Below are positions 1 to 64,000 of a stretch of 64,000 nucleotides of DNA, one piece after another. A program made the translations under genes and the position numbers. Within the stretch, counting starts at the first letter, position 1; the number at the start of each line of letters is the position of its first letter. The notes below the pieces were generated by a model that had not been told where the DNA came from, did not search any database, and saw nothing but the letters and a program-made list of their open reading frames with translations. Source of the DNA: Anaerolineaceae bacterium. Lineage in GTDB: Bacteria; Chloroflexota; Anaerolineae; Anaerolineales; Anaerolineaceae. The stretch lies in the NCBI GenBank assembly GCA_050013615.1, contig JBEKEX010000002.1, positions 8,661 through 72,660 on the forward strand, in the 5' to 3' direction.

Positions 1-1870
1 GCCGACGAACGTATTCGCCGGTAAGTTTTCTGCCACGCTGTTATTGTCGAGATCGATGTCAGTCGGCGCTTCATTGACATCATTCACGATGATCGTAAAG
101 GCTTTCTCCGTGTAAAGCCCTCCCGAGTCTGTTGAACGTACCCGAATGGTGTAGCTGTTCCTGGTCTCATAATCGAAGCTAGCCGAGGTGCGCAACGAGT
201 CACTAGAAATGTTGAATGACCCGTTGTCATCACTCCCCGTCCCTGATACCAGCGTATAAGTGAACGTATCGCCCGCATCGGGGTCGGCTGTGCCCAAGCT
301 TCCGATCACGGTGTTTCCCGGTTGGTTTTCATCCACATTGGAATTGGAAAGGCTGATATCGGTAGGGGTCTCATTGACGTCGGTTACAGAGACGGTAAAG
401 ACCTTCTCGGTGTAAAGCCCGCCCTGATCCGTCGAGCGCACCCGAACGGTGTAGCTGTTTTTAGTCTCATAGTCAAAGCTCGCCGAAGTGCGCAGGGAGC
501 TACCCGAAATATTGAATGACCCGTTATCGTCACTGCCTGTACCCGATACCAGTGCATAAGTGAATGTATTGCCCGAATCAGGGTCGATACTGCTCAAGCT
601 CCCCACCGTAGTATTCACTGCCGAGTTCTCTGCTACAGAATTGTTGGACAGGTTAATGTCGGTGGGTGCCTCATTAACATCGGCTATAGAGATGGTAAAG
701 GCTTTCTCAGTGTAAAGTCCACCCTGGTCTGTTGACCGTACGCGGATGGAATAGCTGCTCTTGGTCTCATAGTCGAAGCTGGCCGAGGTCAATAGGGAGC
801 CGCCCGAAATATTGAATGAGCCATTATCATCGCTTCCTGTCCCGGTGACCAACGTATAGGTGAACGTGTTGCCCGTATCCGGGTCTGTAGTACTAAAGCT
901 ACCCACCGTGGTATTGGCAGGTCGATTCTCTGTCACGCTGGAATTCGAAAGACTGATATTGGTGGGAGTCTCGTTGACGTCAGTTACCATGATCGTGAAC
1001 ACTTTTTCGTAATACAACCCGCCCTGATCGGTTGACCGTATGCGGATACTGTAACTGCTCTTGGTCTCATAATCGAAACTAGCCGAAGTCCGCAGTGAGC
1101 CGCCCGAAATGTTGAAAGAGGCATTGTCCGTGCTGCCAGTCCCAATGACCAAAGTATAGGTGAAGGTATTGCCCGAATCGGGATCCGTTGTCGTTAAGGC
1201 ACCTACCGTCGTACCGCTTGGCTGATTCTCTGCTACGCTGGAATTGGAGAGGTTGATATCCGTGGGCGTCTCATTGACATTGGTCACTGTGACCGTAAGC
1301 GCTTTTTCGAAATACAACCCACCGCTATCCGTCGACCGCACCCGGACGCTATAGCTGTTCTTGGTTTCGTAATCGAAACTGGTCGACGTGCGCAATGAGC
1401 TGCCGGAAATATTGAAAGAGGCGTTATCCGTGCTGCCGGTCCCCGAGACCAGCGTATACGTGAAGGTGTCCCCCGCGTCCGGATCGGTTGTCGTGAGCGC
1501 GCCGACCGTCGTATTGGCAGGTTGGTTCTCGGCCACGCTGCTGGGACTCAACGAAATATCGGTGGGCGCCCGGTTGGTGCTCGACGCCGTGATCGTGAAG
1601 GCTTTCTCATAATACAGCCCGCCCTGGTCTGTCGAGCGCACCCTGACGGTATAACTGCCTGCTGCTAAGACTGCATTGGTCAGTAATTGGTTACTGGAGA
1701 TTTGGAAACTGCCATTGTTCGTGCTGCCCGGCCCGCTTACCAGGGTGTAGGTGAACGTATTACCCACATCGGGGTCAGACGTCGAGAGTGTACCTACGGT
1801 GGTCCCTGAAGGCTGACCGGCAGCGATTGTGCTGGAACTTAAAGAAATATCATTCGGCGCAGAATTCCCG
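1..1870. repeat. Tandem coding repeat with an exact 300-bp period, 6 full copies plus a partial one. It encodes the cadherin-type units.
   Basis: The motif (c/t)tc(a/g)tt(g/a)ac(a/g)t...gt(a/g)aa(g/c)(g/a)c(t/c)tt(c/t)tc recurs at about 71, 370, 670, 970, 1270 and 1570. That is every 300 nt, with clearly diverged but alignable copies. Confidence 0.85.
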
Positions 1871-2856
1871 GGCTGCGTCTGGAATTGCCAGGACTCTGAC
1901 CAGGAATCACCCGCCGAATTGTGTGCCACTACCGCCCAATAATAGGTCCCCGAAGACAAACTGGTTGTATAAGAAGTGCCGGTTATTCCCGACACATCGA
2001 CTGTGGGGCTGTTAAGGTTGGAGTTAACCGAAACGATCAAGCGATACGATGTCGCATTGGAAGCAGCATTCCATTGGAACGTCGGAGAAGTACCCACGCC
2101 AGCCGCACCATCTGATGGGGCCACCAAAGTAGGAATGGCTGGTGGCGGCGTACCAATATACAAATAGACACCTTCATAACTCGCCAGGGCATTGTAACTA
2201 TAATTGCTGCCGCCCCAGGTCCATAGAATGGACTGTCCTTCTGTCAATGAAGAGGTATCATACGAATATTGCGTACCCACTGTGCCGGTGGAATTTTCCA
2301 CGCCAATGGTGGCGGAGTTACCGAATGAACGCGGATCGGTGAGCAATTGTCGATATTGCGTCCGGATGGCATTACTACCTTCATATAAGATGGCCTGAAA
2401 GGTCCCCATCGGCAAGCTACTGTTAAAGTATCCATAGTTCGTCCACTGCACGATCAATTCACGGTTGGGTGCAGTGCCAATGGTCAAGTATAAGATCGGT
2501 TGAGTGGTTACATTGTAAGACTCTAAATCGTCCCAAAATGGATAAATGCAGTTGTTCGGCGTGGCGGTGGTTGGAATGGGATTTTCAGTCCACTGGTTGG
2601 TCGCCTGTCCATTGAAACATAACAGGCCGTTGGTGGTAACCTGAAATTGGGAATAGGTATTCCCATAATAAGTGAAGTTGAAACCGATGTTGAAATTCCC
2701 GCTGACGTTATCATCGCCGGTCAGGTTCGTGTTGTAAGCTGCATACTGAGTTTCAGGTGGCAACGCCTGGACATTGGATACGGGCACTGCAACTAGAATA
2801 ATGGATAATACAAAAAGAGATGAAATGAAGATCCGAATACCCCGCCCAGTTACAAT
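1..2856 (-). CDS. Large secreted surface protein, 5' part of the gene (C-terminus lies beyond the window edge). It has a signal peptide, an N-terminal globular domain, an FN3-like module and at least 7 cadherin-type repeats.
   Basis: Hand translation of the minus strand is open from 2916 down to base 1. It is absent from the ORF track because there is no stop inside the window and no canonical start. The N-terminus ..GRGIRIFISSLFVLSIILVAVPVSNVQA is signal-peptide-like. The rest consists of 100-aa units such as ENQPANTTVGALTTTDPDAGDTFTYTLVSGTGSTDNASFNISGSSLRTSTSFDYETKNSYSVRVRSTDSGGLYFEKALTVTVTNVNETPTDI, which matches the cadherin-repeat signature. The start codon is uncertain. Confidence 0.8.
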   Translation of the reverse strand, partial: MVTGRGIRIFISSLFVLSIILVAVPVSNVQALPPETQYAAYNTNLTGDDNVSGNFNIGFNFTYYGNTYSQFQVTTNGLLCFNGQATNQWTENPIPTTATPNNCIYPFWDDLESYNVTTQPILYLTIGTAPNRELIVQWTNYGYFNSSLPMGTFQAILYEGSNAIRTQYRQLLTDPRSFGNSATIGVENSTGTVGTQYSYDTSSLTEGQSILWTWGGSNYSYNALASYEGVYLYIGTPPPAIPTLVAPSDGAAGVGTSPTFQWNAASNATSYRLIVSVNSNLNSPTVDVSGITGTSYTTSLSSGTYYWAVVAHNSAGDSWSESWQFQTQPGNSAPNDISLSSSTIAAGQPSGTTVGTLSTSDPDVGNTFTYTLVSGPGSTNNGSFQISSNQLLTNAVLAAGSYTVRVRSTDQGGLYYEKAFTITASSTNRAPTDISLSPSSVAENQPANTTVGALTTTDPDAGDTFTYTLVSGTGSTDNASFNISGSSLRTSTSFDYETKNSYSVRVRSTDSGGLYFEKALTVTVTNVNETPTDINLSNSSVAENQPSGTTVGALTTTDPDSGNTFTYTLVIGTGSTDNASFNISGGSLRTSASFDYETKSSYSIRIRSTDQGGLYYEKVFTIMVTDVNETPTNISLSNSSVTENRPANTTVGSFSTTDPDTGNTFTYTLVTGTGSDDNGSFNISGGSLLTSASFDYETKSSYSIRVRSTDQGGLYTEKAFTISIADVNEAPTDINLSNNSVAENSAVNTTVGSLSSIDPDSGNTFTYALVSGTGSDDNGSFNISGSSLRTSASFDYETKNSYTVRVRSTDQGGLYTEKVFTVSVTDVNETPTDISLSNSNVDENQPGNTVIGSLGTADPDAGDTFTYTLVSGTGSDDNGSFNISSDSLRTSASFDYETRNSYTIRVRSTDSGGLYTEKAFTIIVNDVNEAPTDIDLDNNSVAENLPANTFVG

Positions 2857-3067
2857 GCAACCTACATGCCAGCTTTTCCAAAGCTGAGAGTCTATTATAT
2901 TTTTAAATAAATCTAATCATAAACTATTGTGATATTTGCCCATAAACACTGTATCGATGTAACTATTTTTAAACCCCAGATCAAAGACTTCATCTATAAC
3001 TGGCATACAACTTGCTAGGATTAACTTACTCGTTTTGCAAACTCTGAAGGGCATCACAGAAGGCACG

Positions 3068-4711
3068 ATGAAGAACCTCATCTTTCGCTTGTTCGTGACG
3101 GTTGGCATATTGGTGGTTGCGGCTGTCTTGATTCTTAGGGCCACGCCCCTGGACGGGCGCCTGGACGGCTTTGGCGTTAACCTCCCCACCCGGCCGCAGC
3201 CCAGCTTGTACCCGGCGGCATTGGACGAGCTTTCGAAATTGAACGTACGCTGGGTGCGGGTCGAGTTTCCCTGGGACGAGATCGAACCATCTCCCAACGC
3301 CTATCAATGGACTTTTACAACGGATTCGACCTTCCGCGACCTGGATGCGTTGGTCAGCCAGGCGCAACAGCGCAGTCTTAACATGGTCGCAGTGCTGGAT
3401 GGCGGCCCGGTCTATTTGTCCCACCAAATGCCCAACTCGCCGGTCAACTCCGACGACCTGCTGACCCGCTGGCGCTTGTACGTGCAGGCCGTGGTGCAGC
3501 GTTATGGCAGCCAGATCCATGTCTGGCAGATCGGCAATGACGTTAATACGTATCAAGGTTGGGGCAGTGTGGTCTTCCCAACAGCTTCCGACGCTTCGGC
3601 CACTCCTGATCCAACTCTTTATGCCAAGCTACTCCAGGCAGCCTATGAGATCATCAAAGCCGCCAACCCCGGCGACACGGTCGTTTTGAGCGGCCTCTCG
3701 TTCACCGGCAACGGCGATTGCATCACCAGCCCTTATGCCTACCTGGGCCAACTCGACGCCGCCGGCGCTTGGGACAATTTCGACGTGGCAGCCATGAACC
3801 TGTGGTGGGGGTCTGGCTCCCCTGAACAGATCACCAACCGCGGCTCGGCTTTCAATCCACAGACCGGAGCCTGTTTGCAGGGACAATCGATGCAGACCGA
3901 TCTCATCAACGAAGTGCGCTCTTTCAAGCAATTGATCCTGCAGTTTGGGGATAAGCCGTTGTGGGTCACGGCCACGGGTTGGCAGCAAAGTGACCTGCAA
4001 GCCCAGGCAACCCAAGCTGGCATCGACGTTGGCGTGGCCGAAGCTAATGACGTAATTCGCACGCTCGTGCCGATCCTTTCGGAACCGGGGGTGCAAAAGG
4101 TGTTCTGGCAAAGCCTGCCGGACATCCCGCAAAACCCGGGATATCCAACAACGGCCGCGGGACAGCAAGCGCTTTCCAACCTGGGTTCCCTGCTGACCGG
4201 CAGCCAACCACTCGGCCAACGCCAGGGGCAGCAGGCAGGCAGCGCTGTCTATGAATACCGCTTCCAAAAGGACGGCCGCTTGATCTCTTTCATCTGGCGG
4301 TCGACCGGCGGTGTAGCTGCCCAGCCCGTCATTGTGACCAGCCTGAATGATGAATCTGTCACCACCTATCCGGCAAGCGCAGCCGGTCTGAGCGGCAGCA
4401 CCGGCACTTCGCAATCCCCCGCCAGTGACGGGACACTGGCGCTCAATGTCAACGAAGACCCGATCGTTTTGGTGGCGCAATCTCCCGACCTGATCCAACG
4501 CGGCGAGGCAGCGGTCGAAGACCGCATTGCTGCCTGGCGCGACGGCCTGACCGCCATGGGCAACCATTGGCTGGACGAATTGCGCATCTCTGCCACCAAT
4601 GCCGTCAGTGCCTGGCTGCGCAACCTGGGGCAGCAGATCGTCGAATCGGTGGTCAACCAATTCTCACAATGGTTCAACAAAGCACTGGGGCAGATCGGCA
4701 CCTCCAAATGA
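3068..4711 (+). CDS. Membrane-anchored putative glycoside hydrolase (TIM-barrel, clan GH-A-like)
   Basis: There is an N-terminal TM helix (LIFRLFVTVGILVVAAVLIL). VRWVRVEFPWDEIEP and HVWQIGNDVN resemble the beta-strand motifs of GH5/GH39-like barrels. I prefer the ATG at 3068 over the track start at 3035. Confidence 0.45.
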   Translation: MKNLIFRLFVTVGILVVAAVLILRATPLDGRLDGFGVNLPTRPQPSLYPAALDELSKLNVRWVRVEFPWDEIEPSPNAYQWTFTTDSTFRDLDALVSQAQQRSLNMVAVLDGGPVYLSHQMPNSPVNSDDLLTRWRLYVQAVVQRYGSQIHVWQIGNDVNTYQGWGSVVFPTASDASATPDPTLYAKLLQAAYEIIKAANPGDTVVLSGLSFTGNGDCITSPYAYLGQLDAAGAWDNFDVAAMNLWWGSGSPEQITNRGSAFNPQTGACLQGQSMQTDLINEVRSFKQLILQFGDKPLWVTATGWQQSDLQAQATQAGIDVGVAEANDVIRTLVPILSEPGVQKVFWQSLPDIPQNPGYPTTAAGQQALSNLGSLLTGSQPLGQRQGQQAGSAVYEYRFQKDGRLISFIWRSTGGVAAQPVIVTSLNDESVTTYPASAAGLSGSTGTSQSPASDGTLALNVNEDPIVLVAQSPDLIQRGEAAVEDRIAAWRDGLTAMGNHWLDELRISATNAVSAWLRNLGQQIVESVVNQFSQWFNKALGQIGTSK

Positions 4712-4809
4712 ACGAGCGCTTCGAAATTCGTACCTTCTTTGAGGTAAAATCTTTTTAGCCAATTAATCTATCTGTATTGGTCTATTATGGGTGTAAAAAG
4801 GTGAATCCC

Positions 4810-5925
4810 ATGAAACTCAACCGCTACTTACCTGCCATTATCATTGCTGCCGTGGTGATCGTCACGGCCGTCATGTTCACCGTGGTGGCGCTTGCCGGTC
4901 ATCACCCCACCGTCGCCCCCACTGAAACGGCTGTGCTAGGCACACCAACAGCCGGCTCCACTGCAACGCCGCTCGCCACTGCGACCAACACCCCCGCCCC
5001 CACACCGCAAGCCATCGGCCCAACGAACGCGGCAGCGATCAAGCAGGTTGCCCAGCTCGCCCTCACCAACAGCGGGCGCATCATCTGGGCGCTGGACGGC
5101 AAGACGTTCACCGTGACCACGACCGACGGCTACGTGCAATACGACGCCCGCTCCCTGCAGGTGCTGCACACGGTGCAGTTTCAGTCGCCGGTTCAATTGC
5201 TGGATGTCTCGCCGGATGGCAGCACCATCGCCATCTCGCCCGATATGGTCAACGTGGAACTGCGCGACATCACTGGCACCCAGGTAAAACTGGACATCAA
5301 GCCGGGTTACAGCCAAAACTACGGTGCCAGCTTCTCACCGGATGGGAAGACCCTGCTCACGCCCGCCTTCGATACCTGGCAGTCGGACCTTTGGAACGTG
5401 GTGACCGGGCAAAAAATCAATTCCTTGACCGGCTTCACCACCAATTCCTCGAATTACACTGCCCGCATCCTTAATAACAAGTTGATCGTGTGGACTGCGG
5501 ATGCCACCGCACAGCTCCAGGAGATCAACAGCAGTCTGATGGGGCCAAGCTTCATCCACGAGGATGCCATCAAAGACGTGGCACTCTCACCGGATGGGAA
5601 GATCCTGGCTACCACTGCTGCCGGTTCCCTCAACGGCCAACTGGTTCCACTCGTCTATTTGTGGGATGCCAAGAGCGGAAATAACATTGCCAAACTACCG
5701 CCGACCACCAGCTCCGGCCAGATCGCTTTTTCGCCGGATGGCAGCCTGTTGGCGGCCGCCGACGGGAAAACAATCGACATCTGGAATATCAGCACAAAGC
5801 AACTGGCCGCCCAATTAACAGGGTCAACCGATTCCGTGTATGATGTCGCTTTTTCACCCGATGGCAGCACGCTCGTCTCGACCGGTTACGACAACATGGT
5901 ACGCGTCTGGCAATTAGCACCATGA
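4810..5925 (+). CDS. Membrane-anchored WD40/beta-propeller repeat protein
   Basis: It has a TM helix (LPAIIIAAVVIVTAVMFTVVALA) and a T/P/A-rich linker. The repeats are FSPDGKTL, LSPDGKILAT, FSPDGSLLAAADGKTIDIWN and VAFSPDGSTLVSTGYDNMVRVWQL. The ATG at 4810 follows aaaaaggtga. Confidence 0.7.
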   Translation: MKLNRYLPAIIIAAVVIVTAVMFTVVALAGHHPTVAPTETAVLGTPTAGSTATPLATATNTPAPTPQAIGPTNAAAIKQVAQLALTNSGRIIWALDGKTFTVTTTDGYVQYDARSLQVLHTVQFQSPVQLLDVSPDGSTIAISPDMVNVELRDITGTQVKLDIKPGYSQNYGASFSPDGKTLLTPAFDTWQSDLWNVVTGQKINSLTGFTTNSSNYTARILNNKLIVWTADATAQLQEINSSLMGPSFIHEDAIKDVALSPDGKILATTAAGSLNGQLVPLVYLWDAKSGNNIAKLPPTTSSGQIAFSPDGSLLAAADGKTIDIWNISTKQLAAQLTGSTDSVYDVAFSPDGSTLVSTGYDNMVRVWQLAP

Positions 5926-6238
5926 TTTGATCATACTCAAGCCGATCAGCAGGAATCGGCGCTCCAAGAAACAGAGCTTTTTCCTGCCATTAATCAAACA
6001 ATTTACATTCACCCTCCCTGGGTTTCCTTTGAAATTATTTCAGGAAAAATCCAGGGAGGGATGATTTTAATCTCCGTTCCACCCATTTTAGTCAGGCTCA
6101 TGACAGTACAAAACCAGCGCCAGGGCTTGCAGTGCGTGCTATACTGGGGAAAACGATAGCTGGATATGTAAGGTAATTTATATCCTATTAGAAAACTCGA
6201 TAGCTCATTATTGGTGTTATTAACCACAGGAGAGGTAT

Positions 6239-7612
6239 ATGAAAAATACAATGTCAACATCCGTTGAGCAGGTCGTCGAGCCAGCTGTCGAACAGGCCAC
6301 AGCACTGTTGGAACGCATTTTCCCCCAACCGCGTGATTTCAGCATCCGCTTGTGGGACCAAACCGAGCTGCCGGCTCAAGCCAAACCGATCTTCACGCTG
6401 ATATTGACCCACCCGGGGGCGTTGCGCCGCATGTTCACCCCACCCCTCGAACTGAGCTTCGGGGAAGCATATATCTACGGCGACATCGACGTGGAAGGCG
6501 ATATTTTTGCCATGTTCGATCTGGCAATGATGCTTGGCAACCGGCATTTCTCCGCCACCGAAGTGGCAAACTTATTGCGAGAGATCCAGCGCCTGCCCAA
6601 TACCGGCCCGCGGCGCACAATCACACGCCGCCCCATCGAGCTGCACGGAGAAGTGCATTCCCGCCAGCGCGATCAGGCAGCCGTCCGCTTCCACTATGAC
6701 GTGGGCAACGAATTCTATTCTCTGTGGCTGGACCACAACATGCAATATTCCTGTGCCTATTTCCCGGAAGGCACGGAAAGCCTGGATGTTGCCCAAGAGA
6801 AAAAGATGCGACACATCTATCGCAAGCTTCGGCTGAAGCCCGGTGAGTGCCTGCTCGACATCGGCTGCGGTTGGGGCGGCCTGGCGATCAATGCCGCGCA
6901 GCAATACGGTGTGGAGGTGTTGGGGGTGACGTTGAGCGAGAAGCAAGCCAATTATGCACAAGCCTGGATCAAGAAGCTTGGACTGGAAGACCGCGTCCAT
7001 GTGGAAATGCGCGACTACCGCGACCTGGAGAATGCCTCCTTTGATAAGGTCGTCAGCGTCGGCATGTTCGAGCACGTCGGCCGCACCCACTTGCCCGAAT
7101 ATTTCACCCAAGTCTCACGGTTGCTCAAGCCGGGCGGATTGTTCCTCAACCATGGCATTGCCCGCAGCGGTCAACCCGACGATCTTGGCCTTCTGAAAGG
7201 GCTTGGCGGTCATCCTTCTGCGCTTGCCGCGGGCCAGGATTATTTCGAACGCAAAGTGTTGGGCAGCGGATCGTTCTCACAGCACTACATCTTCCCGGAT
7301 GGCGAATTGGAGCCGGTTAGCGAAGTCAATCTGATCGCCGAAGCGGCCGGTTTCGAGGTGCGTGATGTGGAGAACCTCCGCGAGCATTATGCGCTGACCC
7401 TGCACCAGTGGGTGCGCCGTCTGGACGAACATCACGCCGAGGCCGCCAAACTGGTCGACGAAACGGTCTATCGCACCTGGCGGTTGTACATGAGCTTTAG
7501 TGCCCGTCAGTTCGAAACAGTGCAGATATGCATCAATCAATCGCTGTTGGCCAAGCCGCGCACCGGCGGCAAGGTGGACTTGCCGATGAGCCGGGCGGAT
7601 CTTTACCAATAA
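6239..7612 (+). CDS. cfa: Cyclopropane-fatty-acyl-phospholipid synthase family SAM-dependent methyltransferase
   Basis: It contains HYDVGNEFYSLWLDHNMQYSCAYF and the SAM motif LLDIGCGWGGLAINAAQQYGVEVLGVTLS. The RBS aggagaggt precedes the ATG. At 457 aa it has an N-terminal extension relative to typical Cfa. Confidence 0.8.
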   Translation: MKNTMSTSVEQVVEPAVEQATALLERIFPQPRDFSIRLWDQTELPAQAKPIFTLILTHPGALRRMFTPPLELSFGEAYIYGDIDVEGDIFAMFDLAMMLGNRHFSATEVANLLREIQRLPNTGPRRTITRRPIELHGEVHSRQRDQAAVRFHYDVGNEFYSLWLDHNMQYSCAYFPEGTESLDVAQEKKMRHIYRKLRLKPGECLLDIGCGWGGLAINAAQQYGVEVLGVTLSEKQANYAQAWIKKLGLEDRVHVEMRDYRDLENASFDKVVSVGMFEHVGRTHLPEYFTQVSRLLKPGGLFLNHGIARSGQPDDLGLLKGLGGHPSALAAGQDYFERKVLGSGSFSQHYIFPDGELEPVSEVNLIAEAAGFEVRDVENLREHYALTLHQWVRRLDEHHAEAAKLVDETVYRTWRLYMSFSARQFETVQICINQSLLAKPRTGGKVDLPMSRADLYQ

Positions 7613-7654
7613 AAATACTCTGAATGTGAACCCGATCAACCTTCAAACCCTCGT

Positions 7655-7696
7655 CATCCATCAAGGGACATGATTTCTTGATGGATGGTTGTTTTT
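7655..7696 (+). terminator. Intrinsic terminator after the cfa-like gene
   Basis: A 10-bp stem (catccatcaa / ttgatggatg) is followed by gttgttttt. Confidence 0.55.
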
Positions 7697-7861
7697 GCCC
7701 TAATATAGCCCAAATTGCTTGCATTTCCCCAAGGAAATTCGTTCCGGTGCCACAGGACGGTTGTCACTATCTGTTTTTTGCCAAAGTGCATCATAATCAT
7801 TAATGTTCCGTAATATTCCTGTAATTGCCTAAATTCTCAACATTCAACCAAGGAGGAAAGT

Positions 7862-8101
7862 ATGCCCGTCAAGGGTACTATCGTCGTCGACGAACGCCTC
7901 TGCAAGGGCTGCGAGCTATGTGTGGGCGCCTGCCCTCAGCAAGTCATAGCCCTGGCAATGGATCGTCTGACCCCCAAAGGGTATCACCCCGCTTTCTTGA
8001 TCGCTGAAGGCTGCACCGGCTGCGCGGTCTGTGCACTTGTCTGCCCTGAAGCTGCCATCACAGTTTACCGTGAGGGCGCCAGAGTCAAAGCCGCGGTGTA
8101 G
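7862..8101 (+). CDS. 2x[4Fe-4S] ferredoxin, delta subunit of 2-oxoacid:ferredoxin oxidoreductase
   Basis: It has two CxxCxxCxxxCP motifs (CKGCELCVGACP, CTGCAVCALVCP). The RBS is aaggagga. It lies immediately upstream of the alpha subunit. Confidence 0.85.
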   Translation: MPVKGTIVVDERLCKGCELCVGACPQQVIALAMDRLTPKGYHPAFLIAEGCTGCAVCALVCPEAAITVYREGARVKAAV

Positions 8102-8111
8102 GAGGAAAAGC

Positions 8112-9224
8112 ATGGCGAAACAGTTGTGGAAAGGCAATGAAGCAGTAGCTGAAGCAGCGGTGCGCGCCGGGTTGCAAGCCTATTTCGGTTACCCTATCAC
8201 CCCGCAGACTGAAACCTTGGAATATCTCTCCAAACGCATGCCCGAACTGGGGCGTGCCTTTGTCCAGGCTGAAAGTGAGCTGGGCGCCATTAACATGGTG
8301 TATGGTGCGGCTTGCACCGGCGCCCGCGTGATGACCTCCTCTTCCAGCCCCGGCATCAGCTTGATGATGGAAGGACTGTCCTATATCGCCGGTACCGAGA
8401 TTCCCATGGTGATCGTGGACGTGATGCGCGGTGGTCCTGGCTTGGGCAACATCGCCCCCTCCCAGGGCGATTACAACCAGATCGTCCACGGCGGCGGGCA
8501 CGGCGATTATTTTCCCATCGTCCTCGCACCTGCCAGCGTACAGGAATCGGTCGACCTGATGGCCTTAGCCTTCGACCTGGCAGAAAAATATCGTGCCATT
8601 TGCGCCGTGCTCACCGACGGCAGCATCGGTCAAATGATGGAACCGGCTGAATTGCCTCCGATGATGCCGGTGCGCACCACCTACGCCGATTGGGCTGCCA
8701 CCGGCGCAAAAGGGCGCGAGCGGAATATCCTTACCTCCATCCAGTTGGAGCCTCCTCTGGAAGAGGTGGTCAATTTCCGCCTGGCCCGCCGTCAACAGGA
8801 GATCCAGGCCAAGGAAGTGCGCTTCAAAGAGTATTATTTGGAGGACGCCGAATTCGCTGTGGTCGGTTTTGGCTCGGCCGGGCGCGTGGCAATGACCGCC
8901 GTGCGGGCTGCCCGAGCCGAAGGCATCAAGGTTGGCCTGCTGCGCCCGATTACGCTCAGTCCCTTCCCGGTCAAAGAACTGGAAGAGCTGGGCAAGCGCC
9001 TCAAAGGCATGTTAGTGGTTGAAATGAACTCCGGCCAGATGCTGGAAGACGTGCTACTGGCAACCCAATTCCGCCTGCCGGTGGAGTTTTACGGCCGCAT
9101 GGGCGGTATGATGCCGCTGCCGGATGAAGTGCTGGCGGAGATCCACGAATTGGCAAAAGGCCCCAAGAAGCAGGACGGCCATCCGCGCGACCGCTGGCTG
9201 AAACGCATGGAAGCGATTGTCTAG
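8112..9224 (+). CDS. 2-oxoacid (2-oxoglutarate-type):ferredoxin oxidoreductase alpha subunit
   Basis: The N-terminus MAKQLWKGNEAVAEAAVRAG..GYPITPQTE is typical of KorA/PorA-family alpha subunits. The ATG at 8112 is preceded by ggagga. The track start at 8031 would overlap the ferredoxin gene. Confidence 0.85.
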   Translation: MAKQLWKGNEAVAEAAVRAGLQAYFGYPITPQTETLEYLSKRMPELGRAFVQAESELGAINMVYGAACTGARVMTSSSSPGISLMMEGLSYIAGTEIPMVIVDVMRGGPGLGNIAPSQGDYNQIVHGGGHGDYFPIVLAPASVQESVDLMALAFDLAEKYRAICAVLTDGSIGQMMEPAELPPMMPVRTTYADWAATGAKGRERNILTSIQLEPPLEEVVNFRLARRQQEIQAKEVRFKEYYLEDAEFAVVGFGSAGRVAMTAVRAARAEGIKVGLLRPITLSPFPVKELEELGKRLKGMLVVEMNSGQMLEDVLLATQFRLPVEFYGRMGGMMPLPDEVLAEIHELAKGPKKQDGHPRDRWLKRMEAIV

Positions 9225-9236
9225 GAGATGATAGAT

Positions 9237-10016
9237 ATGGCTATTGCTCAACTGGATATGGAAGTGGTTTACGAGCGCCCCGAAGCGCTGACGGACACCG
9301 CCACGCATTACTGCCCCGGCTGCACTCATGGCATTGCGCACCGCCTGGTGGCAGAAGTGATCGACGAGATGGGCGTACGCGAGCGCACCATCGGCGTGGC
9401 TTCGGTCGGCTGCTCGGTGTTCGCCTACAATTATTTCGATTTCGATTGGGTGCAAGCGCCCCATGGGCGTGCACCGGCCATGGCAACCGGCGTCAAACGC
9501 GTTCTGCCCGACCGGGTGGTCTTCACCTACCAGGGTGATGGCGATCTGGCATCCATCGGCATGGCCGAGATCGTGCACGCCGCCGCCCGCGGTGAGAACA
9601 TCACCGTCATTTTCATCAACAACGCCAACTACGGCATGACCGGCGGCCAAATGGCGCCGACCACCTTACCGGGCATGAAGACCACCACATCTCCCAACGG
9701 GCGTGATGTGGAACAGATGGGTTACCCCATCCGCGCCTCCGAATTACTGGCCACCCTGGATGGGGCCAGCTACGTTGTCCGGCGAAGCCTGCACGACCCC
9801 AAGAACATCCGTCTGGCCAAAAAAGCCATCCGCACCGCCTTCGAGACGCAGGTGCGCGGCCTGGGATTTTCCATGGTCGAACTGCTTTCCACCTGCCCCA
9901 CCAACTGGGGCATGACACCGCAGGAAGCGCTCAAGTGGATGGAAGAGAAAATGGTGCCGTATTTCCCGCTAAAAGACTTCAAAGTCCACCCCATGCTAGC
10001 CGAGATCAAGGTCTAG
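9237..10016 (+). CDS. 2-oxoacid:ferredoxin oxidoreductase beta subunit (TPP-binding)
   Basis: It contains the YCPGCTHG and YQGDGD TPP-binding motifs. The AGGAG at 9223-9227 favours the ATG at 9237, but 9228 is also possible. Confidence 0.85.
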
Positions 10017-10027
10017 GGAGGAAACCC

Positions 10028-10567
10028 ATGCAAACTGAGATCATCATCGCTGGATTTGGCGGTCAAGGTGTGCTTTTTGCCGGGCAGCTTTTATCCTATG
10101 CTGCATTGGATGAAAAAAAAGAAGTGACCTGGATCCCCTCTTACGGCCCTGAAATGCGCGGCGGCACGGCCAATTGCACTGTGATCATCGCCGACGAAGA
10201 GATCGGCTCGCCGCTGGTGCGCAACCCACAGGCAGTTATTGCCATGAACCTGCCCTCTTTGGACAAGTACGAACCGCTTGTCAAACCGGGCGGGGTATTG
10301 GTCGTAAACGCCTCCATGGTGGATCGAGATGTCGCACGCGAAGACATCAAGGTGGTCACCATCGCCGGCAATGAGATCGCCGAGAAGATCGGCGATAAGC
10401 GCATGACCAACATGGTGCTGCTGGGCGGACTATTGGTCAATCAACCCGTGCTGCCGCTCGAAGCCATCGAAAAAGCCCTGAAAGACCACCTCCCCGAACG
10501 CCATCACAAGCTGTTGCCGCTCAATTACCAGGCGCTGCGCGAAGGCGCAAAGTTTGTGGTCAATTAA
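10028..10567 (+). CDS. 2-oxoacid:ferredoxin oxidoreductase gamma subunit
   Basis: MQTEIIIAGFGGQGVLFAGQ is a gamma-subunit N-terminus. The RBS gggagga precedes the ATG at 10028. I rejected the track start at 9935 because it overlaps the beta gene. Confidence 0.85.
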   Translation: MQTEIIIAGFGGQGVLFAGQLLSYAALDEKKEVTWIPSYGPEMRGGTANCTVIIADEEIGSPLVRNPQAVIAMNLPSLDKYEPLVKPGGVLVVNASMVDRDVAREDIKVVTIAGNEIAEKIGDKRMTNMVLLGGLLVNQPVLPLEAIEKALKDHLPERHHKLLPLNYQALREGAKFVVN

Positions 10568-10797
10568 CCATCCAAAGCGTGATCGAAAAGCTTAAAATAA
10601 ACAACTTGGCCGGCAATCAATGCCGGCCATTTTTTGTGTGTAAGTGCTCGCGAGACCGTCAGGAAGACGACCAGTCCTGATCGACCAGCACCCAGCCCAA
10701 TGAATCGGCTGCCTTCTGCTTCTGGAAATGCCCACCGCTGTCGACGCTTCCGGTGAAAACGTCATTGGCCATATCGAGCACTTCCCCCTGCCGCTCG
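10508..10797. repeat. Direct repeat copy A. It covers the 3' end of the OFOR gamma gene, the terminator and the 3' end of wzt, all parts of intact genes.
   Basis: It aligns by eye with 27999-28287 (see copy B). Confidence 0.85.
10606..10635. terminator. Bidirectional intrinsic terminator between the convergent gamma-subunit and wzt genes
   Basis: The hairpin ggccggca-atcaa-tgccggcc is flanked by an A-run upstream and tttttt downstream. Confidence 0.7.
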
Positions 10798-11918
10798 ATT
10801 TGAAGAGAAATACTGATGTTACCCGGGGCAATGGGAAATTTAGTGATCTTACACGTCACAGAACCTGTTCGGGACTTCAATTTCAACGACCCGGCGGTTG
10901 TTCTCGTGGAAAGATTCGAGATGACGTCCCCGTTCAGCGTCTTCAGCAAGATCGAAAAATTGACGTCCGTCACAGGCGTGGGATAGCTCGTCTCGTACTC
11001 GATCACAAAGCTCGTGGGCGAACCGCTCGTCAGCGTATCCACGACCGCCCCATGCTCGCCGCGGATGGTAAACCCGGTGATCTTTATCGGCCCGGCCGGC
11101 AGCCCCTGGCGGCTTTCTTCGAGCTCATACTTGCTTTCCGACACGACAGAAGAGAGGTAGTACTCGACTGCATCCGACACGCGGCCAAGCGGGAACGCTA
11201 CATTTCCGTGTTCGAGTACCATCGCCTGGTTGCATAGGGAAGCCACCGTGGTCATATTATGGCTGATAAAAAGGATCGTCCCGCCATTCAAAGAGACTTC
11301 CTTGATCTTGGCTATACTTTTCTGTTGGAAAGCCGCGTCCCCCACCGACAAGACCTCATCGACCAACAAAACCTGCGGGTGCAGGTGAGCTGCCACTGAA
11401 AAAGCCAAGCGCACTTCCATGCCTGAGGAGAAGCGCTTGACCGGTGTATCGAGGAATTGCTCGACGCCCGAGAACGCCACGATCTCGTCGAATTTCTTCT
11501 TGATCTCGGCTCGCGACATCCCTATGATCGATCCGCTGATAAAAATATTTTCCCTGCCGGTCAACTCGGAGTGGAAACCGGTGCCTACTTCGAGCAGTGA
11601 GCCCACTCTGCCATAGATGGTGACCCTGCCGGTCGTGGGTTGCGTGACGCGGCTCAAGATTTTGAGCAGAGTGCTCTTCCCTGCCCCGTTCCTGCCGATG
11701 ATACCGATGATATCACCTTCATTGGCTTCGAAGGAAACATCCTGGAGCGCCCAAAAAGTGGTGTACTTGCCTTGGCCTGTCCCATTGCGGAGTCGATTCG
11801 CAAAGTTCATTACATCATCGACCAGTACGCGCTGATTCTGGCGCCAGCCTATCCCAGTGTTAGGGCGGAGCCTGTAGCGTTTAGAGATGCTCTCTGTTCG
11901 GAGAATAAAATCAGACAT
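10659..11918 (-). CDS. wzt: Polysaccharide/glycopolymer export ABC transporter ATP-binding protein (Wzt/TagH type) with a C-terminal extension
   Basis: It has Walker A GRNGAGKST, the signature FSSGMEVRLAFS and Walker B LLVDEVLSVGD. About 170 aa follow the NBD, as in Wzt C-terminal glycan-binding domains. It overlaps the permease gene by 1 nt. Confidence 0.8.
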   Translation of the reverse strand: MSDFILRTESISKRYRLRPNTGIGWRQNQRVLVDDVMNFANRLRNGTGQGKYTTFWALQDVSFEANEGDIIGIIGRNGAGKSTLLKILSRVTQPTTGRVTIYGRVGSLLEVGTGFHSELTGRENIFISGSIIGMSRAEIKKKFDEIVAFSGVEQFLDTPVKRFSSGMEVRLAFSVAAHLHPQVLLVDEVLSVGDAAFQQKSIAKIKEVSLNGGTILFISHNMTTVASLCNQAMVLEHGNVAFPLGRVSDAVEYYLSSVVSESKYELEESRQGLPAGPIKITGFTIRGEHGAVVDTLTSGSPTSFVIEYETSYPTPVTDVNFSILLKTLNGDVISNLSTRTTAGSLKLKSRTGSVTCKITKFPIAPGNISISLQIERQGEVLDMANDVFTGSVDSGGHFQKQKAADSLGWVLVDQDWSSS

Positions 11919-12772
11919 CAGATATAATCCGCAAAACTTCGCTCTAAGCGACTAAAGATGAACAGGCCGATGATAAAAATGATGCAGGAGGCGATAGCCG
12001 AATAAACGAGGGACTGCAAAGGAAAGTCGATGGTGGTAAAGAATGCCCAACGGAAGCCATTGATCAAGCCAACGATTGGGTTCAAATCGTAGATCCAGCT
12101 CCAACTTGCCGGGATCAACTTGGCCGAATACGCCAGCGGTGAGGCAAACATCCACACCTGGATGATGAACGGCAGAGCATAGGAAAAATCACGATAATAA
12201 ACATTGAGAGCAGCAAAAATGGTCCCCACCCCGATCGCAAGCATCAGAACAAAAACAACCAGCACGGGGATGATGAGCAAATTCAGTGAGAATGGCATCC
12301 GGTACACCAATAACAAAATGACCAAAACGGCCAGCGATACCAAGAAATCGACCAGCGTGGAAAGGGCTTCTGAAATCGGAAGGATGATGCGGGGAAAAAA
12401 TATCTTGGTGATAAGCCGCAAATCCTTGGTCAGGCTGTCGCTGGAACGTTGGAGCGATTGTGCGAAAATATTCCACGGCAATAGACCCGAAAAAGCGTAC
12501 AAAGAATAATTGATATTCTCCGAAGGTGCTTTCATCAATTGGCCGAAGATGAGGGTAAAGATGACCGTGGTCAACAACGGTTGAAGAATGACCCAGGTGA
12601 CGCCTAGAAATGTTTGGCGGTAGCGGAGCTGCACTTCGCGCATCGCCAGCATCCAGAGCAGTTCACGATGTTCCCATAATTCTTTGAGATTGAGGTTGAA
12701 CCACTTTTCGGACGGCTCGATGACCATTTTTTTTAGCTTTGGGGGGTCCGGCATTTTCTCAACCGACATCAT
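11918..12772 (-). CDS. wzm: ABC-2 type polysaccharide export permease (Wzm/TagG type)
   Basis: At 284 aa it has about 6 hydrophobic segments. The N-terminal ELWEHRELLWMLAMREVQLRYRQTFLGVTWVILQP is typical of the ABC-2 family. It is translationally coupled to wzt (TGATG overlap). Confidence 0.8.
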   Translation of the reverse strand: MMSVEKMPDPPKLKKMVIEPSEKWFNLNLKELWEHRELLWMLAMREVQLRYRQTFLGVTWVILQPLLTTVIFTLIFGQLMKAPSENINYSLYAFSGLLPWNIFAQSLQRSSDSLTKDLRLITKIFFPRIILPISEALSTLVDFLVSLAVLVILLLVYRMPFSLNLLIIPVLVVFVLMLAIGVGTIFAALNVYYRDFSYALPFIIQVWMFASPLAYSAKLIPASWSWIYDLNPIVGLINGFRWAFFTTIDFPLQSLVYSAIASCIIFIIGLFIFSRLERSFADYI

Positions 12773-12993
12773 TTTTTCCTTTATCGGGAATTCGATTCAG
12801 CAAAAAGCAAAATTCTGATTTTTCTATATTATTGCGAATGATTGGCTCCCAATTAAATAACCCGAATTTCCCTTCCACGCTTGCATTTTCTTGTTAGCGA
12901 GCCTGCGCATTATTATACCGTAAGCTATACGCTTCGGCAAAATCGACCAAGCTCAATCAAATCTTTTACTCATGAAACGAGCTTATAAAATGA

Positions 12994-13021
12994 TTGACTT
13001 AGGATAGCAAATCTCTATAAT
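12994..13021 (+). promoter_or_regulatory. Sigma70-like promoter for the methyltransferase gene
   Basis: TTGACT (12994-12999), a 16-nt spacer and TATAAT (13016-13021). Confidence 0.45.
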
Positions 13022-13133
13022 GGTCTTATAAAATTGGCAATCTCAATACTTGCCAGTAACAACCTGATGCGGTGACCCTCAACAGGGGTTATTATATTCT
13101 TTGCCAATCGAATTCGAAAACCTGAATAATGGG

Positions 13134-13808
13134 ATGAATATGGAAACTTTGCAAGAACGTGCCAACAAGATTAAAGCAGAAGGGATCTTCCTCGGTGGTG
13201 TTCCTCAACGATTTGAGATTGCCGGCCGAACACTTTTAATCACCCTGTTGAGTGAGGGTTTACATCCTTATTCCAAAGTCCTGGACATTGGCTGCGGATG
13301 CCTGCGTGGGGGATATTGGCTTATTCACTTCCTTGATAAAAACCGCTATTTTGGCATAGAGCCCAACAAGAAAATGCTCGATGCAGGGCTCCAATATCTT
13401 TTGGAGCCGGGGTTATACGAGGAAAAGAATCCGCACTTCGATAATAATTCGGATTTTAACTTTGATGTCTTCAAGGAAAAGTTCGATTTTCTCGTGGCGC
13501 TTTCGATATGGACCCACGCTTCGAAGCCCCAAATTCAAAGCATGCTGGATGGTTTTGTCAGTACCACCGACACAAAAGGGGTATTTATCACCTCGTACTA
13601 TCCCGCGACGATATTCAAACCTGATTACAAGGGCGCAAACTGGATCGGGGCTGGGAATCCTGCACAACCGCACGGGATGATCCATCACAGTCTTGGATGG
13701 ATCAAAGCCGAATGTGAAAAAAGAGGGTTGGTTGCCCAAGAGGTTCCGGAAAAGGCGTACCAATACTGGAATCAAACCTGGCTGAAGATTAGCCATAAAG
13801 CGGCCTGA
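13134..13808 (+). CDS. Class I SAM-dependent methyltransferase
   Basis: It carries motif I, VLDIGCGCLRGGYW. The start is ambiguous between the TTG at 13101 (track) and the ATG at 13134 or 13140. Confidence 0.65.
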   Translation: MNMETLQERANKIKAEGIFLGGVPQRFEIAGRTLLITLLSEGLHPYSKVLDIGCGCLRGGYWLIHFLDKNRYFGIEPNKKMLDAGLQYLLEPGLYEEKNPHFDNNSDFNFDVFKEKFDFLVALSIWTHASKPQIQSMLDGFVSTTDTKGVFITSYYPATIFKPDYKGANWIGAGNPAQPHGMIHHSLGWIKAECEKRGLVAQEVPEKAYQYWNQTWLKISHKAA

Positions 13809-13853
13809 ATCCTTCAGTAAGTTTGACCTTTTATCAAGCGATGAATAACTCTA

Positions 13854-16487
13854 TCATGAAATTTCTTCGATATATCGCTGAATGATCTCAGCCACTTGAC
13901 TCACTGCCGGCTCGAACAAGATACTCCCATGATAGCAATCCAAAGGATGAATGACCAATTCACCTAAGGAAACCCGATTCCAGCCATTGGTTGGATTCTT
14001 TGAAGCCGGCCCGCGAATGGCCTTGAAAAGGATCACCCGTCCCGGGTAAGGGAGCACCTGGTATTCCCGCGTCGCCTGACGGTTAACCTTTTCCATCTGG
14101 AGGATGCTTACCGGAAGCGCAATCTGCCTGGTTTTTTTCGATTTTCCACGGTGACTTTCCAAAAACCGCTCAACCCTTTGCTGACCAATCTCCCGGTAGA
14201 ACCGCAGATAATCCATTTTCCCTTGCCAATTAGATTTTAACAGAATGGTGAAGTGCTTCTTGATCAACATTTCATAATAAGGCACACTCTTCTTTTCGCG
14301 ATAACCATCGCTTATTGACTCTTCCATATTATATGTGTCCAGCATCACTAGCACGGGAACTTGTTTGTCGGTTTTCAACAACTGTTGGGCCATTTCGTAG
14401 GCAATCTTGCCACCTGATGATTCGCCAATGAGCACGTAGGGGCCATGCGAATAGAGCTTTTTGATCTCGGCCAGGTAATAAGCAGCCATGGTTTCGATCG
14501 AGCGCGAAATCTGCTCCCGGTTGTCGTTGCTCAAATCCTGCAAAGCGAACACCGGTGTCTGAGGATCGATCTTTTTAGCCAGGTGACGGATCCGGGTAGG
14601 ATAACCGCCTTTGCCCGGAATAAAGAACAAAGGGGCATGGTCACCCTCGGTATTGATGGGAATAATGGGTGAATAATTTTGTGCCTCATCCTCGTTTCGG
14701 ATCAGTTCCGCTTGCTTGCGGATGGTGGGGGCAATCAGAAGTGTCGAGACCGGCAAATTCTTGCCCAAGGCTTCTTCGATGGCGGCAAAAATGAGCGCAC
14801 CGATAAGCGAATCGCCACCCACTTCGAAGAAATCGTCTGTGACACCAACCCCGTTGACGCCGATTTGTTCTTCCCAGATCGCCATCAATTGCTTTTCCAG
14901 CTCATCGGCAGGGGGTACGTAATCATTGGAAAGCGGCGGCCGAACCATTTTTGGAAGCGGAAATTGGTTGATGGCCACTTTACCGCTCATGGTTAATGGA
15001 AATTCATCGAGCTCGATTAAATAATGAGGCAGCACAGCCGCTGGCAACCGTTCGGCCAAATATTTGCGGAGATCCGAGACAGGAATTTGAATGCCTTTTT
15101 CCGCAACAAAATATAAAGCCAGTCTCTTGTTCCCATTGTGATCCTCAAAAGTTCGAGAGGCAACCTGGACAATGCCAGGGTAGGAAAGTATATAATTCTC
15201 GATGCTCTCCAGTTCGATTCGGATCCCGCGAATCTTGACCATGTTGTCGATCCTGCCTAGGTGTACCAATTGACCATCGGATCGCAGCGTCCCCAGATCG
15301 CCCGTTTTGAAATATTGCCATCCCGGATGATCAGGGTCGGGAATAAACCTCTCCTGGGTCAGTTTCGAATTATTGATATATCCTCTCGCCAAGACATCCC
15401 CATAGACAACGATCTCGCCCTCCTGGTCGGGCGGCAAGGGGCACCCCTGCTCATCCCAAATATAAACTTTTATATCCTCATAAGGCTCCCCGCAGGGAAG
15501 ATTATCCTGCCCAAAGTTAAAATCGATCGGAAAGAATGTAGAAGAAACAGCCTGCGTTTCCGTGGAAGCAAAACCAAGCTGGATTCGCTTCACACCAGGA
15601 AAATATTTCTTGATATCCTGAATATCCTTAGGAAGCCTCTTCTCTGATCCCACATGAACAGTGTTGACACACGGAAATTTATCATTTGGGCCTAATATAC
15701 TGACCATGCTTCGGAATAGCGTAGAAGTAGATCGATAAACAGTAATCTGTTGCTGGCGAATCCAATTGGGCAAGTCAGCAAAGCCATCTTCTTTGACATC
15801 GTAATAACAAATCGTAAAGCCGGACACCAGTGCGTTAAAAACAAGAAGATGTAAACCGGAATAAGCAAATGTAGCTAATTGCAAAACACGGTCACTCGGT
15901 TCAAGGCTATGAGTTGATACTTTAAGAAACGCGGCCCGGCCTAAATAACGATAGTCTTCGATGGCACCTTTCGGCTGACCAGTCGAGCCTGATGTGAATA
16001 GAATTTGCACAATATCACCCGAAGAATAATTCACCTCCGGTTCGCTAATTTCTTGCTCAAAATCCACTTCATCGAGGTTAAGGATCATGACTTTATCCCC
16101 CACCAGGGAGCGGATCTGATCTAAATAAGAACTGACAGTCAAAATGACTCTAATCTCAGCATTATCGAGCATATAACGAAGCGTCGATTCTGGATAGTTC
16201 ATGCTCAGCGGGACAAAGTAATTTCTGGATTTCAAGATCCCTATCATGGACGGGATGATCTTGGAGTGATCATTCATAAACAAGCCAACCCCCAAGCCCG
16301 TTTTGCCTTTTTCAAGTTCCTGGATACGCGCAAAGATAACATTGGCCCGTTGGTTAATTTCGGCATAGGTCAATGATCCATTTTTAGTGACCAAAAATTC
16401 TTTATCCGCGTATTCACGGACAGTCTGCTTAGCCAATTTCCAATAATTATTAATGTAATCATCTCGCGTGAATTCACTACGCATCAT
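13854..16487 (-). CDS. Stand-alone NRPS-like synthetase with adenylation, thiolation (PCP) and thioesterase domains (A-T-TE), copy 1
   Basis: The A-domain cores are LTYAEINQRAN (A1), ILFTSGSTGQPKGA (A3), GEIVVYGDVLARGYIN (A6), FKTGDLG (A7), GRIDNMVKIRGIRIELESIE (A8) and SGKVAIN (A10). The PCP motif is FFEVGGDSLIG. The TE has PLFFIPGKGG, the nucleophile elbow GESSGGKIA and a C-terminal His (CYHGS). Confidence 0.85.
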   Translation of the reverse strand: MMRSEFTRDDYINNYWKLAKQTVREYADKEFLVTKNGSLTYAEINQRANVIFARIQELEKGKTGLGVGLFMNDHSKIIPSMIGILKSRNYFVPLSMNYPESTLRYMLDNAEIRVILTVSSYLDQIRSLVGDKVMILNLDEVDFEQEISEPEVNYSSGDIVQILFTSGSTGQPKGAIEDYRYLGRAAFLKVSTHSLEPSDRVLQLATFAYSGLHLLVFNALVSGFTICYYDVKEDGFADLPNWIRQQQITVYRSTSTLFRSMVSILGPNDKFPCVNTVHVGSEKRLPKDIQDIKKYFPGVKRIQLGFASTETQAVSSTFFPIDFNFGQDNLPCGEPYEDIKVYIWDEQGCPLPPDQEGEIVVYGDVLARGYINNSKLTQERFIPDPDHPGWQYFKTGDLGTLRSDGQLVHLGRIDNMVKIRGIRIELESIENYILSYPGIVQVASRTFEDHNGNKRLALYFVAEKGIQIPVSDLRKYLAERLPAAVLPHYLIELDEFPLTMSGKVAINQFPLPKMVRPPLSNDYVPPADELEKQLMAIWEEQIGVNGVGVTDDFFEVGGDSLIGALIFAAIEEALGKNLPVSTLLIAPTIRKQAELIRNEDEAQNYSPIIPINTEGDHAPLFFIPGKGGYPTRIRHLAKKIDPQTPVFALQDLSNDNREQISRSIETMAAYYLAEIKKLYSHGPYVLIGESSGGKIAYEMAQQLLKTDKQVPVLVMLDTYNMEESISDGYREKKSVPYYEMLIKKHFTILLKSNWQGKMDYLRFYREIGQQRVERFLESHRGKSKKTRQIALPVSILQMEKVNRQATREYQVLPYPGRVILFKAIRGPASKNPTNGWNRVSLGELVIHPLDCYHGSILFEPAVSQVAEIIQRYIEEIS

Positions 16488-16509
16488 CAATGTCCTTTTG
16501 ATAATAAGA

Positions 16510-16536
16510 GGCGGGAATAAACTTGTTCTTCCCGCC
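16510..16536 (-). terminator. Hairpin (attenuator or partial terminator) between SBP copy 1 and synthetase copy 1
   Basis: An 8-bp GC stem (ggcgggaa / ttcccgcc) is followed on the minus strand by the U-rich cucuuauuauc. It ends about 20 nt upstream of the synthetase start. Confidence 0.4.
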
Positions 16537-16690
16537 CCGCTATTTCAATCTACTGGTGAAGTAACTCCATTCACTTGAGCGCTCGTATCTCCTGGTCGGT
16601 CAAAATCACCCTCCAAACCAGTTCCTACAAAAGGTGAAAAACAATTTGGAGGTCAAAAAAAAAGAATCTATAGTAAAGCCTCTACCATAT

Positions 16691-17779
16691 TTATGGGTTG
16701 AGCAACTTTTGCCCTGCGGCAAGGAAGCTCGGATCCCAGAATTGATCCTCGGTAATGGGTTGTGCCAATTGACCTTGTGCGATTGACCATTTCTGGAAAT
16801 TGTCCACTCCCGAAAAATTAATCGAACCATCTACGCTGATTGGTATCCAGCAGGAGGTTTTCAGATCTGGAATGCTGACTTTCGTCGCATCAGACACGAT
16901 CTGCAAATTCCGGTCGGTCTTTCCCAGGTTGTATTGTTGAACACCCTTCAAGTAAGCAGCCATGAAGCGTGCGCCGACATCCGGGTGGTCCACCAGCAGA
17001 TTCTTACCAAAGGCCAGGATCGCGAGTTGTGTTGTTCCCACAACATCTTGCGCTCCGGTTAAAACAACCGCATTTCCAGTAGCCATCAACTTTGTTACCC
17101 ACAGCTCTGGCGCAACAATTGCAGCCACCGATTTATTATTGAGTGCATCAACGTAACCGGCTGTGGGAACATTATTTAATACTACATCATTTAAAGTTAA
17201 GCCAGCCTGCGCCAAATATGCGCTTAAAAAATATCCGCTTGTCCCGGAATTCGTGGATACGATGATCTGGCCTTTCAAATCCGCCGCTTTGGTAATCTTT
17301 CCACTATCATACAAATCTTTGCGCACCATAATGCCCACGTAAGTGCAGCTATCGCCAGGAGCTATGTGTCCCCGGTCTGCTACCACTTTGACATTTTTCT
17401 CCTGACCCAAGACATTTAAAAGTCCAGCATCAATGGAACTGGCGTAGGCATCCAGGTCACCAGAAACTAGCAAAGGAAGTGCTTCGTTCGACTTATTGAC
17501 GGTGACATAATCAACTTTGATGCCATATTCCGTAAAATACCCCTCTGCTTCTGCGATGAAAATTGGCGCAAAACTGGGAACTGAAGAACTGTTAATTTTC
17601 ACTGTGACCATCTCGTACGTGGCAGTTTGTGCCGATGTTGCCATGACCGGCTGTGTGGTTGATACAACGGTGTCAACTGCCGTGGAGCTTTGGCTGGCCC
17701 CAGTAGTTGTTGCGCCGCTGCAGCTACTTAATAGAACCGCGATAAATACAAGCAAAGTAGGTAACAAATTCCTCTTCAT
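16691..17779 (-). CDS. Lipoprotein solute-binding protein, NMT1/SsuA-like (NitT/TauT ABC family), copy 1
   Basis: It has a signal peptide with the lipobox LLSSC and an S/T-rich linker. The body is alignable along its full length to the SBP at 18049-19122. The ATG at 17779 is preceded by ggaggag. Confidence 0.75.
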   Translation of the reverse strand: MKRNLLPTLLVFIAVLLSSCSGATTTGASQSSTAVDTVVSTTQPVMATSAQTATYEMVTVKINSSSVPSFAPIFIAEAEGYFTEYGIKVDYVTVNKSNEALPLLVSGDLDAYASSIDAGLLNVLGQEKNVKVVADRGHIAPGDSCTYVGIMVRKDLYDSGKITKAADLKGQIIVSTNSGTSGYFLSAYLAQAGLTLNDVVLNNVPTAGYVDALNNKSVAAIVAPELWVTKLMATGNAVVLTGAQDVVGTTQLAILAFGKNLLVDHPDVGARFMAAYLKGVQQYNLGKTDRNLQIVSDATKVSIPDLKTSCWIPISVDGSINFSGVDNFQKWSIAQGQLAQPITEDQFWDPSFLAAGQKLLNP

Positions 17780-18048
17780 CACTTCTCCTCCGTTTGAGAA
17801 CATAATTTACCTAGCCTAGACACACATTATACTAAATTCGCAAAAACTAATAAAGCATTACCTCCTACAACCGCCAAAAATCAACTACAAGTGAACATTC
17901 GATGTATGATATGTCCTTGCAAGTTCACTATCACCTATCGAGCCATAATTTTTCAAAACGATATCCGTTTTATTGCATATCCATGATTATTTAATATATA
18001 ATTAACCCCATCAGGTAATTATTACAATTTTTCATGTTTGGAGGAGTC

Positions 18049-19122
18049 ATGCGAGCAAAATTTCTTGTATTAATTATTGTTTTCACATTTCTAGTCAGCT
18101 CTTGCAGTAGTACCACGTCACCAGTGAGCGTGGTAAATATCCCTACAACTGCCAATACTCAAGTTGCATCAAGCACCACAGCACCATCAACGGTGGCTTA
18201 TACACCAATCACTTTGAAAATGTCGATGACAAAACACACCAGCTTCGCCCCAATATTTATTGCACAAGCTGAGGGTTATTTCAAGGATTATGGCATCGAT
18301 CTGCAAATTGTGCCGGCCAGTGGAGCTACACAGACCGTGGCGTTATTTGTTGCCGGTACCGTCGATATCTATGGCGGGACTTTGAATTCCGGTTTGATAA
18401 ACATGATAGCCAAAGACTCAAATATAAAAGTAGTAGCCGATCGAGGACATTTTGGGTCCGGAGAATGCACATATGAAGCTATTGTGGTTCGAAAAGATCT
18501 TTATGATAGCGGCAAAATTACATCCGCTAAAGACCTCGCCGGTCAGACAATTGCTTCCACTGCCACAGGGCCAGATGCCTATATCCTGGCCACTTACCTG
18601 GCACAAGCCGGATTGACATTGAAAGATGTTTCTCTTAATGACGTTCCCAACACGAGTTATATCGACGCATTTAACAACAAAACCATCGCTGCCGTTGTGA
18701 CCCCAGAGCTCAACCTCTCAAAATTAATGGCTGCCGGAAATGCTGTAATCCTGGCCAGTGCCCAAGACATCATCGGCAATTATCAGGTTAGTGTACTGGC
18801 CTTTAGTAAGAGTATAACTGTGGACAACCCTGACGCAGGTGCCCGATTCCTGGCAGCCTACTTAAAAGGCGTTCAACAATACAACCTCGGTAAAACAGAT
18901 AGTAATCTGCAGATTCTTTCTACCGCCACTGGAGAAGCGACAGATACGCTGAAGAATTCATGCTGGTTACCCATCAACGAAAACGCATCGATCGATTTCT
19001 CAGGCGTGAATGGTTTTCAGCAATGGGCTTTGTCGCAAGGACTAATAGATAGTGCCGTCTCCGAAAATCAATTTATGGATATGAGTTTTCTGGCTGCAGC
19101 ACAAAAGCTGATCAATAAATAG
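18049..19122 (+). CDS. Lipoprotein solute-binding protein, NMT1/SsuA-like (NitT/TauT ABC family), copy 2
   Basis: It has the lipobox LVSSC. Blocks shared with copy 1 include SFAPIFIA.AEGYF, KVVADRGH, VRKDLYDSGKIT, YLAQAGLTL.DV and GARF.AAYLKGVQQYNLGKTD.NLQI. The ATG at 18049 is preceded by ggagga. Confidence 0.75.
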   Translation: MRAKFLVLIIVFTFLVSSCSSTTSPVSVVNIPTTANTQVASSTTAPSTVAYTPITLKMSMTKHTSFAPIFIAQAEGYFKDYGIDLQIVPASGATQTVALFVAGTVDIYGGTLNSGLINMIAKDSNIKVVADRGHFGSGECTYEAIVVRKDLYDSGKITSAKDLAGQTIASTATGPDAYILATYLAQAGLTLKDVSLNDVPNTSYIDAFNNKTIAAVVTPELNLSKLMAAGNAVILASAQDIIGNYQVSVLAFSKSITVDNPDAGARFLAAYLKGVQQYNLGKTDSNLQILSTATGEATDTLKNSCWLPINENASIDFSGVNGFQQWALSQGLIDSAVSENQFMDMSFLAAAQKLINK

Positions 19123-19157
19123 GCTAATTCTTCATTAAGTGCGCTTAAGTTTAAAGC

Positions 19158-19196
19158 ATAAGGGGTAGGAGTGACGGAGTCATACTTACCCCTTAT
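19158..19196 (+). terminator. Hairpin (attenuator or partial terminator) between SBP copy 2 and synthetase copy 2
   Basis: A perfect 10-bp stem (ataaggggta / taccccttat) with a 19-nt loop, followed by uaauggcucuu. Confidence 0.4.
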
Positions 19197-19225
19197 TAAT
19201 GGCTCTTCAAATCCGCGGAACTATA

Positions 19226-21853
19226 ATGTTGCCAAAAGAAATAAACCAATTAACCAAAGAAGAACTCCTAGGAAACTTCTGGGATTATGTAAAACGCTCC
19301 ATAGAACTCAATGGTGAGAAAATATTTATTGCTACCAAAACGGGCTCTACCACCTATAAAGAAGCAAATCAACGAGCCAATGCCATTTATCAGGTAATTA
19401 AAGAGAATATAGAAACGACTGGGATAGGAATTGGACTATTTATGAAAGACCCCCATCAAATCATTCCGGCTATGATGGGCGTTTTAAAATCCGGAAATTA
19501 TTTCATCCCATTGGATGTAACCTTCCCCCAATCCACGTTGCTAGACATGATCAAAGTTGCTGAGATCAAAGTTGTCTTGACCGTCAGTGAATTAAAAAAC
19601 CAGATTCGTTCTCACCTAGGAGAAAATATCCCGATCCTCAACATCGATACATATCCTAACATAGATGAAATCGAAGATCCCGTCGTCCATTACACGCCGG
19701 AAGACATTGTTCAAATATTGTTTACCTCTGGATCAACGGGAAAACCTAAAGGAGCAATCGAGGATTACCGTTATTTAACTCGCGCCGTTTTTATAAAACT
19801 TTCTTCTTACGAATATGCGCAGGACGAACGACTTTTACAAACATCCAAGTTCACTTTCGCCGGGCCGCATTGCATCGCCTTCACTGCACTCATTAACGGG
19901 ATCACCTTATGTTATTACAGTGTTTCAGAAGAGGGAATTGCCGGATTGCCGGATTGGATCCGGCAACAGCAAATTACTTCCTACTCAACGACCCCAACAG
20001 TATTTCGAAGTCTCGTCAGCATTTTGAAGCCTGATGACATTTTTCCCTCCATCCGATATACCAGTTTTGGGGGCGAGAAGAGATTTGGCAACGACATCAA
20101 GGCGATTAAAAAATATTTCCCCAACGTAGAAAAGATACGTTTGGGGTTCAATTCCACTGAAACCCAAGCGGTTGCTGCGACCATCTACCCGGCCAATTAT
20201 GGTTTTGATCAGAATCAACTTCCTAGCGGCAAACCCTACAAAGATCTCCACGTTTTCATCTGGGATAAGGAAGGCCATGCTTTGCCCAAAGGACAAGAAG
20301 GAGAAATCGTGGTCCACGGAGACTTCATGGCGCGTGGGTATATCAATAATCCCAATTTGACCATGGAAAAGTTTATTCCTGATGCCAGTCATCCCGGCTG
20401 GCAATTCTACAAAACCGGCGACCTGGGGAAATTGCTGCCAGATGGTCAACTGGTGCACCTGGGCCGGATGGATAATATGGTCAAGATTAGGGGAATGCGC
20501 GTCGAACTTGACAGCATCGAAAACCACTTGCTATCATACCCTGGCATCAGCGAGGTTGCCTCGAAGGCAATTGAGGATTTAAAGGGCAATAAAAGGTTGG
20601 TCACTTATTTTGTGTCGAAAGAAGATACTCAAATCCCCATCCCGGATTTACGCAGATACCTGGCAGGACGATTACCGGCGCATTCGCTCCCCCACTACTT
20701 AATCAACCTGAAAATATTTCCCCGTACCGGCAATAATAAAATCGCCTACGACCAATTGCCGCCGCCTGAAATGATCCGTCCCAACCTGGCCAATGAGCTT
20801 GTCCCTCCCGCCGATGAACTGGAAGATAAATTACTGGAACTTTGGGAAGATCAATTGGGGATTAAAGGAATCGGCGTCACCGATGATTTTTTTGAGGTCG
20901 GCGGCGACTCACTGATGGGCGCTCTTTTGTTCGCCGCGGTCGAAGAAACCTTGGGAAGAAATTTGCCGGTCACCGTCTTGCTAAAGGCCCCTACCATTCG
21001 CGAGCAAGCAGCCTGGATCCGAAACAAAGATTCAGCCCAAGATACCCCCTCGATCATACCCGTCAGAACAAGCGGAGATCGTCCGCCCCTGTTTTTTATT
21101 CCTGGAAAAGGTGGCTATCCCACGCGCATACGTCATCTGGCCAAGAAACTGGACGAACGAATACCGATCTATGCCTGTCAGGATTTGATGGAAAATGAGA
21201 ATGGCAATTCTTTTCACTCGGTAGAATCTATGGCAGCCCGTTATTTGAGAGAAATGGAAGAGCTATATCTTCATGGCCCATACATCCTGGTTGGCGAGTC
21301 TGTGGGAGGGAAAATTGCTTACGAAGTTGCTCAAAACTTGCTCAGCAGAGGCGAACAAGCACCCATCTTAATCTTGTTGGACACCTATAATTTTGACGAT
21401 TCAGCCATAGAAGATTTTCGTAACGATCAAAACAGCTATTACAGGATGCTGGTTAATAAACACCTTTCCATTTTGCTCCGATCGAATTGGCAAGGAAAGC
21501 TGGACTACCTACAGTTCTATAGAAAAACATTCATCCAAAAAGCCAGGCGCTTTATAGGCCGTCGTATAAACAGAAAACGACAAAGCACAAGCACTGCACT
21601 ACCAGAAAACATCCGTAGAATCGAAAAGGCAAACCGCATAGCCGCACAAGTTTACGAGACAAAACCCTATCCAGGGAAGATAGTCTTGATCAAAGCGCTG
21701 CGAGGACCCAAAGCGAACGAGACGTCGAATGGGTGGGATAAAGTTCAATTGGGTGAACTGGTTGTCCACAAAATAGATTGTTACCATGGAAGTATACTAT
21801 TCGAACCCGCCGTCAGCCAGGTTGCAGGTATAATTCAAGGACTCCTCGAATAA
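19226..21853 (+). CDS. Stand-alone NRPS-like synthetase (A-T-TE), copy 2
   Basis: The motifs are ILFTSGSTGKPKGA, GEIVVHGDFMARGYIN, YKTGDLG, GRMDNMVKIRGMRVELDSIE, PCP FFEVGGDSLMG, and TE PLFFIPGKGG / GESVGGKIA / CYHGS. It is collinear with copy 1. I prefer the ATG at 19226 over the track start at 19199, which sits inside the hairpin. Confidence 0.85.
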   Translation: MLPKEINQLTKEELLGNFWDYVKRSIELNGEKIFIATKTGSTTYKEANQRANAIYQVIKENIETTGIGIGLFMKDPHQIIPAMMGVLKSGNYFIPLDVTFPQSTLLDMIKVAEIKVVLTVSELKNQIRSHLGENIPILNIDTYPNIDEIEDPVVHYTPEDIVQILFTSGSTGKPKGAIEDYRYLTRAVFIKLSSYEYAQDERLLQTSKFTFAGPHCIAFTALINGITLCYYSVSEEGIAGLPDWIRQQQITSYSTTPTVFRSLVSILKPDDIFPSIRYTSFGGEKRFGNDIKAIKKYFPNVEKIRLGFNSTETQAVAATIYPANYGFDQNQLPSGKPYKDLHVFIWDKEGHALPKGQEGEIVVHGDFMARGYINNPNLTMEKFIPDASHPGWQFYKTGDLGKLLPDGQLVHLGRMDNMVKIRGMRVELDSIENHLLSYPGISEVASKAIEDLKGNKRLVTYFVSKEDTQIPIPDLRRYLAGRLPAHSLPHYLINLKIFPRTGNNKIAYDQLPPPEMIRPNLANELVPPADELEDKLLELWEDQLGIKGIGVTDDFFEVGGDSLMGALLFAAVEETLGRNLPVTVLLKAPTIREQAAWIRNKDSAQDTPSIIPVRTSGDRPPLFFIPGKGGYPTRIRHLAKKLDERIPIYACQDLMENENGNSFHSVESMAARYLREMEELYLHGPYILVGESVGGKIAYEVAQNLLSRGEQAPILILLDTYNFDDSAIEDFRNDQNSYYRMLVNKHLSILLRSNWQGKLDYLQFYRKTFIQKARRFIGRRINRKRQSTSTALPENIRRIEKANRIAAQVYETKPYPGKIVLIKALRGPKANETSNGWDKVQLGELVVHKIDCYHGSILFEPAVSQVAGIIQGLLE

Positions 21854-21877
21854 AGTATCAACGAGAACAATAGATCA

Positions 21878-22645
21878 ATGACGATTATCTTCAACAATAT
21901 CAGCAAAAAGTTTGCCAAAAATACAGACCACGAAGTTGAAGCCCTTGATAAGGTCGATTTTACAATCGAGGAGCATGAATTTGTTGCTATTGTAGGCCCC
22001 AGCGGTTGTGGAAAGACCACCTTGCTGCGAATTGCAGCAGGGTTGATCAAGCAGGATACAGGCCAAATCATCTACCGTGGTATCAAAAACCCCAAAGCGA
22101 TCCTGGTATTCCAGGATAAGGGGTTGCTCCCCTGGCTGACCGTATTGGATAACATTTGTCTTGGCCTGGAACTGCAAGGGGTCCCCAAGGCCATTCGTGA
22201 AAAACGCGCACTTGATTTTATGAAACTGGTCAAGCTGGGCGGTTTCGAAAAAAACTATCCTCATGAACTATCAGGGGGCATGCAGCAACGAGTAGCCCTG
22301 GCGCGCGCTTTCCTCACCAATCCAGACGTATTGCTCATGGATGAGCCCTTTGGAGCGCTGGATGCCCAAACGCGGACCATTCTTCAAGAAGAATTGTTGA
22401 ACCTCTGGTTTAGGGAACGCAAAACGGTCCTGTTCGTAACGCATGACATCGACGAAGCCATTCTATTGAGCGACCGTATCATCGTGCTCAGTGACCGGCC
22501 CGGTAAGATACAACAAACGATCGTCGTACCCATGAGTCGCCCCCGCGACCTGAAATCAAAGGACGACCCAAGGTTCCTTGAGATACGTTCGCAGATATGG
22601 AGTTTGCTGGAGCAAGAAGTACGCAAAGAATTGGAATTGATTTGA
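21878..22645 (+). CDS. ABC transporter ATP-binding protein, NitT/TauT (SsuB/TauB-like) family
   Basis: It has Walker A GPSGCGKTT, the signature LSGGMQQRVALARA and Walker B LLMDEPFGALD. Confidence 0.85.
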   Translation: MTIIFNNISKKFAKNTDHEVEALDKVDFTIEEHEFVAIVGPSGCGKTTLLRIAAGLIKQDTGQIIYRGIKNPKAILVFQDKGLLPWLTVLDNICLGLELQGVPKAIREKRALDFMKLVKLGGFEKNYPHELSGGMQQRVALARAFLTNPDVLLMDEPFGALDAQTRTILQEELLNLWFRERKTVLFVTHDIDEAILLSDRIIVLSDRPGKIQQTIVVPMSRPRDLKSKDDPRFLEIRSQIWSLLEQEVRKELELI

Positions 22646-22652
22646 GATTCGT

Positions 22653-23432
22653 ATGCAAAAGAATACCAAGTATACCCGCGAACATCTGATCACTTTTGGT
22701 TTGGTTTTTGGGTTTCTTGCGATTTGGGAAATTTGTGCCCGGACCGGTAAGATTTCTGCACTCATTTTCCCACCCCCCACGGTGATCATCCAATCATTTT
22801 TTATTGATCTGGTACATGGCGTATATACGAAGGATACGCTTATCTCCTTATCCAGGATGTTCATCGGCATTATCATCGGCGGCGGAATTGGCCTGATCTT
22901 GGGATTGATCATGGGATGGTCAAAGCCCATACGAGCAACCCTTGATCCCATTATCTCTGCATTGCTCCCCATTCCCAAGCTAACCCTCCTGCCCATGGCT
23001 CTGATCATCTTCGGGCTGGGAGAGACATCGCGCACCGTAATGGTCAGCATCAGCGCATTTTTTCCAATGCTCATTAATGCCATGGTTGGGGTAGCGCAAA
23101 TCAACCCGAACTATTATGAAGTCATTGAAAACTACGGTGCATCTCCCTTTGATATATTTCGAAAAGTCGTCCTTCCAGGAAGTATGCCGTTCGTTTTGAG
23201 TGGATTCCGTTTATCCTTCCAGGCTGCATTAATGATCACCGTTGGAGTCGAGATGATGTGGGGTAACGATGGCCTGGGATCTGTTTTGTGGCTGGCATGG
23301 GAAACCATGCGAATGACAAATTTGTACGCAGTTTTAATTATCATCTCAATCATTGGCGTTGGGTTCAATTGGCTGTTGGAATACTTGCAAGCCGTTCTAC
23401 TCCCTTGGCATCACGAAAACCGCCCCTCCTGA
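22653..23432 (+). CDS. ABC transporter permease, SsuC/TauC-like (binding-protein-dependent inner membrane component)
   Basis: It is a 259-aa polytopic protein. It directly follows the ATPase with a 7-nt gap. Confidence 0.75.
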   Translation: MQKNTKYTREHLITFGLVFGFLAIWEICARTGKISALIFPPPTVIIQSFFIDLVHGVYTKDTLISLSRMFIGIIIGGGIGLILGLIMGWSKPIRATLDPIISALLPIPKLTLLPMALIIFGLGETSRTVMVSISAFFPMLINAMVGVAQINPNYYEVIENYGASPFDIFRKVVLPGSMPFVLSGFRLSFQAALMITVGVEMMWGNDGLGSVLWLAWETMRMTNLYAVLIIISIIGVGFNWLLEYLQAVLLPWHHENRPS

Positions 23433-23450
23433 GGGGCGGTTTGTTTTTTT
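23419..23450 (+). terminator. Intrinsic terminator after the ABC importer operon
   Basis: The stem accgcccctc / gaggggcggt overlaps the stop codon and is followed by ttgttttttt. Confidence 0.75.
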
Positions 23451-23555
23451 AACCCATCGAATTCTTTCTGATCTTATGGGTGCATACGCCCATTATTGGG
23501 GGCTCAAGCTTCCCCATTTCCACAAATAGACTTTGCCCACAAGTCTATATCGATT

Positions 23556-24692
23556 TCAATCTTGGCCTGCAATAACTTCACGAAAAACGAACTCGTAGCT
23601 ATCTACTACCGCTTTTATATCAAACCGACTGGCGTGTTCCAGGCTGTTCTTGCGGGCCTTTAGGAGAGTCTGGTGGTCAGACAGAAATCGGCGTAATGCG
23701 CCAGAAAGTGCATTTCGATCACCCGGTTCTGCAAGATAGCCGTTAAAGTTTTGTTCCACCAGGTCCGAAAACCCTCCCACATTGTTTGCCACGATAGCCA
23801 ATCCGCAAGCCAGCGCTTGAATCCCGACCATTGGCAATCCTTCGGACAAAGAAGGCATGAAAAGGATATCGCTCTGTTCTAAATAGTGTTGCGCTTCGTC
23901 CTGTGTGGCCCAACCAGTCAATGTGAATCGATCTTTCAAGCTCAATTCATCGATGCGACCCTGAATCTCCCTGCGAAGCGGCCCATCTCCTACCAACATG
24001 CAACGCCATGGCACATCGCGCACCAAATTCAAAACCTCTACCAGTTCCATGAGATTCTTTTGCTGCACAAACCGTCCAACAAATATGACAGCCGGCGGCT
24101 CATGGATTGATAATTGCCCGGTCCCAATGGCCTTGATATCCAAACCGTTGGGGATTATCTGGGGAGTTATCCCATACTGCTTATAGGTCAGTGAAGCCGT
24201 GAATGAACTGACCGCCGTACTGCGGGCAGCGTGTTTCCAAATAGACGCCGTCAACAGATAGACCCAACGAAACCACCTATCGGTCTTTTCGGGCACCCCA
24301 CCGGGCACATCGCCCAGGTGTGCGGTGAGCACGTATGGTATTCCGGTCATTCGATGGAGAACCCAGGCAACCGCCCCACCTGGAACAGCAAAGTGCACAT
24401 GGATCAGGTCGGGACGCCAATCACGGACGATCTTATAGCCCGCGTTAATGGCAGAAATGACGAACAAACCCATCGTCAGGAAGCCAGCTTTATAGGGTTG
24501 TTTCCTAAAAGAAGGCAGGCGGATCAGCCGAACATTGTTAATGAGCTCTTCTCTGGGGAGCCCCTTCAAATGCGCGGTGAGAACGGTGATTTCATGCCCC
24601 CTGCGTGCCAGTTCATTTACAATTGCCTGGCACGACTGCCCCCCTCCACCACCTATGGGAGGATATTCATGGTTGATAACCAGGATGCGCAT
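23556..24692 (-). CDS. Glycosyltransferase family 4 (GT-B fold)
   Basis: It has MRILVINHEYPPIGGGGGQ at the N-terminus and a C-terminal PSLSEGLPMVGIQALACGLAIVANNVGG region (EX7E-like). Confidence 0.8.
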   Translation of the reverse strand: MRILVINHEYPPIGGGGGQSCQAIVNELARRGHEITVLTAHLKGLPREELINNVRLIRLPSFRKQPYKAGFLTMGLFVISAINAGYKIVRDWRPDLIHVHFAVPGGAVAWVLHRMTGIPYVLTAHLGDVPGGVPEKTDRWFRWVYLLTASIWKHAARSTAVSSFTASLTYKQYGITPQIIPNGLDIKAIGTGQLSIHEPPAVIFVGRFVQQKNLMELVEVLNLVRDVPWRCMLVGDGPLRREIQGRIDELSLKDRFTLTGWATQDEAQHYLEQSDILFMPSLSEGLPMVGIQALACGLAIVANNVGGFSDLVEQNFNGYLAEPGDRNALSGALRRFLSDHQTLLKARKNSLEHASRFDIKAVVDSYEFVFREVIAGQD

Positions 24693-24698
24693 GTGTTG

Positions 24699-25667
24699 TT
24701 ATTTCTTGGTTTTATCGTTGACCACGGTGCGAACCGTATAAATGGATTTTCCTTGCGCTTCATGATAAGTACGGATCAGCAACTCGGCTATCAAGCCCAT
24801 CAGCAGGGATTGAAAGCCAAGGATGAAAACGACAATGCTGATCTGGAAAAGGGGTGATTCCAAGATCGATGTAAAAAGCAGGAATTTTCGCACCACCAGA
24901 AATGCGAACACGACCAGGCTAGACGCCATTAATCCCAATCCCACACCGCCAAACAGCCGCATCGGTTTCGCAGAATAGCTCATCAGAAATTTGACCGTGA
25001 ACAAATCAAGGACAACTTTAACCGCCCGGTCGAGACCATAATTGCTTTTCCCATGTTTTCGGGGATTGTGGTGGACCACCACCTCGGTTACTTTAGCGCC
25101 GGCAGCTTCAGCATAGACCGGGATGAAGCGATGCATTTCCCCATAAAGATGGAACGAGCCCAAGAACTCACGACGATAAGCCTTAAGGGTACAGCCATAA
25201 TCATGTAAATGAAGGCCCGTCACCCATGAAATGAGCCCGTTGGCGAGATTGGAGGGAAGCGTACGTGTCAGATAGTTATCTTTGCGGTCCTTGCGCCATC
25301 CGCTGACGACATCGTAGCCTTCATCCAACTTTGCCAGGAGAAGTGGAATATCCGCCGGGTCATTCTGCAGATCGGCATCCAATAAGATGACGATATCACC
25401 TTGGGCGCGATCGATCCCAGCAGCGATGGCTGCAGTCTGTCCATAATTACGCCTTAGCTCTACCACCCGGATATGGGCTTGATCTTCCTGTTCGAAGCCT
25501 TTCAATATTTCCACGCTATGATCGATGCTACCATCATCGACAAATATGATCTCCCAATCGAGTTTCAACGGTTCGATAGACTTCCTTACCGCATCGCTCA
25601 AAGGGACCAAATTCTGCTCTTCGTTATAGACGGGAATAATTAGGGTTAAGTCCATTGAACCGTTCAC
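24699..25667 (-). CDS. GT2 polyprenyl-phosphate glycosyltransferase (GtrB/ArnC/DPM1-like) with a C-terminal membrane anchor
   Basis: It contains IIPVYNEEQNL, IIFVDDGSIDHS and the DxD motif LLDADLQNDP. There are two C-terminal hydrophobic helices. Confidence 0.8.
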   Translation of the reverse strand: MNGSMDLTLIIPVYNEEQNLVPLSDAVRKSIEPLKLDWEIIFVDDGSIDHSVEILKGFEQEDQAHIRVVELRRNYGQTAAIAAGIDRAQGDIVILLDADLQNDPADIPLLLAKLDEGYDVVSGWRKDRKDNYLTRTLPSNLANGLISWVTGLHLHDYGCTLKAYRREFLGSFHLYGEMHRFIPVYAEAAGAKVTEVVVHHNPRKHGKSNYGLDRAVKVVLDLFTVKFLMSYSAKPMRLFGGVGLGLMASSLVVFAFLVVRKFLLFTSILESPLFQISIVVFILGFQSLLMGLIAELLIRTYHEAQGKSIYTVRTVVNDKTKK

Positions 25668-25865
25668 CGATATTGAGCAATCGGCCTTTCTGGATAAAAT
25701 GAAATAATGTCATTGCTTTGAGACCCAGCCGCAATACCAAACTCAATCATCATTATATACAATATTACTGATCATGTGCGTTTACTTACTGGTTTTCTTC
25801 GAAAAATTGCGAATATCAACAAATTCAGGCACAACCAAATACCTGCGATCGTTTTGTGTTGGTGA

Positions 25866-27722
25866 TCACGGTTTCTTGTAATATACGTCCACGTAATCAG
25901 GCACCGGGCACGAGAACTCATCAGGCGGGAACTGCAACAGGTCGTATTTTTCAGGAGAGAAGAAACCATTCCACGAATCGATCCGATTCCCACTGATGAT
26001 AAAAACGTCAGCCTGGTCACGCCAGGTGAACGCAATTTCATCGCTCCAAAGGCCGCGTTCCAGCAGACTATTTGCGTCGCCACTTGATTTACGAGAATAT
26101 GATCCATTCACTTGCGGGGGAAGGATCACATAATTGTTTGCATATAACAGCGGGATGGCAGTGATCGTGCCATCCAGATAGACTTTCCCTCCACTGGGAA
26201 TGATCTGGGAGACTTGCGTGCCGATCTGTTGGAAGGAATCGACCACGTTGCTATTACATAAGGGATCAGAAATTGGCCAAGACATCAGCGGGGTCAATAA
26301 AAATCCAATGGCAAGGAATACCATTGCCGAAAAATAAGCAAAACTGAAATTCTTCTTATGAAGATATTTCTGAAACACCAAAAACAAAACCAAAAACAAC
26401 AGTACACCGACCAATAGCCCCACAACGGCAGGGACGTATTGGCGTGCATCCGCATAAACCACATGATACTTATTATTGATCAGGTGCCAAAGCGTAGTCC
26501 AACCAGGTGCTAGCCAACCGTTTTGGACGCGAGGAACAGGCAAATTCAATAGCCAGGCGCCAATTTGTTCGGACCATGAATAGAATACTGCAGAACTGAC
26601 CATGATCAGTCCGGTAATGATTGCAAGTCTCGAAAACCACGAAGGGGTTTTATTTAAAGCTCCCAACGTGATCACCACCAAAAGCAACCCAACATCACCC
26701 CAAAACGCGAAATAGTTTGTAAAACAATAAACGCAATATACATCCCCCAGTGATGCCCATGCATGGGTGATCAGTAAAATAAAAAATGATACGGCCAAGA
26801 ATACGGCAGCACGGAAAAGGGAGCGTGAAGGCCAGGCTTCTTTTTTGGGCCAGAGGAAGAGGACAAGAATACTGCCAATGAAAGGCACAAAATGGTTGCG
26901 GATCGTCAACGCCAGGCTGTTGATGCGCGAGGAAAGGGATATTGTGGAATTTCCAGCCCCGGCCGCAGTCGCGGTGGTTTGTTGCAAGCCCAAAATTGAA
27001 TTGAAAGGCAGCCACTTAAGCCATAATTGCATGATATCCGGCCAATAAATAAGATGCCCGATGATCAGAACAATGCTGAAAGCGGCCAATGCAAAAAAAC
27101 CTTTCCGTTTTCCATGTTCCCAGAATATATACAAGATCAATAACGGGGGAACGAATATCATATTCTCCCGCGTCAATACAATGATCCCCGCCAGTAGAGA
27201 ACCCAGGATAATTTGCCATAGCGGTCGATCCGAACCCAGGGTCAACACAAGTATCCAAACGAGCATGACGATGACCAAAACTTGGGAATTGGCGATACTG
27301 TAAGTGCTGTTCAGGGAAGGATTGAGTGCCAACACCCAGACCGCCAGAGCAGCCAGCCAACAATTGCTCAACCGCCGGGCAATGATCCATGTTCCGATCA
27401 CAGAGAGAATGCTGAATAACACTGCGAAAAAACGCGGCGCTTGCAAGCCGGCCCCGAACAGTACCTGTATCCATCCCCAAATTAAGAAGGACAGATACAT
27501 CTTGTTCATCCAAAAACCATATGACTGGAAAGGAACGTAAACCCCCTTGGCAAAGAGCAGACCCTTCAGCAGGTAAGACCCTTCGTCAATATTGGGCATC
27601 CGAATATGCGAAAAAATAACCGCTTGCACCGCATAAAGGACCAGCCCGGCTAAAGCAATTATTTCTGGAATTGGAAGGCGTTGAATTATCCCCGACCGCT
27701 TATTAACGTGAGTTTCGACCAT
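25866..27722 (-). CDS. GT-C fold membrane glycosyltransferase (ArnT/PMT, GT39/GT83-like)
   Basis: At 618 aa it has more than 10 hydrophobic segments. The first loop carries an acidic DE motif (MPNIDEGSYLLKG). It has a soluble C-terminal domain. Confidence 0.65.
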   Translation of the reverse strand: MVETHVNKRSGIIQRLPIPEIIALAGLVLYAVQAVIFSHIRMPNIDEGSYLLKGLLFAKGVYVPFQSYGFWMNKMYLSFLIWGWIQVLFGAGLQAPRFFAVLFSILSVIGTWIIARRLSNCWLAALAVWVLALNPSLNSTYSIANSQVLVIVMLVWILVLTLGSDRPLWQIILGSLLAGIIVLTRENMIFVPPLLILYIFWEHGKRKGFFALAAFSIVLIIGHLIYWPDIMQLWLKWLPFNSILGLQQTTATAAGAGNSTISLSSRINSLALTIRNHFVPFIGSILVLFLWPKKEAWPSRSLFRAAVFLAVSFFILLITHAWASLGDVYCVYCFTNYFAFWGDVGLLLVVITLGALNKTPSWFSRLAIITGLIMVSSAVFYSWSEQIGAWLLNLPVPRVQNGWLAPGWTTLWHLINNKYHVVYADARQYVPAVVGLLVGVLLFLVLFLVFQKYLHKKNFSFAYFSAMVFLAIGFLLTPLMSWPISDPLCNSNVVDSFQQIGTQVSQIIPSGGKVYLDGTITAIPLLYANNYVILPPQVNGSYSRKSSGDANSLLERGLWSDEIAFTWRDQADVFIISGNRIDSWNGFFSPEKYDLLQFPPDEFSCPVPDYVDVYYKKP

Positions 27723-28001
27723 GCCCCACCTGTAAAACGAAAAAAGAAAGCATCTGAAGAGTCATGTGGAATAAACCTCATCACTGGTTTGGCTGTTTGC
27801 AAACACATTTATATCAACAACGGGGATTAACTGCAAGGAATCTCGTAATAGGTGTTGTTATTGACCAAAAGATAGCTTTCTGCCCATTGTTTTCAAATTC
27901 TATCGATTTCCTTAGTTTCCCTATACTTTAAATTAGATTAATATTTACCGTTTGGGAAAGATGAATTATTATTTGACAAACCTCACTTCCGGAAGTAAAA
28001 G

Positions 28002-28058
28002 ACGCTGCCGCTCAACTACCAGGCGCTGCGCGAAGGCGCAAAGTTTGTGGTCAACTAG
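28002..28058 (+). pseudogene. Relic of the last 18 codons plus stop of an OFOR gamma-subunit gene
   Basis: It translates to TLPLNYQALREGAKFVVN*. The intact gene ends LLPLNYQALREGAKFVVN*. There is no upstream coding continuation, because an in-frame stop lies at 27996-27998. Confidence 0.8.
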
Positions 28059-28147
28059 CCAATCGCTTCTTTGCCTGGAAGCTTACATTAAAAACTTGGC
28101 TGGCAATAAATGCCGGCCATTTTTGTGTGTAAGTGCTCGCGAAGCTA

Positions 28148-28285
28148 TCAGGAAGATGACCATTCCTGATCGATCAGTACCCAGCCCGACGAATCGGCCA
28201 CCTTCCGCTTCTGAAAATGCCCGCCGCTATCGACGCTCCTTGTGAATACGTCATTGGCCATATCGAGCACTTCCCCCTGCCGCTC
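28148..28285 (-). pseudogene. Relic of the last 45 codons plus stop of a wzt gene
   Basis: It translates to ERQGEVLDMANDVFTRSVDSGGHFQKRKVADSSGWVLIDQEWSSS*. The intact Wzt C-terminus is ERQGEVLDMANDVFTGSVDSGGHFQKQKAADSLGWVLVDQDWSSS*. That is 39 of 45 identical by hand alignment. Similarity stops abruptly upstream. Confidence 0.8.
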
Positions 28286-28385
28286 GAAGTGACTTCTACT
28301 TTGATCTCGGCCAAAGATAAAATCCATTATTTAACAATTCAAGCCACTAATAACAACCTGGCTGAATTAATAAATTTCTGATTTT

Positions 28386-29351
28386 TTACTTGCCAAGTTG
28401 TTTTTCATCATCCAAAGCCAGCAATGCCCGAGCAGCGCCAGAATCAGTCACCAGAACATTAATGAACCGACCTCGGATGGCCCCCAACATCGCTTCGGCT
28501 TTTTGGGCGCTAGCCACAACACCTACGACAATTGGAATTTCACGCAAACAACGAATATCAACACTGATCGTGCAACGGTTAAAATGCACATCCAACACAT
28601 TTCCATTAATGTCAAAATATTTGCCACAGATCTCGCCAACTGCCCCTTGCTGCTGTATTTCGTGAAGTTCTTCTAGAGAAATTAATTCATTTCGCAAAAT
28701 TGTAGAAAATGTCGGATTCATAGAACCAATGCCCACTAAAGCCACATCCGCTTTTTCAGCCACCTCAATAGATTCACGGATTGCCGGCTCCTGGAGGAGC
28801 ACTGCACAAATTCCCGGATCTTTTAATTTCCAAGGAGAAGGAATGATTTTAAATTCACCACCGAAGGAAGATGCTAGTGTCTGCACCAGATCAGTACCTT
28901 CGCGCAATTCATTATCCGTTGCTCCTTGCAAACGCGCCACCCGCACATGGATCGGGTTGGTAGCACGCATGGCATGCACGGTGGACGCCACAGCCATACC
29001 TAGTGAAATACTGAGTGTTTGGCCATCTTTCAAATAGGATTCGAGCGTCCGCGCGGCTAACTGAGCAACATCTCTGACAAGTCCCTGATAAGAATCCTCA
29101 GAAGCTGACAGTACTCGCGCTTGCTTGAGTCCAAATTTTTCCTCAAGCTCTTTTTCAAGCGTTGGGATGGTAGATACTGGATTGCGAATAACGATTTCAA
29201 TCAGACCAGTTTCGCGTGCTTCTTTCAATAAGCGTGAAACAGTAGAATGGGAAATATTTAGCATCTTCCCAATTTCAATCTGATTGCGGCGTTCGTTATA
29301 GTACAGAAGCGCAACACGCGCCATCAATTCAATCTTTTTAATATCAGACAT
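28386..29351 (-). CDS. SorC/DeoR(Bsu)/CggR-family sugar-phosphate-binding transcriptional regulator
   Basis: It has the N-terminal HTH ARVALLYYNERRNQIEIGKMLNISHSTVSRLLKEARETGLIEIVI and a ~250-aa sugar-binding domain. Confidence 0.8.
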   Translation of the reverse strand: MSDIKKIELMARVALLYYNERRNQIEIGKMLNISHSTVSRLLKEARETGLIEIVIRNPVSTIPTLEKELEEKFGLKQARVLSASEDSYQGLVRDVAQLAARTLESYLKDGQTLSISLGMAVASTVHAMRATNPIHVRVARLQGATDNELREGTDLVQTLASSFGGEFKIIPSPWKLKDPGICAVLLQEPAIRESIEVAEKADVALVGIGSMNPTFSTILRNELISLEELHEIQQQGAVGEICGKYFDINGNVLDVHFNRCTISVDIRCLREIPIVVGVVASAQKAEAMLGAIRGRFINVLVTDSGAARALLALDDEKQLGK

Positions 29352-29537
29352 AAAGAATTCTTCTAAACATAAACCTTCAAGAGATTCCTCTTGAAGAAGA
29401 GGTGTGGAAGTATTTAATTTTAAAATTCTACTAAACCTATACAGAATTCGATTAAGTTAATTAATCGAATTCTATAACACAATTAACGAGCCTAGATGAA
29501 TTTGGCGTAAGACAAAATATTACCAGGGTTAAATATA

Positions 29538-29855
29538 CTATTTACTTGCCTCGTTTGCTAATATTTTTTGCGCAGTTTCAATAATTTGTTTGTTTATTTC
29601 TTCTTCACCAAAACCAGTCAGTAGTCCAACACCCTTAATCAAGGGCACATTGATCGGACCAGGAACAGGGCTGGTAGCAATAACGAAGTCAACACCGCCG
29701 CGATCAACATATTCTTTCACTGATTGTGGCAGTAGACCGGTTACATCTGCTTTAATTCCATATGGCTCAAGCATTTCTTTTACTTTCTGCCCTATCATTG
29801 AGCAACTTACAACACCAGAACCACAAACAGCCAAAATATGAAGTTTTCTACTCAT
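29538..29855 (-). CDS. PTS EIIB component, galactitol/ascorbate-type
   Basis: It is 105 aa with the N-terminal active-site Cys context HILAVCGSGVVS. Confidence 0.7.
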   Translation of the reverse strand: MSRKLHILAVCGSGVVSCSMIGQKVKEMLEPYGIKADVTGLLPQSVKEYVDRGGVDFVIATSPVPGPINVPLIKGVGLLTGFGEEEINKQIIETAQKILANEASK

Positions 29856-29956
29856 CTGCGTTTTCCTCCAACAGCTTATCGAATTTATTCAATAAACACT
29901 TATTCAAATTATATCAGTAATTTTGCTCATTAGTTGCAAATTATCCCAATAAGTAA

Positions 29957-30415
29957 CTAGTTTAAGACTGATTTCATGAAAGTAGCCAGCGCTTCTGCTG
30001 AGGGTGCATCTTTTATTGTTTTTAACGCGGTTTCATCTTTAAAAATTAAGGCCATTTTTTTCAACCAGGGCACCTGTTCTTTCGGATCATTTAAAGCAAG
30101 CAAAAAAACGATCTCGGCATTTACAAGACCTTCTGGGTTTCCCATTTCATGAAATTCCACAGGATGCATAAGTGATGCTGCACACATGGAACTTCGCTTC
30201 ACATATTGCGCCTCAGTATGGCACAACGCCAGTGGAATACTCGCCAGTAACCCAGTTGGGAAGGATTCTTCACGTTCTAATAAATGCTTTTGAAAGTCTT
30301 CTGTAACTAAATCGAGTGCACGCAACTTTTCGCTCAAAGCACCCAACACTTCTTCTTTTGTTTTACAGTTAAGCTTCACTACCATTAATCGTTTATCGAT
30401 CAGAATATTTGCCAT
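29957..30415 (-). CDS. PTS EIIA component (PTS_EIIA_2, mannitol/fructose/galactitol type)
   Basis: It is 152 aa and contains the His-containing segment IPLALCHTEA. It lies between IIB and IIC. Confidence 0.65.
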   Translation of the reverse strand: MANILIDKRLMVVKLNCKTKEEVLGALSEKLRALDLVTEDFQKHLLEREESFPTGLLASIPLALCHTEAQYVKRSSMCAASLMHPVEFHEMGNPEGLVNAEIVFLLALNDPKEQVPWLKKMALIFKDETALKTIKDAPSAEALATFMKSVLN

Positions 30416-30585
30416 TACAATGCTCCAAATGAGAATAAGCGATATTTAATAGGGCATTTCTGGCTATCTCAAATATTTTTGCCCATCAATAGTTTTCTTT
30501 GTATTTCCCACTTACCAAATATTCTTTGGGGGTATCCATCAGCCACATGGTTGGGACACCCCCAAAGAAAAGTGTTACTTAAGCT

Positions 30586-32001
30586 TTACGCTTCGGTTTC
30601 TACGTCCAGAGCGGCCTGTTCTTCCATGAAATTCTGGATTTTTACCTTATTCTTTTTGAAAAGAATGTAAATCGGCACATACACGACGAGCAAAACAGCA
30701 ATTGCTGTCCAGCCCCAATTCAGAACCGGCATGAAAATTAAGCCACCGACAATTGGCTTATTTAAGATCATGCCTGCTGTTACTAGAGCTCCTGGTGCTA
30801 ACTTCGTTGTAGCGAATTGTGAATAAACTTGGGTGAAAAGGGGAGCTGTCCAGGTGCAGATATAAAGACCGATTGAGAACTCAATCGTCGCGAGGACAAC
30901 GGTCTTAAAGATATTGCCATTAGTGGCAGCAACAAATGGTTGAATAATGAACGGGATGGCGATTAAGTCAACCAATAGCAAAGTTTGGTTGCCGGGCAAA
31001 ATGGCGCACATCAAAAGCATAACCGGAATCAGGATGATACCAGAGATTAACGTCGCAGGTTCACCATAACCAGTGGCATCATTGACACCGATGTAAAACT
31101 CATCGCCGACTTTAACATTCGTCGTTCGCTTGCGGGCTGCTTCGGTAATAGGCATAAATGCTGATGCAAAGATGTTAGCAACACGCGGGAAAATGGCCAT
31201 CACAGCAGAGGTCGAAACGCCGATAATCAGGATGTTGGCCCAGGAGGCCATTAGATTCAGATTATTCAGATGGCCAAGAAAACCGATCAAAACACCCAGG
31301 ATCAAGCCTAACACAATCGGCTCGCCAAAGATACCCAATCGTTTTTGCAGGGCATCTGGACGTACACGGATCTTATAAGCGCCCAATTTATTAAGCAGCC
31401 AATTGCCAACAACTGCAAGAGGAGTTCCGGGACAAATGTGCAAAGCGGGGATACTGGCGTTAGGATAACCGTAATAGGTTGACCAACGTTTTTGGTTCAT
31501 CTCAATGAAAATTACGTTGTAGAGCACCATGATCAGCATCAGTGCTAAAGACAGCCAGATATCCTTGGTGACAACGTAAATCAATGACCCCCATGCCATG
31601 TAGGAATAGTTATTCCACAAGTCACCGGGTATGAACAAATTAGTGAATTTAACGAGGAAAAGAATGATCTGGAACAGAAGCCCAACGCCCAAGAATATCA
31701 TACCGGCTTGTGTTGCGTAGGCGATCACTGAAGTTGCCTGCCAGCCAATATCAACCACTGGCAAATTAAGACCGGTGGTTTTTACCAAGTTCTGGACAGC
31801 AGGGACAATGATCGGAATGTATTGACTGGTTAACCAGCCAAAGCCGGTTAAACCGATACCGGCATATAGAGCTGAGAACATTGCCTTTTTTGCAGTAACG
31901 CCCAGAATCAAGCAAATGGCAAAAATAATCAGGGGCACAAAAATAGTTGATCCAAATGTGTTGAAAACGTCACTTAGCCATTGCAGGAAAGATAACCACA
32001 T
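30586..32001 (-). CDS. PTS EIIC permease, galactitol-type (GatC-like)
   Basis: It is a 471-aa polytopic membrane protein preceded by the RBS gaaggagga. It lies in the same operon as IIA and IIB. Confidence 0.7.
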   Translation of the reverse strand: MWLSFLQWLSDVFNTFGSTIFVPLIIFAICLILGVTAKKAMFSALYAGIGLTGFGWLTSQYIPIIVPAVQNLVKTTGLNLPVVDIGWQATSVIAYATQAGMIFLGVGLLFQIILFLVKFTNLFIPGDLWNNYSYMAWGSLIYVVTKDIWLSLALMLIMVLYNVIFIEMNQKRWSTYYGYPNASIPALHICPGTPLAVVGNWLLNKLGAYKIRVRPDALQKRLGIFGEPIVLGLILGVLIGFLGHLNNLNLMASWANILIIGVSTSAVMAIFPRVANIFASAFMPITEAARKRTTNVKVGDEFYIGVNDATGYGEPATLISGIILIPVMLLMCAILPGNQTLLLVDLIAIPFIIQPFVAATNGNIFKTVVLATIEFSIGLYICTWTAPLFTQVYSQFATTKLAPGALVTAGMILNKPIVGGLIFMPVLNWGWTAIAVLLVVYVPIYILFKKNKVKIQNFMEEQAALDVETEA

Positions 32002-32287
32002 AGCAAAATCCTCCTTCTAAATTTGGGCTTACAGAAAGTTGGTACTTGCAATTTTTTGATTAGTTTACATGGGTTTAATCACAATTCTGGGATTTCGCCT
32101 CCTTTCGTAGAAAATCACTGTTTGCTTTGATTTCATTACTATCACTGGTATCAACTTCATAATTATTAATATTTTCTACCTGTAAGGATAATTTCATTGA
32201 TCGGGAAGATCGGCAAATAATTATTGATTGCACAATTTCTTTATATGCGCAATATTGTTCATACTGTAGCTCGAAAAAAAATGTTTG

Positions 32288-32767
32288 TCAATACTTTTTG
32301 TGGTTATTTGTGAATAAGTTGCAAAGTTGTTCAAATAAGCCAAATTTTGGGCTTCTTAATTCAGTCTCAACTACGTCGGATTCAATATGATCGGGCTCAA
32401 TTTCAACCCCCACAAGCACGATTTTATTGTTGGCGAGAAAAAGGCCAACGACCTCAGGCAAGAATCTGATACGATTTTTTACATAATTCGGGCTGGCGGG
32501 CATCGGCCATAGTTCAGTCTTATGAGGAATAAATAAAGCCGTTGACTTAAGCATTTGGCACCACTTTGGATAGATAAATTTGTAAAAACCTTCGATCGTC
32601 AAGGACGGGTCTTTTTTGAGTTCCACCTTGGCTTCTGAGAGCACCAACTCGACGGTACGCTCTTTGACCTTTTTTAACTGGTACCGGCCTGCTGCCAGAA
32701 CAATCAACCAGATGGCAGCTAGAACTACAAATAATGTTGTTGAAATATCAGTTGTTTGAACAGTCAT
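32288..32767 (-). CDS. Hypothetical single-pass membrane protein
   Basis: It is a 159-aa ORF with an N-terminal TM helix (LFVVLAAIWLIVLAA). I recognise no family. Confidence 0.4.
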   Translation of the reverse strand: MTVQTTDISTTLFVVLAAIWLIVLAAGRYQLKKVKERTVELVLSEAKVELKKDPSLTIEGFYKFIYPKWCQMLKSTALFIPHKTELWPMPASPNYVKNRIRFLPEVVGLFLANNKIVLVGVEIEPDHIESDVVETELRSPKFGLFEQLCNLFTNNHKKY

Positions 32768-32925
32768 CTAATCACCTCTTTCACTGTATATCCAGATTCT
32801 GTCAGCTGAAAATTCTTGGCTCTTTTTGTTTCAAAAGCAGGTGCTTGAACAGAGCTTTTGAATGACTTTGTTCAGCTATAAGATAATCCAAAAAATTTCA
32901 AGGTCGTCTCTGTAAGTTTTTGATT

Positions 32926-33027
32926 TGCACATAAGCAGATCAAATTCTACTAGCCATTTGCTTCAAATGAGTAATTGACACTAAAAGTTTTTATTGCTAT
33001 AATGTTTATGCACATTATTGCACATAA
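32926..33027 (+). promoter_or_regulatory. Three TGCACAT(A/T)A boxes flanking the promoter. They are candidate repressor operators.
   Basis: tgcacataa occurs at 32926-32934, tgcacatta at 33009-33017 and tgcacataa at 33019-33027. Confidence 0.4.
32975..33003 (+). promoter_or_regulatory. Consensus sigma70 promoter for the plus-strand sugar operon
   Basis: TTGACA (32975-32980), a 17-nt spacer and TATAAT (32998-33003). Confidence 0.65.
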
Positions 33028-33150
33028 TAAGCATTTGTTCAAGGCTTAATAATACAGGTTTTCAGCAATATTTAGGCTTTAAGAAAAAGGTCTTTTTGAC
33101 CTTATGCTAAGTTCTATATTTGTAAAATACTGAGAATACAGGAGGAAACA

Positions 33151-33360
33151 ATGTCCATTGAAGGTTACATTGATTACCAACGTCGGGAATTTTGCAATGA
33201 TATCCACTGCCCGGTGCAAATTTTATTAAACAAGGATCAGCCCAATACCGAAAGCTATAATTCATTGAAGTCGATTTGCCAGACAGGTTGTTTGCATAGT
33301 TGTCACGAGTTTCACCTATGGCTGATCAGCAAAGGTTATTTGGTCATTCGTCCAGCCTAG
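33151..33360 (+). CDS. Small Cys-rich hypothetical protein (69 aa)
   Basis: The strong RBS acaggagga precedes the ATG. It has five Cys, including CNDIHC and CQTGCLHSC. It is the first ORF of the operon. Confidence 0.45.
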   Translation: MSIEGYIDYQRREFCNDIHCPVQILLNKDQPNTESYNSLKSICQTGCLHSCHEFHLWLISKGYLVIRPA

Positions 33361-33398
33361 AAAAATTGTCACATTTTTAATAATTAAGGAGGCATGAC

Positions 33399-34196
33399 AT
33401 GGATTGGGGTTTTAATAACCGTTTATCGAAACTGATTCTAGAAGATGGCCATTGCTTTTATCTTGCAATGGACCATGGTTACTTTCAGGGCCCGACACAT
33501 GGACTAGAACAGGTAGAGCGAGCATTTGAGCCTCTACAAGAATTTGTGGATGCGGTATTTGTTCCACGCGGCTCATTACGCCACTCAATTAAGCCTAACA
33601 CTAAAACACCTATTATTCTGCGAGTATCGGGTGGAAATAGCATTATCAGCAAAGACTTGTCAAACGAAGAGGTTTCAGTTGGAATTGACGAAATCCTGCG
33701 CCTTAACGTATCTGCAGTGGGTTATTCGGTCTATATCGGGAGCGAATACGAGCACCAAACTTTAATGGGCCTCAACAAGCTAGTGGATGCGTGTGCGCCT
33801 TATGGCATTCCAGTCATGGCTGTGACAGCAGTTGGCCGCGAAATGGATCAGAAAAAAGAGGCGCGTTTCTTGTCTATGGCCTGTCGGGTTTGCGCTGAAG
33901 CAGGTGCGGATGTAGTTAAAACCTATTTCTGCAACGATTTCGAAAAAGTGGTCAATGGTTGTCCGGTGCCAGTGGTCATCGCAGGTGGTCCAAAGACTGA
34001 TTCAGAACTTGAAGTGCTAAAATTTGTTTATGACGGCATGCAGAAAGGTGCCATTGGTGTAAATTTAGGACGCAATATCTGGCAAAATGTCTGCCCACGA
34101 GGCATGGCCAGAGCGCTCAAAGCCGTTATCCATGAAAAAGCAACTCCAAAAGAAGCCTTTGAGTTGTTCGAGCATATGAAAAACGCTATCAGCTAA
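33399..34196 (+). CDS. Class I aldolase, DhnA/FbaB/LsrF family
   Basis: It contains the LAMDHGYFQGP motif and is 265 aa. The RBS is aaggagg. Confidence 0.7.
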   Translation: MDWGFNNRLSKLILEDGHCFYLAMDHGYFQGPTHGLEQVERAFEPLQEFVDAVFVPRGSLRHSIKPNTKTPIILRVSGGNSIISKDLSNEEVSVGIDEILRLNVSAVGYSVYIGSEYEHQTLMGLNKLVDACAPYGIPVMAVTAVGREMDQKKEARFLSMACRVCAEAGADVVKTYFCNDFEKVVNGCPVPVVIAGGPKTDSELEVLKFVYDGMQKGAIGVNLGRNIWQNVCPRGMARALKAVIHEKATPKEAFELFEHMKNAIS

Positions 34197-34266
34197 GTTC
34201 TTTATTGTGATGGGGGGGAGCCGACGGCTCCCCTCCTAGTGTACATGTTCAGGAAAGGGATACAAT

Positions 34267-35517
34267 ATGAAAAATCAAGAAAATATTTCGACACAATACA
34301 GTCGGCTAGTCATCGCAGAATTACGCAAAGCCATTTCAGCGGCTGCTGGTAGGCCCATGATCCTTGCCTGCCACAATGACCCTGACAGTCTCAAAATTGC
34401 GCATGATCATTCAATTGCACAACTTTTTGAATGCTCCGCTTTAACAAAAAATACGTTCAATCGCTTCGGTATCCTGCCCTTGACAGGCAGAAATGTCACT
34501 TCGTATTCTGCAAAATTACAAAATATATTTTCCAATGTAGATGTTACAGATCTCGCTCCGCGCCTTATCTTAGATAAAGACTTGGGCATCTGCACATCAG
34601 GTCGCACAGCTGCCGAGGCGCAGTTGGTTTTTGAAACAAGTGTAAACGTTTTAGCAACTGCTAAATCTGCGATTAAACAAACTAAATCTGCACAACAAAT
34701 TACTTTGGAAGACGAAATTAAAAACCGGCAGTTAAAATTGGCTGCAAAAGGAAACAACCTTTTCGCAGGAGAAGTAGCACTGATTACTGGTGCAGCCTCA
34801 GGGATCGGAAAAGCCTGTGTGGAATCTCTTTTAGAACGCGGCGCCGCCGTTGTAGGACTGGATATCAATCCGGCGATCACTAATTTAAATAAAAATCCTG
34901 CATTTCTGGGTATCATCTGTGATTTATCGAATGAAGCAGAGATCATCAATGCATTGGAAACAACGGTTCAGACTTTTGGCGGTCTGGATATGCTTGTATT
35001 GAATGCCGGCATCTTCCCGGCGAGTTGCAAGATTGAAGCATTACAATTAGCCGAATGGCACAAATCGTTCAACATAAATGTTGATGCCAATCTAATCCTG
35101 CTTCGAGAGTCATACCCGTTATTCAAACTAGCTGCCCGGCATGGACGTGTGGCCGTGAACTCTTCGCGTAACGTTCCGGCGCCCGGCCCCGCCGCGGCAT
35201 CTTACTCAGCCTCAAAAGCAGCCTTGACACAACTGGCAAGAGTAGCTGCGCTTGAATGGGGCAAGGATCATATTAATGTCAATATTGTCAATCCACATGC
35301 CGTATTCGATACAGGACTTTGGACTGACGAGGTACTCAAAAACCGAGCTGCCAATTACAACATGACCATCGCACAATATAAAACGAATAATGTTCTGCAC
35401 GTCGAGCTTACCAGCCGGGATGTTGCAGAAATGCTCACTGAAATGTGCGGGCCGCTTTTTGAAAAAACCACCGGCGCACAGGTGCCAATGGATGGTGGCA
35501 GTGATCGTGTGATCTGA
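34267..35517 (+). CDS. Short-chain dehydrogenase/reductase with a ~165-aa N-terminal extension
   Basis: It has the SDR motifs ALITGAASGIGKA (TGxxxGxG), NAG and YSASKAA (YxxxK). The N-terminal 165 aa are of unrecognised family. Confidence 0.7.
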   Translation: MKNQENISTQYSRLVIAELRKAISAAAGRPMILACHNDPDSLKIAHDHSIAQLFECSALTKNTFNRFGILPLTGRNVTSYSAKLQNIFSNVDVTDLAPRLILDKDLGICTSGRTAAEAQLVFETSVNVLATAKSAIKQTKSAQQITLEDEIKNRQLKLAAKGNNLFAGEVALITGAASGIGKACVESLLERGAAVVGLDINPAITNLNKNPAFLGIICDLSNEAEIINALETTVQTFGGLDMLVLNAGIFPASCKIEALQLAEWHKSFNINVDANLILLRESYPLFKLAARHGRVAVNSSRNVPAPGPAAASYSASKAALTQLARVAALEWGKDHINVNIVNPHAVFDTGLWTDEVLKNRAANYNMTIAQYKTNNVLHVELTSRDVAEMLTEMCGPLFEKTTGAQVPMDGGSDRVI

Positions 35518-35581
35518 GCTTTTTGCGTCATCAAACAGCGTGTGACAATTAATGAATAAATCGGAAAGGCAAATAATCTAA

Positions 35582-36406
35582 ATGCTTATTCAACCACCTT
35601 ATCCAAAATTGGAAGAATATTTTACAGAAATTGGTGAAGTTGGCGCCCGGCTTTCTGAGCTAAATTGCTGTGAAGGCTCTTCTGGGAATATATCGGTGTG
35701 TTTTAATTGGCCCTGCGAACCCGATAAATTGTTAAGTGAACAAATCCAGGTCAAATTGCCAGTATTTATACCCAAACTGGCTGGATTCACCTTAATTGTT
35801 ACCGGTTCGGGCTGCCGCCTTCCTGAAATCTACCGCAATCCAGCTCGATATCTATGCATTGTACAGATCCATGCCGATGGTAAAACCGGTTCACTTTTCC
35901 GTTCACCTCAACGCTGTTTCGAGAAACCGACCAGTGAGTTTAACTCTCATCTAGCCAGCCATTGCCAGCAAATCGTTGCCACCGGGGCTAATTTTCATGC
36001 CCTGGTCCATACCCACCCGCCGTATCTAACTTTTCTCTCAAACATTCCCACCTATCAAAACGCGCACATGCTTACTCGCCGTGTGCTGTGCTGGCAGCCA
36101 GAGATGATCACACATATCCCGGAAGGATTGGGGTGGGTACCATTCTGTGTCCCGGGCAGTGATGACTTAATGAATGCCTCGCTTAACGCGCTGAAAACCA
36201 ATCGGGTGATTGTTTGGGCGAAACATGGTATTGTTGCCAGGTCAGAGATTGGTCTGAAGAATGCGCTGGACCTAATTGAATTTACTGAAGCCGGGGCGCG
36301 GTATGAATTTTTCAATCTAGCCTCTGGTGGGCAAGGTGAGGGGTTGCTGCCAAACGAAATCGGCGCTATCTGCGATTTCTATCATTTTGAACAAAATATC
36401 ATCTAA
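35582..36406 (+). CDS. Class II aldolase/adducin-domain protein (RhaD-like)
   Basis: It contains EGSSGNISVCF and LVHTHPPYLTF (metal-binding His region). At 274 aa it matches the length of rhamnulose-1-phosphate aldolases. Confidence 0.65.
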   Translation: MLIQPPYPKLEEYFTEIGEVGARLSELNCCEGSSGNISVCFNWPCEPDKLLSEQIQVKLPVFIPKLAGFTLIVTGSGCRLPEIYRNPARYLCIVQIHADGKTGSLFRSPQRCFEKPTSEFNSHLASHCQQIVATGANFHALVHTHPPYLTFLSNIPTYQNAHMLTRRVLCWQPEMITHIPEGLGWVPFCVPGSDDLMNASLNALKTNRVIVWAKHGIVARSEIGLKNALDLIEFTEAGARYEFFNLASGGQGEGLLPNEIGAICDFYHFEQNII

Positions 36407-36450
36407 CCCACTCAATGCAGATAATCCTCCAAGAGATCTGCTAGGAAAAA

Positions 36451-36483
36451 GCAAGTCCCAGAGGTATGCTTTCTGGGACTTGC
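36451..36483. terminator. Strong hairpin downstream of the aldolase gene
   Basis: It has a perfect 12-bp stem (gcaagtcccaga / tctgggacttgc). An A-run lies upstream and there is no T-run downstream, so its function as a plus-strand terminator is uncertain. Confidence 0.4.
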
Positions 36484-36859
36484 CGCATATAAATGATCAA
36501 TTGAAATATTCAGGGTAACCCATCATCCGAAAAGACAGATTGGGGCGTTCATATTGGCTTTGGAAATAAGAAGTTGTCCACATGTTATCAAAGAATAGTG
36601 TAACTAAGAATATCCCGCGCAATTCACCGATGCAGACTTTAACAAGTTTTACAGCACAAATTTTAGCCTTGGTGGATGATGGTCATTTCGTCATAGCCGA
36701 TTCTTTAATGACGGTTTTGCCATTCTTTCCTAGCATCTTATATATAACTTTGTGATTCTTGGTGATAAAAACCGGATAAACTGCAAGGGATTATTTAATG
36801 AATTATAATTTTTAAATAATAAAACTATGACTTATTCGTTGGCTAATAAATAACTTTCT

Positions 36860-38101
36860 ATGGATAACCGAATCAAAATTACCATTTTGGGCGGAAGTGC
36901 TCTGGCGACCCCAAAGTTATTCGAGGCATTCGGCAAAAACGATGCGCGCTCTGCTTACGATGTCGTACTCCTGGGACACGACCGTGAAAAGCTGGCTGCC
37001 GTCCAGCAATTGTCCCAGGCTATCATTTCAAGCTTCAAGAATCTCGACGTCCAAGTCCACACCAGCACCAATGAGCAAGAGGCACTCACCAATGCCAACC
37101 TTATTTTAAATCAGATCCGGGTGGGCGGGTTGCAAAGCCGGGTGTTCGATGAAACTTTTCCACTGCAATTCAACATCCCTGGCGAGGAATCGGTCGGACC
37201 CGGCGGATTCAATAGCGCCATACGCAACGTGCCGGTCGTTCTGGAATATTGCCGTAAGATCGAAAAGCTTGCCCCTCAAACAACCTTCATTAACTTAACC
37301 AATCCCAGCAGCATCGTCCAATACGCCATCCAACACTACACTTCTTTGAAGGTCGTGGGCATTTGCGACATGCCGGTCACCTTGACGATGGGCGTAGCCC
37401 AGGCGCTGGAGCTCCCCATCGCCGAACTGGAGTTCGATTGGATGGGCATGAACCATTTCGGTTGGCTTACCGGCTTGCGTTACCATGGCGAAAATTACAT
37501 GCCACAGGCATTAGCCAACCTGGAAAAGATCCCTAATTTGGGGACTGACCCCGAGATTGTCCGCGCCCTGGGTGTCATTCCTGCCAATTACCTAAAGTTT
37601 TACTTTCATCCAGACCGGTTCATCGCAAAAGCAAAAGGCCATCCGGTCAGGGGAGAAGAACTGATCCAAATCAATGACGACATGCTCAAGAAGATGAAAG
37701 CTTGGAAAGCCGGCGATTCCATCGCCTTCCTTGAAGAGCGCGGGGCAGTGTGGTACGAAAAGATCATCGCCCCCACTCTACTGGCTTTGGGCGAAAAACG
37801 GACGGGAGAATTGATATTAAGCATCACCAATGGCCAAGCCATCCGCTGGCTGCCGGAGGACGCCATCATCGAGGTGTCCGTTCCCCTTAAAAATGGTGTG
37901 CTCCAAAACCCGCGGATAACCGAAGTCCCACTAGACGTCCAGTCGATGATCCTCCGCAACAGTGCATTCGAGATGCTAACGGCGCAAGCTGTGGTCGAAA
38001 AAGACAAAAACAAAGCCAGCCGTGCTCTGCTGGCCAACCTACTGGTAGATGATTACGCCCAGGTGAAGGGCATCCTGGATAAAATTTGGGAGAAACATTA
38101 A
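36860..38101 (+). CDS. Glycoside hydrolase family 4 (NAD+/Mn2+-dependent 6-phospho-glycosidase)
   Basis: It has KITILGGSALATP (Rossmann), INLTNPSSIV and GICDMPV motifs. Confidence 0.8.
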   Translation: MDNRIKITILGGSALATPKLFEAFGKNDARSAYDVVLLGHDREKLAAVQQLSQAIISSFKNLDVQVHTSTNEQEALTNANLILNQIRVGGLQSRVFDETFPLQFNIPGEESVGPGGFNSAIRNVPVVLEYCRKIEKLAPQTTFINLTNPSSIVQYAIQHYTSLKVVGICDMPVTLTMGVAQALELPIAELEFDWMGMNHFGWLTGLRYHGENYMPQALANLEKIPNLGTDPEIVRALGVIPANYLKFYFHPDRFIAKAKGHPVRGEELIQINDDMLKKMKAWKAGDSIAFLEERGAVWYEKIIAPTLLALGEKRTGELILSITNGQAIRWLPEDAIIEVSVPLKNGVLQNPRITEVPLDVQSMILRNSAFEMLTAQAVVEKDKNKASRALLANLLVDDYAQVKGILDKIWEKH

Positions 38102-38160
38102 AGTCTCCGGTTCTCTCAATCAGTCATTCGCTTGGAATTTTTCAATTCAGACTAAAACTT

Positions 38161-38886
38161 CTAATCATTTCCTAGTGCCAAGGCTTCCTTCGTAATAGTG
38201 ACGCCCGCACTGGTGCCAAAGCGGGTAGCCCCCGCCTCCCAAAGTTTTAATAAATCCTGATAGGTGCGAATGCCGCCGGCGGCTTTGACGCCCATGTCAG
38301 GCCCAACCACACGCCGCATCAGCCGGACATCATCAACCGTCGCACCGCCGGTCGATAACCCGGTTGATGTCTTCACAAAATCGAGCTGCTCTTCCTTGGC
38401 AATCTTACAGGCAGTTTCTTTCTCGACATTCGTGAGGAGGCAATTTTCTAATATGACCTTTACGACGACGTTGCGATCATGGCAAGCTTTGGTGATCTCA
38501 CGCATGTCGGCAGTCACAGTAGAGAAATCGCCACATTTTAGCGCATTGACATTCATGACAAAATCGACCTCACCGGCGCCATTCTTGATCGAATCGATGG
38601 CTTCAAAAACTTTTGTGGCTGTGGTATTAGCGCCCAGAGGGAAACCGACTGAAGCACTAATCTTGCTCGACGTGTCTTTCAATAATTCTCGGCAAAATGG
38701 AACCCAATAAGGGTTGATTGCCAATACACAAAAATGATAACTTTTTACTTCTTCACAGACCCGCATCATCTGTTCTTTTGTAGCCGTGGTCTTAAGAAAT
38801 GTCTGGTCAATCATCCCTGCGATTTCAGAAGCAGGCAATTTCCCAGAAATGCGGGATTCTTTCGCAGTCTTATCCTTATCATTCAT
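38161..38886 (-). CDS. deoC: Deoxyribose-phosphate aldolase family (DeoC-like class I aldolase)
   Basis: It contains the LDFVKTSTG Schiff-base lysine motif and GVKAAGGIRT. Confidence 0.8.
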   Translation of the reverse strand: MNDKDKTAKESRISGKLPASEIAGMIDQTFLKTTATKEQMMRVCEEVKSYHFCVLAINPYWVPFCRELLKDTSSKISASVGFPLGANTTATKVFEAIDSIKNGAGEVDFVMNVNALKCGDFSTVTADMREITKACHDRNVVVKVILENCLLTNVEKETACKIAKEEQLDFVKTSTGLSTGGATVDDVRLMRRVVGPDMGVKAAGGIRTYQDLLKLWEAGATRFGTSAGVTITKEALALGND

Positions 38887-39006
38887 TTTGTAATTCCTTC
38901 ATAAACAGAAATAGCCAGGGCCAAATTCCCTTTCCGTGACCGCCAGACAAGAAGTTCACTTAAAATAACCTATTGGATTTTCCAGTACAGTCAGCACTTC
39001 TACAAA

Positions 39007-39660
39007 CTACTCCTCATATTCCTTATGCTCTTTCGTTTCACTGACTAAAGGTACCGTCTCACCTAGAGTCTTACCCATCAATAGACAATAAGCATTTGTA
39101 TCAATACGCTCGGTGACATCAAATGCATCATACAAGTTCTGCGCCAACACAAACAGACCATGACGGGGCGCCATACATGCTGCTGCCTTGACAGTCTTCA
39201 CTCCACCTATTTCACGGATCTTATCAGCGACAAACCGGGCCAGATCATCTGTGCCACTGCTGGCATCTTTGCATTGTTCGATAACTCCAAATGGCGATGT
39301 GGCATATAAAACTGGCGGGATGGGTTTCTCAGCCGCGCAAAAGACCAACACATTGCGCGCATGCGAATGCACCACAGCTGTTCCCTCCGGATAAAACTCA
39401 TTCAGGAGCGCTAGATGAACTTTTACTTCGCGCGAGACTTCTCCCTCGCCTTCCAATTTGTTCCCCTTTAGATCTAAAATCAAAACCTGTTGGGGGCGTA
39501 GTTTCCAATGCCAGACCGAACCGGCTTTCTTAGGGGTCATGACGATCTTATCGTCTACTCGCACACTGATATTTCCGCCGGAAGCATCGGTTAGATGCCG
39601 ATCATAAATCTCTGCTCCGTAACTTGCAATCATTTCACGAAATCCCTGGATTTGATCCAT
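39007..39660 (-). CDS. Class II aldolase/epimerase (FucA/AraD-like)
   Basis: It contains DASGGNISVR and VVHSHARNV, and is 217 aa. Confidence 0.7.
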   Translation of the reverse strand: MDQIQGFREMIASYGAEIYDRHLTDASGGNISVRVDDKIVMTPKKAGSVWHWKLRPQQVLILDLKGNKLEGEGEVSREVKVHLALLNEFYPEGTAVVHSHARNVLVFCAAEKPIPPVLYATSPFGVIEQCKDASSGTDDLARFVADKIREIGGVKTVKAAACMAPRHGLFVLAQNLYDAFDVTERIDTNAYCLLMGKTLGETVPLVSETKEHKEYEE

Positions 39661-39699
39661 GGCTCATCTACCTCCTTAAAGTTAATAATACATTCACGA

Positions 39700-40641
39700 T
39701 CATGGCAATGGAAGCTGTATTACTTCCACATTTGGTAACAACGATTCCACCAGGCCCAGATTAATGAAACCGGCGCCGGTTACCTGCGTGTTTGCCGTCC
39801 CACAAGCCACTCCCCAGCGCGCGAGCTCACTCAGTGACTTATTTTCCAATAATGATTTGGCTATGCCGGCCAGCAGCGAATCGCCACAGCCAACAACATT
39901 GACAACTTTCGCCATTTGCAGCCGGGCTTTCCAAATTTCTTTCCCATCCGTGACAATGAGACCCTCCGGCCCGCGGCTCACTGCCACCAGTGGGATGCCT
40001 TTTTTGTGAAGCTGCAAAAGCGCTGCCACCTGTTCTGCTTCGGTCCCCAGCTTCCGGTCGATGAGGCCGGATAACTCTTCAGTGTTAACCTTTAACATAA
40101 AGGGGCAGGCTTCCAATGCTTTTTCGAGCGCAACTCCCGAGCTATCTACCAAACAACGGACGTCTTTTCCTTTGGCAAGCTTGATCATTCTAGGATAAAC
40201 CCGGGATAATTCTTCAGACTGACCCGATCCACACAACAAACAGATGGAGGTTTTTTCCAAAAGCCCTATGAATTTGTCTATCAATGCATCGATTTCCTGC
40301 TGTTCGACCTGCTGGCCTGGTTCATAAACAGCAAATGTGCGGCCAGTGTCACGTTCCTGGATGAGCGTTGAAGTACGAATGCTGGATTTGCAAACGACAA
40401 AATCCGTCTCAATCCCTTCCGCCTTTAAAGACTGCTCGATCAAAGTCCCTGTATAACCGCCCTGGAACCCAGTGGCAATGACTGGCGCTCCCATCCGTGT
40501 TAATGCTCTGGCGACATTGTTGCCTTTTCCACCGGCATAGATGGAGACAATTTCCACACGGCTGATCCCATCCGGCACCAATTTGGAAGTGCGAACGAAT
40601 TTATCAACTGCAGGATGCAATGTTACAGTCAGGATTGACAT
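39700..40641 (-). CDS. PfkB-family sugar-phosphate kinase (1-phosphofructokinase/tagatose-6-phosphate kinase type)
   Basis: It has MSILTVTLHPAVDK, GGKGNNVA and the C-terminal VNVVGCGDSLLAG. Confidence 0.8.
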   Translation of the reverse strand: MSILTVTLHPAVDKFVRTSKLVPDGISRVEIVSIYAGGKGNNVARALTRMGAPVIATGFQGGYTGTLIEQSLKAEGIETDFVVCKSSIRTSTLIQERDTGRTFAVYEPGQQVEQQEIDALIDKFIGLLEKTSICLLCGSGQSEELSRVYPRMIKLAKGKDVRCLVDSSGVALEKALEACPFMLKVNTEELSGLIDRKLGTEAEQVAALLQLHKKGIPLVAVSRGPEGLIVTDGKEIWKARLQMAKVVNVVGCGDSLLAGIAKSLLENKSLSELARWGVACGTANTQVTGAGFINLGLVESLLPNVEVIQLPLP

Positions 40642-41057
40642 TTTTCACTCTTAATTGCGCTACCTGTTTGAAACAGCCACCAAACAGTATTTCTTTTCAA
40701 ACGATCACAATTACGCGCCTATAGAATAAATTTTTGCCCAGATTATTTAATAACTTTTACAAATTTATCCATATTTTTACGTTTTTTAACTTTCTACTTG
40801 TCTACTAATAACTATCTATTTTATCTCTCAAAGTCGCCTTTTCTCAAGGCTATTTCCTCTTCATGCTACAAAATTGTTCACAGCGAATTAATCACAGACA
40901 ATCACTTCTCCCAATCAGCTCTTTTCCTGAGACACTTAATGCAAAATAAAGGCGTTATCAATAAATGTAACTTCGGAATATACCTTAAATCACTCCCGAA
41001 ATCCATCATGTCCTTTATAATTCCTTATGCAATAAACTATAATGAATGTGAGAAAAT

Positions 41058-41915
41058 ATGGCTCATTCTATTGCCTTGGTGACAGACAGCACGTGCGATA
41101 TCCCCTCTGAATGGATCGAGAAATACAAGATCATTGTCGTCCCCCTGACAATTGTCTTTGGGAACCAGCAATACCTGGATGGGGTCGAACTATCCGCCGA
41201 ACAATTCTACGAGCGTCTGCAAAAAGAAGCACAGCACCCCACCACTTCACAACCCACGCCCAAGGCTTTCTTAGACGCTTTTGGCAGGGCGGCCGCCAGC
41301 GGTGCAGATGAAATTTTGGTGATCGTCATTAGCAGTGCCATGAGCGGTACCATCGAATCGGCCCGCCAGGCCGCGAAGGAATCCGCTATCCCGGTACACA
41401 TCGTGGATAGCAAGAGCAATTCAATGGGCCTGGGATGGCAGGTCATCGCCGCTGCCCGCGCACAGGAAGATGGTGGAGGATTGGATGCCATGCTGGCGGC
41501 TGCCGAGCAAGCGCGTAAAACGATGGCTTACTACATCTCGCTGGATACCATCGAATATCTAAGCAGAGGCGGCCGCATCAGCGAGGCCGCGAAATTTCTG
41601 GATTCCATCTTGCACATCAAACCTTTGATCTACGTCAATCACGAGAGCGGCACAGTAGGAGCCTCTATTCCTTCCCGGTCACGTAAAACCGCAATCGAAG
41701 AACTGTTTAAAGAGTTCTTCTCGCACATCAATGCCGACCGCCCCTTACATCTGACCGTGTTGCATAACAATGCGCTTCAAGAGGCCGAGGCACTTGCCGA
41801 GCGCATCCGGAGCGAGTTTTCTCCCAAAGAATTGTTTATAACGATTGTCTCACCCGTGTTAGGCGTGCACACCGGTCCCCTGGCAATCGCTTTATGTGGC
41901 TACACCGAAAGCTAA
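41058..41915 (+). CDS. DegV family fatty-acid-binding protein
   Basis: It has the IALVTDSTCDIP N-terminus and is 285 aa. Confidence 0.8.
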   Translation: MAHSIALVTDSTCDIPSEWIEKYKIIVVPLTIVFGNQQYLDGVELSAEQFYERLQKEAQHPTTSQPTPKAFLDAFGRAAASGADEILVIVISSAMSGTIESARQAAKESAIPVHIVDSKSNSMGLGWQVIAAARAQEDGGGLDAMLAAAEQARKTMAYYISLDTIEYLSRGGRISEAAKFLDSILHIKPLIYVNHESGTVGASIPSRSRKTAIEELFKEFFSHINADRPLHLTVLHNNALQEAEALAERIRSEFSPKELFITIVSPVLGVHTGPLAIALCGYTES

Positions 41916-41935
41916 GGTCGGCAACTTCTATACAA

Positions 41936-41968
41936 GAGCGTTCTCCTAAAATAGAGAACGTTCTTTTC
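41936..41968 (+). terminator. Intrinsic terminator after degV
   Basis: The stem agcgttctc / gagaacgtt has one mismatch and is followed by cttttc. Confidence 0.5.
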
Positions 41969-42109
41969 GATTTCGCCTAAGGTATGACTCTGACCACTTA
42001 CACCCAGGGCAGGATGTTGGTTTTAACAGCATTCACTTTCAACTTTATGTAACACATTGCGAGAGCCCCTTGACAAAGTGTAGAGTTTGATTGATAATCT
42101 ATTCAAATG

Positions 42110-42125
42110 ATATTGAATTCAATAT
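42110..42125. promoter_or_regulatory. Perfect 16-bp palindrome, a candidate MarR operator
   Basis: ATATTGAATTCAATAT lies just downstream of a TTGACA..N17..GATAAT-like promoter at about 42071-42099. A second cTTGACAaag promoter-like element lies at about 42252. Confidence 0.45.
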
Positions 42126-42316
42126 AGTTGAAACAGATGATATTTAGAAAGGGATTTTAAAAATGCTTGAAAGATCACCAAAAAGCTTCCGGTGAGCACT
42201 CTTTTGACGAAGATTTCTGACAACGCTTCGTACAACCTGTCCATAAAACACCTTGACAAAGCAAACAAATACGGATATATTCAAGGCCGCTTAACTAATT
42301 AGGAGTGTTGATTATA

Positions 42317-42757
42317 ATGTCTTCTAAACAATTATCAGATGCGGTCCGTGAATGGTCAGAAGTTTTCATGCGTCGTTCAGGGCACGATTTCAAGCGTTTT
42401 ATGGACGACACAGGGCTGTCTTTCACTCAAATCAATATCTTGATGCGCTTGCTTCATGGAGAGATATGCAGTATCTCTGATATTGGCGGGCAATTGGGTG
42501 TAACCAATGCTGCGGCCAGCCAAACCGTGGATCAAATGGTGCAAATGGGTCTGATCAAACGCACTGAGGATCCCAACGATCGGCGCGCCAAACAACTGAC
42601 ACTGACCCCCAAGGGCCGCACTTTACTTGAGAAAGGCATCAAGGCACGCGGTGAATGGATCGAGTCAGTAACAGACGCTTTGAGTCTAGAACAACAAAAT
42701 ATGATCATCTTAGCGATTACCCTTCTCACCGAAGCCGCAAATAAAATCACGGATTAA
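42317..42757 (+). CDS. MarR family transcriptional regulator
   Basis: It has the winged HTH LSFTQINILMRLL...ISDIGGQLGVTNAAASQTVDQMVQMGLIKRTEDPNDRRAKQLTLTPKG. The ATG at 42317 follows taggag. Confidence 0.8.
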   Translation: MSSKQLSDAVREWSEVFMRRSGHDFKRFMDDTGLSFTQINILMRLLHGEICSISDIGGQLGVTNAAASQTVDQMVQMGLIKRTEDPNDRRAKQLTLTPKGRTLLEKGIKARGEWIESVTDALSLEQQNMIILAITLLTEAANKITD

Positions 42758-42844
42758 CTCCCGAAATCAATACCATGTTCAAAAATTTGATCACTGCTCC
42801 AAGATGGAGCGCTAGTTTATTTTTTTAGAGGAGCCTTTACTATT

Positions 42845-45085
42845 ATGTTGCGTTTACTCAAATACTTAAAGCCCTACCTGCTTTTGATCTTGCTCGCGAT
42901 TGCGCTGTTGTTCGTACAAGCAAACGCCGACCTTGCACTACCGGATTACATGTCACAAATCGTCAATACCGGAATCCAGCAGGGAGGTATAGAAAACGCT
43001 GTGCCCGTCGCCATCCGTCAGAACGAGATGAATAAGCTCGCCATCTTTATGAGCTCGGATGATAAGACGATGGTGCTGAATGACTATACCCTGATAACCA
43101 ATGGTTCGACGGATTATAACAAGTACGTCACAATATACCCTGACCTCGCCAACGAACCCATCTATGTTTTGAATAGTGTCAGTTCGACGGAAAGCGATAA
43201 GCTAAACCCAGTAATGGGCAAAGCGCTATTGGCGGTTACGGCTATTAATCAGATGCTGACGAACCCGACACAGGCCGCAGCAATGGCCCAAGGTTTGGGC
43301 GTCAACCTATCCCAAATTCCACCCGGCACCGATGTTTTTAGCCTGCTGGCCAAGCTTCCGCCGACCATCCTATCAAAGATCACTTCCAGCATCGATCAGA
43401 AATTCAGCACCTTGAGCGATAGCATGGTCACGCAATCAGCAGTCGCTCCAATTAAGGCAGAATATCAAGCCCTTGGAATGGATACCGGAACGCTCCAAAC
43501 GAATTACATTATCCGCATAGGCTTCCTGATGCTGCTGGTGACGCTGCTTTCTGTGACCTGTACGGTTATCGTCGGCTTTCTGGGAGCAAGGACGGGGTCC
43601 GGCATGGCGCGCGATCTCCGCAGAAATGTTTTCAAAAAAGTGGAGAGCTTCTCCAGTACTGAGTTCGATAGATTCTCTACGGCTTCGCTGATCACGAGAT
43701 CAACCAACGACGTCACTCAGATCCAAATGGTGGTCATCATGATGCTGCGCATGGTCATCTACGCCCCCATCATCGGGGTCGGCGGCGTGATACGTGCATT
43801 GGCAAAAAGTACATCAATGTGGTGGATCATCGCACTGGCAGTTATCGTACTCCTGGGCTTGATCCTCACTGTCTTCTCGATTTCTCTGCCCAAATTCAAG
43901 AGTATGCAGGGCTTGATCGACCGGCTCAACCTGGTAACCCGCGAAAATCTGTCCGGCATGATGGTCATCCGGGCGTTCAATATGCAACCTTTTGAGGAAA
44001 AACGCTTCGACAAAGCCAACAAGGACCTTACCAACACCACCTTATTCGTCAATCGTATCATGGTGATTATGATGCCGATGATGATGCTCATCATGAATGG
44101 CTTGAGCTTATTGATCATCTGGGTGGGCGCGCACCAGGTTGCTCAATCGAATATGCAGGTTGGCGATATGTTGGCTTTTATGCAATATGCCATGCAGATC
44201 GTTTTTGCTTTCCTGATGATGTCGATTATGTTCATCCTGCTGCCAAGAGCCTCGGTATCCGCCGACCGCATCGCCGACGTTTTGGATACCGAACCGGTCA
44301 TCAAGGACTCTGCAAGCCCAAGGCAATTCTCCGAACCGTTCAAAGGTGTGATCGAGTTCCGCGATGTGAACTTCCGCTACCCAGCGGCTGAAGCAGATGT
44401 GCTTCACAATATCAGCTTTACTGCTATGCCGGGGCAAACGACGGCCTTCCTTGGTACCACCGGTTCAGGCAAATCCACCATCGTCAGCCTGATCCCACGT
44501 TTTTATGAAGTGACCGGCGGTGCCATCTATATAGACGGCGTCGATATCCGTGAGGTCACGCAACATGACTTGCGGGAAAAGATCGGCTTCGTTCCGCAAA
44601 AGAGCAGCTTATTCTCCGGCACGATCGAAAGCAACCTGCTTTATGCCGATGAGAATGCCAGCCAGGAGACTTTGGAACTAGCCACAGAAATTGCCCAGGC
44701 AACCGAGTTCATTTCCGAAAAACCTGAGGGAATGCAGGATGAAATTGCACAAGGTGGAATGAACGTATCCGGCGGGCAGAAACAGCGTCTGGCAATTGCC
44801 CGTGCGCTGGTCAAGAAAGCGCCCATCTATGTCTTCGACGACAGTTTTTCGGCGCTTGATTTCAAAACCGATGCAGCTTTACGCAGGGCGCTCAAAGAAC
44901 ACACAGGTTCCAGCACGGTGCTCATCGTGACCCAGCGTATTTCAACCGTCAAAAATGCCGAACAGATCATTGTGCTCGACGAAGGTAACATCGTAGGTAA
45001 AGGAACCCATCAATATCTTATGCAAAATTGCAGCGTTTATAAAGAAATTGCCTTATCGCAGCTTAACGAGGAGGAATTGGCATGA
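42845..45085 (+). CDS. ABC exporter half-transporter (TMD-NBD), subunit 1, with a large extracytoplasmic insert
   Basis: It has Walker A GTTGSGKST, the signature VSGGQKQRLAIARA and Walker B IYVFDDSFSALD. About 170 aa lie between TM1 and TM2. Confidence 0.85.
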   Translation: MLRLLKYLKPYLLLILLAIALLFVQANADLALPDYMSQIVNTGIQQGGIENAVPVAIRQNEMNKLAIFMSSDDKTMVLNDYTLITNGSTDYNKYVTIYPDLANEPIYVLNSVSSTESDKLNPVMGKALLAVTAINQMLTNPTQAAAMAQGLGVNLSQIPPGTDVFSLLAKLPPTILSKITSSIDQKFSTLSDSMVTQSAVAPIKAEYQALGMDTGTLQTNYIIRIGFLMLLVTLLSVTCTVIVGFLGARTGSGMARDLRRNVFKKVESFSSTEFDRFSTASLITRSTNDVTQIQMVVIMMLRMVIYAPIIGVGGVIRALAKSTSMWWIIALAVIVLLGLILTVFSISLPKFKSMQGLIDRLNLVTRENLSGMMVIRAFNMQPFEEKRFDKANKDLTNTTLFVNRIMVIMMPMMMLIMNGLSLLIIWVGAHQVAQSNMQVGDMLAFMQYAMQIVFAFLMMSIMFILLPRASVSADRIADVLDTEPVIKDSASPRQFSEPFKGVIEFRDVNFRYPAAEADVLHNISFTAMPGQTTAFLGTTGSGKSTIVSLIPRFYEVTGGAIYIDGVDIREVTQHDLREKIGFVPQKSSLFSGTIESNLLYADENASQETLELATEIAQATEFISEKPEGMQDEIAQGGMNVSGGQKQRLAIARALVKKAPIYVFDDSFSALDFKTDAALRRALKEHTGSSTVLIVTQRISTVKNAEQIIVLDEGNIVGKGTHQYLMQNCSVYKEIALSQLNEEELA

Positions 45086-46959
45086 GCACGCAAACCGGTA
45101 ATACCCCCCCCGCTCCTCGACAAATGCGCGGAATGATGCCCATGGGAGGCGGCGGTGGCCCCAGGGCGATGATGAAAGGTGAAAAGCCTCGTGATTTTAA
45201 AGGGACCATGATCAAGCTGATCAAATACCTTGGTTCATACAAGGTAGCCATCGTGGCTGTGATGCTCATTGCCATGGCATCTACGGTCTTTTCCATCCTT
45301 GGCCCCAAAATTTTAGGCAATGCCACGACCAAGCTATTCGAGGGTGTGCTAGCCCAGATCGCCGGCACCGGTTCGATCGACTTTGGATATATCGGTAACA
45401 TCATTCTTGAAGTGTTGGGGCTGTATCTTTTATCAGCCATTCTCAGCTACATCCAGGGTTGGGTGATGACCAACGTTGCCATCAACATCACCTACCGCTT
45501 CCGCAGGGATATTGCAGCCAAGATCAATCGCATACCGCTCAGGTACTTCGACGGTACAAATCATGGCGAGGTGCTCTCACGGGTCACCAACGATGTGGAT
45601 ACGATCAGCCAGTCGCTTAACCAGAGCTTGACACAAATCATCACTTCCGTAACAACCGTGATCGGCGTATTGGTGATGATGTTAACGATCAGTTGGCAGA
45701 TGACACTGGTGGCTTTGATTATGGTGCCGGTTTCGTTCGTCATCATTACCGTGATCATCAACCTGTCACAGGTTTATTTCAAACGCCAGCAGGATTATCT
45801 CGGCCACGTCAGCGGTCATGTGGAAGAAATGTACGGCGGCCATGTGGTGATGAAAGCCTTCAACGGCGAGGAAAAAAGCGTCGAGCAATTTGACCAGATC
45901 AACAACACGCTTTTCGACTCTGCCTGGAAATCTCAATTCCTGTCCGGGATGATGTTCCCCATCATAAACTTTGTTGGGAACCTGGGTTATGTGGCCATCT
46001 GTATCCTGGGTGGCTACCTGGCCATCAAAAACGCCATCACCATCGGCGATATTCAGGCGTTTATCCAGTACGTGCGCTCATTCACGCAGCCAATTACACA
46101 GATTGCAAACATCTCGAACATCTTCCAGCAAACTGCAGCAGCCGCCGAGCGCGTGTTCCAGTTCCTGGCCGAGCCTGAGGAACTGCCCGAAACCACCAAT
46201 CCCATCAAGTTAAGTTCTGTGCAGGGCCGCGTGGACTTCAAAGACGTCCACTTCGGCTACAACCCAGACAAGATCATCATCAACGACTTCTCCTTCTATG
46301 CAGAACCAGGGCAGAAGATCGCTATTGTCGGTCCGACCGGCGCCGGTAAGACCACCATGGTCAAACTGTTGATGCGTTTCTACGACGTTACCAGCGGTTC
46401 TATCATGATCGATGGCCACGACATCAAAGATTTCACCCGGGAAGATCTGCGCTGCATGTTCGGCATGGTCTTGCAAGATACCTGGCTTTACAACGGCACC
46501 ATCATGGAGAATATCCGCTATGGCCGTCCCGATGCGACCGACGACGAAGTTATTGCCGCTGCCAAGGCAGCCCACATCGACCATTTTGTCCGTACGCTGC
46601 CGGATGGTTATAACATGGTGATCAATGAGGAATCAACCAACCTGTCACAGGGCCAAATGCAGCTCTTGACGATCGCCCGCGCCATCCTGGCCGACCCCAG
46701 CATCCTCATTCTGGACGAGGCCACCAGTTCGGTCGATACTCATACCGAGGTGCTGATCCAAAAAGCAACCGACGAACTTATGAAGAACCGCACCAGCTTT
46801 ATCATTGCCCATCGCCTCTCCACCATTCGCGATGCGGACTGGATCCTGGTGATGAACAACGGCGACATCGTTGAGCAGGGCAAGCATGCAAAGCTGTTGG
46901 CTAAGAACGGTTTCTACGCCGAGCTCTACAACAGCCAGTTCGAAGGGAAAGAAATTTAG
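45082..46959 (+). CDS. ABC exporter half-transporter (TMD-NBD), subunit 2
   Basis: It has Walker A GPTGAGKTT, the signature LSQGQMQLLTIARA and Walker B ILILDEATSSVD. It overlaps subunit 1 by 4 nt (ATGA). Confidence 0.85.
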   Translation: MSTQTGNTPPAPRQMRGMMPMGGGGGPRAMMKGEKPRDFKGTMIKLIKYLGSYKVAIVAVMLIAMASTVFSILGPKILGNATTKLFEGVLAQIAGTGSIDFGYIGNIILEVLGLYLLSAILSYIQGWVMTNVAINITYRFRRDIAAKINRIPLRYFDGTNHGEVLSRVTNDVDTISQSLNQSLTQIITSVTTVIGVLVMMLTISWQMTLVALIMVPVSFVIITVIINLSQVYFKRQQDYLGHVSGHVEEMYGGHVVMKAFNGEEKSVEQFDQINNTLFDSAWKSQFLSGMMFPIINFVGNLGYVAICILGGYLAIKNAITIGDIQAFIQYVRSFTQPITQIANISNIFQQTAAAAERVFQFLAEPEELPETTNPIKLSSVQGRVDFKDVHFGYNPDKIIINDFSFYAEPGQKIAIVGPTGAGKTTMVKLLMRFYDVTSGSIMIDGHDIKDFTREDLRCMFGMVLQDTWLYNGTIMENIRYGRPDATDDEVIAAAKAAHIDHFVRTLPDGYNMVINEESTNLSQGQMQLLTIARAILADPSILILDEATSSVDTHTEVLIQKATDELMKNRTSFIIAHRLSTIRDADWILVMNNGDIVEQGKHAKLLAKNGFYAELYNSQFEGKEI

Positions 46960-46996
46960 CCCGAGAAGCATCTCCCTTACGAATCACTAATCTAGT

Positions 46997-47040
46997 AGCT
47001 CCTTCCGTTTCCAAGATGGAAACGGAAGGAGCTTTTTGTT
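46997..47040 (+). terminator. Intrinsic terminator after the ABC exporter operon
   Basis: A 16-bp stem (agctccttccgtttcc / ggaaacggaaggagct) is followed by tttttgtt. Confidence 0.8.
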
Positions 47041-47306
47041 CACGCTAATGATGGAAAACCAGGCATAGATAATCCCTTGCCGGTCGGGGATAACATCCAG
47101 AGGGCAAGACTATTGACAAGGTTGCTAAACTGTTCTAAAGTAATATTTCAGAGGGTTAATATTCAGCTATGGACAGCAATCGATCACGACGGTTTTGGGA
47201 TGGAAACATTTAGGATGATCGAGATTCTCTTCCAGAATACCGCTGCTCTCAATTCTGTTTTCACCAGCAGCGCTTAGCCGATTTCAAGTATGCCAGGACG
47301 CCGTTG

Positions 47307-50300
47307 ATGGAAGATACTAAACACTCCAACAGCAGCCGTTTACGCGATTGGTTGAACCCAGCCCGGCGCTCCGCGTTGCTGGTCAGCCTGGCAACTTTGA
47401 TCGTCCTCATCCTTGCCATCCAATGGACATTCAATGTAATGCCCCCAACCAGTTGGGGTCACAACGTTTTCAACAACGATGCATTAGTATATGCAGCAAG
47501 CCTCGTCGCAGCCTTTTTGCTTGCCGCCTTACTATACGTCATGGTTTACCGGCAGCTTTCTCTCCAAAATACCCTCCAACGACATACGCTTGAATTGACA
47601 CAAGCCAACCATTCTCTGAATATACTCCGCAGTTGCAATGAGATCCTTGTGCGTGCACAATCTGAACAAGAGCTTCTCGACGAAGTATGTAAAACAATTG
47701 CAGAGCATGGCGTTTTCCCCCTGGCCTGGGTTGGAATCGTCGAAGATCAACGTCCCAACGAAATAAAGCCCATGGCATGTTGCGGTGTAATCGTCGATGC
47801 TGCTGAATTGCCTCCCCTCACATTGTCCAGGGAAGCTGCTTCACAAGAACAAAACGCCGCAGAAAATTTCTACGCCGGCCGGGCTTGGTTAATACCCAAC
47901 ACCGCCAAAGACAATTTTTTTTATGACTGGCATGACAAGGTGAACACCACTAAATTTGGTGCCGCCTTGGCATTGCCCATGATGCAAAACGGCCGTCCGC
48001 TGGGCTTGATGACCATTCACAGTACCGATGTTAAACAATTCAATCCTGAAATAACACGGCTTCTGACCAGCTTGGCTGACGACATGGCGTTCGGCATTTC
48101 CAACTTGCGCACTCACACTGCGCAACAGGTTGCAGAAGCCGCCCTCGAACGTGAGCACGATCTATTCAGCCGCGTGATGGAGACTAACCCAGCCGGCGTA
48201 CTGGTGATCGACCCCAAAGCCCAAGTCCTTTACATCAACAATCGCGCCCGGGAAATCTTGAACGTCCAAACCGAAGTGAATTTCAACCTGGAAGGATTGA
48301 TCAAAGCCAATCAATGGAACTTTACCGACGAAAGCGGTCATGTCCTTCAGGCCAATGACTTGCCGCACAAGCTTATTCTCATCAATCGGCAACCGATCTA
48401 TAACCTCCACATCCGTCTGGAGGATAGGCAGCGCCCATCGTCGCCCTGGCTCATGGTCAATGGCGCCCCGATGCTGGACTCAATCGGTGATGTGGAAGCG
48501 ATCGTCTTGACGATCGAAGATATTACCACCACCAAGGAAGCCGGAGAGGCATTGGTTCGCAGTGAAAAACGCTACCGGCAGTTGTTCGAAACCGTACAGG
48601 AAGGTATCTGGTCCTTCGATGAATCCAATGTAACCACTTACGTCAATGAAACGATGGCTAGTATGTTGGGCTACACCATCGAGGATATCATCGGCCGGTC
48701 TCTCCTCAGCTTCCTGGATGACGAGAATCGCAAAACGGCGATCAAACAATTCGAGAAACTCAGCCAGGGAAGTAGTGAGCAATACGATTGCGAGTTCATC
48801 CACCGCGATGGCCACCACGTGTACGCCCAGCTCCACGCCACCGCATTACACAATGAAGAAGGCCACTACACCGGCGCGCTAGCTCTTGTCAATGATGTCA
48901 CTGTTCGCAGGATGCGCGAGCGTGAATTGGAAGCCATTGCCCGCATGGCCAATGCTTTACGTGAAACCTCATCACAACAAGAAATTGCCCGTGCTTTCCT
49001 GGATCAAATGCTCTACATTTTTCGCGGCAAAGGTGCGGCGCTCGCTGAGCGTGAGCCTTCCGGAGAAGTCCGTTTCGTCTATGGCGCTGGGGCGTGGAAG
49101 AATTGGCCAGGCTCACAGAATCCATCACTGTTGGAGGTCACAGCGAGTGTCATGGACAGTGGCAGGCCGTTGGTCAGCCAAAATACCACCGTTGATCTGA
49201 GCCTGGCTTTCCCTGACCTTTTAGGGTATTTGAACACCGTCATCTGCCTCCCGCTCATCATCCACAAACAAACCATCGGCGCATTCTGGTTGGGCAAACC
49301 ACGCCTCATCACCACCAACCCGCAGACCATTTCCCAGGATGAAGTGAAATTGCTGAGCGCCGCTGCCGATATCGGCGCCAGTGCCTTGCAGCGTGCTCTA
49401 TTGCTGGAACAAACCGAGCTGCGCTTGCGCCGCATGAGTGCTTTGCGCGACATCACCCTCACCATCAGCACCAGCCTGAACGTGCATAATACGCTCGAAC
49501 AATTGCTCAAACATGTGGTCAGTAAGCTGGGCGTCTCAGCGGCGAGCGTGCTGCTTTATAACGCCGAAGAAAAACGCTTGGACTTTGCAGCTGGTCAGAA
49601 TTTGAAACCTATGCCACGGGTGGGCGCCTTTGTCATGTTGAAGAGCGATTATGCCAGCCAGGCCGTGCAGACCGGGCACGTCATTACGGCTTCACACCAA
49701 CCGGAAGTGATGCAGGGTTTCGACCGGAGCTGGACGCAATCGCTTGAAGGCTATCAGCATTATGAGGCTATTCCCCTGATCGCCAAGGGTCAACCAAAAG
49801 GTGTTTTGGAACTTTTTTATCACACCGCGCCTACGATCGATGCTGAATGGCTCGATTTTCTCTCCAGCATTTCAACCCAGGTGGCCATCACACTCGATAA
49901 CGCCGAGCTGTTCGAGCGCTTGCATATCTCCAACCAAGACCTGATCATGGCTTACGACGCCACCATCGAAGGCTGGTCGCACGCCATGGAGTTGCGCGAT
50001 CGTGAAATGGAGGGCCACGCCGAGCGTGTGGCCGAGATCACATTGATGCTGGCCAAGAAATTTGGCCTCGACCAGGAACAATTGATCCACATCCGCCGTG
50101 GTGCCTTGCTGCACGACATCGGCAAAATGGCCATTTCGGACAACGTCCTCTACAAAGTGGGCTCATTCACACCCCACGAGTGGGAGATCATGCGCCGTCA
50201 TCCCGAATACGCCTACCAATTGCTGTATCCCATCGCCTACCTGCGCCCCGCCATTGACATTCCTTATTGTCATCACGAACGCTGGGATGGCAAAGGCTAC

Positions 50301-50507
50301 CCGCGCGGGCTTAAAGGGGAAGAAATACCGTTGGCAGCACGCATCTTCACCATCGTCGACGTTTGGGATGCGCTACGCTCTGACCGGCCATATCGCAAGG
50401 GTTGGAGCGCAGAAAAGGTCAGCGAGTATATCCGCATGGGCTCCGGGACGATGTTCGATCCAAACGTTGTCAAGGTCTTCTTTGAGCAGGTTTTACCGGA
50501 AATGTAA
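47307..50507 (+). CDS. Membrane-associated multi-domain sensor (GAF and PAS domains) with a C-terminal HD-GYP domain (c-di-GMP phosphodiesterase type)
   Basis: It has two N-terminal hydrophobic helices. PAS-like segments include SEKRYRQLFETVQEGIW. The C-terminus carries HAERVA...LLHDIGK...HHERWDGKGYPRGL (HD-GYP). Confidence 0.8.
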   Translation: MEDTKHSNSSRLRDWLNPARRSALLVSLATLIVLILAIQWTFNVMPPTSWGHNVFNNDALVYAASLVAAFLLAALLYVMVYRQLSLQNTLQRHTLELTQANHSLNILRSCNEILVRAQSEQELLDEVCKTIAEHGVFPLAWVGIVEDQRPNEIKPMACCGVIVDAAELPPLTLSREAASQEQNAAENFYAGRAWLIPNTAKDNFFYDWHDKVNTTKFGAALALPMMQNGRPLGLMTIHSTDVKQFNPEITRLLTSLADDMAFGISNLRTHTAQQVAEAALEREHDLFSRVMETNPAGVLVIDPKAQVLYINNRAREILNVQTEVNFNLEGLIKANQWNFTDESGHVLQANDLPHKLILINRQPIYNLHIRLEDRQRPSSPWLMVNGAPMLDSIGDVEAIVLTIEDITTTKEAGEALVRSEKRYRQLFETVQEGIWSFDESNVTTYVNETMASMLGYTIEDIIGRSLLSFLDDENRKTAIKQFEKLSQGSSEQYDCEFIHRDGHHVYAQLHATALHNEEGHYTGALALVNDVTVRRMRERELEAIARMANALRETSSQQEIARAFLDQMLYIFRGKGAALAEREPSGEVRFVYGAGAWKNWPGSQNPSLLEVTASVMDSGRPLVSQNTTVDLSLAFPDLLGYLNTVICLPLIIHKQTIGAFWLGKPRLITTNPQTISQDEVKLLSAAADIGASALQRALLLEQTELRLRRMSALRDITLTISTSLNVHNTLEQLLKHVVSKLGVSAASVLLYNAEEKRLDFAAGQNLKPMPRVGAFVMLKSDYASQAVQTGHVITASHQPEVMQGFDRSWTQSLEGYQHYEAIPLIAKGQPKGVLELFYHTAPTIDAEWLDFLSSISTQVAITLDNAELFERLHISNQDLIMAYDATIEGWSHAMELRDREMEGHAERVAEITLMLAKKFGLDQEQLIHIRRGALLHDIGKMAISDNVLYKVGSFTPHEWEIMRRHPEYAYQLLYPIAYLRPAIDIPYCHHERWDGKGYPRGLKGEEIPLAARIFTIVDVWDALRSDRPYRKGWSAEKVSEYIRMGSGTMFDPNVVKVFFEQVLPEM

Positions 50508-50622
50508 GGCGAATCATCCGGTTAGCCCATTGCATCATTCAAATTTCCTGTCCGACACACAAATCGAAAGAATTTCGCTCTCGTGGTATGATTATTCTAC
50601 AAATTGCAACGGTTAGAAGGTC

Positions 50623-51393
50623 ATGGACGTATTTACGATCTTGATTGCTGGTGGTACCGGCGTGGGACTGTGGCGGATAACCCAAAATGTTGCCTCTCCC
50701 CAGGTCGTCCGGCGAGTGATCTCCGGCCTACTGGTGCTAACAGGCAGCCTGCTGGGAGCCCGCACCGGCTATACTGTGGAACATTGGCAATACCTCTCCA
50801 CACACCTCCTCGAAATCCCTCAGCTTTGGCTGGGAGGGCTATCCTGGCCCGGAGCAATCATTGGGGCACTCCTGGTCATCGCCCTTTTATCGTGGGAGGC
50901 CAACATCCCCTATTTGCGCATGGCCGACCAGTTTGCCCCATTGGTCCAACCGCTGGCCATTACCGCCTGGATTGGCTGCTGGCTGGTGGGCAGCGGCTAC
51001 GGCGCAACACTGCCGCAAAACACCTGGTGGGGCATCGCCGCACTGGACGAGACCGGGGCTATGGCCCTGCGCTTCCCCGTGCAACCGCTGGCTGCCATCA
51101 GCTTGATCGCGTATTACGGGCTGCTGGAGTATAAAATACCCCGTCGCATCCCCACCGGCGCCTACAGCAGCCTATGCGGCCTCGGCCTGGCGGTCAATTT
51201 GCTCTTGTTCTCATTGATCATGGTCGATACCCAGCCAATCTGGATGGGACTGCATATGGATAGCTGGAACGCATTATTGTTCCTGGTTTTGTGCTCCATC
51301 ACTTTTGCCTACGTGGAGTGGGGTTGGAAATTTCGAAAGCGGATTCGCCTGCCGCTGCTTTTCAACACCCTTCACCTACGAAAAAACAGTTGA
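50623..51393 (+). CDS. Polytopic membrane protein, possibly of the prolipoprotein diacylglyceryl transferase (Lgt) family
   Basis: It is 256 aa with about 7 hydrophobic segments. The WLGGLSWPGAIIGALL segment resembles the Lgt GGL..G..G region. The assignment is weak. Confidence 0.35.
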   Translation: MDVFTILIAGGTGVGLWRITQNVASPQVVRRVISGLLVLTGSLLGARTGYTVEHWQYLSTHLLEIPQLWLGGLSWPGAIIGALLVIALLSWEANIPYLRMADQFAPLVQPLAITAWIGCWLVGSGYGATLPQNTWWGIAALDETGAMALRFPVQPLAAISLIAYYGLLEYKIPRRIPTGAYSSLCGLGLAVNLLLFSLIMVDTQPIWMGLHMDSWNALLFLVLCSITFAYVEWGWKFRKRIRLPLLFNTLHLRKNS

Positions 51394-51423
51394 AACCGGA
51401 TATTTGAAATCTAAGCAAACCTT

Positions 51424-52269
51424 ATGAAAATAGCACTCTCGCAAATCAACACTCAACTGGGCAACGTCCCCGCCAACCTGGAAAGGCACCTGTCCATTGC
51501 ACAGGAAGCCGAAAAGGCCGGCGCCGACCTGCTCATCTTCCCGGAACTTTCGCTCACCGGCTACGTGCTGCAAGACCTGGCATCCACGGTTGCACACCAC
51601 CCCACCCCGGAAGACCCGGTGTTCAAGCCGCTCCTTAAAGCCAGCCAAAAACTGGATATGGTGGTCGGCTTTGTGGAAGAAGATATACGCAACCGTTTCT
51701 TCATCGCCCAGGCTTACTTATCAGGCGGGAAAGTGCTGCACGTCCATCGCAAGGTCTACCTGCCGACTTATGGCCTCTTCGACGAAGGGCGTTTCTTCGC
51801 CTGGGGTGATTCGATCCAGGCCTTCGATACCCGCTTCGGGCGGGTGGGCATGCTCATCTGCGAAGACTTCTGGCACGCTTCTCCGCCCTACCTGTTATGG
51901 TTGGATGGCGCCGACATGTTCATCCACACCTCGGCCTCACCCGGCCGCGGCCTGAACAGCGGTGAGATGCTCGAATCTTCCCGCTGGGTGGACCATATCA
52001 ACCGTGCCTATGCCAGTTTGTTCACCGTCTTTGTTGCTCATTCCAACCGCGTCGGTTTCGAGGACGGACTCAATTTCTGGGGCGGCGCGGCCATCTTCGA
52101 TCCCAATGGCGACGAAGTGGTTCACGGCCCCTTCCATGAAGAAGCCTTGGTGCTGGCCGACGTAGACCTGAACCAACTCCATCGCACACGGGCACGGCTG
52201 CCCCTGCTGCGCGACGAGCGTACCGGCCTGGTGATGCACGAATTGGAAAGGATCCTCGGCAAGTCATAA
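51424..52269 (+). CDS. Carbon-nitrogen hydrolase (nitrilase superfamily), a likely glutaminase partner of NadE
   Basis: The E-K-C triad contexts are FPELSLTGY, HRKVYLPT and MLICEDFWH. It lies directly upstream of nadE. Confidence 0.75.
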   Translation: MKIALSQINTQLGNVPANLERHLSIAQEAEKAGADLLIFPELSLTGYVLQDLASTVAHHPTPEDPVFKPLLKASQKLDMVVGFVEEDIRNRFFIAQAYLSGGKVLHVHRKVYLPTYGLFDEGRFFAWGDSIQAFDTRFGRVGMLICEDFWHASPPYLLWLDGADMFIHTSASPGRGLNSGEMLESSRWVDHINRAYASLFTVFVAHSNRVGFEDGLNFWGGAAIFDPNGDEVVHGPFHEEALVLADVDLNQLHRTRARLPLLRDERTGLVMHELERILGKS

Positions 52270-52311
52270 AGCGTTGACCGCTGATTTGCCAGAGCTGAAG
52301 AAAGGCAAAAG

Positions 52312-53133
52312 ATGCACGATCTGATCATTAATACCGATCTGGCACGCCAGATCCTTACCGGGTTCATCCACACCGAGATCACTCGCACCGGGCTGTCGAA
52401 AGCCGTCATCGGACTTTCCGGCGGTATCGATTCGGCGTTATCCTGCTTTTTGGCTGCCGAAGCGCTGGGACCCCAAAACGTGCTGGCCGTGCGTATGCCC
52501 TATAAAACCTCTTCGCAAGATTCGCTCGACGATGCCCAAAGCGTGGTCGACGCCACGGGCGTCCAGTCGACGACAATCCCGATTTCCGAGATGGTCGATC
52601 CGCTGCTGCAGCACTTTCCGGAAATGGATCCGATGCGCAAGGGCAACATCATGGCACGCATGCGCATGATCGTGCTTTACGACCAATCTGTCGCCTTCAA
52701 AGGGCTGGTGGTGGGCACCAGCAACAAGACCGAGATCCTGCTGGGTTATTCCACGCTTTGGGGTGATTCGGCTTCTGCCCTCAACCCCCTGGGCGACCTT
52801 TACAAGACGCAGGTGCGTCAACTCGCGCAGGCCATGAACATTCCCGATACGATCATCCAGAAGCCGCCCACCGCCGACTTGTGGAAAGGCCAGACCGACG
52901 AAGGCGAACTAGGCTTTACCTACGAAGAGGCTGATAAACTACTCTACCTGCTGGTGGACCAGCGCTATACGCCGGCCGAGTGCATCGCCAGCGGTTATGC
53001 CGAAGCCTTCGTCACCACCGTAGTCGATCGCATCCGGCGCAACCAATTCAAGCGCATCCTGCCGCCCATCGCCAAACTCAGCAACCGTACTGTGGGATAT
53101 GACTTCCTGTACCTGCGCGACTGGGGCACGTAG
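52312..53133 (+). CDS. nadE: NAD+ synthetase (NadE, ATP-pyrophosphatase domain only)
   Basis: It has the GLSGGIDSALS PP-loop and is 273 aa. Confidence 0.85.
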   Translation: MHDLIINTDLARQILTGFIHTEITRTGLSKAVIGLSGGIDSALSCFLAAEALGPQNVLAVRMPYKTSSQDSLDDAQSVVDATGVQSTTIPISEMVDPLLQHFPEMDPMRKGNIMARMRMIVLYDQSVAFKGLVVGTSNKTEILLGYSTLWGDSASALNPLGDLYKTQVRQLAQAMNIPDTIIQKPPTADLWKGQTDEGELGFTYEEADKLLYLLVDQRYTPAECIASGYAEAFVTTVVDRIRRNQFKRILPPIAKLSNRTVGYDFLYLRDWGT

Positions 53134-53240
53134 AGACTTAATCCAATCGACGCACTTATTTCATCCGATTGTCACTAGGCGTTCCGAGCAATTTGCATCA
53201 AGATTGAGGCATCCTTAAAGGTTTTGTGCGTCGTCTCTGA

Positions 53241-54479
53241 ATGGATAAACCGGGTTTCAAAATTCCGCCGGCTTTACGCAGCCGGCCATTTCTACTCTAT
53301 TGGGGTGGACAGCTCATCTCCATCGCCGGCTCACAAATGCAACTGTGGGCACTCTATTGGCATATCCGCACGCTGACCTCCGAGCCGATTGCGTTGGGCG
53401 GCATCGGCGTGGTGCGCTTTTTGCCGGTGCTGATCTTTTCATTACTGGGGGGATTGGTCGCAGATCAATTCAACCGCCGTACCATCGTGTTGATCACCCA
53501 GACCACATTGATGTTGATCGCCGCCATCTTGGGCCTGCTCACCTGGCTGGGGACCATCCAGCTCTGGCATATTTACCTGTTGGTGGGTATCCAGGCTTTT
53601 GCCACCTCCTTCGACGGCCCGGCACGCGCCGCCCTGGTGCCCAACCTGGTGCCACGAAAAGACCTCCCCAACGCTTTCAGTATGACCTCCATGGCCCAAA
53701 ATGTCGGCGCAATCATTGGACCGCTGTTCAGCGGCGTCGTCATCGCTACACTGGGCCAGCAATGGGCCTACTGGATTAATTCGGTGTCCTTCCTGGCAGT
53801 GATCATATCCTTGTTGCTGATCGGCGCGATCCCCCAATCACAGACCATCCATATCGGCAATAATTGGCTGCAATGGTCGACCATCAAAGAGGGCATCCAA
53901 TACATACTCGCCCAGCCCATCATCCTCTCCAGCATGATCCTGGACTTCTTCGCCACCTTCTTCTCCTCGGCCAACACCCTGCTGCCCTTCGTCGCCCGCG
54001 ATGTCTTGAACGTCGGCGCCGTCGAGTATGGCTGGCTTTCGGCGGCCCAATCCGTAGGCTCTGTAGCAGTGGCGCTATACATCTCACAAAATACCCGCAT
54101 CCGCCGCCAGGGCGTGGTATTGCTATCGGCAGTGGGGATGTTCGGCGTTGGCACCATTCTGTTCGGCGCCTCTACATCGTTCTGGCTGACCATGCTGTCC
54201 CTGATTGTTGTCGGCGGGTCGGATACCATCAGCACCATCCTGCGCAATACCATTCGCCAGTTGATCACCCCTGACGAGATGCGTGGCCGCATGACCAGCA
54301 TCAACCAGATCTTCTTTATGGGCGGCCCGCAACTGGGTGAGATAGAATCCGGCCTGGTGGCACAGGCATTCGGTGTGCCGGCTGCCATCGTCAGCGGTGG
54401 CATCGGCTGCATCCTGGCTGTGTCCGTCATCGCCTGGCGCTGGCCGCAGCTCCGCCAATATGACAGCGTCACTCATTAA
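53241..54479 (+). CDS. MFS transporter (EntS/MFS_3-like)
   Basis: It is 412 aa with about 12 hydrophobic segments. The segment LLGGLVADQFNRR is motif-A-like. Confidence 0.7.
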   Translation: MDKPGFKIPPALRSRPFLLYWGGQLISIAGSQMQLWALYWHIRTLTSEPIALGGIGVVRFLPVLIFSLLGGLVADQFNRRTIVLITQTTLMLIAAILGLLTWLGTIQLWHIYLLVGIQAFATSFDGPARAALVPNLVPRKDLPNAFSMTSMAQNVGAIIGPLFSGVVIATLGQQWAYWINSVSFLAVIISLLLIGAIPQSQTIHIGNNWLQWSTIKEGIQYILAQPIILSSMILDFFATFFSSANTLLPFVARDVLNVGAVEYGWLSAAQSVGSVAVALYISQNTRIRRQGVVLLSAVGMFGVGTILFGASTSFWLTMLSLIVVGGSDTISTILRNTIRQLITPDEMRGRMTSINQIFFMGGPQLGEIESGLVAQAFGVPAAIVSGGIGCILAVSVIAWRWPQLRQYDSVTH

Positions 54480-54589
54480 TTTCTTCGGCACCCTGGCACA
54501 TTCTCAACAGCTCTGATAGACGAGCGCATCGGTCGACAGCGATATAATAATCATATTGCCATCGGGACGCGTAATTTCTGGAACAAGAA

Positions 54590-56221
54590 ATGAAATCGAC
54601 TACTAAAACGCTGATCATCCTGTGCTTCATTGCGGTGCTATATTTTGTACTCTTCATCGCCCCCAATAACACCGGTGCCAAAGATGTGAACATGATCGCG
54701 GTGTTCAATATCGACGAGTACGCCCAATACCCGTACGCTATCGGCAGGCTCATCCCGGGCGATACCCTGATCAAGACCCTGCGTAATTTCTTCATCTATG
54801 GGCATTATTTTTACGGTTACCCATTCTATTTCTGGTCATCCATTGCCCTGCTGCCATCGCTGATCTTCGCCGGCGCAAACTGGTCATCGCAGACGGCACT
54901 GAACATGGTGCTGTTGCGCCAGATCGTCAACGTGCTGCCGATGATCCTGGCGGCGGCATTGCTGGTGTGGCTCCAAACGCGCTATAAACGCTGGTGGCTT
55001 TCTGCCGGATTATTCGTGCTGCTACTTTCCATCCCGGTGGTCGTCAGCAATGACTTATGGTGGCACCCCGATAGCCTGGCCATGCTTTCGGTGGTGGTGA
55101 CGCTGCTTTTCCTCGACCTGGACCGGCAGCGCTTCGGCCGCTATTTCTTCATCGCTGCGGCAGCCTGCGGCGTGGCCATCGGCATCAAATACGAAGGGGT
55201 GTTCTTCGGACTGGCCATCCCGATCTATCTATTGTGGGGTAAGTTCACGCACAAGATCTCTTGGAAGCGCTTATTCGGCATGGCCGCAGCCTTCGTGGGC
55301 ATCATGCTGGCAGCCCTGGTGATCTCCAACCCGTTGCTGTTGCTGCCCCAGGAACGTGCCGAGATCATCCACTACCAGATCTGGCAGTACCAGCAAACGA
55401 CCGGCGGCATCATCGTCGCCAGCAAGCAAGCTTTCTTCCGCCTCGGTGTTTACCCGGATTCGTTCCGCACCGGGTACGGTGAGCTGGCTTTCATGCTGCT
55501 GGGCATGTCCGGCATGGTCATCGGCCTGCTGCGCCCGCAGCGCCGGGTCACAACCGTGATGATGCTGGCCTTCATGGTACCGTCATTTATTACCACCAAC
55601 AACGCTGCCAGCCTGCGCCTTTATTACTTCATCCCGGTGGTCATGCTGCTGCTCAGCAACCTGGCGAACTTCTTCCCGGAGCCGAACGAGACCATCGACT
55701 GGCCGGCGTGGAGCCGCAAGATTCTCCCCTGGGTGAGTATCCTGGTAGGCATTGCCGCCGTGGTGCAATTCGGCGTTTTCGCTGTCAACGATGCCAAACA
55801 AATCTCCACGCAAATCCACCGCGAGGAAACATCCACTTCCATCAGCCTTTTCGAGCAGATCGACCCATCGATTTTGGAACGCATCGTGCTGAACCGCAAG
55901 CTGGTGATCCTGCGCGATTGGCAAATGTATATCCCAGAGAGGCCAGCCTGGCGGATCGAGATCGATTGGAATAACATCACCAACGACACGGTCGCTTCCG
56001 TCAAGCCGGATGTGATTGTGCTCGACCAGGCCAACGTCACATTGTTTACCGGGCCGGACGCGCTACAGCAAGCCGCCGATGTGAGCAAGATGCGCCAGTG
56101 GCAGGCCTTTTACGGCGCGGCCGCTAGCGATCAACTGACTGGATATAAGATGGTGCTCAACAACAAGACCGGGGTAGTGCTCGTCAAAGACGAGCTATAC
56201 CAACAATTCTTGCAGCCTTAA
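54590..56221 (+). CDS. GT-C-like polytopic membrane glycosyltransferase (ArnT/PMT-like) with a C-terminal soluble domain
   Basis: It is 543 aa. The first loop has an acidic motif (NIDEYAQYPY). It has many TM segments. Confidence 0.45.
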   Translation: MKSTTKTLIILCFIAVLYFVLFIAPNNTGAKDVNMIAVFNIDEYAQYPYAIGRLIPGDTLIKTLRNFFIYGHYFYGYPFYFWSSIALLPSLIFAGANWSSQTALNMVLLRQIVNVLPMILAAALLVWLQTRYKRWWLSAGLFVLLLSIPVVVSNDLWWHPDSLAMLSVVVTLLFLDLDRQRFGRYFFIAAAACGVAIGIKYEGVFFGLAIPIYLLWGKFTHKISWKRLFGMAAAFVGIMLAALVISNPLLLLPQERAEIIHYQIWQYQQTTGGIIVASKQAFFRLGVYPDSFRTGYGELAFMLLGMSGMVIGLLRPQRRVTTVMMLAFMVPSFITTNNAASLRLYYFIPVVMLLLSNLANFFPEPNETIDWPAWSRKILPWVSILVGIAAVVQFGVFAVNDAKQISTQIHREETSTSISLFEQIDPSILERIVLNRKLVILRDWQMYIPERPAWRIEIDWNNITNDTVASVKPDVIVLDQANVTLFTGPDALQQAADVSKMRQWQAFYGAAASDQLTGYKMVLNNKTGVVLVKDELYQQFLQP

Positions 56222-56223
56222 CC

Positions 56224-56256
56224 AAACCGGCGCCATCTCTGGCGCCGGTTTGTTAT
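56224..56256. terminator. Bidirectional terminator between convergent genes
   Basis: The 12-bp stem aaaccggcgcca / tggcgccggttt has T-rich sequence downstream. Confidence 0.7.
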
Positions 56257-56263
56257 TTATCGT

Positions 56264-58798
56264 TCAACTCCGCAGCTTCGCACCCAATTCCTGTTCCAAC
56301 CGTTTCACGATCTTATTGCGGATCTGGGCAACCTCGGCATCCGTCAACGTGCGGTCGAGCGCCTGATAAGTCAAATTGTAAGCCATACTCTTCTTCCCAG
56401 CGCCAATCTGAATGCCGCGGAAAATGTCGAACAAGCGCACGTCGGCCAGCATCTTGCCGCCCGTCTGCCGGATCAACCCCTCGATGTGCTCGTTGGGGAG
56501 CGACTCATCGACCACCACGGCGATATCCTCTTTGACCGGCGGGAAAGTGGGTACACTTTCAGTAGGATAAGCCTTTGGCACCAATGCCAACAGCGCTTCC
56601 AGGTCAAAGTCGGCTGCCAGGATGGGCGCCGGGCCAAAATCGAAGCGCTCCTTCACCTGCGGATGGAGTTCTCCGAAGACACCGACCACCTGCTCTCCTA
56701 CCAACACCTGGGCACTTTTACCGGGATGGAAGACGATGCCCTCGACCGATTGGTAATGCACATCGGGAACATGCAGTGCATCCAGCAGGGCTTCCACCAC
56801 CCCTTTCAAATCGAAGAAATCCATAGTCTTCGTCTCGTGCACGTCCCAGGCCGGCAATTCCCGCACACCGCTCAACGCCAACACCAGGCGGTTCTGCTCG
56901 ACAGGCAAGTCCTGACCATCAACCGGCAGGAAGACCGGGCCGATCTCGAAGAACGCCAGCCGGTCGCACAGGCGGATGTTCTTTTCCAGCACTTCCAGCA
57001 CCGAGGAAAGCAGGCTGCGGCGCATGACACTGCGCTCCGGTGTCAGCGGGTTCTGCAACATGACGTAAGGCTGCGCGACCGCAGTCTGGCCGGGTGGCGT
57101 TAAACGGGCCTCGCGTTCCACAGCCGTAAGTCGGTAAGTGATGACCTCGGTCAAGCCTAACTGCGCCAGCAGGTCGCTCAAGCGGTCCTTCAATTCCGTT
57201 GCTGCATTGGGATGGGCGGGAGGCAAGCTGTCGGCCAGGCGCGTGGTGGGAATGTTGTCATAGCCATACAGGCGGGCGACTTCCTCCAAAAGGTCGGCTT
57301 TGCCGATGACACCCTCGCCGATATCGGTGCGGTGGGCGGGCGCGGTAACCTCGACTGAATCACCTTTTACCTTGCAAACGAACTCCAGCTTGCCGAGCAG
57401 GTCGGCAATCTGCTGTGCCGAAAGCTCGATCCCCAAGGAACGGTGCACATCGACCGGGTTCAGCTCGACTGTCGGTTCATGATAGGGTTTGGGATAATTG
57501 TCCACCATCCCTTTGGCGATCTTCCCGCCGCTCCAGGCGGCCAGGCGATCCATCCCCAGCTCGATCCCTTCCATCGCCTGGGCAGGATGTAAGTTGCGGG
57601 CAAAGCGGTAAGCCGCTTCGGAATTCAGGCGCTGAGCCGAAGTCGTGCGGCGGATGTTGACGAAGTTCCAGGTTGCGCCTTCAAGCAGCACATTGTGCGT
57701 GTTTTCAGTGACCTCGCTCTCCATGCCGCCCATCACACCTGCCAGCGATAGGGCCCCCGCCGTGTCGCACACTAAAATCGTAAAGTCATCCAGGCGGCGG
57801 TCGACGCCATCCAGGGTGGTCAGTTGCTCACCCGGCTTGGCAGCGCGGGTGATGATGGTGGGAGCCTTGCCCTTGGCGCGCCGCACCAACACATCGTAAT
57901 CGAAGGCGTGCAGCGGCTCGCCGAGTTCCAGCATCACATAGTTGGTAGCATCCACGATACTGTTAATCGGGCGCATGCCGGCCAGGCGCAGCCGACGCTG
58001 GATCTTATACGGGCTGGGCTGTGGCTTGGCGTCCCGCACCAGGCCCACGGCAAAGCGCGGGTTCAGGTCAGGGTCAGTGATCTTAATGGACACCTGCCCC
58101 TCGATACTGGGCCCATCGACTGGCATGGTCCGCTCCGGCCGGTGCAAGGCTTTGCCGGTGACAGCCGCCAGCTCGCGTGCCACCCCCACCACGCAAGCAT
58201 TGCGGATCATGTTGGGCAGGATGGCAATCTCGAACACTGCATCGCCCATGTAATCCACCAACGGCATGCCGGTGGGCGCATCGTCATCCAGGATGATGAC
58301 ACCTTCGTGCTCTTCCGAGATGCCTAGCTCTTTTTCAGAGCAGACCATCGAGAAAGAATCCACGCCGCGGATCTTGGCCGGCTTGAGCGTGGTCAACACC
58401 TGTCCGGGTTGGTGGCCGTCATATAATTTGGCACCTTCGCGTGCATAAGCCACCTTGATCGGTTTGGGCAGCGGCCCCTTACCCTTATATTCAAAAAGAT
58501 TGGGGGCGCCGGTGAGCACGATAAGCTCGCCCGTGCCATCCTGCAGACGGCACAGCACCAGCCGGTCGGCATTGGGATGAGGCATCACCTCGTCGATTTG
58601 GGCCACCACGAACTTATCCCGAGCCCATTCCAACCCGGTGAACTTGAACTCCTGCGGCCCATCGGATTTCGGCATCGGCAGGCCGACCAGTCGGACTTCT
58701 TCGACCTCCAACCCCGCCATAGTCAATACACTCGCCAGTTTGTCCAGCGGCAGGTCGATATCCACATAATCTTTTAACCAGGAAAGTGGTAATTTCAT
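56264..58798 (-). CDS. pheT: Phenylalanine--tRNA ligase beta subunit
   Basis: It has MKLPLSWLKDYVDI at the N-terminus and is 844 aa. It lies directly downstream of pheS. Confidence 0.95.
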   Translation of the reverse strand: MKLPLSWLKDYVDIDLPLDKLASVLTMAGLEVEEVRLVGLPMPKSDGPQEFKFTGLEWARDKFVVAQIDEVMPHPNADRLVLCRLQDGTGELIVLTGAPNLFEYKGKGPLPKPIKVAYAREGAKLYDGHQPGQVLTTLKPAKIRGVDSFSMVCSEKELGISEEHEGVIILDDDAPTGMPLVDYMGDAVFEIAILPNMIRNACVVGVARELAAVTGKALHRPERTMPVDGPSIEGQVSIKITDPDLNPRFAVGLVRDAKPQPSPYKIQRRLRLAGMRPINSIVDATNYVMLELGEPLHAFDYDVLVRRAKGKAPTIITRAAKPGEQLTTLDGVDRRLDDFTILVCDTAGALSLAGVMGGMESEVTENTHNVLLEGATWNFVNIRRTTSAQRLNSEAAYRFARNLHPAQAMEGIELGMDRLAAWSGGKIAKGMVDNYPKPYHEPTVELNPVDVHRSLGIELSAQQIADLLGKLEFVCKVKGDSVEVTAPAHRTDIGEGVIGKADLLEEVARLYGYDNIPTTRLADSLPPAHPNAATELKDRLSDLLAQLGLTEVITYRLTAVEREARLTPPGQTAVAQPYVMLQNPLTPERSVMRRSLLSSVLEVLEKNIRLCDRLAFFEIGPVFLPVDGQDLPVEQNRLVLALSGVRELPAWDVHETKTMDFFDLKGVVEALLDALHVPDVHYQSVEGIVFHPGKSAQVLVGEQVVGVFGELHPQVKERFDFGPAPILAADFDLEALLALVPKAYPTESVPTFPPVKEDIAVVVDESLPNEHIEGLIRQTGGKMLADVRLFDIFRGIQIGAGKKSMAYNLTYQALDRTLTDAEVAQIRNKIVKRLEQELGAKLRS

Positions 58799-58828
58799 AG
58801 TTCCTCAAATACCATCTCTAAAAAGCAC

Positions 58829-59869
58829 TCAGAACTGTTCCAAAAATCGCACGTCGTTGCCCCAGAAATAGCGGATGTCCTCGATACGATGGCGCAGCAT
58901 GGAAATGCGCTCGGGGCCCATGCCGGCCGCGAAGCCGGAATAGACTTCGGGGTCATAGCCGCCGTTGCGCAACACCGTTGGGTGCACCATGCCGCAGCCC
59001 AGGATCTCCAGCCAGCCGGCGCCCTTGCACACAGCGCAACCCTTGCCGCCGCAGACGAAGCATTCGATGTCCATCTCGGCGCTCGGCTCGGTGAACGGGA
59101 AGTAGGATGGGCGGAAGCGCGTGCGCACGGTATCGCCGTACATGCGGCGGGCAAAATCCAACAGCGTGCCTTTCAAGTCGGCAAAGGTGATGTTCTTGCC
59201 AACCGCTAACAGCTCCACCTGGGTGAACTGGTTCTCGTGGCGGGCGTCGGTCTGCTCATAGCGATAGCACATACCCGGCAAAGCCACGCGGATGGGTTCC
59301 GGTGCATACTTGCGCATGACGTGGATCTGCCCCGGCGAGGTGTGCGTACGCAGGATGACCCCCGGCTTGGTGGTGTGAAAGGTATCCCACATGTCGCGGG
59401 CGGGGTGATAGGCCGGAATATTGAGCAGCTCGAAATTATACTCGTCCGTCTCCACGTCGCGGGCGTGGAAGGTCTGGAAGCCCATTTCAGCCAGTACGGC
59501 AAGGATATCGCGCATGGTGCGCGTTTGGATGTGCAGCCTGCCCGGCGCCGGGCGCCGCCCCGGAAGGGTTACATCCAGGTTTTCGCTTTCCAGGCTATGC
59601 TGCAACGAGCGGGTTTTTAATTCGGCACTTTTCTCGGCAAAGGCGGCTTCCAAGGCTTGCTTCACCTGATTGGCGCGTTGCCCCACCTGCGGGCGCAATT
59701 CCTTGGCCACCTCCGGCAGTTGGTTGAATACCTGCATTACCGGGGCGCTGCGGCCGATGTGGGCCGTGCGCCAGCTCTGCAGGCTGGCCTCATCATGCGC
59801 TCTGGCCAATGCCTCCTGGGCTGCCTGAAGCATCTGTTCCAACTCATCCAAAATTGTTTCACTGCTCAT
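58829..59869 (-). CDS. pheS: Phenylalanine--tRNA ligase alpha subunit
   Basis: It has the class II motifs YFPFTEPSAEMDI and LGCGMVHP. The ATG at 59869 is preceded by ggaggtg. The track start at 60043 lies inside the T-box leader and is rejected. Confidence 0.95.
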   Translation of the reverse strand: MSSETILDELEQMLQAAQEALARAHDEASLQSWRTAHIGRSAPVMQVFNQLPEVAKELRPQVGQRANQVKQALEAAFAEKSAELKTRSLQHSLESENLDVTLPGRRPAPGRLHIQTRTMRDILAVLAEMGFQTFHARDVETDEYNFELLNIPAYHPARDMWDTFHTTKPGVILRTHTSPGQIHVMRKYAPEPIRVALPGMCYRYEQTDARHENQFTQVELLAVGKNITFADLKGTLLDFARRMYGDTVRTRFRPSYFPFTEPSAEMDIECFVCGGKGCAVCKGAGWLEILGCGMVHPTVLRNGGYDPEVYSGFAAGMGPERISMLRHRIEDIRYFWGNDVRFLEQF

Positions 59870-60198
59870 GTCACCTCCAAAAATAGCAGACGGCTTACCG
59901 TCGATAAAGCCATTAAAAAAATCCCATCCCAACACTGGGACGGGAATTTCTCCGTGGTACCACCCAATTTGGCTGCACGAGGCAGCCCACTCAACCCAAC
60001 AGCCATAATAACAGCGATTGGCGGCACTTCTAACGCGGCGCACGCGGCCCAGACTACTAACTCGAACAGAGCATTCCCCTGGACAGCTCGAAAGGGAACT
60101 TCTTCCGGTTTATCACCCGGCAAGGGTCTCAATCACTGCCCCTGCCTCCCTGTTGGCCAACCCCGGCGTACTTTCCTTCGTCAAAGCTTTTGATTGTT
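59870..60198 (-). promoter_or_regulatory. T-box riboswitch leader of pheST
   Basis: The minus strand reads AAAUUGGGUGGUACCACGG (forward 59952-59970). This matches the conserved T-box core (..GGGUGGUACCgCG). It is immediately followed by the terminator hairpin ucccgucccagug-uugggauggga plus UUUUUUU (forward 59914-59945). Confidence 0.8.
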
Positions 60199-60205
60199 GT
60201 TTTCA

Positions 60206-60233
60206 ATTATCGTCAAATCGAGCAAAATGTCAA
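60206..60233 (-). promoter_or_regulatory. Sigma70-like promoter of the pheST leader
   Basis: On the minus strand there is TTGACA (60233-60228), a 16-nt spacer and GATAAT (60211-60206). Confidence 0.55.
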
Positions 60234-60425
60234 GGAAGCTCTTTGACCAAGAAATGATGTATTTCCAATCCAAACCCCATTAATTACGTCATCTTTGGAA
60301 AATAATAATGGGATTACGGCATTAAAAGATGTTAAGTGGTTGTAAAGTACACAGTAAGCGAATCCTGTTAAAATGATATTGAACGTAATTAGTGAACATC
60401 ATATATTTCGAAAGGAGATATCATC

Positions 60426-60572
60426 ATGTTATTCGCACCGAAAGAAAAAGGACAAGGCTTGGTGGAGTATGCGCTGATCCTTGTGCTGGTCGCCGTAGTC
60501 GTGATCGTTATCCTCGCACTGCTGGGACCCGCCATCGGCAAGATCTTCAGTGGTATCACTCAATCCATCTAA
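60426..60572 (+). CDS. flp: Flp/Fap family type IVb pilin precursor, copy 1 (48 aa)
   Basis: It is not in the ORF track because it is under 60 aa. It translates to MLFAPKEKGQGLVEYALILVLVAVVVIVILALLGPAIGKIFSGITQSI*. It has the G/xxxxEY Flp processing motif plus a hydrophobic helix. The RBS aaaggag precedes the start. Confidence 0.85.
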   Translation: MLFAPKEKGQGLVEYALILVLVAVVVIVILALLGPAIGKIFSGITQSI

Positions 60573-60586
60573 GGCCTAATTGCCTA

Positions 60587-60625
60587 CCAACCACAAGGCT
60601 CCCCTAACGGAGCCTTGTTGGTTAA
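60587..60625 (+). terminator. Hairpin after flp copy 1
   Basis: The stem is ccaaccacaaggctcc / ggagccttgttggtt. Confidence 0.55.
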
Positions 60626-60787
60626 AGGGTGTATGTCAGAACCCTTTTGGTGAAAATAAGGTTGATCGTTTCTGTTTACTCCGTATGAAAGATGTAAAGT
60701 GTTTGTAAGTGCAAAATCGGTTGGGCTCTGATACAATAAGTGCAGGTGTATTAGAGTTAGATCACATTTTTCGAAAGGAGATATCAT

Positions 60788-60934
60788 ATGTTATTCGCAC
60801 CGAAGGAAAAAGGACAAGGCTTGGTGGAGTACGCGCTGATCCTTGTGCTGGTCGCCGTAGTCGTGATCGTTATCCTCGCACTGCTGGGACCCGCTATCGG
60901 CAAGATCTTCAGTGGCATCACTGAATCCATCTAA
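60788..60934 (+). CDS. flp: Flp/Fap family type IVb pilin precursor, copy 2 (48 aa)
   Basis: It translates to MLFAPKEKGQGLVEYALILVLVAVVVIVILALLGPAIGKIFSGITESI*. It differs from copy 1 at 5 nt and 1 aa (Q46E). The RBS context ttcgaaaggagatatcat is the same. Confidence 0.85.
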   Translation: MLFAPKEKGQGLVEYALILVLVAVVVIVILALLGPAIGKIFSGITESI

Positions 60935-60951
60935 AGCCAAGTTGTTCAATC

Positions 60952-60986
60952 AAAGAGGCTCCGTTTTGCGGAGCCTCTTTCGTTTT
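60952..60986. terminator. Bidirectional terminator between flp copy 2 and pyrH
   Basis: The stem aaagaggctcc / ggagcctcttt is followed by cgtttt. Confidence 0.65.
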
Positions 60987-61011
60987 AATAATGCTGTTCG
61001 CCCAACAAACG

Positions 61012-61740
<729 letters not shown>

Positions 61741-61814
61741 TTATTCCAAATCCCATAGCCAACGTCAGAGGCCAATTCATCACATCCGTTTCGCTGCATC
61801 ATCCTCATTTTATA

Positions 61815-61845
61815 ATAAAAAAGCCAACCGATTGGTTGGCTTTTG
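61815..61845 (-). terminator. Intrinsic terminator after tsf
   Basis: The stem agccaacc / ggttggct has an A-run on the forward strand, which is a U-run on the minus-strand transcript. Confidence 0.6.
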
Positions 61846-61849
61846 ACAC

Positions 61850-62467
61850 TTATTCTGCGGTCTCTTCTTTGGTTGTTTCACCCAATGCCCAACGCGCAAA
61901 ACGCCGGACGACCACATTTTCACCCAGGGCAACGACCTTCTGGTTAATGAGCTGCTGCACATTGATGGTTTCGTCGCGGATGTAGGGTTGTCGCAGCAGG
62001 ACCGTCTCATCTTTATATTTGTTGAGCGAGCCTTCCACTATGCGGGCAACGACTTCATCCGGTTTCTTCTCTTCGTGCGCCTTGGCCTCGGCGATCTGGC
62101 TCTCGTGTGCGATCACTTCGGCAGGAATGTCTTCCTCGCGGATGTAAAGCGGTGAGGTGGCTGCGATCTGCAGTGCCAGTTCGTGCGCCAGGGTGCGGAA
62201 GGCTTCCGAGCGGCCGACGAAATCGGTCTCGCTGTTGATCTCGACCATCACGCCCACCCGTCCGTTACCGTGCGAATAGAGCTCGACCACCCCTTCCGAA
62301 GCCTGCCGGTTGGCACGCTTGGCAGCCATGGCAAGGCCTTTCTCGCGCAGCACGTCGATTGCCTTTTGCATGTCGCCATCAGCGGCTTCCAGCGCTTTGC
62401 GGCAATCCAAAATGCCAGCACCGGTGGTCTCGCGTAATTGTTTGATCATCTCAGTTGTAATCACCAT
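61850..62467 (-). CDS. tsf: Translation elongation factor Ts (short form)
   Basis: It contains MIKQLRETTGAGILDCRKALEAADGDMQKAIDVLREKG and is 205 aa. Confidence 0.95.
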   Translation of the reverse strand: MVITTEMIKQLRETTGAGILDCRKALEAADGDMQKAIDVLREKGLAMAAKRANRQASEGVVELYSHGNGRVGVMVEINSETDFVGRSEAFRTLAHELALQIAATSPLYIREEDIPAEVIAHESQIAEAKAHEEKKPDEVVARIVEGSLNKYKDETVLLRQPYIRDETINVQQLINQKVVALGENVVVRRFARWALGETTKEETAE

Positions 62468-62497
62468 CTCAGTTACCCTTTTCTATGCGGTGCCAGC

Positions 62498-63622
62498 TCA
62501 GTCCGCCTTTGATTTCTTTTCTTTCTTAGGTTTCTCGTCTTTTTTCACAGCGGCTTCTTTGACTTCCGCCTTTGCCTTCTTCACCGGTTTCTCTTCTGCG
62601 GCAGGCTTTGCTTTTTTCACCGGCTTCTCTTCTTCAACCGGCTTGGCTTTTTTGGCGGGTTTGACTTTCTCTTTTGTCTTGACTTCTTCGACGACCGCTA
62701 CGGGTTCGGGTTCAGGTTGGGGTTCGGCCGCGGCTTCTACCGCAACTTCCTCTGCCTTCACTTCCTCTACCTTGACTTCTTCAACTTCGACCTTACTTTC
62801 ACTCATCTTGGCCAGGGTGGATTCACCCAGGAGGACAGAATCGGAGATCTCGACGTCTTCTTCGACGCGGGCACGTGGACCGGCCAGCAATCCAACTTCA
62901 CCGCCTTCTGCAGCTTCCGGCTCTTCCTCTTCCTTGCGCATGGCTTTGCCTTCCAGGCAGGCATCCGCAATCTTGCCGACCAGCAGCTTGATGGCGCGGA
63001 TGGCATCGTCGTTGGAGGGGATGACAAAATCGATGGCAGAAGGATCACAATTAGTATCCACCAGGGCGATGACCGGGATGCCTTTCAAGTTGGCTTCATG
63101 CACTGCTGTGGCCTCACGCAATACATCCACCACAAAGAGCAACTCGGGCAACTTCTTCATCTTGCGTACACCGCTCAAACGGATCTCGAGGCGGTTGATC
63201 TCACGCTCGATCAGCAGGCCTTCCTTTTTGGTCAGACGCTTGATGTCGCCTGTGTCGCGTATTTTCTCCAGCCGTTCGAGCTCAAGGATGCGCTGATAGA
63301 TGGTGGACCAGTTGGTCAGCATACCGCCCAGCCAGCGTTCGGTGACGTAGGGCATGCCGGCGCGCATGGCCTCTTCCTTGATGGTCTCCTGTGCCTGGCG
63401 CTTGGTGCCAACGAACATCACACTACCGTCCCCGGCCACGGTGTCGCGTACCAGGTTGTAGGCGTTGGTGATGGCTTTGACGGTTTGTTGCAAGTCGATG
63501 ATATGGATGCCATTGCGCTCGGTGAAGATGTAAGGGCGCATGTGCGGGTCCCATTTGTTGGTGCGATGGCCGAAATGCACACCACTCTCCAACAGGGCTT
63601 TCATGGAAATGACAGTACTCAT
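62498..63622 (-). CDS. rpsB: 30S ribosomal protein S2 with a ~145-aa charged C-terminal extension
   Basis: It contains [27 protein letters not shown] and is 374 aa in total. Residues after about 228 are E/K/A/V/P-rich low complexity. Confidence 0.95.
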
Positions 63623-63936
63623 GATTTCTCCTTAGCGTTTTTCCGCCGCTTCCTTCATTCCAGCCTACCACTGCCTGATAGCAGCACGCCAGGTTGGTCG
63701 AGAAGCGTGTGGGTTAGATTTGCCGGCCTCAGTGAGACACAGCGGGCAATAGTATATCACATCCGGTGAAGATTCGTCCAGCGGATTCTGCGCAGGGTAA
63801 CATTTATCTTGAGGCCGCGTTCTCATTCGGTGGCATTTTCCTATGAAGCATCGCAAATTATTATTTCTGAAAAATAACACATGCTCACGAAGTCATGCCA
63901 TAATATTATAGATTGGCATATTGATTGGTAAATGAA

Positions 63937-64000
63937 ATGAATAATACAATAACTATTGGTCTGATCGCGGCAATGTCCCAGGAGAGTGATGCGCTCCTGC
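63937..64000 (+). CDS. 5' fragment of a gene, possibly of the MTA/SAH nucleosidase (PNP_UDP_1) family. It continues beyond the window.
   Basis: Only 21 codons are visible, MNNTITIGLIAAMSQESDALL. They weakly resemble MtnN N-termini (IGIIGAMxxE). Confidence 0.3.
   Translation, partial: MNNTITIGLIAAMSQESDALL

Follow-up and report, generated by a model that had tools for sequence, protein, structure and literature searches.

A displaced kor/wzt gene junction in an Anaerolineaceae genome as the probable scar of recombination between two versions of a chromosome region

Why should the junction between two convergent genes, korG and wzt, occur twice in a bacterial chromosome, once as part of intact genes and once as an orphan on the far side of a glycan cluster? 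We addressed this question in a stretch of 64,000 nucleotides from an Anaerolineaceae genome, hereafter called the window. The following features of the window concern the repeat and the genes between its copies:

7862-10567, plus strand: 2-oxoacid:ferredoxin oxidoreductase (kor) operon, the conserved left flank (Pfam POR_N/PFOR_II, TPP_enzyme_C, POR, Fer4), with subunits delta (7862-8101), alpha (to 9224), beta (9228-10016) and gamma (korG, 10028-10567)
10508-10803: copy A (H_A), the intact junction, to the end of the homology
10508-10567, plus strand: last 19 codons and stop of korG in copy A
10607-10629: bidirectional terminator hairpin of copy A, preceded by a spacer
10659-10796, minus strand: last 45 codons and stop of wzt in copy A
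10659-11918, minus strand: wzt (ABC_tran and Wzt_C)
11918-12772, minus strand: wzm (ABC2_membrane)
13101-27722: remaining glycan block, with a methyltransferase (MT), A-T-TE 1, SBP 1, SBP 2, A-T-TE 2, ABC ATPase, ABC permease, GT4, GT2 and GT-C
25866-27722, minus strand: GT-C
27999-28292: copy B (H_B), the orphan relic, to the end of the homology
27999-28058, plus strand: korG tail of copy B
28097-28119: terminator hairpin of copy B, preceded by a spacer
28148-28285, minus strand: wzt tail of copy B, with stop

The repeat and its two copies

Using MAFFT and a repeat finder, we found that the kor/wzt junction at 10508-10803 recurs at 27999-28292, 17.5 kb away and in direct orientation. The orphan copy is 294 bp long and ~85% identical to copy A; global alignment over 296 columns, 2 of them gapped, gave 249 identities (84%), exact matches extended to 40, 38 and 23 nt at the longest, and BLASTN returned an E-value of ~5e-87. 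Beyond each edge of the repeat, 100 nt of flanking sequence were 31% and 24% identical, which is the random level, and the similarity therefore ends abruptly. Within the repeat, identity was 90% in the korG tail, 56% in the spacer, 92% in the hairpin and T-run, and 88% in the wzt tail. The plus strand of the relic translates as K, a stop, KTLPLNYQALREGAKFVVN and a second stop. The minus strand translates, free of frameshifts, as ERQGEVLDMANDVFTRSVDSGGHFQKRKVADSSGWVLIDQEWSSS followed by a stop, and agrees with the resident Wzt tail at 39 of 45 residues. The hairpin is retained with one stem change, from G-C to G-U on the plus strand, where predicted folding energies are similar (-19.5 kcal/mol in the relic and -19.7 kcal/mol in the intact copy). 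On the minus strand, which faces the SorC operon, the relic hairpin has a C-A mismatch, is followed by UUUUU and folds at -13.7 kcal/mol versus -20.3 kcal/mol in copy A; a terminator scan listed the plus strand site only. We predict that SorC/PTS transcription probably still ends at the hairpin of the relic, which has no coding role.

These results bear out much of a first-pass annotation made from the letters alone, which had described an imperfect direct repeat of ~285 bp whose second copy translates cleanly, keeps its hairpin with one stem mismatch, has a more diverged spacer and loses similarity abruptly at its edges. Its list of the genes between the copies also agrees with our Pfam and ORF annotation. 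It had noted that integrase and transposase genes are absent, and Pfam searches covering every sizeable ORF of the 64-kb window likewise detected no integrase, excisionase, transposase or other recombinase; the window has no tRNA gene either.

The data are metagenomic, and several short-read contigs stop inside the repeat (L098, L103, L104 and L106), as might be seen if reads of two strains living side by side had been assembled into a chimeric relic. These contigs, however, end in or beside blocks of exact identity, as a true repeat predicts, and at least seven independent assemblies, from other samples and other assemblers, run through the entire relic from one flank into the other at 99.9-100% identity (L095/L101, L096/L102, L097, L105, L107 (= L086), L108 and L109), with the relic itself 100% identical. 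Copy A is spanned by L082 and L083. In a GenBank MAG, KorG, Wzt ... GT-C and SorC are numbered MGD0706999, 7000 ... 7011 and 7012, and thus the gene order across both copies is identical to that of the window. An assembly artefact is effectively refuted.

Ancestral position of the glycan block and kinship of the relic

The interval between kor and the GH4 glycosidase gene was compared with its counterparts in relatives. In sister lineages (~90% identical at the nucleotide level) the same glycan cluster lies between kor and GH4, where the junction (H) occurs once and the relic is absent; on a 40-kb sister contig (L110+L111) the order is kor, H, wzt, wzm ... GT4, GT2, GT-C, orf142, GntR, GH4, with a single H. 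L099 and L111 have the order GH4, GntR, orf142, GT-C, and L100 has GH4, a 347-bp spacer and GT-C. GT-C adjoins the GH4 region in L099 and L100, and kor/wzt is kept in L084, L087-L089 and L113. The junction is conserved in the close relatives L084, L087-L089, L110, L112, L113 and L114, and wzt followed kor in 0 of 80 GTDB loci with KorG at 64-86% identity. The junction is confined to this subclade, and both copies of the repeat therefore derive from that one junction. From this gene order, in which the sisters share the site of the block and have a single junction, we conclude that the position of the glycan block is ancestral to the clade. In a distant relative (L093), wzt is directly followed by GT-C, so the cluster can be permuted.

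On the right side of the relic lies a sugar module, annotated with Pfam, that ends at the conserved right flank:

28293-36859: lineage-specific sugar module, 8.9 kb, joined to the right side of the relic
28386-29351, minus strand: SorC/DeoR-type regulator
29538-29855, minus strand: weak EIIB match
29957-30415, minus strand: EIIA
30586-32001, minus strand: EIIC-GAT
orf159, listed between EIIC-GAT and the DeoC/LacD aldolase
33399-34196, plus strand: DeoC/LacD aldolase
34267-35517, plus strand: SDR
35582-36406, plus strand: class II aldolase of the module
453-bp spacer at the end of the module
36860-41915: conserved right flank, with GH4 glycosidase (36860-38101, plus strand), DeoC, class II aldolase, PfkB kinase and DegV

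The module does not lie between GT-C and GH4 in L100, L099 or L111. Homology to relatives restarts, within 4 nt, at about the GH4 start codon (36856 for L111 and 36860 for L100), and the right flank is colinear with L100 and L099 at 77-80% identity and 89% identical to L111. Since the L100 spacer is colinear with the window from 27723 to ~27985 and homology restarts at GH4, the extra 8.9 kb starts at the left edge of the relic. By this comparison of sequences, the relic and the 8.9-kb PTS module are what is specific to this lineage. In G+C content the module (37-47%) lies below both the relic and the kor region, and the glycan cluster and neighbouring native sugar genes are likewise low; composition is therefore no mark of an alien origin for the module.

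The first-pass annotation had proposed that everything between the two copies is a cassette brought in beside kor, which as stated is not supported, since sister lineages have the block there with one junction. It had also left the sugar module outside the feature, and we find the module directly to the right of the relic and absent in relatives. Of the two arrangements that it had suggested looking for after kor, close relatives have the wzt locus.

The glycan block itself has diversified within conserved borders. The kor operon is 93-96% identical to that of the sister lineage L110, an identical Wzt is encoded on other contigs from the same strain, and the gene set of the block is also contiguous in L093, a distant Anaerolineales genome, and in the sister lineages. 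Measured against the sister lineage, dS was ~0.9-1.1 (0.88-1.08) for the MT, GT2, GT4 and ABC permease genes and 0.23-0.55 for the flanks, wzm, the N-terminal domain of wzt and GT-C. Gene content varies among L084, L093, L110/L111, L113 and the window, from one to at least three A-T-TE/SBP modules, and the MT gene and a 654-aa gene are present or absent depending on the sister lineage. Conserved flanks, a deeper-diverged interior and variable gene content, as in flank-anchored diversification of surface-polysaccharide loci, support the view that the interior is a recombination mosaic typical of such loci.

If the glycan block is ancestral in position, is the relic a copy of the resident junction or an allele from elsewhere? 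Nucleotide identity was 84.9% between A and B, 87.0% between B and L110, and 81.3% between A and L110. In a neighbour-joining tree, 435 of 500 bootstraps grouped B with the alleles of the sister lineages, and at the protein level the Wzt tail of the relic shares 41 of 45 residues with the sister alleles P0245 and P0246 but 39 of 45 with the resident Wzt. Derived sites polarised by outgroups were shared by B and L110 (8), A and L110 (4), and A and B (2). Private changes numbered 28 in A, 14 in B and 23 in L110, making B the shortest branch of the three, although the difference among branches is marginal (p ~0.06, chi-square on private-change counts). Branch and tree counts rest on ~290 bp and on outgroups ~70% identical, which makes the rooting weak. 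The junction stretch is fast-evolving in all lineages. Coding differences between A and B fell 4/4/14 at codon positions 1/2/3, and the private coding changes of B fell 1/1/5, excluding the codon at the joint (see below). The relic has no coding indels, its hairpin is kept and its spacer has diverged. An old neutral duplicate should show the longest branch and no codon bias; the relic shows the opposite, which argues that it evolved under constraint as an allele. Taken together, these comparisons of a ~290-bp sample indicate that the relic is an allele from a related lineage and did not arise recently by copying of the resident junction, in keeping with one of the two origins considered in the first-pass annotation, recombination with a related allele.

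The novel joint and the origin of the arrangement

27723-27998: intergenic region upstream of GT-C
27976-28003 (approximate): single novel (illegitimate) joint, where a GT-C/GH4-type intergenic end meets korG codon -17/-18
36798-36811, plus strand: ATGAATTATAATTT, with a -10-like TATAAT, 49 nt upstream of GH4

Left of ~27985 the window is colinear with the kor ... GT-C spacer of relatives, and H_B is colinear with the kor/wzt junction. Exactly one junction (27976-28003) matches no parental arrangement, as one-sided recombination predicts. Microhomology at this joint is at most ~3 nt (AAG). The codon at 28002-28004, which changes L to T, is absent from every sampled KorG and probably belongs to the joint. 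Upstream, 27752-27841 is common to the window, L099 and L111, and 27943-27975 is common to the window and L100, where it precedes the start codon of GH4 by ~75 nt. This second piece contains a promoter-like TTTACC-17-TATTAT on the plus strand (27944-27972), the L100 counterpart of which points at GH4. ATGAATTATAATTT matches 27961-27974 at 13 of 14 positions, and only two such sites occur in the window. In a boundary-region shuffle test 13/14 was reached in 7 of 2000 shuffles, for a resemblance that is short and was spotted post hoc, and similarity of the whole spacers around the two pieces was not significant. As a lead only, ATGAATTATAATTT may be the GH4 promoter in the version carried by the second haplotype.

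We propose that the relic is probably a recombination scar between two related versions of the kor-GH4 interval, now joined in tandem. Haplotype W would carry the glycan cluster. In haplotype X, deletion or replacement would have spared only the last 45 codons of wzt from the cluster, with a SorC-regulated PTS/aldolase module in its place beside the kor terminator. The present chromosome would then read as W from kor through H_A and the glycan cluster to the region upstream of GT-C, followed by X with the korG tail, terminator and wzt tail (H_B), the PTS module and GH4. DNA of a related lineage would have recombined with one end anchored by homology in kor or GH4 and the other joined illegitimately, that is, by homology-facilitated illegitimate recombination. 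The sole new junction would be at ~27976-28003, with GT-C/GH4 intergenic sequence placed onto korG codon -17/-18, and the other crossover would be homologous. Insertion of a circularised fragment by a single crossover within H would be an equivalent route. Import of the glycan block into a relic-carrying genome is one of two equally possible directions, and the dS values favour neither. No database contig was found to join kor, H_B and SorC in the manner of haplotype X, although absence from databases is no evidence that it does not exist; 13 of 13 contigs encoding the exact SorC show the present arrangement, and a relic-type tail occurs in no sampled KorG.

Could the arrangement have arisen in place? 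A tandem duplication of the 17.5-kb segment 10508-27998, with an imprecise deletion sparing the first 294 bp of the second copy, would suffice with one novel joint and one deletion, and it accounts for copies that are direct and in the expected order in a cluster that, as L093 shows, is permutable. Duplicates would, however, have been identical at the start, and these are now ~15% apart, the distance of sister-species alleles. The remnant of a duplication should also be closest kin to its source and evolve faster without codon bias; here, within the limits of few sites and distant outgroups, A and B share the fewest derived sites (2 versus 8 for B and L110), and B has half as many private changes as the constrained copy A, biased to third codon positions. 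Moreover, the sister lineage is without a relic, and duplication gives no reason for a lineage-specific module of 8.9 kb to have the relic at its end. We consider duplication then deletion, an option in the first-pass annotation, to be quite unlikely, as the relic resembles the resident junction no more than it does the sister alleles and has the shortest private branch.

Another source of the relic could be a 294-bp kor/wzt junction fragment from a related genome, ligated to an unrelated incoming PTS module or trapped on its own at a repaired double-strand break. Under such filler capture, the donor never had wzt truncated beside SorC. The low G+C of the module relative to the relic and kor region, the failure to find haplotype X, and relic edges that are both abrupt and without long homology are compatible with this patchwork. 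It nevertheless needs more independent illegitimate joints and gives no reason for the direct orientation or for the relic lying on the kor-proximal side, and low G+C is also found in native sugar genes and the glycan cluster; we judge it unlikely. Direct repeats around a low-G+C block, with a left copy that restores intact gene ends, might also suggest an integrative island, inserted by a site-specific recombinase at the 3' ends of korG and wzt, with the copies as attL and attR and the island supplying replacement gene ends. The window, though, encodes no integrase, excisionase or transposase and no tRNA gene, the repeat is 294 bp at 85% identity and not a short identical core, and sisters have the block at the same site with a single junction copy. 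An att-repeat genomic island was thus rejected on both its recombinase gene and its short core and absence from relatives, and the integrative-island reading is close to refuted.

Our preferred reading of the locus, a recombination scar between related versions of the chromosome region, amounts to neat but ordinary genome evolution. A further, rather doubtful idea is that the two 294-bp repeats, with exact blocks of 38 and 40 nt, make the 17.2-kb glycan cluster excisable by RecA, so that the kor/wzt terminator would serve as an integrase-free docking site. If so, a crossover between the repeats would remove the cluster, and korG would stay intact beside the terminator and the PTS module in the structure proposed for haplotype X; the reverse reaction with a relative's circularised allele would re-install a cluster. 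Surface glycan cassettes would then be lost and re-acquired in these Anaerolineaceae populations, and glycan+ and glycan- cells might coexist.

Comparison with known systems

O-antigen and capsule switching in Enterobacteria and S. pneumoniae proceeds by homologous recombination in conserved flanking genes, and classically gives a clean locus replacement with no duplicated flank. The first-pass annotation had likened the present locus to such switching. The likeness holds for the conserved flanks (kor and GH4), for a low-G+C mosaic interior diverged far deeper than the flanks, and for gene content that varies between sister lineages. It fails in that the flank is duplicated and the locus not cleanly replaced: both alleles of the interval are kept in tandem, and one "allele" is a sugar-catabolism module and no glycan locus.

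Two relevant mechanisms have been documented: integration that is homologous at one end and illegitimate at the other, and integration of circularised DNA through a single crossover (PMC3240628). Cases have been described in Acinetobacter, Streptococcus pneumoniae, Pseudomonas stutzeri and E. coli (PMC3240628; refs 41, 42 and 47 in PMC5361080). The proposed event resembles homology-facilitated illegitimate recombination in that a conserved gene would anchor one end and the other would be joined without homology, with one novel joint, diverged donor DNA and no recombinase gene, and in that a piece of the anchor region is duplicated or displaced. Unlike the experimental cases, the present one was not observed directly but deduced from a naturally occurring product in an uncultured Chloroflexota genome, the homologous partner is ~13-15% diverged, and the insert, at 8.9 or 17.5 kb, is larger than in most of them.

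Such events have been proposed to leave displaced 3' ends of genes downstream (PMC5361080). In Rhs, CDI and T6SS effector-immunity arrays, as here, a displaced 3' gene end lies in register and in direct orientation downstream of the replacing module, and the orphan end records an earlier allele (PMC5361080). The relic differs from those arrays in comprising the ends of two convergent genes with their shared terminator, in being single, and in accompanying a glycan cluster or sugar-uptake module rather than toxins.

The korG/wzt junction and its orphan copy

Comparison of the window with itself recovered an imperfect direct repeat of the junction between korG, the OFOR gamma gene that ends the kor operon, and wzt. 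The two copies agree at 249 of 296 alignment columns, with two gaps of one base each (BLASTN E-value ~5e-87), and they share exact-identity blocks of 40, 38 and 23 nt. The similarity ends abruptly at both edges, as the 100 nt flanking the repeat are 31% and 24% identical, which is the random level. The repeat is therefore real, and the factual statements of the first-pass annotation, including the gene content between the copies, all held. The features of the repeat are as follows.

10508-10803: copy A, in which all gene parts belong to intact genes
In copy A: last 19 codons and stop of korG (Pfam POR)
10607-10629, in copy A: bidirectional terminator with a 9-bp stem, between the spacer and the end of wzt
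In copy A, minus strand: last 45 codons of wzt (ABC_tran and Wzt_C)
27999-28292: copy B, the orphan relic

In copy B, the korG-tail frame has a stop codon just before it (K*KTLPLNYQALREGAKFVVN*), and the wzt tail reads ERQGEVLDMANDVFTRSVDSGGHFQKRKVADSSGWVLIDQEWSSS*, which matches the resident tail at 39 of 45 residues with no frameshift. By segment, the spacer is 56% identical between the copies and in the relic contains the specific sequence CCAATCGCTTCTTTGCCTGGAAGCTTACATT, and the hairpin with its T-run is 92% identical. The relic hairpin (28097-28119) still folds, with predicted energies of -19.5 kcal/mol on the plus strand (-19.7 in copy A) and -13.7 kcal/mol on the minus strand (-20.3 in copy A). 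Rfam and tRNA scans gave no match at either copy.

The window lies on an 835-kb contig of an Anaerolineaceae MAG (JGI 3300038429); JGI 3300037993, 3300038416/17, 3300038450, 3300018057 and 3300018020 are among the other samples that contain this strain. An assembly artefact, which the first-pass annotation had asked to be checked, is contradicted by contigs from other samples and assemblers: L095/L101, L096/L102, L097, L105, L107 (= L086), L108 and L109 span the entire stretch from SorC through the relic to GT-C at 99.9-100% identity, and L082 and L083 span copy A. The gene order is also the same in a GenBank MAG, where KorG, Wzt through GT-C, and SorC are numbered consecutively (MGD0706999-MGD0707012), which fits the 14 genes of the window. 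Some short-read contigs end within the relic, at or beside the exact-identity blocks, as contigs do at true repeats.

Other repeats and elements were seen elsewhere in the window. A 157-nt direct repeat (95% identity) corresponds to two tandem 48-aa genes (60426-60572 and 60788-60934), whose products, MLFAPKEKGQGLVEYALILVLVAVVVIVILALLGPAIGKIFSGIT(Q/E)SI, look like Flp-type pilins. Five to six tandem 300-nt repeats (91-1890; 64-82% identity) lie inside a gene for a very large surface protein of at least 1726 aa (JGI call) with Cadherin, Big_9 and He_PIG domains and a sortase domain match. The pheS/pheT genes are preceded by a T-box leader (59933-60193, minus strand; Rfam RF00230, 97 bits).

The glycan block in relatives and the segment right of the relic

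A KorG-based scan of 80 GTDB representatives of Anaerolineaceae (KorG identity 64-86%) found wzt after kor in none of them; these loci have almost no synteny past the kor operon and are too distant for reconstructing the event. The convergent junction is kept in the metagenomic relatives L084, L087, L088, L089, L110, L112, L113 and L114. Conservation in these closer relatives and absence from the 80 GTDB loci imply that the junction arose once, in this subclade, and that copies A and B both descend from it. Members of the 90%-identity clusters of Wzt and GT-C led us to a sister-lineage contig of 40,348 bp (Ga0643848_0000435, comprising loci L110 and L111) whose flanks match the window at about 90% identity; a further sister MAG is represented by Ga0497327_000123. 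The 40,348-bp contig carries a single junction, with no relic or second copy.

Gene orders in homologous loci
L110+L111 (sister lineage): kor, junction, wzt, wzm, MT, SBP and A-T-TE modules, ABC genes, 654-aa gene, GT4, GT2, GT-C, orf142, GntR, GH4
L100: DegV, PfkB, class II aldolase, DeoC, GH4, 347-bp spacer, GT-C, GT2, GT4
L099: GH4, GntR, orf142, GT-C
L093 (distant Anaerolineales): MT, A-T-TE, SBP, wzm, wzt, GT-C, GT2, GT4, ABC genes

The order in the sister contig, with which L100 and L099 agree, indicates that the glycan block lay ancestrally between kor and GH4, the glycosidase gene that opens the conserved right flank. The first-pass annotation had interpreted the repeat as the scar of a cassette newly placed beside kor. 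A recombination scar is supported, but the position of the block is not new, because the sister lineage has it at the same site.

In L093 (GCA_035506155.1, DATJPX010000066.1, 3062-16927), and also in L091 and L094, the same gene set is contiguous, and the window's clade has a circular permutation of the L093 order with the break at kor and the GH4 sugar genes. We rejected the possibility that the relic is a vestige of the L091/L093 order, in which GT-C directly follows wzt, because the relic includes the korG tail and terminator, sits beyond the spacer shared with L100 and is missing in closer relatives. Within the block, 13854-21853 holds two divergently arranged paralogous pairs (about 64-66% nucleotide identity), each of an NMT1-type SBP and a stand-alone, NRPS-like A-T-TE enzyme. 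Such modules number one in L093, two in L113, three in L110/L111 and at least three in L084. Wherever they occur they are linked with wzm/wzt, with GT-C/GT2/GT4 and with an ABC importer, an association suggestive of a glycan that bears an adenylate-activated acid taken up by the cell.

The window runs colinear with the L100 spacer from 27723 to about 27985, and its match to L100, L099 and L111 starts again close to the GH4 start codon (36856-36860). Between these limits the window has about 8.9 kb without counterpart in the relatives, with the relic as its left terminus. The rest of this segment encodes a SorC-type regulator, PTS EIIA, EIIC-GAT, a weak EIIB match, a DeoC/LacD aldolase, an SDR-family protein (34267-35517; its N-terminal extension of ~170 aa has no Pfam match) and a class II aldolase. 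No remnant of GntR or orf142 was found in the window. An 18-25-nt motif, GGATTAACTGCAAGGAAT, upstream of GT-C (27821-27845) is conserved in L099, L100 and L111, has a 16/18 copy upstream of GH4 (36774-36791) and may be an operator or leader element. A long stretch of low G+C (12000-48000; 37-51%, between flanks of 53-61%) takes in the glycan block and PTS module as well as the GH4/PfkB/DegV sugar genes; since these last are conserved, low G+C alone is not a mark of recently imported DNA here.

Origin of the relic and history of the locus

A site-wise comparison of copy A, copy B and the sister allele L110 gave 28, 14 and 23 private sites, respectively. Those of copy B include two in the joint codon; ten of those of copy A fall within one 14-nt spacer patch (10574-10587) at which the relic matches the sister lineage, as if the resident copy had undergone a single small event of replacement or repair. 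At codon positions 1/2/3, the private coding changes of copy B outside the joint number 1/1/5, and all coding differences between A and B number 4/4/14. Nucleotide identity is 84.9% for A-B, 87.0% for B-L110/L113 and 81.3% for A-L110. With L088 and L089 as the root, a neighbour-joining tree places copy B with the sister alleles in 435 of 500 bootstraps, and polarised shared derived sites number eight for B+L110, four for A+L110 and two for A+B. The relic Wzt tail also matches the sister Wzt alleles at 41 of 45 residues, compared with 39 of 45 for the Wzt of its own genome.

Had the relic decayed in place since an old duplication, it should have the longest branch, indels, and no bias of its changes among codon positions. 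None of these is seen, which argues that copy B mostly evolved in a different but related lineage, as a functioning kor/wzt junction, and was orphaned fairly recently. This origin is well supported, though not proven, because the sample is small and the stretch evolves fast in all lineages.

The simplest history would be one of two haplotypes of the kor-GH4 interval. Haplotype W would consist of kor, the junction, the glycan cluster, GT-C, the spacer and GH4, and a postulated haplotype X of kor, the junction with wzt reduced to 45 codons, 95 bp, the SorC/PTS module and GH4, such that the sugar module would take the place of the glycan cluster. Today's chromosome would be W from kor to just beyond a GH4-type promoter-like site (27944-27972), and X would continue from korG codon -17/-18, with the sole new joint at 27976-28003. 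Such a joint would be the expected product of homology-facilitated illegitimate recombination or of a circularised fragment inserting by a single crossover (PMC3240628). The only candidate for a target-site duplication flanking the 8.9-kb segment was one 13/14-nt match, ATGAATTAT(T/A)ATTT at 27961 and 36798, which is probably promoter-related, occurs nowhere else in the window and was reached in 7 of 2000 shuffles in a boundary test. The match at 36798 may represent the GH4 promoter of haplotype X; we keep this as no more than a lead, since whole-spacer similarity between the two regions is not significant.

Haplotype X was not found through exact SorC contexts, KorG homologues or cluster members, and the donor haplotype was absent among seven loci from a metagenome scan with the Wzt-tail alignment, which gave L086 (same strain), L087-L089 and L091. 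A 66-aa Wzt-tail "protein" (P0242) considered as a second relic lies at a contig edge and is uninformative. Failure to find X would fit a patchwork capture of a 294-bp fragment, which we consider unlikely. An in-situ duplication followed by deletion, the other option raised by the first-pass annotation, is improbable, since the phylogeny, the branch lengths and the attachment of the relic to a lineage-specific module are all opposed to it. An integrase-type island is hardly credible: scans of the window found no recombinase gene, as had been noted before, and no tRNA gene, the repeat is both long and diverged, and sister lineages have the block as well.

Direction of exchange and significance

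Under the two-haplotype history, the PTS half could have entered a W genome with GH4 as the anchor, or the glycan half could have entered an X genome with kor as the anchor. Both directions yield one and the same structure, so the earlier view that the glycan half was brought in beside kor fits, but equally so does entry of the PTS half. Synonymous divergence (dS) from the sister lineage does not separate the two, with values of 0.23-0.33 for the kor genes, 0.40 for wzm, 0.38 for the wzt N-terminal domain, 0.29 for GT-C, 0.46 for the GH4 5' end and 0.28-0.55 for other flank genes. In every pair of lineages, divergence around copy A is highest over the spacer and the Wzt C-terminus; we therefore rejected a breakpoint there, as the peak reflects a locally fast region and does not settle direction. 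The interior genes MT, GT2, GT4 and the ABC permease have dS of about 0.9-1.1, which indicates that the interior of the block was exchanged with more distant lineages. Such exchange is usual for glycan loci, and it neither requires the relic nor accounts for it.

Taken together, this is a familiar type of recombination scar in a phylum that has received little study, and it reveals neither a new mechanism nor a new kind of element. To our knowledge, there is almost no experimental genetics in this group, and the relic offers a datable footprint of DNA exchange between species about 90% identical in an uncultured Chloroflexota lineage. Through the postulated haplotype X, it would also present a surface-glycan locus and a sugar-uptake module as competitors for one chromosomal slot. 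One corollary open to testing is that the entire glycan cluster could be lost through the repeats, and the junction sequences can be searched in metagenomic reads, which bears on the coexistence of glycan-less and glycan-bearing cells. Orphaned 3' gene ends are likewise found in Rhs, CDI and T6SS arrays, where similar events have been proposed to leave them (PMC5361080).

Follow-up and report, generated by a model that had tools for sequence, protein, structure and literature searches.

A wiring in which lipoprotein binding proteins (SBPs) and stand-alone A-T-TE enzymes are combined with an ABC importer recurs in many related bacteria and has not previously been characterised. It suggests that the transporter itself is the place where incoming acids undergo chemical activation, and we consider it fairly probable that it represents a modular capture–import–activate system, in which exogenous carboxylic acids other than α-amino acids are bound outside the cell, brought in and converted to thioesters at the importer. 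At the level of sequence, the evidence lies in domain content, catalytic residues, a separate SBP clade, gene adjacency, natural fusions, co-inheritance and the replacement of A-T-TE by a second adenylating enzyme. Database and literature searches found neither an orthologue from a characterised pathway nor a paper on this architecture, in line with the preliminary description of this DNA, which knew of no characterised example.

The stretch analysed (the window, 64 kb) comes from a metagenome-derived Anaerolineaceae bacterium (contig JBEKEX010000002.1), and positions are those of the window. Its left arm, on the minus strand, encodes SBP1 (16691–17803; 370 amino acids) and ATTE1 (13854–16490; 878 amino acids). 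The right arm, on the plus strand, encodes SBP2 (18034–19122; 362 amino acids), ATTE2 (19199–21853; 884 amino acids), an ABC importer ATPase of the TauB/SsuB/NrtD type (21878–22645; Pfam and NCBIfam matches) and a type I importer permease (22653–23432; BPD_transp_1, six hydrophobic segments), and is closed by a terminator-like hairpin (23417–23442, plus strand; 11-bp stem with seven GC pairs, and a T tract). The ATPase and permease lie downstream of the right arm only, the left arm being without them, and are common to both cassettes. All six open reading frames lie where the preliminary description placed them and contain the Pfam domains it claimed, and its two SBP and A-T-TE pairs diverging from an AT-rich spacer are borne out by both gene map and Pfam. 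The divergent region measures 230 bp from open reading frame to open reading frame (17804–18033; 31% GC); the spacer of about 270 bp described earlier (approximately 17780–18048) holds with internal ATG starts, which agree with the public gene calls and are more likely than the ends of the reading frames. The promoters of both arms presumably sit in this spacer, where promoter-like matches (17804–18033) are weak and no Rfam element was found.

Both arms also have the hairpin claimed earlier between SBP and A-T-TE genes, a stable stem-loop in each case. The stem-loop in the SBP2/ATTE2 gap (19158–19196, plus strand) has a 17-bp interrupted stem (z = −2.75; a fold this stable arose in 1 of 200 shuffles), and that in the SBP1/ATTE1 gap (16508–16538, minus strand) has a GC-rich stem with a U-rich tract downstream of it. 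Similar stem-loops follow SBP genes in the relatives L001, L004 and L005 (z about −3.6 to −4.0), and L003 has a terminator-like stem and U tract at this place with a folding z of just −0.66. We infer that the element at 16508–16538 may act as a partial terminator or mRNA stabiliser, yielding surplus SBP.

AMP-binding, PP-binding and Thioesterase domains were found by Pfam in both ATTE1 (A, approximately 14979–16427; T, 14700–14891; TE, 13857–14633; minus strand) and ATTE2 (A, approximately 19298–20740; T, 20825–21019; TE, 21086–21850; plus strand). Translation probably starts at an ATG near 16484 in ATTE1 and at the ATG at 19226, with AAGAGGA upstream, in ATTE2. Of 33 family members, at least 90% retain the T-domain GGDSL serine (Ser571 in ATTE2), and the TE residues Ser701, Asp728 and His863 (ATTE2) are invariant among them; the ATTE2 TE is nearest to that of EntF. 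Unlike the SBPs with their lipoprotein leaders, the A-T-TEs have no transmembrane segment or signal peptide. In A domains, Asp235 is the residue that binds the α-amino group. It is absent from 76 of 76 members of the A-domain clade, which have Ser, Ala, Gly or Thr instead (Ile once, Pro once), and Lys517 is retained in every one. The clade-wide loss of Asp235 suggests that the substrate is not an α-amino acid, which fits the earlier proposal that a carboxylate is activated. The specificity codes are SGLRHG-AVK (ATTE1) and AGCSSG-AVK (ATTE2), and pocket positions 239, 278, 299 and 330 are hypervariable (within the 8–16% most variable A-domain columns), a diversification to be expected if the acid differs among cassettes. 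Judging from the polar residues of the pocket, the substrates may be small polar acids.

Both SBPs match Pfam NMT1/NMT1_2 and have a hydrophobic leader and lipobox (LLSSC in SBP1, LVSSC in SBP2) followed by a Ser/Thr-rich linker. SBP2 is 100% identical to a public protein from an Anaerolineaceae metagenome-assembled genome (MAG), and public annotation of the SBPs is a generic 'NitT/TauT family'. The SBPs score 65 bits on NCBIfam SsuA_fam against a cutoff of 163.5 and form a small dedicated clade, distinct from the sulfonate, taurine and nitrate equivalogs; this argues against the sulfonate or nitrate importer that the preliminary description had considered. An AlphaFold2 model of SBP2 (pLDDT 96) has TauA, SsuA, ThiY and PqqT as its best Foldseek matches, proteins that bind widely differing ligands and are only 14–19% identical to SBP2.

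The two A-T-TEs share 57% identity over 871 amino acids and the two SBPs 52% over 364, in keeping with the earlier estimate that roughly half or more of the protein positions are identical. The DNA of the two arms is collinear with just 63–66% identity, and at third codon positions identity between the two A-T-TE genes drops to 39%. This low DNA identity indicates an old duplication and excludes an assembly artefact. The mirror-image layout is a local rearrangement: apart from the window, it was seen in no relative but the closest, L001, the cassettes of the others being in tandem. ATTE1 is 78% identical to an A-T-TE in L001, and SBP1 79% identical to the SBP adjoining that orthologue. SBP1 is the predicted cognate partner of ATTE1, and SBP2 that of ATTE2.

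The sequences compared all come from metagenome assemblies. An A-T-TE gene adjoins the SBP gene in 16 of 16 evaluable loci (SBP at least 47% identical), answering the question of neighbourhood conservation raised earlier, and the order [SBP, A-T-TE]n–ATPase–permease was found in nine further, independently fetched family loci. Since the close relatives all belong to one class, common descent and not selection could account for part of this synteny. Eight protein clusters, all in one subclade, are natural fusions of A-T-TE and ATPase. Seven are full length, have a linker of about 11 amino acids, keep the Walker A, LSGG and Walker B motifs intact and have diverged down to 64% identity; the eighth (P0040, 949 amino acids) stops inside the ATPase part. 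The ATPase moiety of these fusions shares 68–70% identity with the window ATPase. Divergence of SBPs and A-T-TEs is correlated (Mantel r = 0.57, p = 2e-4, 15 adjacent pairs), and L005 carries as its first cassette the orthologue of the second one in L087 (SBPs 81% and A-T-TEs 59% identical), suggesting that cassettes move as units. The ratio of SBPs to A-T-TEs varies, with at least seven SBPs and two A-T-TEs in L003, and L104 is without adjacent ATPase and permease genes. The conserved adjacency, the fusions and the dedicated SBP clade together lend computational support to the coupling of import and activation suggested by the preliminary description.

In the wider SBP clade (SBP 31–38% identical; 61 loci, of which 21 are too short to judge), 39 of the 40 evaluable loci carry either an A-T-TE (12 loci) or an unannotated protein, X, with a PaaK-like adenylate-forming fold (27 loci). 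No evaluable locus has both and one has neither; as judged from these loci, X is a mutually exclusive replacement of A-T-TE from a second adenylating-enzyme family. Its best structural match is the phenylacetate-CoA ligase PaaK1, followed by the PaaK-like NatL2, and its named homologues include proteins from Syntrophaceae and Deltaproteobacteria MAGs. A TonB-dependent receptor downstream of the permease in L118 fits uptake. L150 encodes an Sfp-type phosphopantetheinyl transferase downstream of its A-T-TE; the 64-kb window contains no gene for such an enzyme.

The flanking Wzm/Wzt, methyltransferase and glycosyltransferase genes reported earlier were recovered by Pfam. A Wzt-type ABC ATPase (10659–11918, minus strand; ABC_tran and a C-terminal Wzt_C glycan-binding domain) is predicted to serve the flanking glycopolymer pathway in export, and lies beside a Wzm-type ABC-2 permease (11918–12772, minus strand; ABC2_membrane), a conserved cassette neighbour. 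Of the 16 evaluable family loci, 13 have Wzm/Wzt genes next to the cassettes, as does L166, a distant locus. A class I SAM methyltransferase gene (13101–13808, plus strand; weak Methyltransf_12/25 matches below gathering cutoffs), preceded by a promoter-like site (12994–13021), is a recurrent accessory gene with homologues at the same loci in L001, L086, L088/L099 and L105. Beyond the right arm, on the minus strand, are a GT4 gene (23556–24692), a GT2 gene (24699–25667) and a gene for a multi-pass PMT_2/GT-C-type membrane glycosyltransferase (25866–27722; about 12 hydrophobic segments). This trio is also present in L001, L003 and L086, and a PMT_2-like protein is encoded downstream of the permease in L087, L088 and L103. 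Genes for GT4, GT2, PMT_2 and LytR-CpsA-Psr proteins recur near family cassettes, and those for GT4, CE4 deacetylase and sulfotransferase at X-type loci. Nearby glycan genes are absent from the family loci L085, L098 and L104 and from the distant Chloroflexia locus L007, and the loci have no conserved acceptor-specific enzyme common to them all.

In the mechanism we propose, each extracellular lipoprotein SBP would capture its particular exogenous carboxylic acid, not an α-amino acid, and deliver it to a single TauT-type permease and ATPase shared by all SBPs. We infer that the imported acid flows to the A domain: at the cytoplasmic face the cognate A-T-TE, acting at the transporter (and covalently joined to its ATPase in some relatives), would adenylate the acid and load it onto its own phosphopantetheine arm, from which the thioesterase domain would pass the acyl group to a nucleophile. 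The fate we prefer, while regarding it as more apt to be wrong than right, is O- or N-acylation of a lipid-linked cell-wall glycopolymer, an acceptor made plausible by the Wzm/Wzt genes flanking most evaluable loci. The glycopolymer would be made by the adjoining GT4, GT2 and GT-C enzymes and exported through Wzm/Wzt. Acyl decoration of an envelope glycopolymer was one of two products suggested in the preliminary description, the other being a small metabolite.

A coincidence, in which a commonplace importer of sulfonate, nitrate or taurine happens to lie beside an unrelated NRPS-like gene, is extremely improbable: the generic annotation of the SBPs would allow it, but it is effectively refuted by adjacency in all evaluable close relatives, by the fusions and cassette co-inheritance, by the dedicated SBP clade with scores that fall well short of the equivalog cutoffs for sulfonate and taurine, and by the presence of an adenylating enzyme in 39 of the 40 distant operons that could be evaluated. 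Co-inheritance, fusions and PaaK-like replacement would follow just as well if the imported molecule were an acceptor (amine or alcohol), to which the TE ligates an endogenous acid activated by A-T-TE to give an intracellular conjugate. The bonds formed by NatL2, which ranks second among the structural matches of X, are esters and amides and not CoA thioesters, and amines, among them taurine and 2-aminoethylphosphonate (entry 6ssy), are known ligands of TauT-family SBPs. However, the diversification of A-domain pockets among paralogues is less expected with a common endogenous acid, and we consider this explanation unlikely.

Uptake with metabolic trapping for catabolism, in which acids are thioesterified at once so that their free concentration stays low and the TE transfers them to CoA or releases them, would resemble anaerobic aromatic-acid pathways, where importer genes commonly adjoin ligase genes. 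The match of X to PaaK1 and its occurrence in Syntrophaceae and Deltaproteobacteria MAGs are consistent with this, but no β-oxidation-like or ring-reducing genes recur near the cassettes, where glycan genes, methyltransferases and deacetylases do. A covalent carrier domain and thioesterase also have no obvious use if a free CoA ester is the product, and thioesterases that use CoA as acceptor are not known to us; trapping is therefore quite unlikely. Siderophore loci typically pair NRPS genes with SBP-dependent importers, and the multiple SBPs resemble xenosiderophore piracy. A-T-TE might instead use an endogenous acid to build a small secreted metabolite, for example a signal or a chelator, exported by the ABC-2 system and recovered, or competitors' versions of it, by the SBPs and importer. 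Characterised A-T-TE enzymes do join two acid units into small metabolites (PMC9047271). Nevertheless, the importer is of the TauT rather than the FecCD/FhuD type, the Wzt protein bears a Wzt_C domain, which recognises modified glycan termini (PMC9445017), and a tether of about 11 residues between synthetase and importer ATPase is hard to rationalise if the product is secreted. Siderophore-type tailoring or regulator genes were not seen in the window or the compared family loci. Retrieval of a secreted product is accordingly improbable.

If acylation of a glycopolymer is correct, the number and order of cassettes would diversify surface chemistry. The likeness to DltA/DltC drawn in the preliminary description holds only as an analogy, since the A-T-TE cassettes lack the features that define the Dlt system.

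The window holds two paralogous gene pairs that diverge from an AT-rich spacer of 230 bp (31% GC). The left arm, on the minus strand, comprises SBP1 (16691-17803), a lipoprotein substrate-binding protein (SBP), and ATTE1 (13854-16490), a stand-alone adenylation-thiolation-thioesterase (A-T-TE) enzyme. The right arm, on the plus strand, comprises SBP2 (18034-19122), ATTE2 (19199-21853), an ABC ATPase (21878-22645) and a BPD_transp_1 permease (22653-23432). Profile searches find AMP-binding, PP-binding and Thioesterase domains in both enzymes and NMT1/NMT1_2 in both SBPs, each of which has a lipobox and a Ser/Thr-rich tether. The true starts of ATTE2 (ATG at 19226) and ATTE1 (about 16484) are likely to fall inside the mechanically called ORFs, in agreement with public gene calls. 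As the left arm lacks genes for a translocator, it must use that of the right arm. A protein from a deposited Anaerolineaceae metagenome-assembled genome (MAG) is 100% identical to SBP2.

The flanking genes belong to a Wzm/Wzt-type glycan pathway; among them are GT4, GT2, an ABC-2 permease and a Wzt_C-bearing ATPase. Beside the left arm lie a methyltransferase (13101-13808, plus strand), Wzm (11918-12772, minus strand; ABC2_membrane) and Wzt (10659-11918, minus strand; ABC_tran and Wzt_C). The right-arm operon ends at a strong terminator-like hairpin (23417-23442), beyond which GT4, GT2 and a twelve-segment PMT_2-type membrane glycosyltransferase are encoded on the opposite strand, up to 27.7 kb.

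The preliminary description saw in these arms an old duplication, not an assembly artefact, of proteins paralogous from end to end, with an AT-rich spacer between the arms and a hairpin behind each SBP gene, and all of this is borne out. ATTE1 and ATTE2 are 57% identical over their full length, and SBP1 and SBP2 52%. The arms are collinear in DNA at 63-66% identity and share just 39% of third codon positions, so that the duplication is old and real; the third-position divergence rules out both an assembly artefact and a recent duplication. A stable stem-loop lies directly 3' of each SBP gene. Stem-loops are also found in this position in relatives (L001:9883-10000, L003:9827-9970, L004:9938-10000 and L005:9886-9960), often next to a U tract, with structure kept and sequence not; z-scores are -3.6 to -4.0 in L001, L004 and L005, and the stem-loop of L003 (z = -0.66) is terminator-like by eye. 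The post-SBP structures fit partial termination or mRNA stabilisation, either of which would yield an excess of SBP. Promoter and terminator scans of the window gave no excess over shuffle expectation, and among their candidates only the operon-end terminator and the post-SBP hairpins are convincing. A search for riboswitches across 12.7-23.7 kb gave no match to any Rfam family, even at E ≤ 1.

Several other features of the window were recorded. GC content is 39-49% over 12000-46000, compared with 53-59% in both flanks. Besides the cassettes (SBP plus A-T-TE pairs) and glycan genes, this segment contains sugar-metabolism genes, a gene for a SorC-type regulator and PTS components (EIIA, 29957-30415; EIIC-GAT, 30586-32001); it may be an island of surface and sugar functions that is variable or was acquired. 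Just upstream of Wzt, 6239-10567 encodes a three-subunit 2-oxoacid:ferredoxin oxidoreductase and a methyltransferase of the CMAS family (cyclopropane/mycolic-acid synthase-like), neither of which showed a connection with the cassettes in relatives. A T-box leader of an ordinary kind (59933-60193, minus strand; 97 bits, exceeding the gathering score) precedes pheS-pheT (58829-60043 and 56264-58798), and the mechanical start of the pheS ORF falls within it. A 558-aa ORF at 3035-4711 (plus strand), overlapped by a 343-aa ORF on the opposite strand, has no Pfam match at E ≤ 1e-6.

The importer has features of the NitT/TauT family, namely NMT1/NMT1_2 SBPs, a BPD_transp_1 permease and a TauB/SsuB/NrtD-like ATPase. 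An AlphaFold2 model of SBP2 (pLDDT 96) has TauA, SsuA, ThiY, NrtA and PqqT as its top Foldseek matches, and the TauA/SsuA/ThiY/PqqT-like fold is shared at 14-19% identity, which makes these proteins remote neighbours only. A sulfonate or nitrate importer would have undercut the preliminary description, but the window's importer falls outside the sulfonate, taurine and nitrate equivalogs: the SBPs score 65 bits against the NCBIfam model SsuA_fam, far under its cutoff of 163.5, and the equivalogs TauB (224 versus 357), SsuC (117 versus 347) and NrtB (98 versus 209) also fall short. Among NCBIfam models, the ATPase and permease score best with SaoA and SaoP, of a selenoprotein-associated transporter (Sao), yet these scores too lie under cutoff, and this identity was rejected.

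Homologues of ATTE2 form a clade with a sharp edge, in which about 80 clusters at 42-76% identity are followed by a fall to about 29-34%; members with a name come from MAGs of Anaerolineales or Chloroflexi. Exact-protein look-up or genome scan yielded nine further family loci. The closest relative, L001, has SBP-ATTE-ATTE-SBP on one strand, divergent from SBP-ATTE-ATPase-permease and followed by GT4-GT2-PMT_2. Wzt-Wzm diverges from SBP-ATTE-ATPase-permease in L004, from SBP-ATTE-SBP-ATTE-ATPase-permease in L005 and L087, and from three SBP genes, an ATTE::ATPase fusion and a permease in L002. L003 encodes at least seven SBPs and two A-T-TEs, the second fused to the ATPase, L086 and L088 are variants built of the same parts, and L085 has SBP-ATTE alone, with no ATPase gene in the roughly 1.2 kb of contig that come after it. 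The mirror-image arrangement reported previously thus holds for the window and L001 but not beyond them, as the cassettes are in tandem elsewhere among the nine loci.

Fusions of A-T-TE to ABC_tran make up eight protein clusters. In the seven that are full length, a linker of about 11 residues joins the thioesterase to a complete ATPase, in which the Walker A, Walker B and LSGG motifs are all present and which shares 68-70% identity with the window ATPase; the eighth cluster (P0040, 949 aa) stops inside the ATPase part. Identity among the full-length fusion proteins drops as low as 64%, indicating that the fusion has long been maintained and is not a sequencing error.

The cassettes also behave as units. 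Across 15 adjacent SBP/A-T-TE pairs from ten loci, SBP and A-T-TE identities are correlated (Mantel r = 0.57, permutation p = 2e-4), a correlation to which the shared ancestry of the genomes contributes. More telling is an exchange of order: the cassette in second place in L087 is the counterpart of the one in first place in L005 (81% identity between the SBPs, 59% between the A-T-TEs), indicating that pairs stay together while their order changes.

A scan of the genome collection with the A-T-TE profile was dominated by the generic NRPS carrier motif and returned one true family locus (L005) and 79 other A-T(-TE) loci. The latter serve as an outgroup, in which an NMT1 SBP lies nearby in three cases (L007, L071 and, by a weak match, L019). 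L007:7285-12553, from a Chloroflexia MAG, is a compact ATPase-permease-SBP-A-T-TE unit between glyQS and dnaG-rpoD; its A-T-TE is 28% identical to ATTE2, glycan genes are absent, and frameshifts or errors of long-read assembly break both the ATPase and the permease gene into two ORFs. L071:8835-12715, from a Desulfomicrobium MAG, encodes an NMT1_2 SBP followed by a 945-aa A-T protein whose C-terminal ~300 residues have no recognisable thioesterase (no Pfam match, and catalytic Ser and His unaligned); a hybrid histidine kinase and a diguanylate cyclase flank it.

The converse comparison starts from the SBP. The SBP family is small, with 194 proteins at E ≤ 1e-10 among 5.8 billion, and a metagenome scan with its profile gave 80 loci. 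Where the SBP is at least 47% identical (19 loci), an A-T-TE is present in 16 and the other three are too short to tell, so the gene neighbourhood is conserved, as the preliminary description had proposed to check. The 61 loci with an SBP 31-38% identical have the canonical SBP-ATPase-permease order; 12 contain an A-T-TE, mostly right after the permease, and 27 contain an unannotated protein that takes its place and that we call X. A-T-TE and X never occur together (0 of 61). Only one evaluable distant locus, L161, has neither, 21 of the 61 being too short to judge. These counts indicate that the SBP clade is essentially always partnered with an adenylate-forming enzyme, A-T-TE or, probably, X, the two being of very different families. 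This near-universal partnership is the strongest argument that import and adenylation are one function.

X proteins are cytoplasmic, have 525-574 residues and are always encoded immediately upstream of the SBP gene, often in repeated [X-SBP] cassettes, of which L110 has three. At least 2,290 homologues exist, and all those listed with a source name are labelled 'hypothetical protein'. X has no Pfam match and no PDB sequence match, and hhalign gives no signal between X and the A-T-TE profile. The best Foldseek match of its AlphaFold2 model (pLDDT 83) is PaaK1 (E = 4.6e-14), and the top 50 structure matches listed are all adenylate-forming (ANL-type) enzymes or domains, with TM-scores of only 0.2-0.43. 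X also has a P-loop-like TGAGTR motif and a C-terminal Gly-Lys. Structure prediction alone thus places X as a probable PaaK-like adenylate-forming fold.

Operons of the form [X-SBP]n-ATPase-permease occur at L110:4424-15759 and in L154, L141, L130, L135, L158 and L118. Among their neighbours (L135:12503-13255, L146:1865-7018, L121:6296-7996, L154:6415-8073 and 18090-19682, and L138:6632-9697), a CE4 polysaccharide deacetylase, a class I methyltransferase and GT4 recur, as do alkaline-phosphatase-superfamily 'Phosphodiest' proteins of 525-567 aa, and a sulfotransferase occurs once. The combination of glycosyltransferase, deacetylase and ATP-dependent ligase in these operons recalls the logic of bacillithiol and mycothiol biosynthesis. 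At L118:11610-14195, after X-SBP-ATPase-permease, one long ORF runs from the permease region into a TonB-dependent receptor (Plug and beta-barrel). Whether this is a genuine adjacent gene or a merger of ORFs, the receptor suggests uptake through the outer membrane of a diderm host.

The window A-T-TEs have the defining features of stand-alone NRPS-like A-T-TE enzymes. The two proteins match AMP-binding at 1.5e-48 and 2e-46 and PP-binding at 2.1e-11 and 3.5e-18, and score 257 and 264 bits against TIGR01733, under its cutoff of 317; neither has a match to the condensation domain PF00668. In the carrier motif GGDSL, G568, G569 and D570 are invariant among 33 family members and Ser571 is kept in at least 90%. 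The thioesterase residues Ser701, Asp728 and His863 are invariant in the same set and the lid is conserved; among solved thioesterases the nearest by sequence are EntF (50 bits), NocB and fengycin, Pks13 being weaker (27 bits). No phosphopantetheinyl transferase gene was found in the window; at L150, an Sfp-type phosphopantetheinyl transferase follows the A-T-TE.

Specificity codes were read from an alignment to GrsA-PheA, for which the reference sequence gave, as a self-check, the canonical code DAWTIAAICK. They are SGLRHG-AVK for ATTE1 and AGCSSG-AVK for ATTE2. Asp235, the alpha-amino-group anchor of A domains, is replaced in all 76 clade members, by Ser (60; as in ATTE1), Ala (as in ATTE2), Gly or Thr, and by Ile and Pro once each, and Lys517 of the A10 motif is kept in all 76. 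Positions 235, 236, 301 and 331 are conserved across the clade; positions 239, 278, 299 and 330 rank within the most variable 8-16% of A-domain columns and are mostly polar (Thr, Ser, His, Asn, Gln, Arg, Tyr). From these patterns we infer a pocket whose small scaffold near the carboxylate is common to the clade and whose distal part is polar and varies, and substrates that would be acids other than alpha-amino acids and would differ between cassettes. Such a pocket does not suggest an aromatic substrate, and with the synthetases that dimerise aryl alpha-keto acids (quinone and furanone synthetases) the window enzymes have no more than their architecture in common.

Glycan genes recur around the cassettes. 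Wzm/Wzt directly adjoin them in 13 of 16 evaluable family loci, usually in divergent orientation, and also in the distant locus L166. GT4, GT2, a PMT_2/GT-C protein and a methyltransferase are recurrent neighbours, and LytR-CpsA-Psr ligases are present in L002 and L004. Against a strict link, no glycan genes lie nearby in L085, L098, L104 or L007. Wzt_C domains, such as that of the window's Wzt, recognise chemically modified glycan termini, as described in PMC9445017.

Capture, import and activation are the best-supported explanation of these loci. Our evidence is computational and comes from metagenome assemblies, and at this comparative level adjacency, fusions, replacement by X and cassette co-inheritance show the coupling of import to thioester activation that formed the core of the preliminary description. 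That the genes are chance neighbours is effectively excluded. The direction of flow, the class of substrate and the acceptor are what we infer beyond this. Lipoprotein SBPs of differing specificity would feed one TauT-type translocator, the cognate A-T-TE would adenylate the incoming acid at the cytoplasmic face and load its own carrier, and the thioesterase would pass the acyl group to a nucleophile. Less probable rival accounts of the same genes are that the importer brings in the nucleophile and not the acid, that activation serves catabolic trapping, and that a product is made, secreted and then retrieved.

Under capture, import and activation, the acceptor we favour, tentatively, is a lipid-linked wall glycopolymer made by the flanking pathway. 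Taken to its full extent, this would make the loci programmable 'capture-and-attach' machines that transfer environmental acids to the wall glycopolymer. Interchangeable SBPs would bind the acids, which, once imported, would be thioesterified by an A-T-TE that either docks on the ATPase of the importer or is fused to it. The acyl group would be put directly on the lipid-linked glycopolymer before Wzm/Wzt export, possibly as a terminal cap read by Wzt_C, and shuffling of [SBP + adenylating enzyme] cassettes would generate surface diversity, with the larger X family doing the same job in Deltaproteobacteria, Latescibacterota and others. That all of these steps hold together is unlikely, but if they did, the Anaerolineae cell surface would be decorated with acids from the surroundings.

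The loci would represent the first SBP-dependent ABC importer hard-wired, and sometimes fused, to a carrier-protein-based acyl-activating enzyme, which would mean direct channelling from uptake into thioester chemistry. Anaerolineae are abundant in digesters and sediments, and their 'NRPS-like' genes, which genome-mining tools would count as secondary-metabolite clusters, gain a testable role, as does the large, well-conserved and wholly unannotated X family. The X-type sister systems extend the reach beyond what the window by itself would suggest. If the wall glycopolymer is the acceptor, this would be a new way to decorate monoderm envelopes with scavenged molecules. Cognate SBP/A-domain pairs would also be a natural source of binders of small polar acids, each matched with an enzyme that activates them.

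We found no description of an importer-linked A-T-TE architecture in the literature searched, in keeping with the earlier view that no characterised system is built in this way; a survey of Anaerolineae (PMC11748557) only counted NRPS-like clusters. The characterised A-T-TEs covered in PMC9047271, the fungal atromentin, terrequinone and polyporic-acid synthetases, condense aromatic alpha-keto acids. Like the window enzymes, known A-T-TEs are single modules without a condensation domain. Their substrates lack the usual alpha-amino anchor and their thioesterase carries out bond-forming release, as would also hold for the window enzymes. Bacterial RalA and a cyanobacterial MysE-type enzyme are further examples. 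The window enzymes differ in being only about 30% identical to the next A-T-TE clades and to LgrA, a generic NRPS level, and in their predicted polar, variable pocket, whereas known A-T-TEs use aromatic alpha-keto acids or an amino acid and none is known to be importer-linked, to form cassettes with SBPs or to be joined to an ABC ATPase. The importer resembles TauABC, SsuABC, NrtABCD and ThiXYZ in SBP fold, permease family and ATPase type, in having several SBPs per translocator and in the hairpin after the SBP gene, but it has its own SBP clade and an operon that essentially always encodes an adenylating A-T-TE or the probably adenylating X, a feature not known from any characterised member. 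A siderophore NRPS and uptake locus was considered and rejected: the SBP is NMT1-type and the permease BPD_transp_1, with no FhuD/FepB-type SBP, FecCD or tailoring genes in the flanks.

The proposed analogy to Dlt survives in part. As in the D-alanylation of teichoic acids by Dlt and the glycylation of lipid A by AlmEFG, an adenylation enzyme and a carrier would decorate an envelope polymer, and the setting is one of wall-polymer genes. The defining features of Dlt and AlmEFG are absent, however: scores with the DltA models reach 162-178 bits where 476 and 560 are required, the amino-group Asp is missing, the carrier is part of the A-T-TE itself, with a thioesterase behind it, and the substrate is apparently imported, not made. 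No separate DltC, DltB MBOAT, DltD or AlmG-type transferase was found among the ORFs of 10.6-27.7 kb. Offloading by a type I thioesterase onto a sugar hydroxyl instead of water has a precedent in Pks13, whose thioesterase moves mycolate to trehalose, although its similarity to the window thioesterase is weak and EntF is nearer.

In the pneumococcal Lic system, choline is imported (LicB), activated (LicA and LicC) and transferred to teichoic acid (LicD). Here too an exogenous small molecule would be scavenged, activated in the cytoplasm and attached to a wall polymer before export, with importer and activating genes together in the polymer locus, but Lic relies on phosphorylation and cytidylylation rather than adenylation and a thioester, its proteins are unrelated and it has no SBP cassettes. 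Vectorial acylation by FadL-FadD, eukaryotic FATP and LplT-Aas (sometimes fused) likewise couples transport to ATP-dependent adenylation or thioesterification of the transported acid and includes transporter-ligase fusions, but it handles fatty acids or lysolipids through non-ABC transporters and has no SBP, carrier and thioesterase, or paralogous cassettes. By analogy, Lic and the vectorial acylation systems (FadL-FadD, LplT-Aas) would be the closest in logic to a system whose parts, NRPS-like A-T-TEs and NitT/TauT-type importers, come from known families and whose combination is new.
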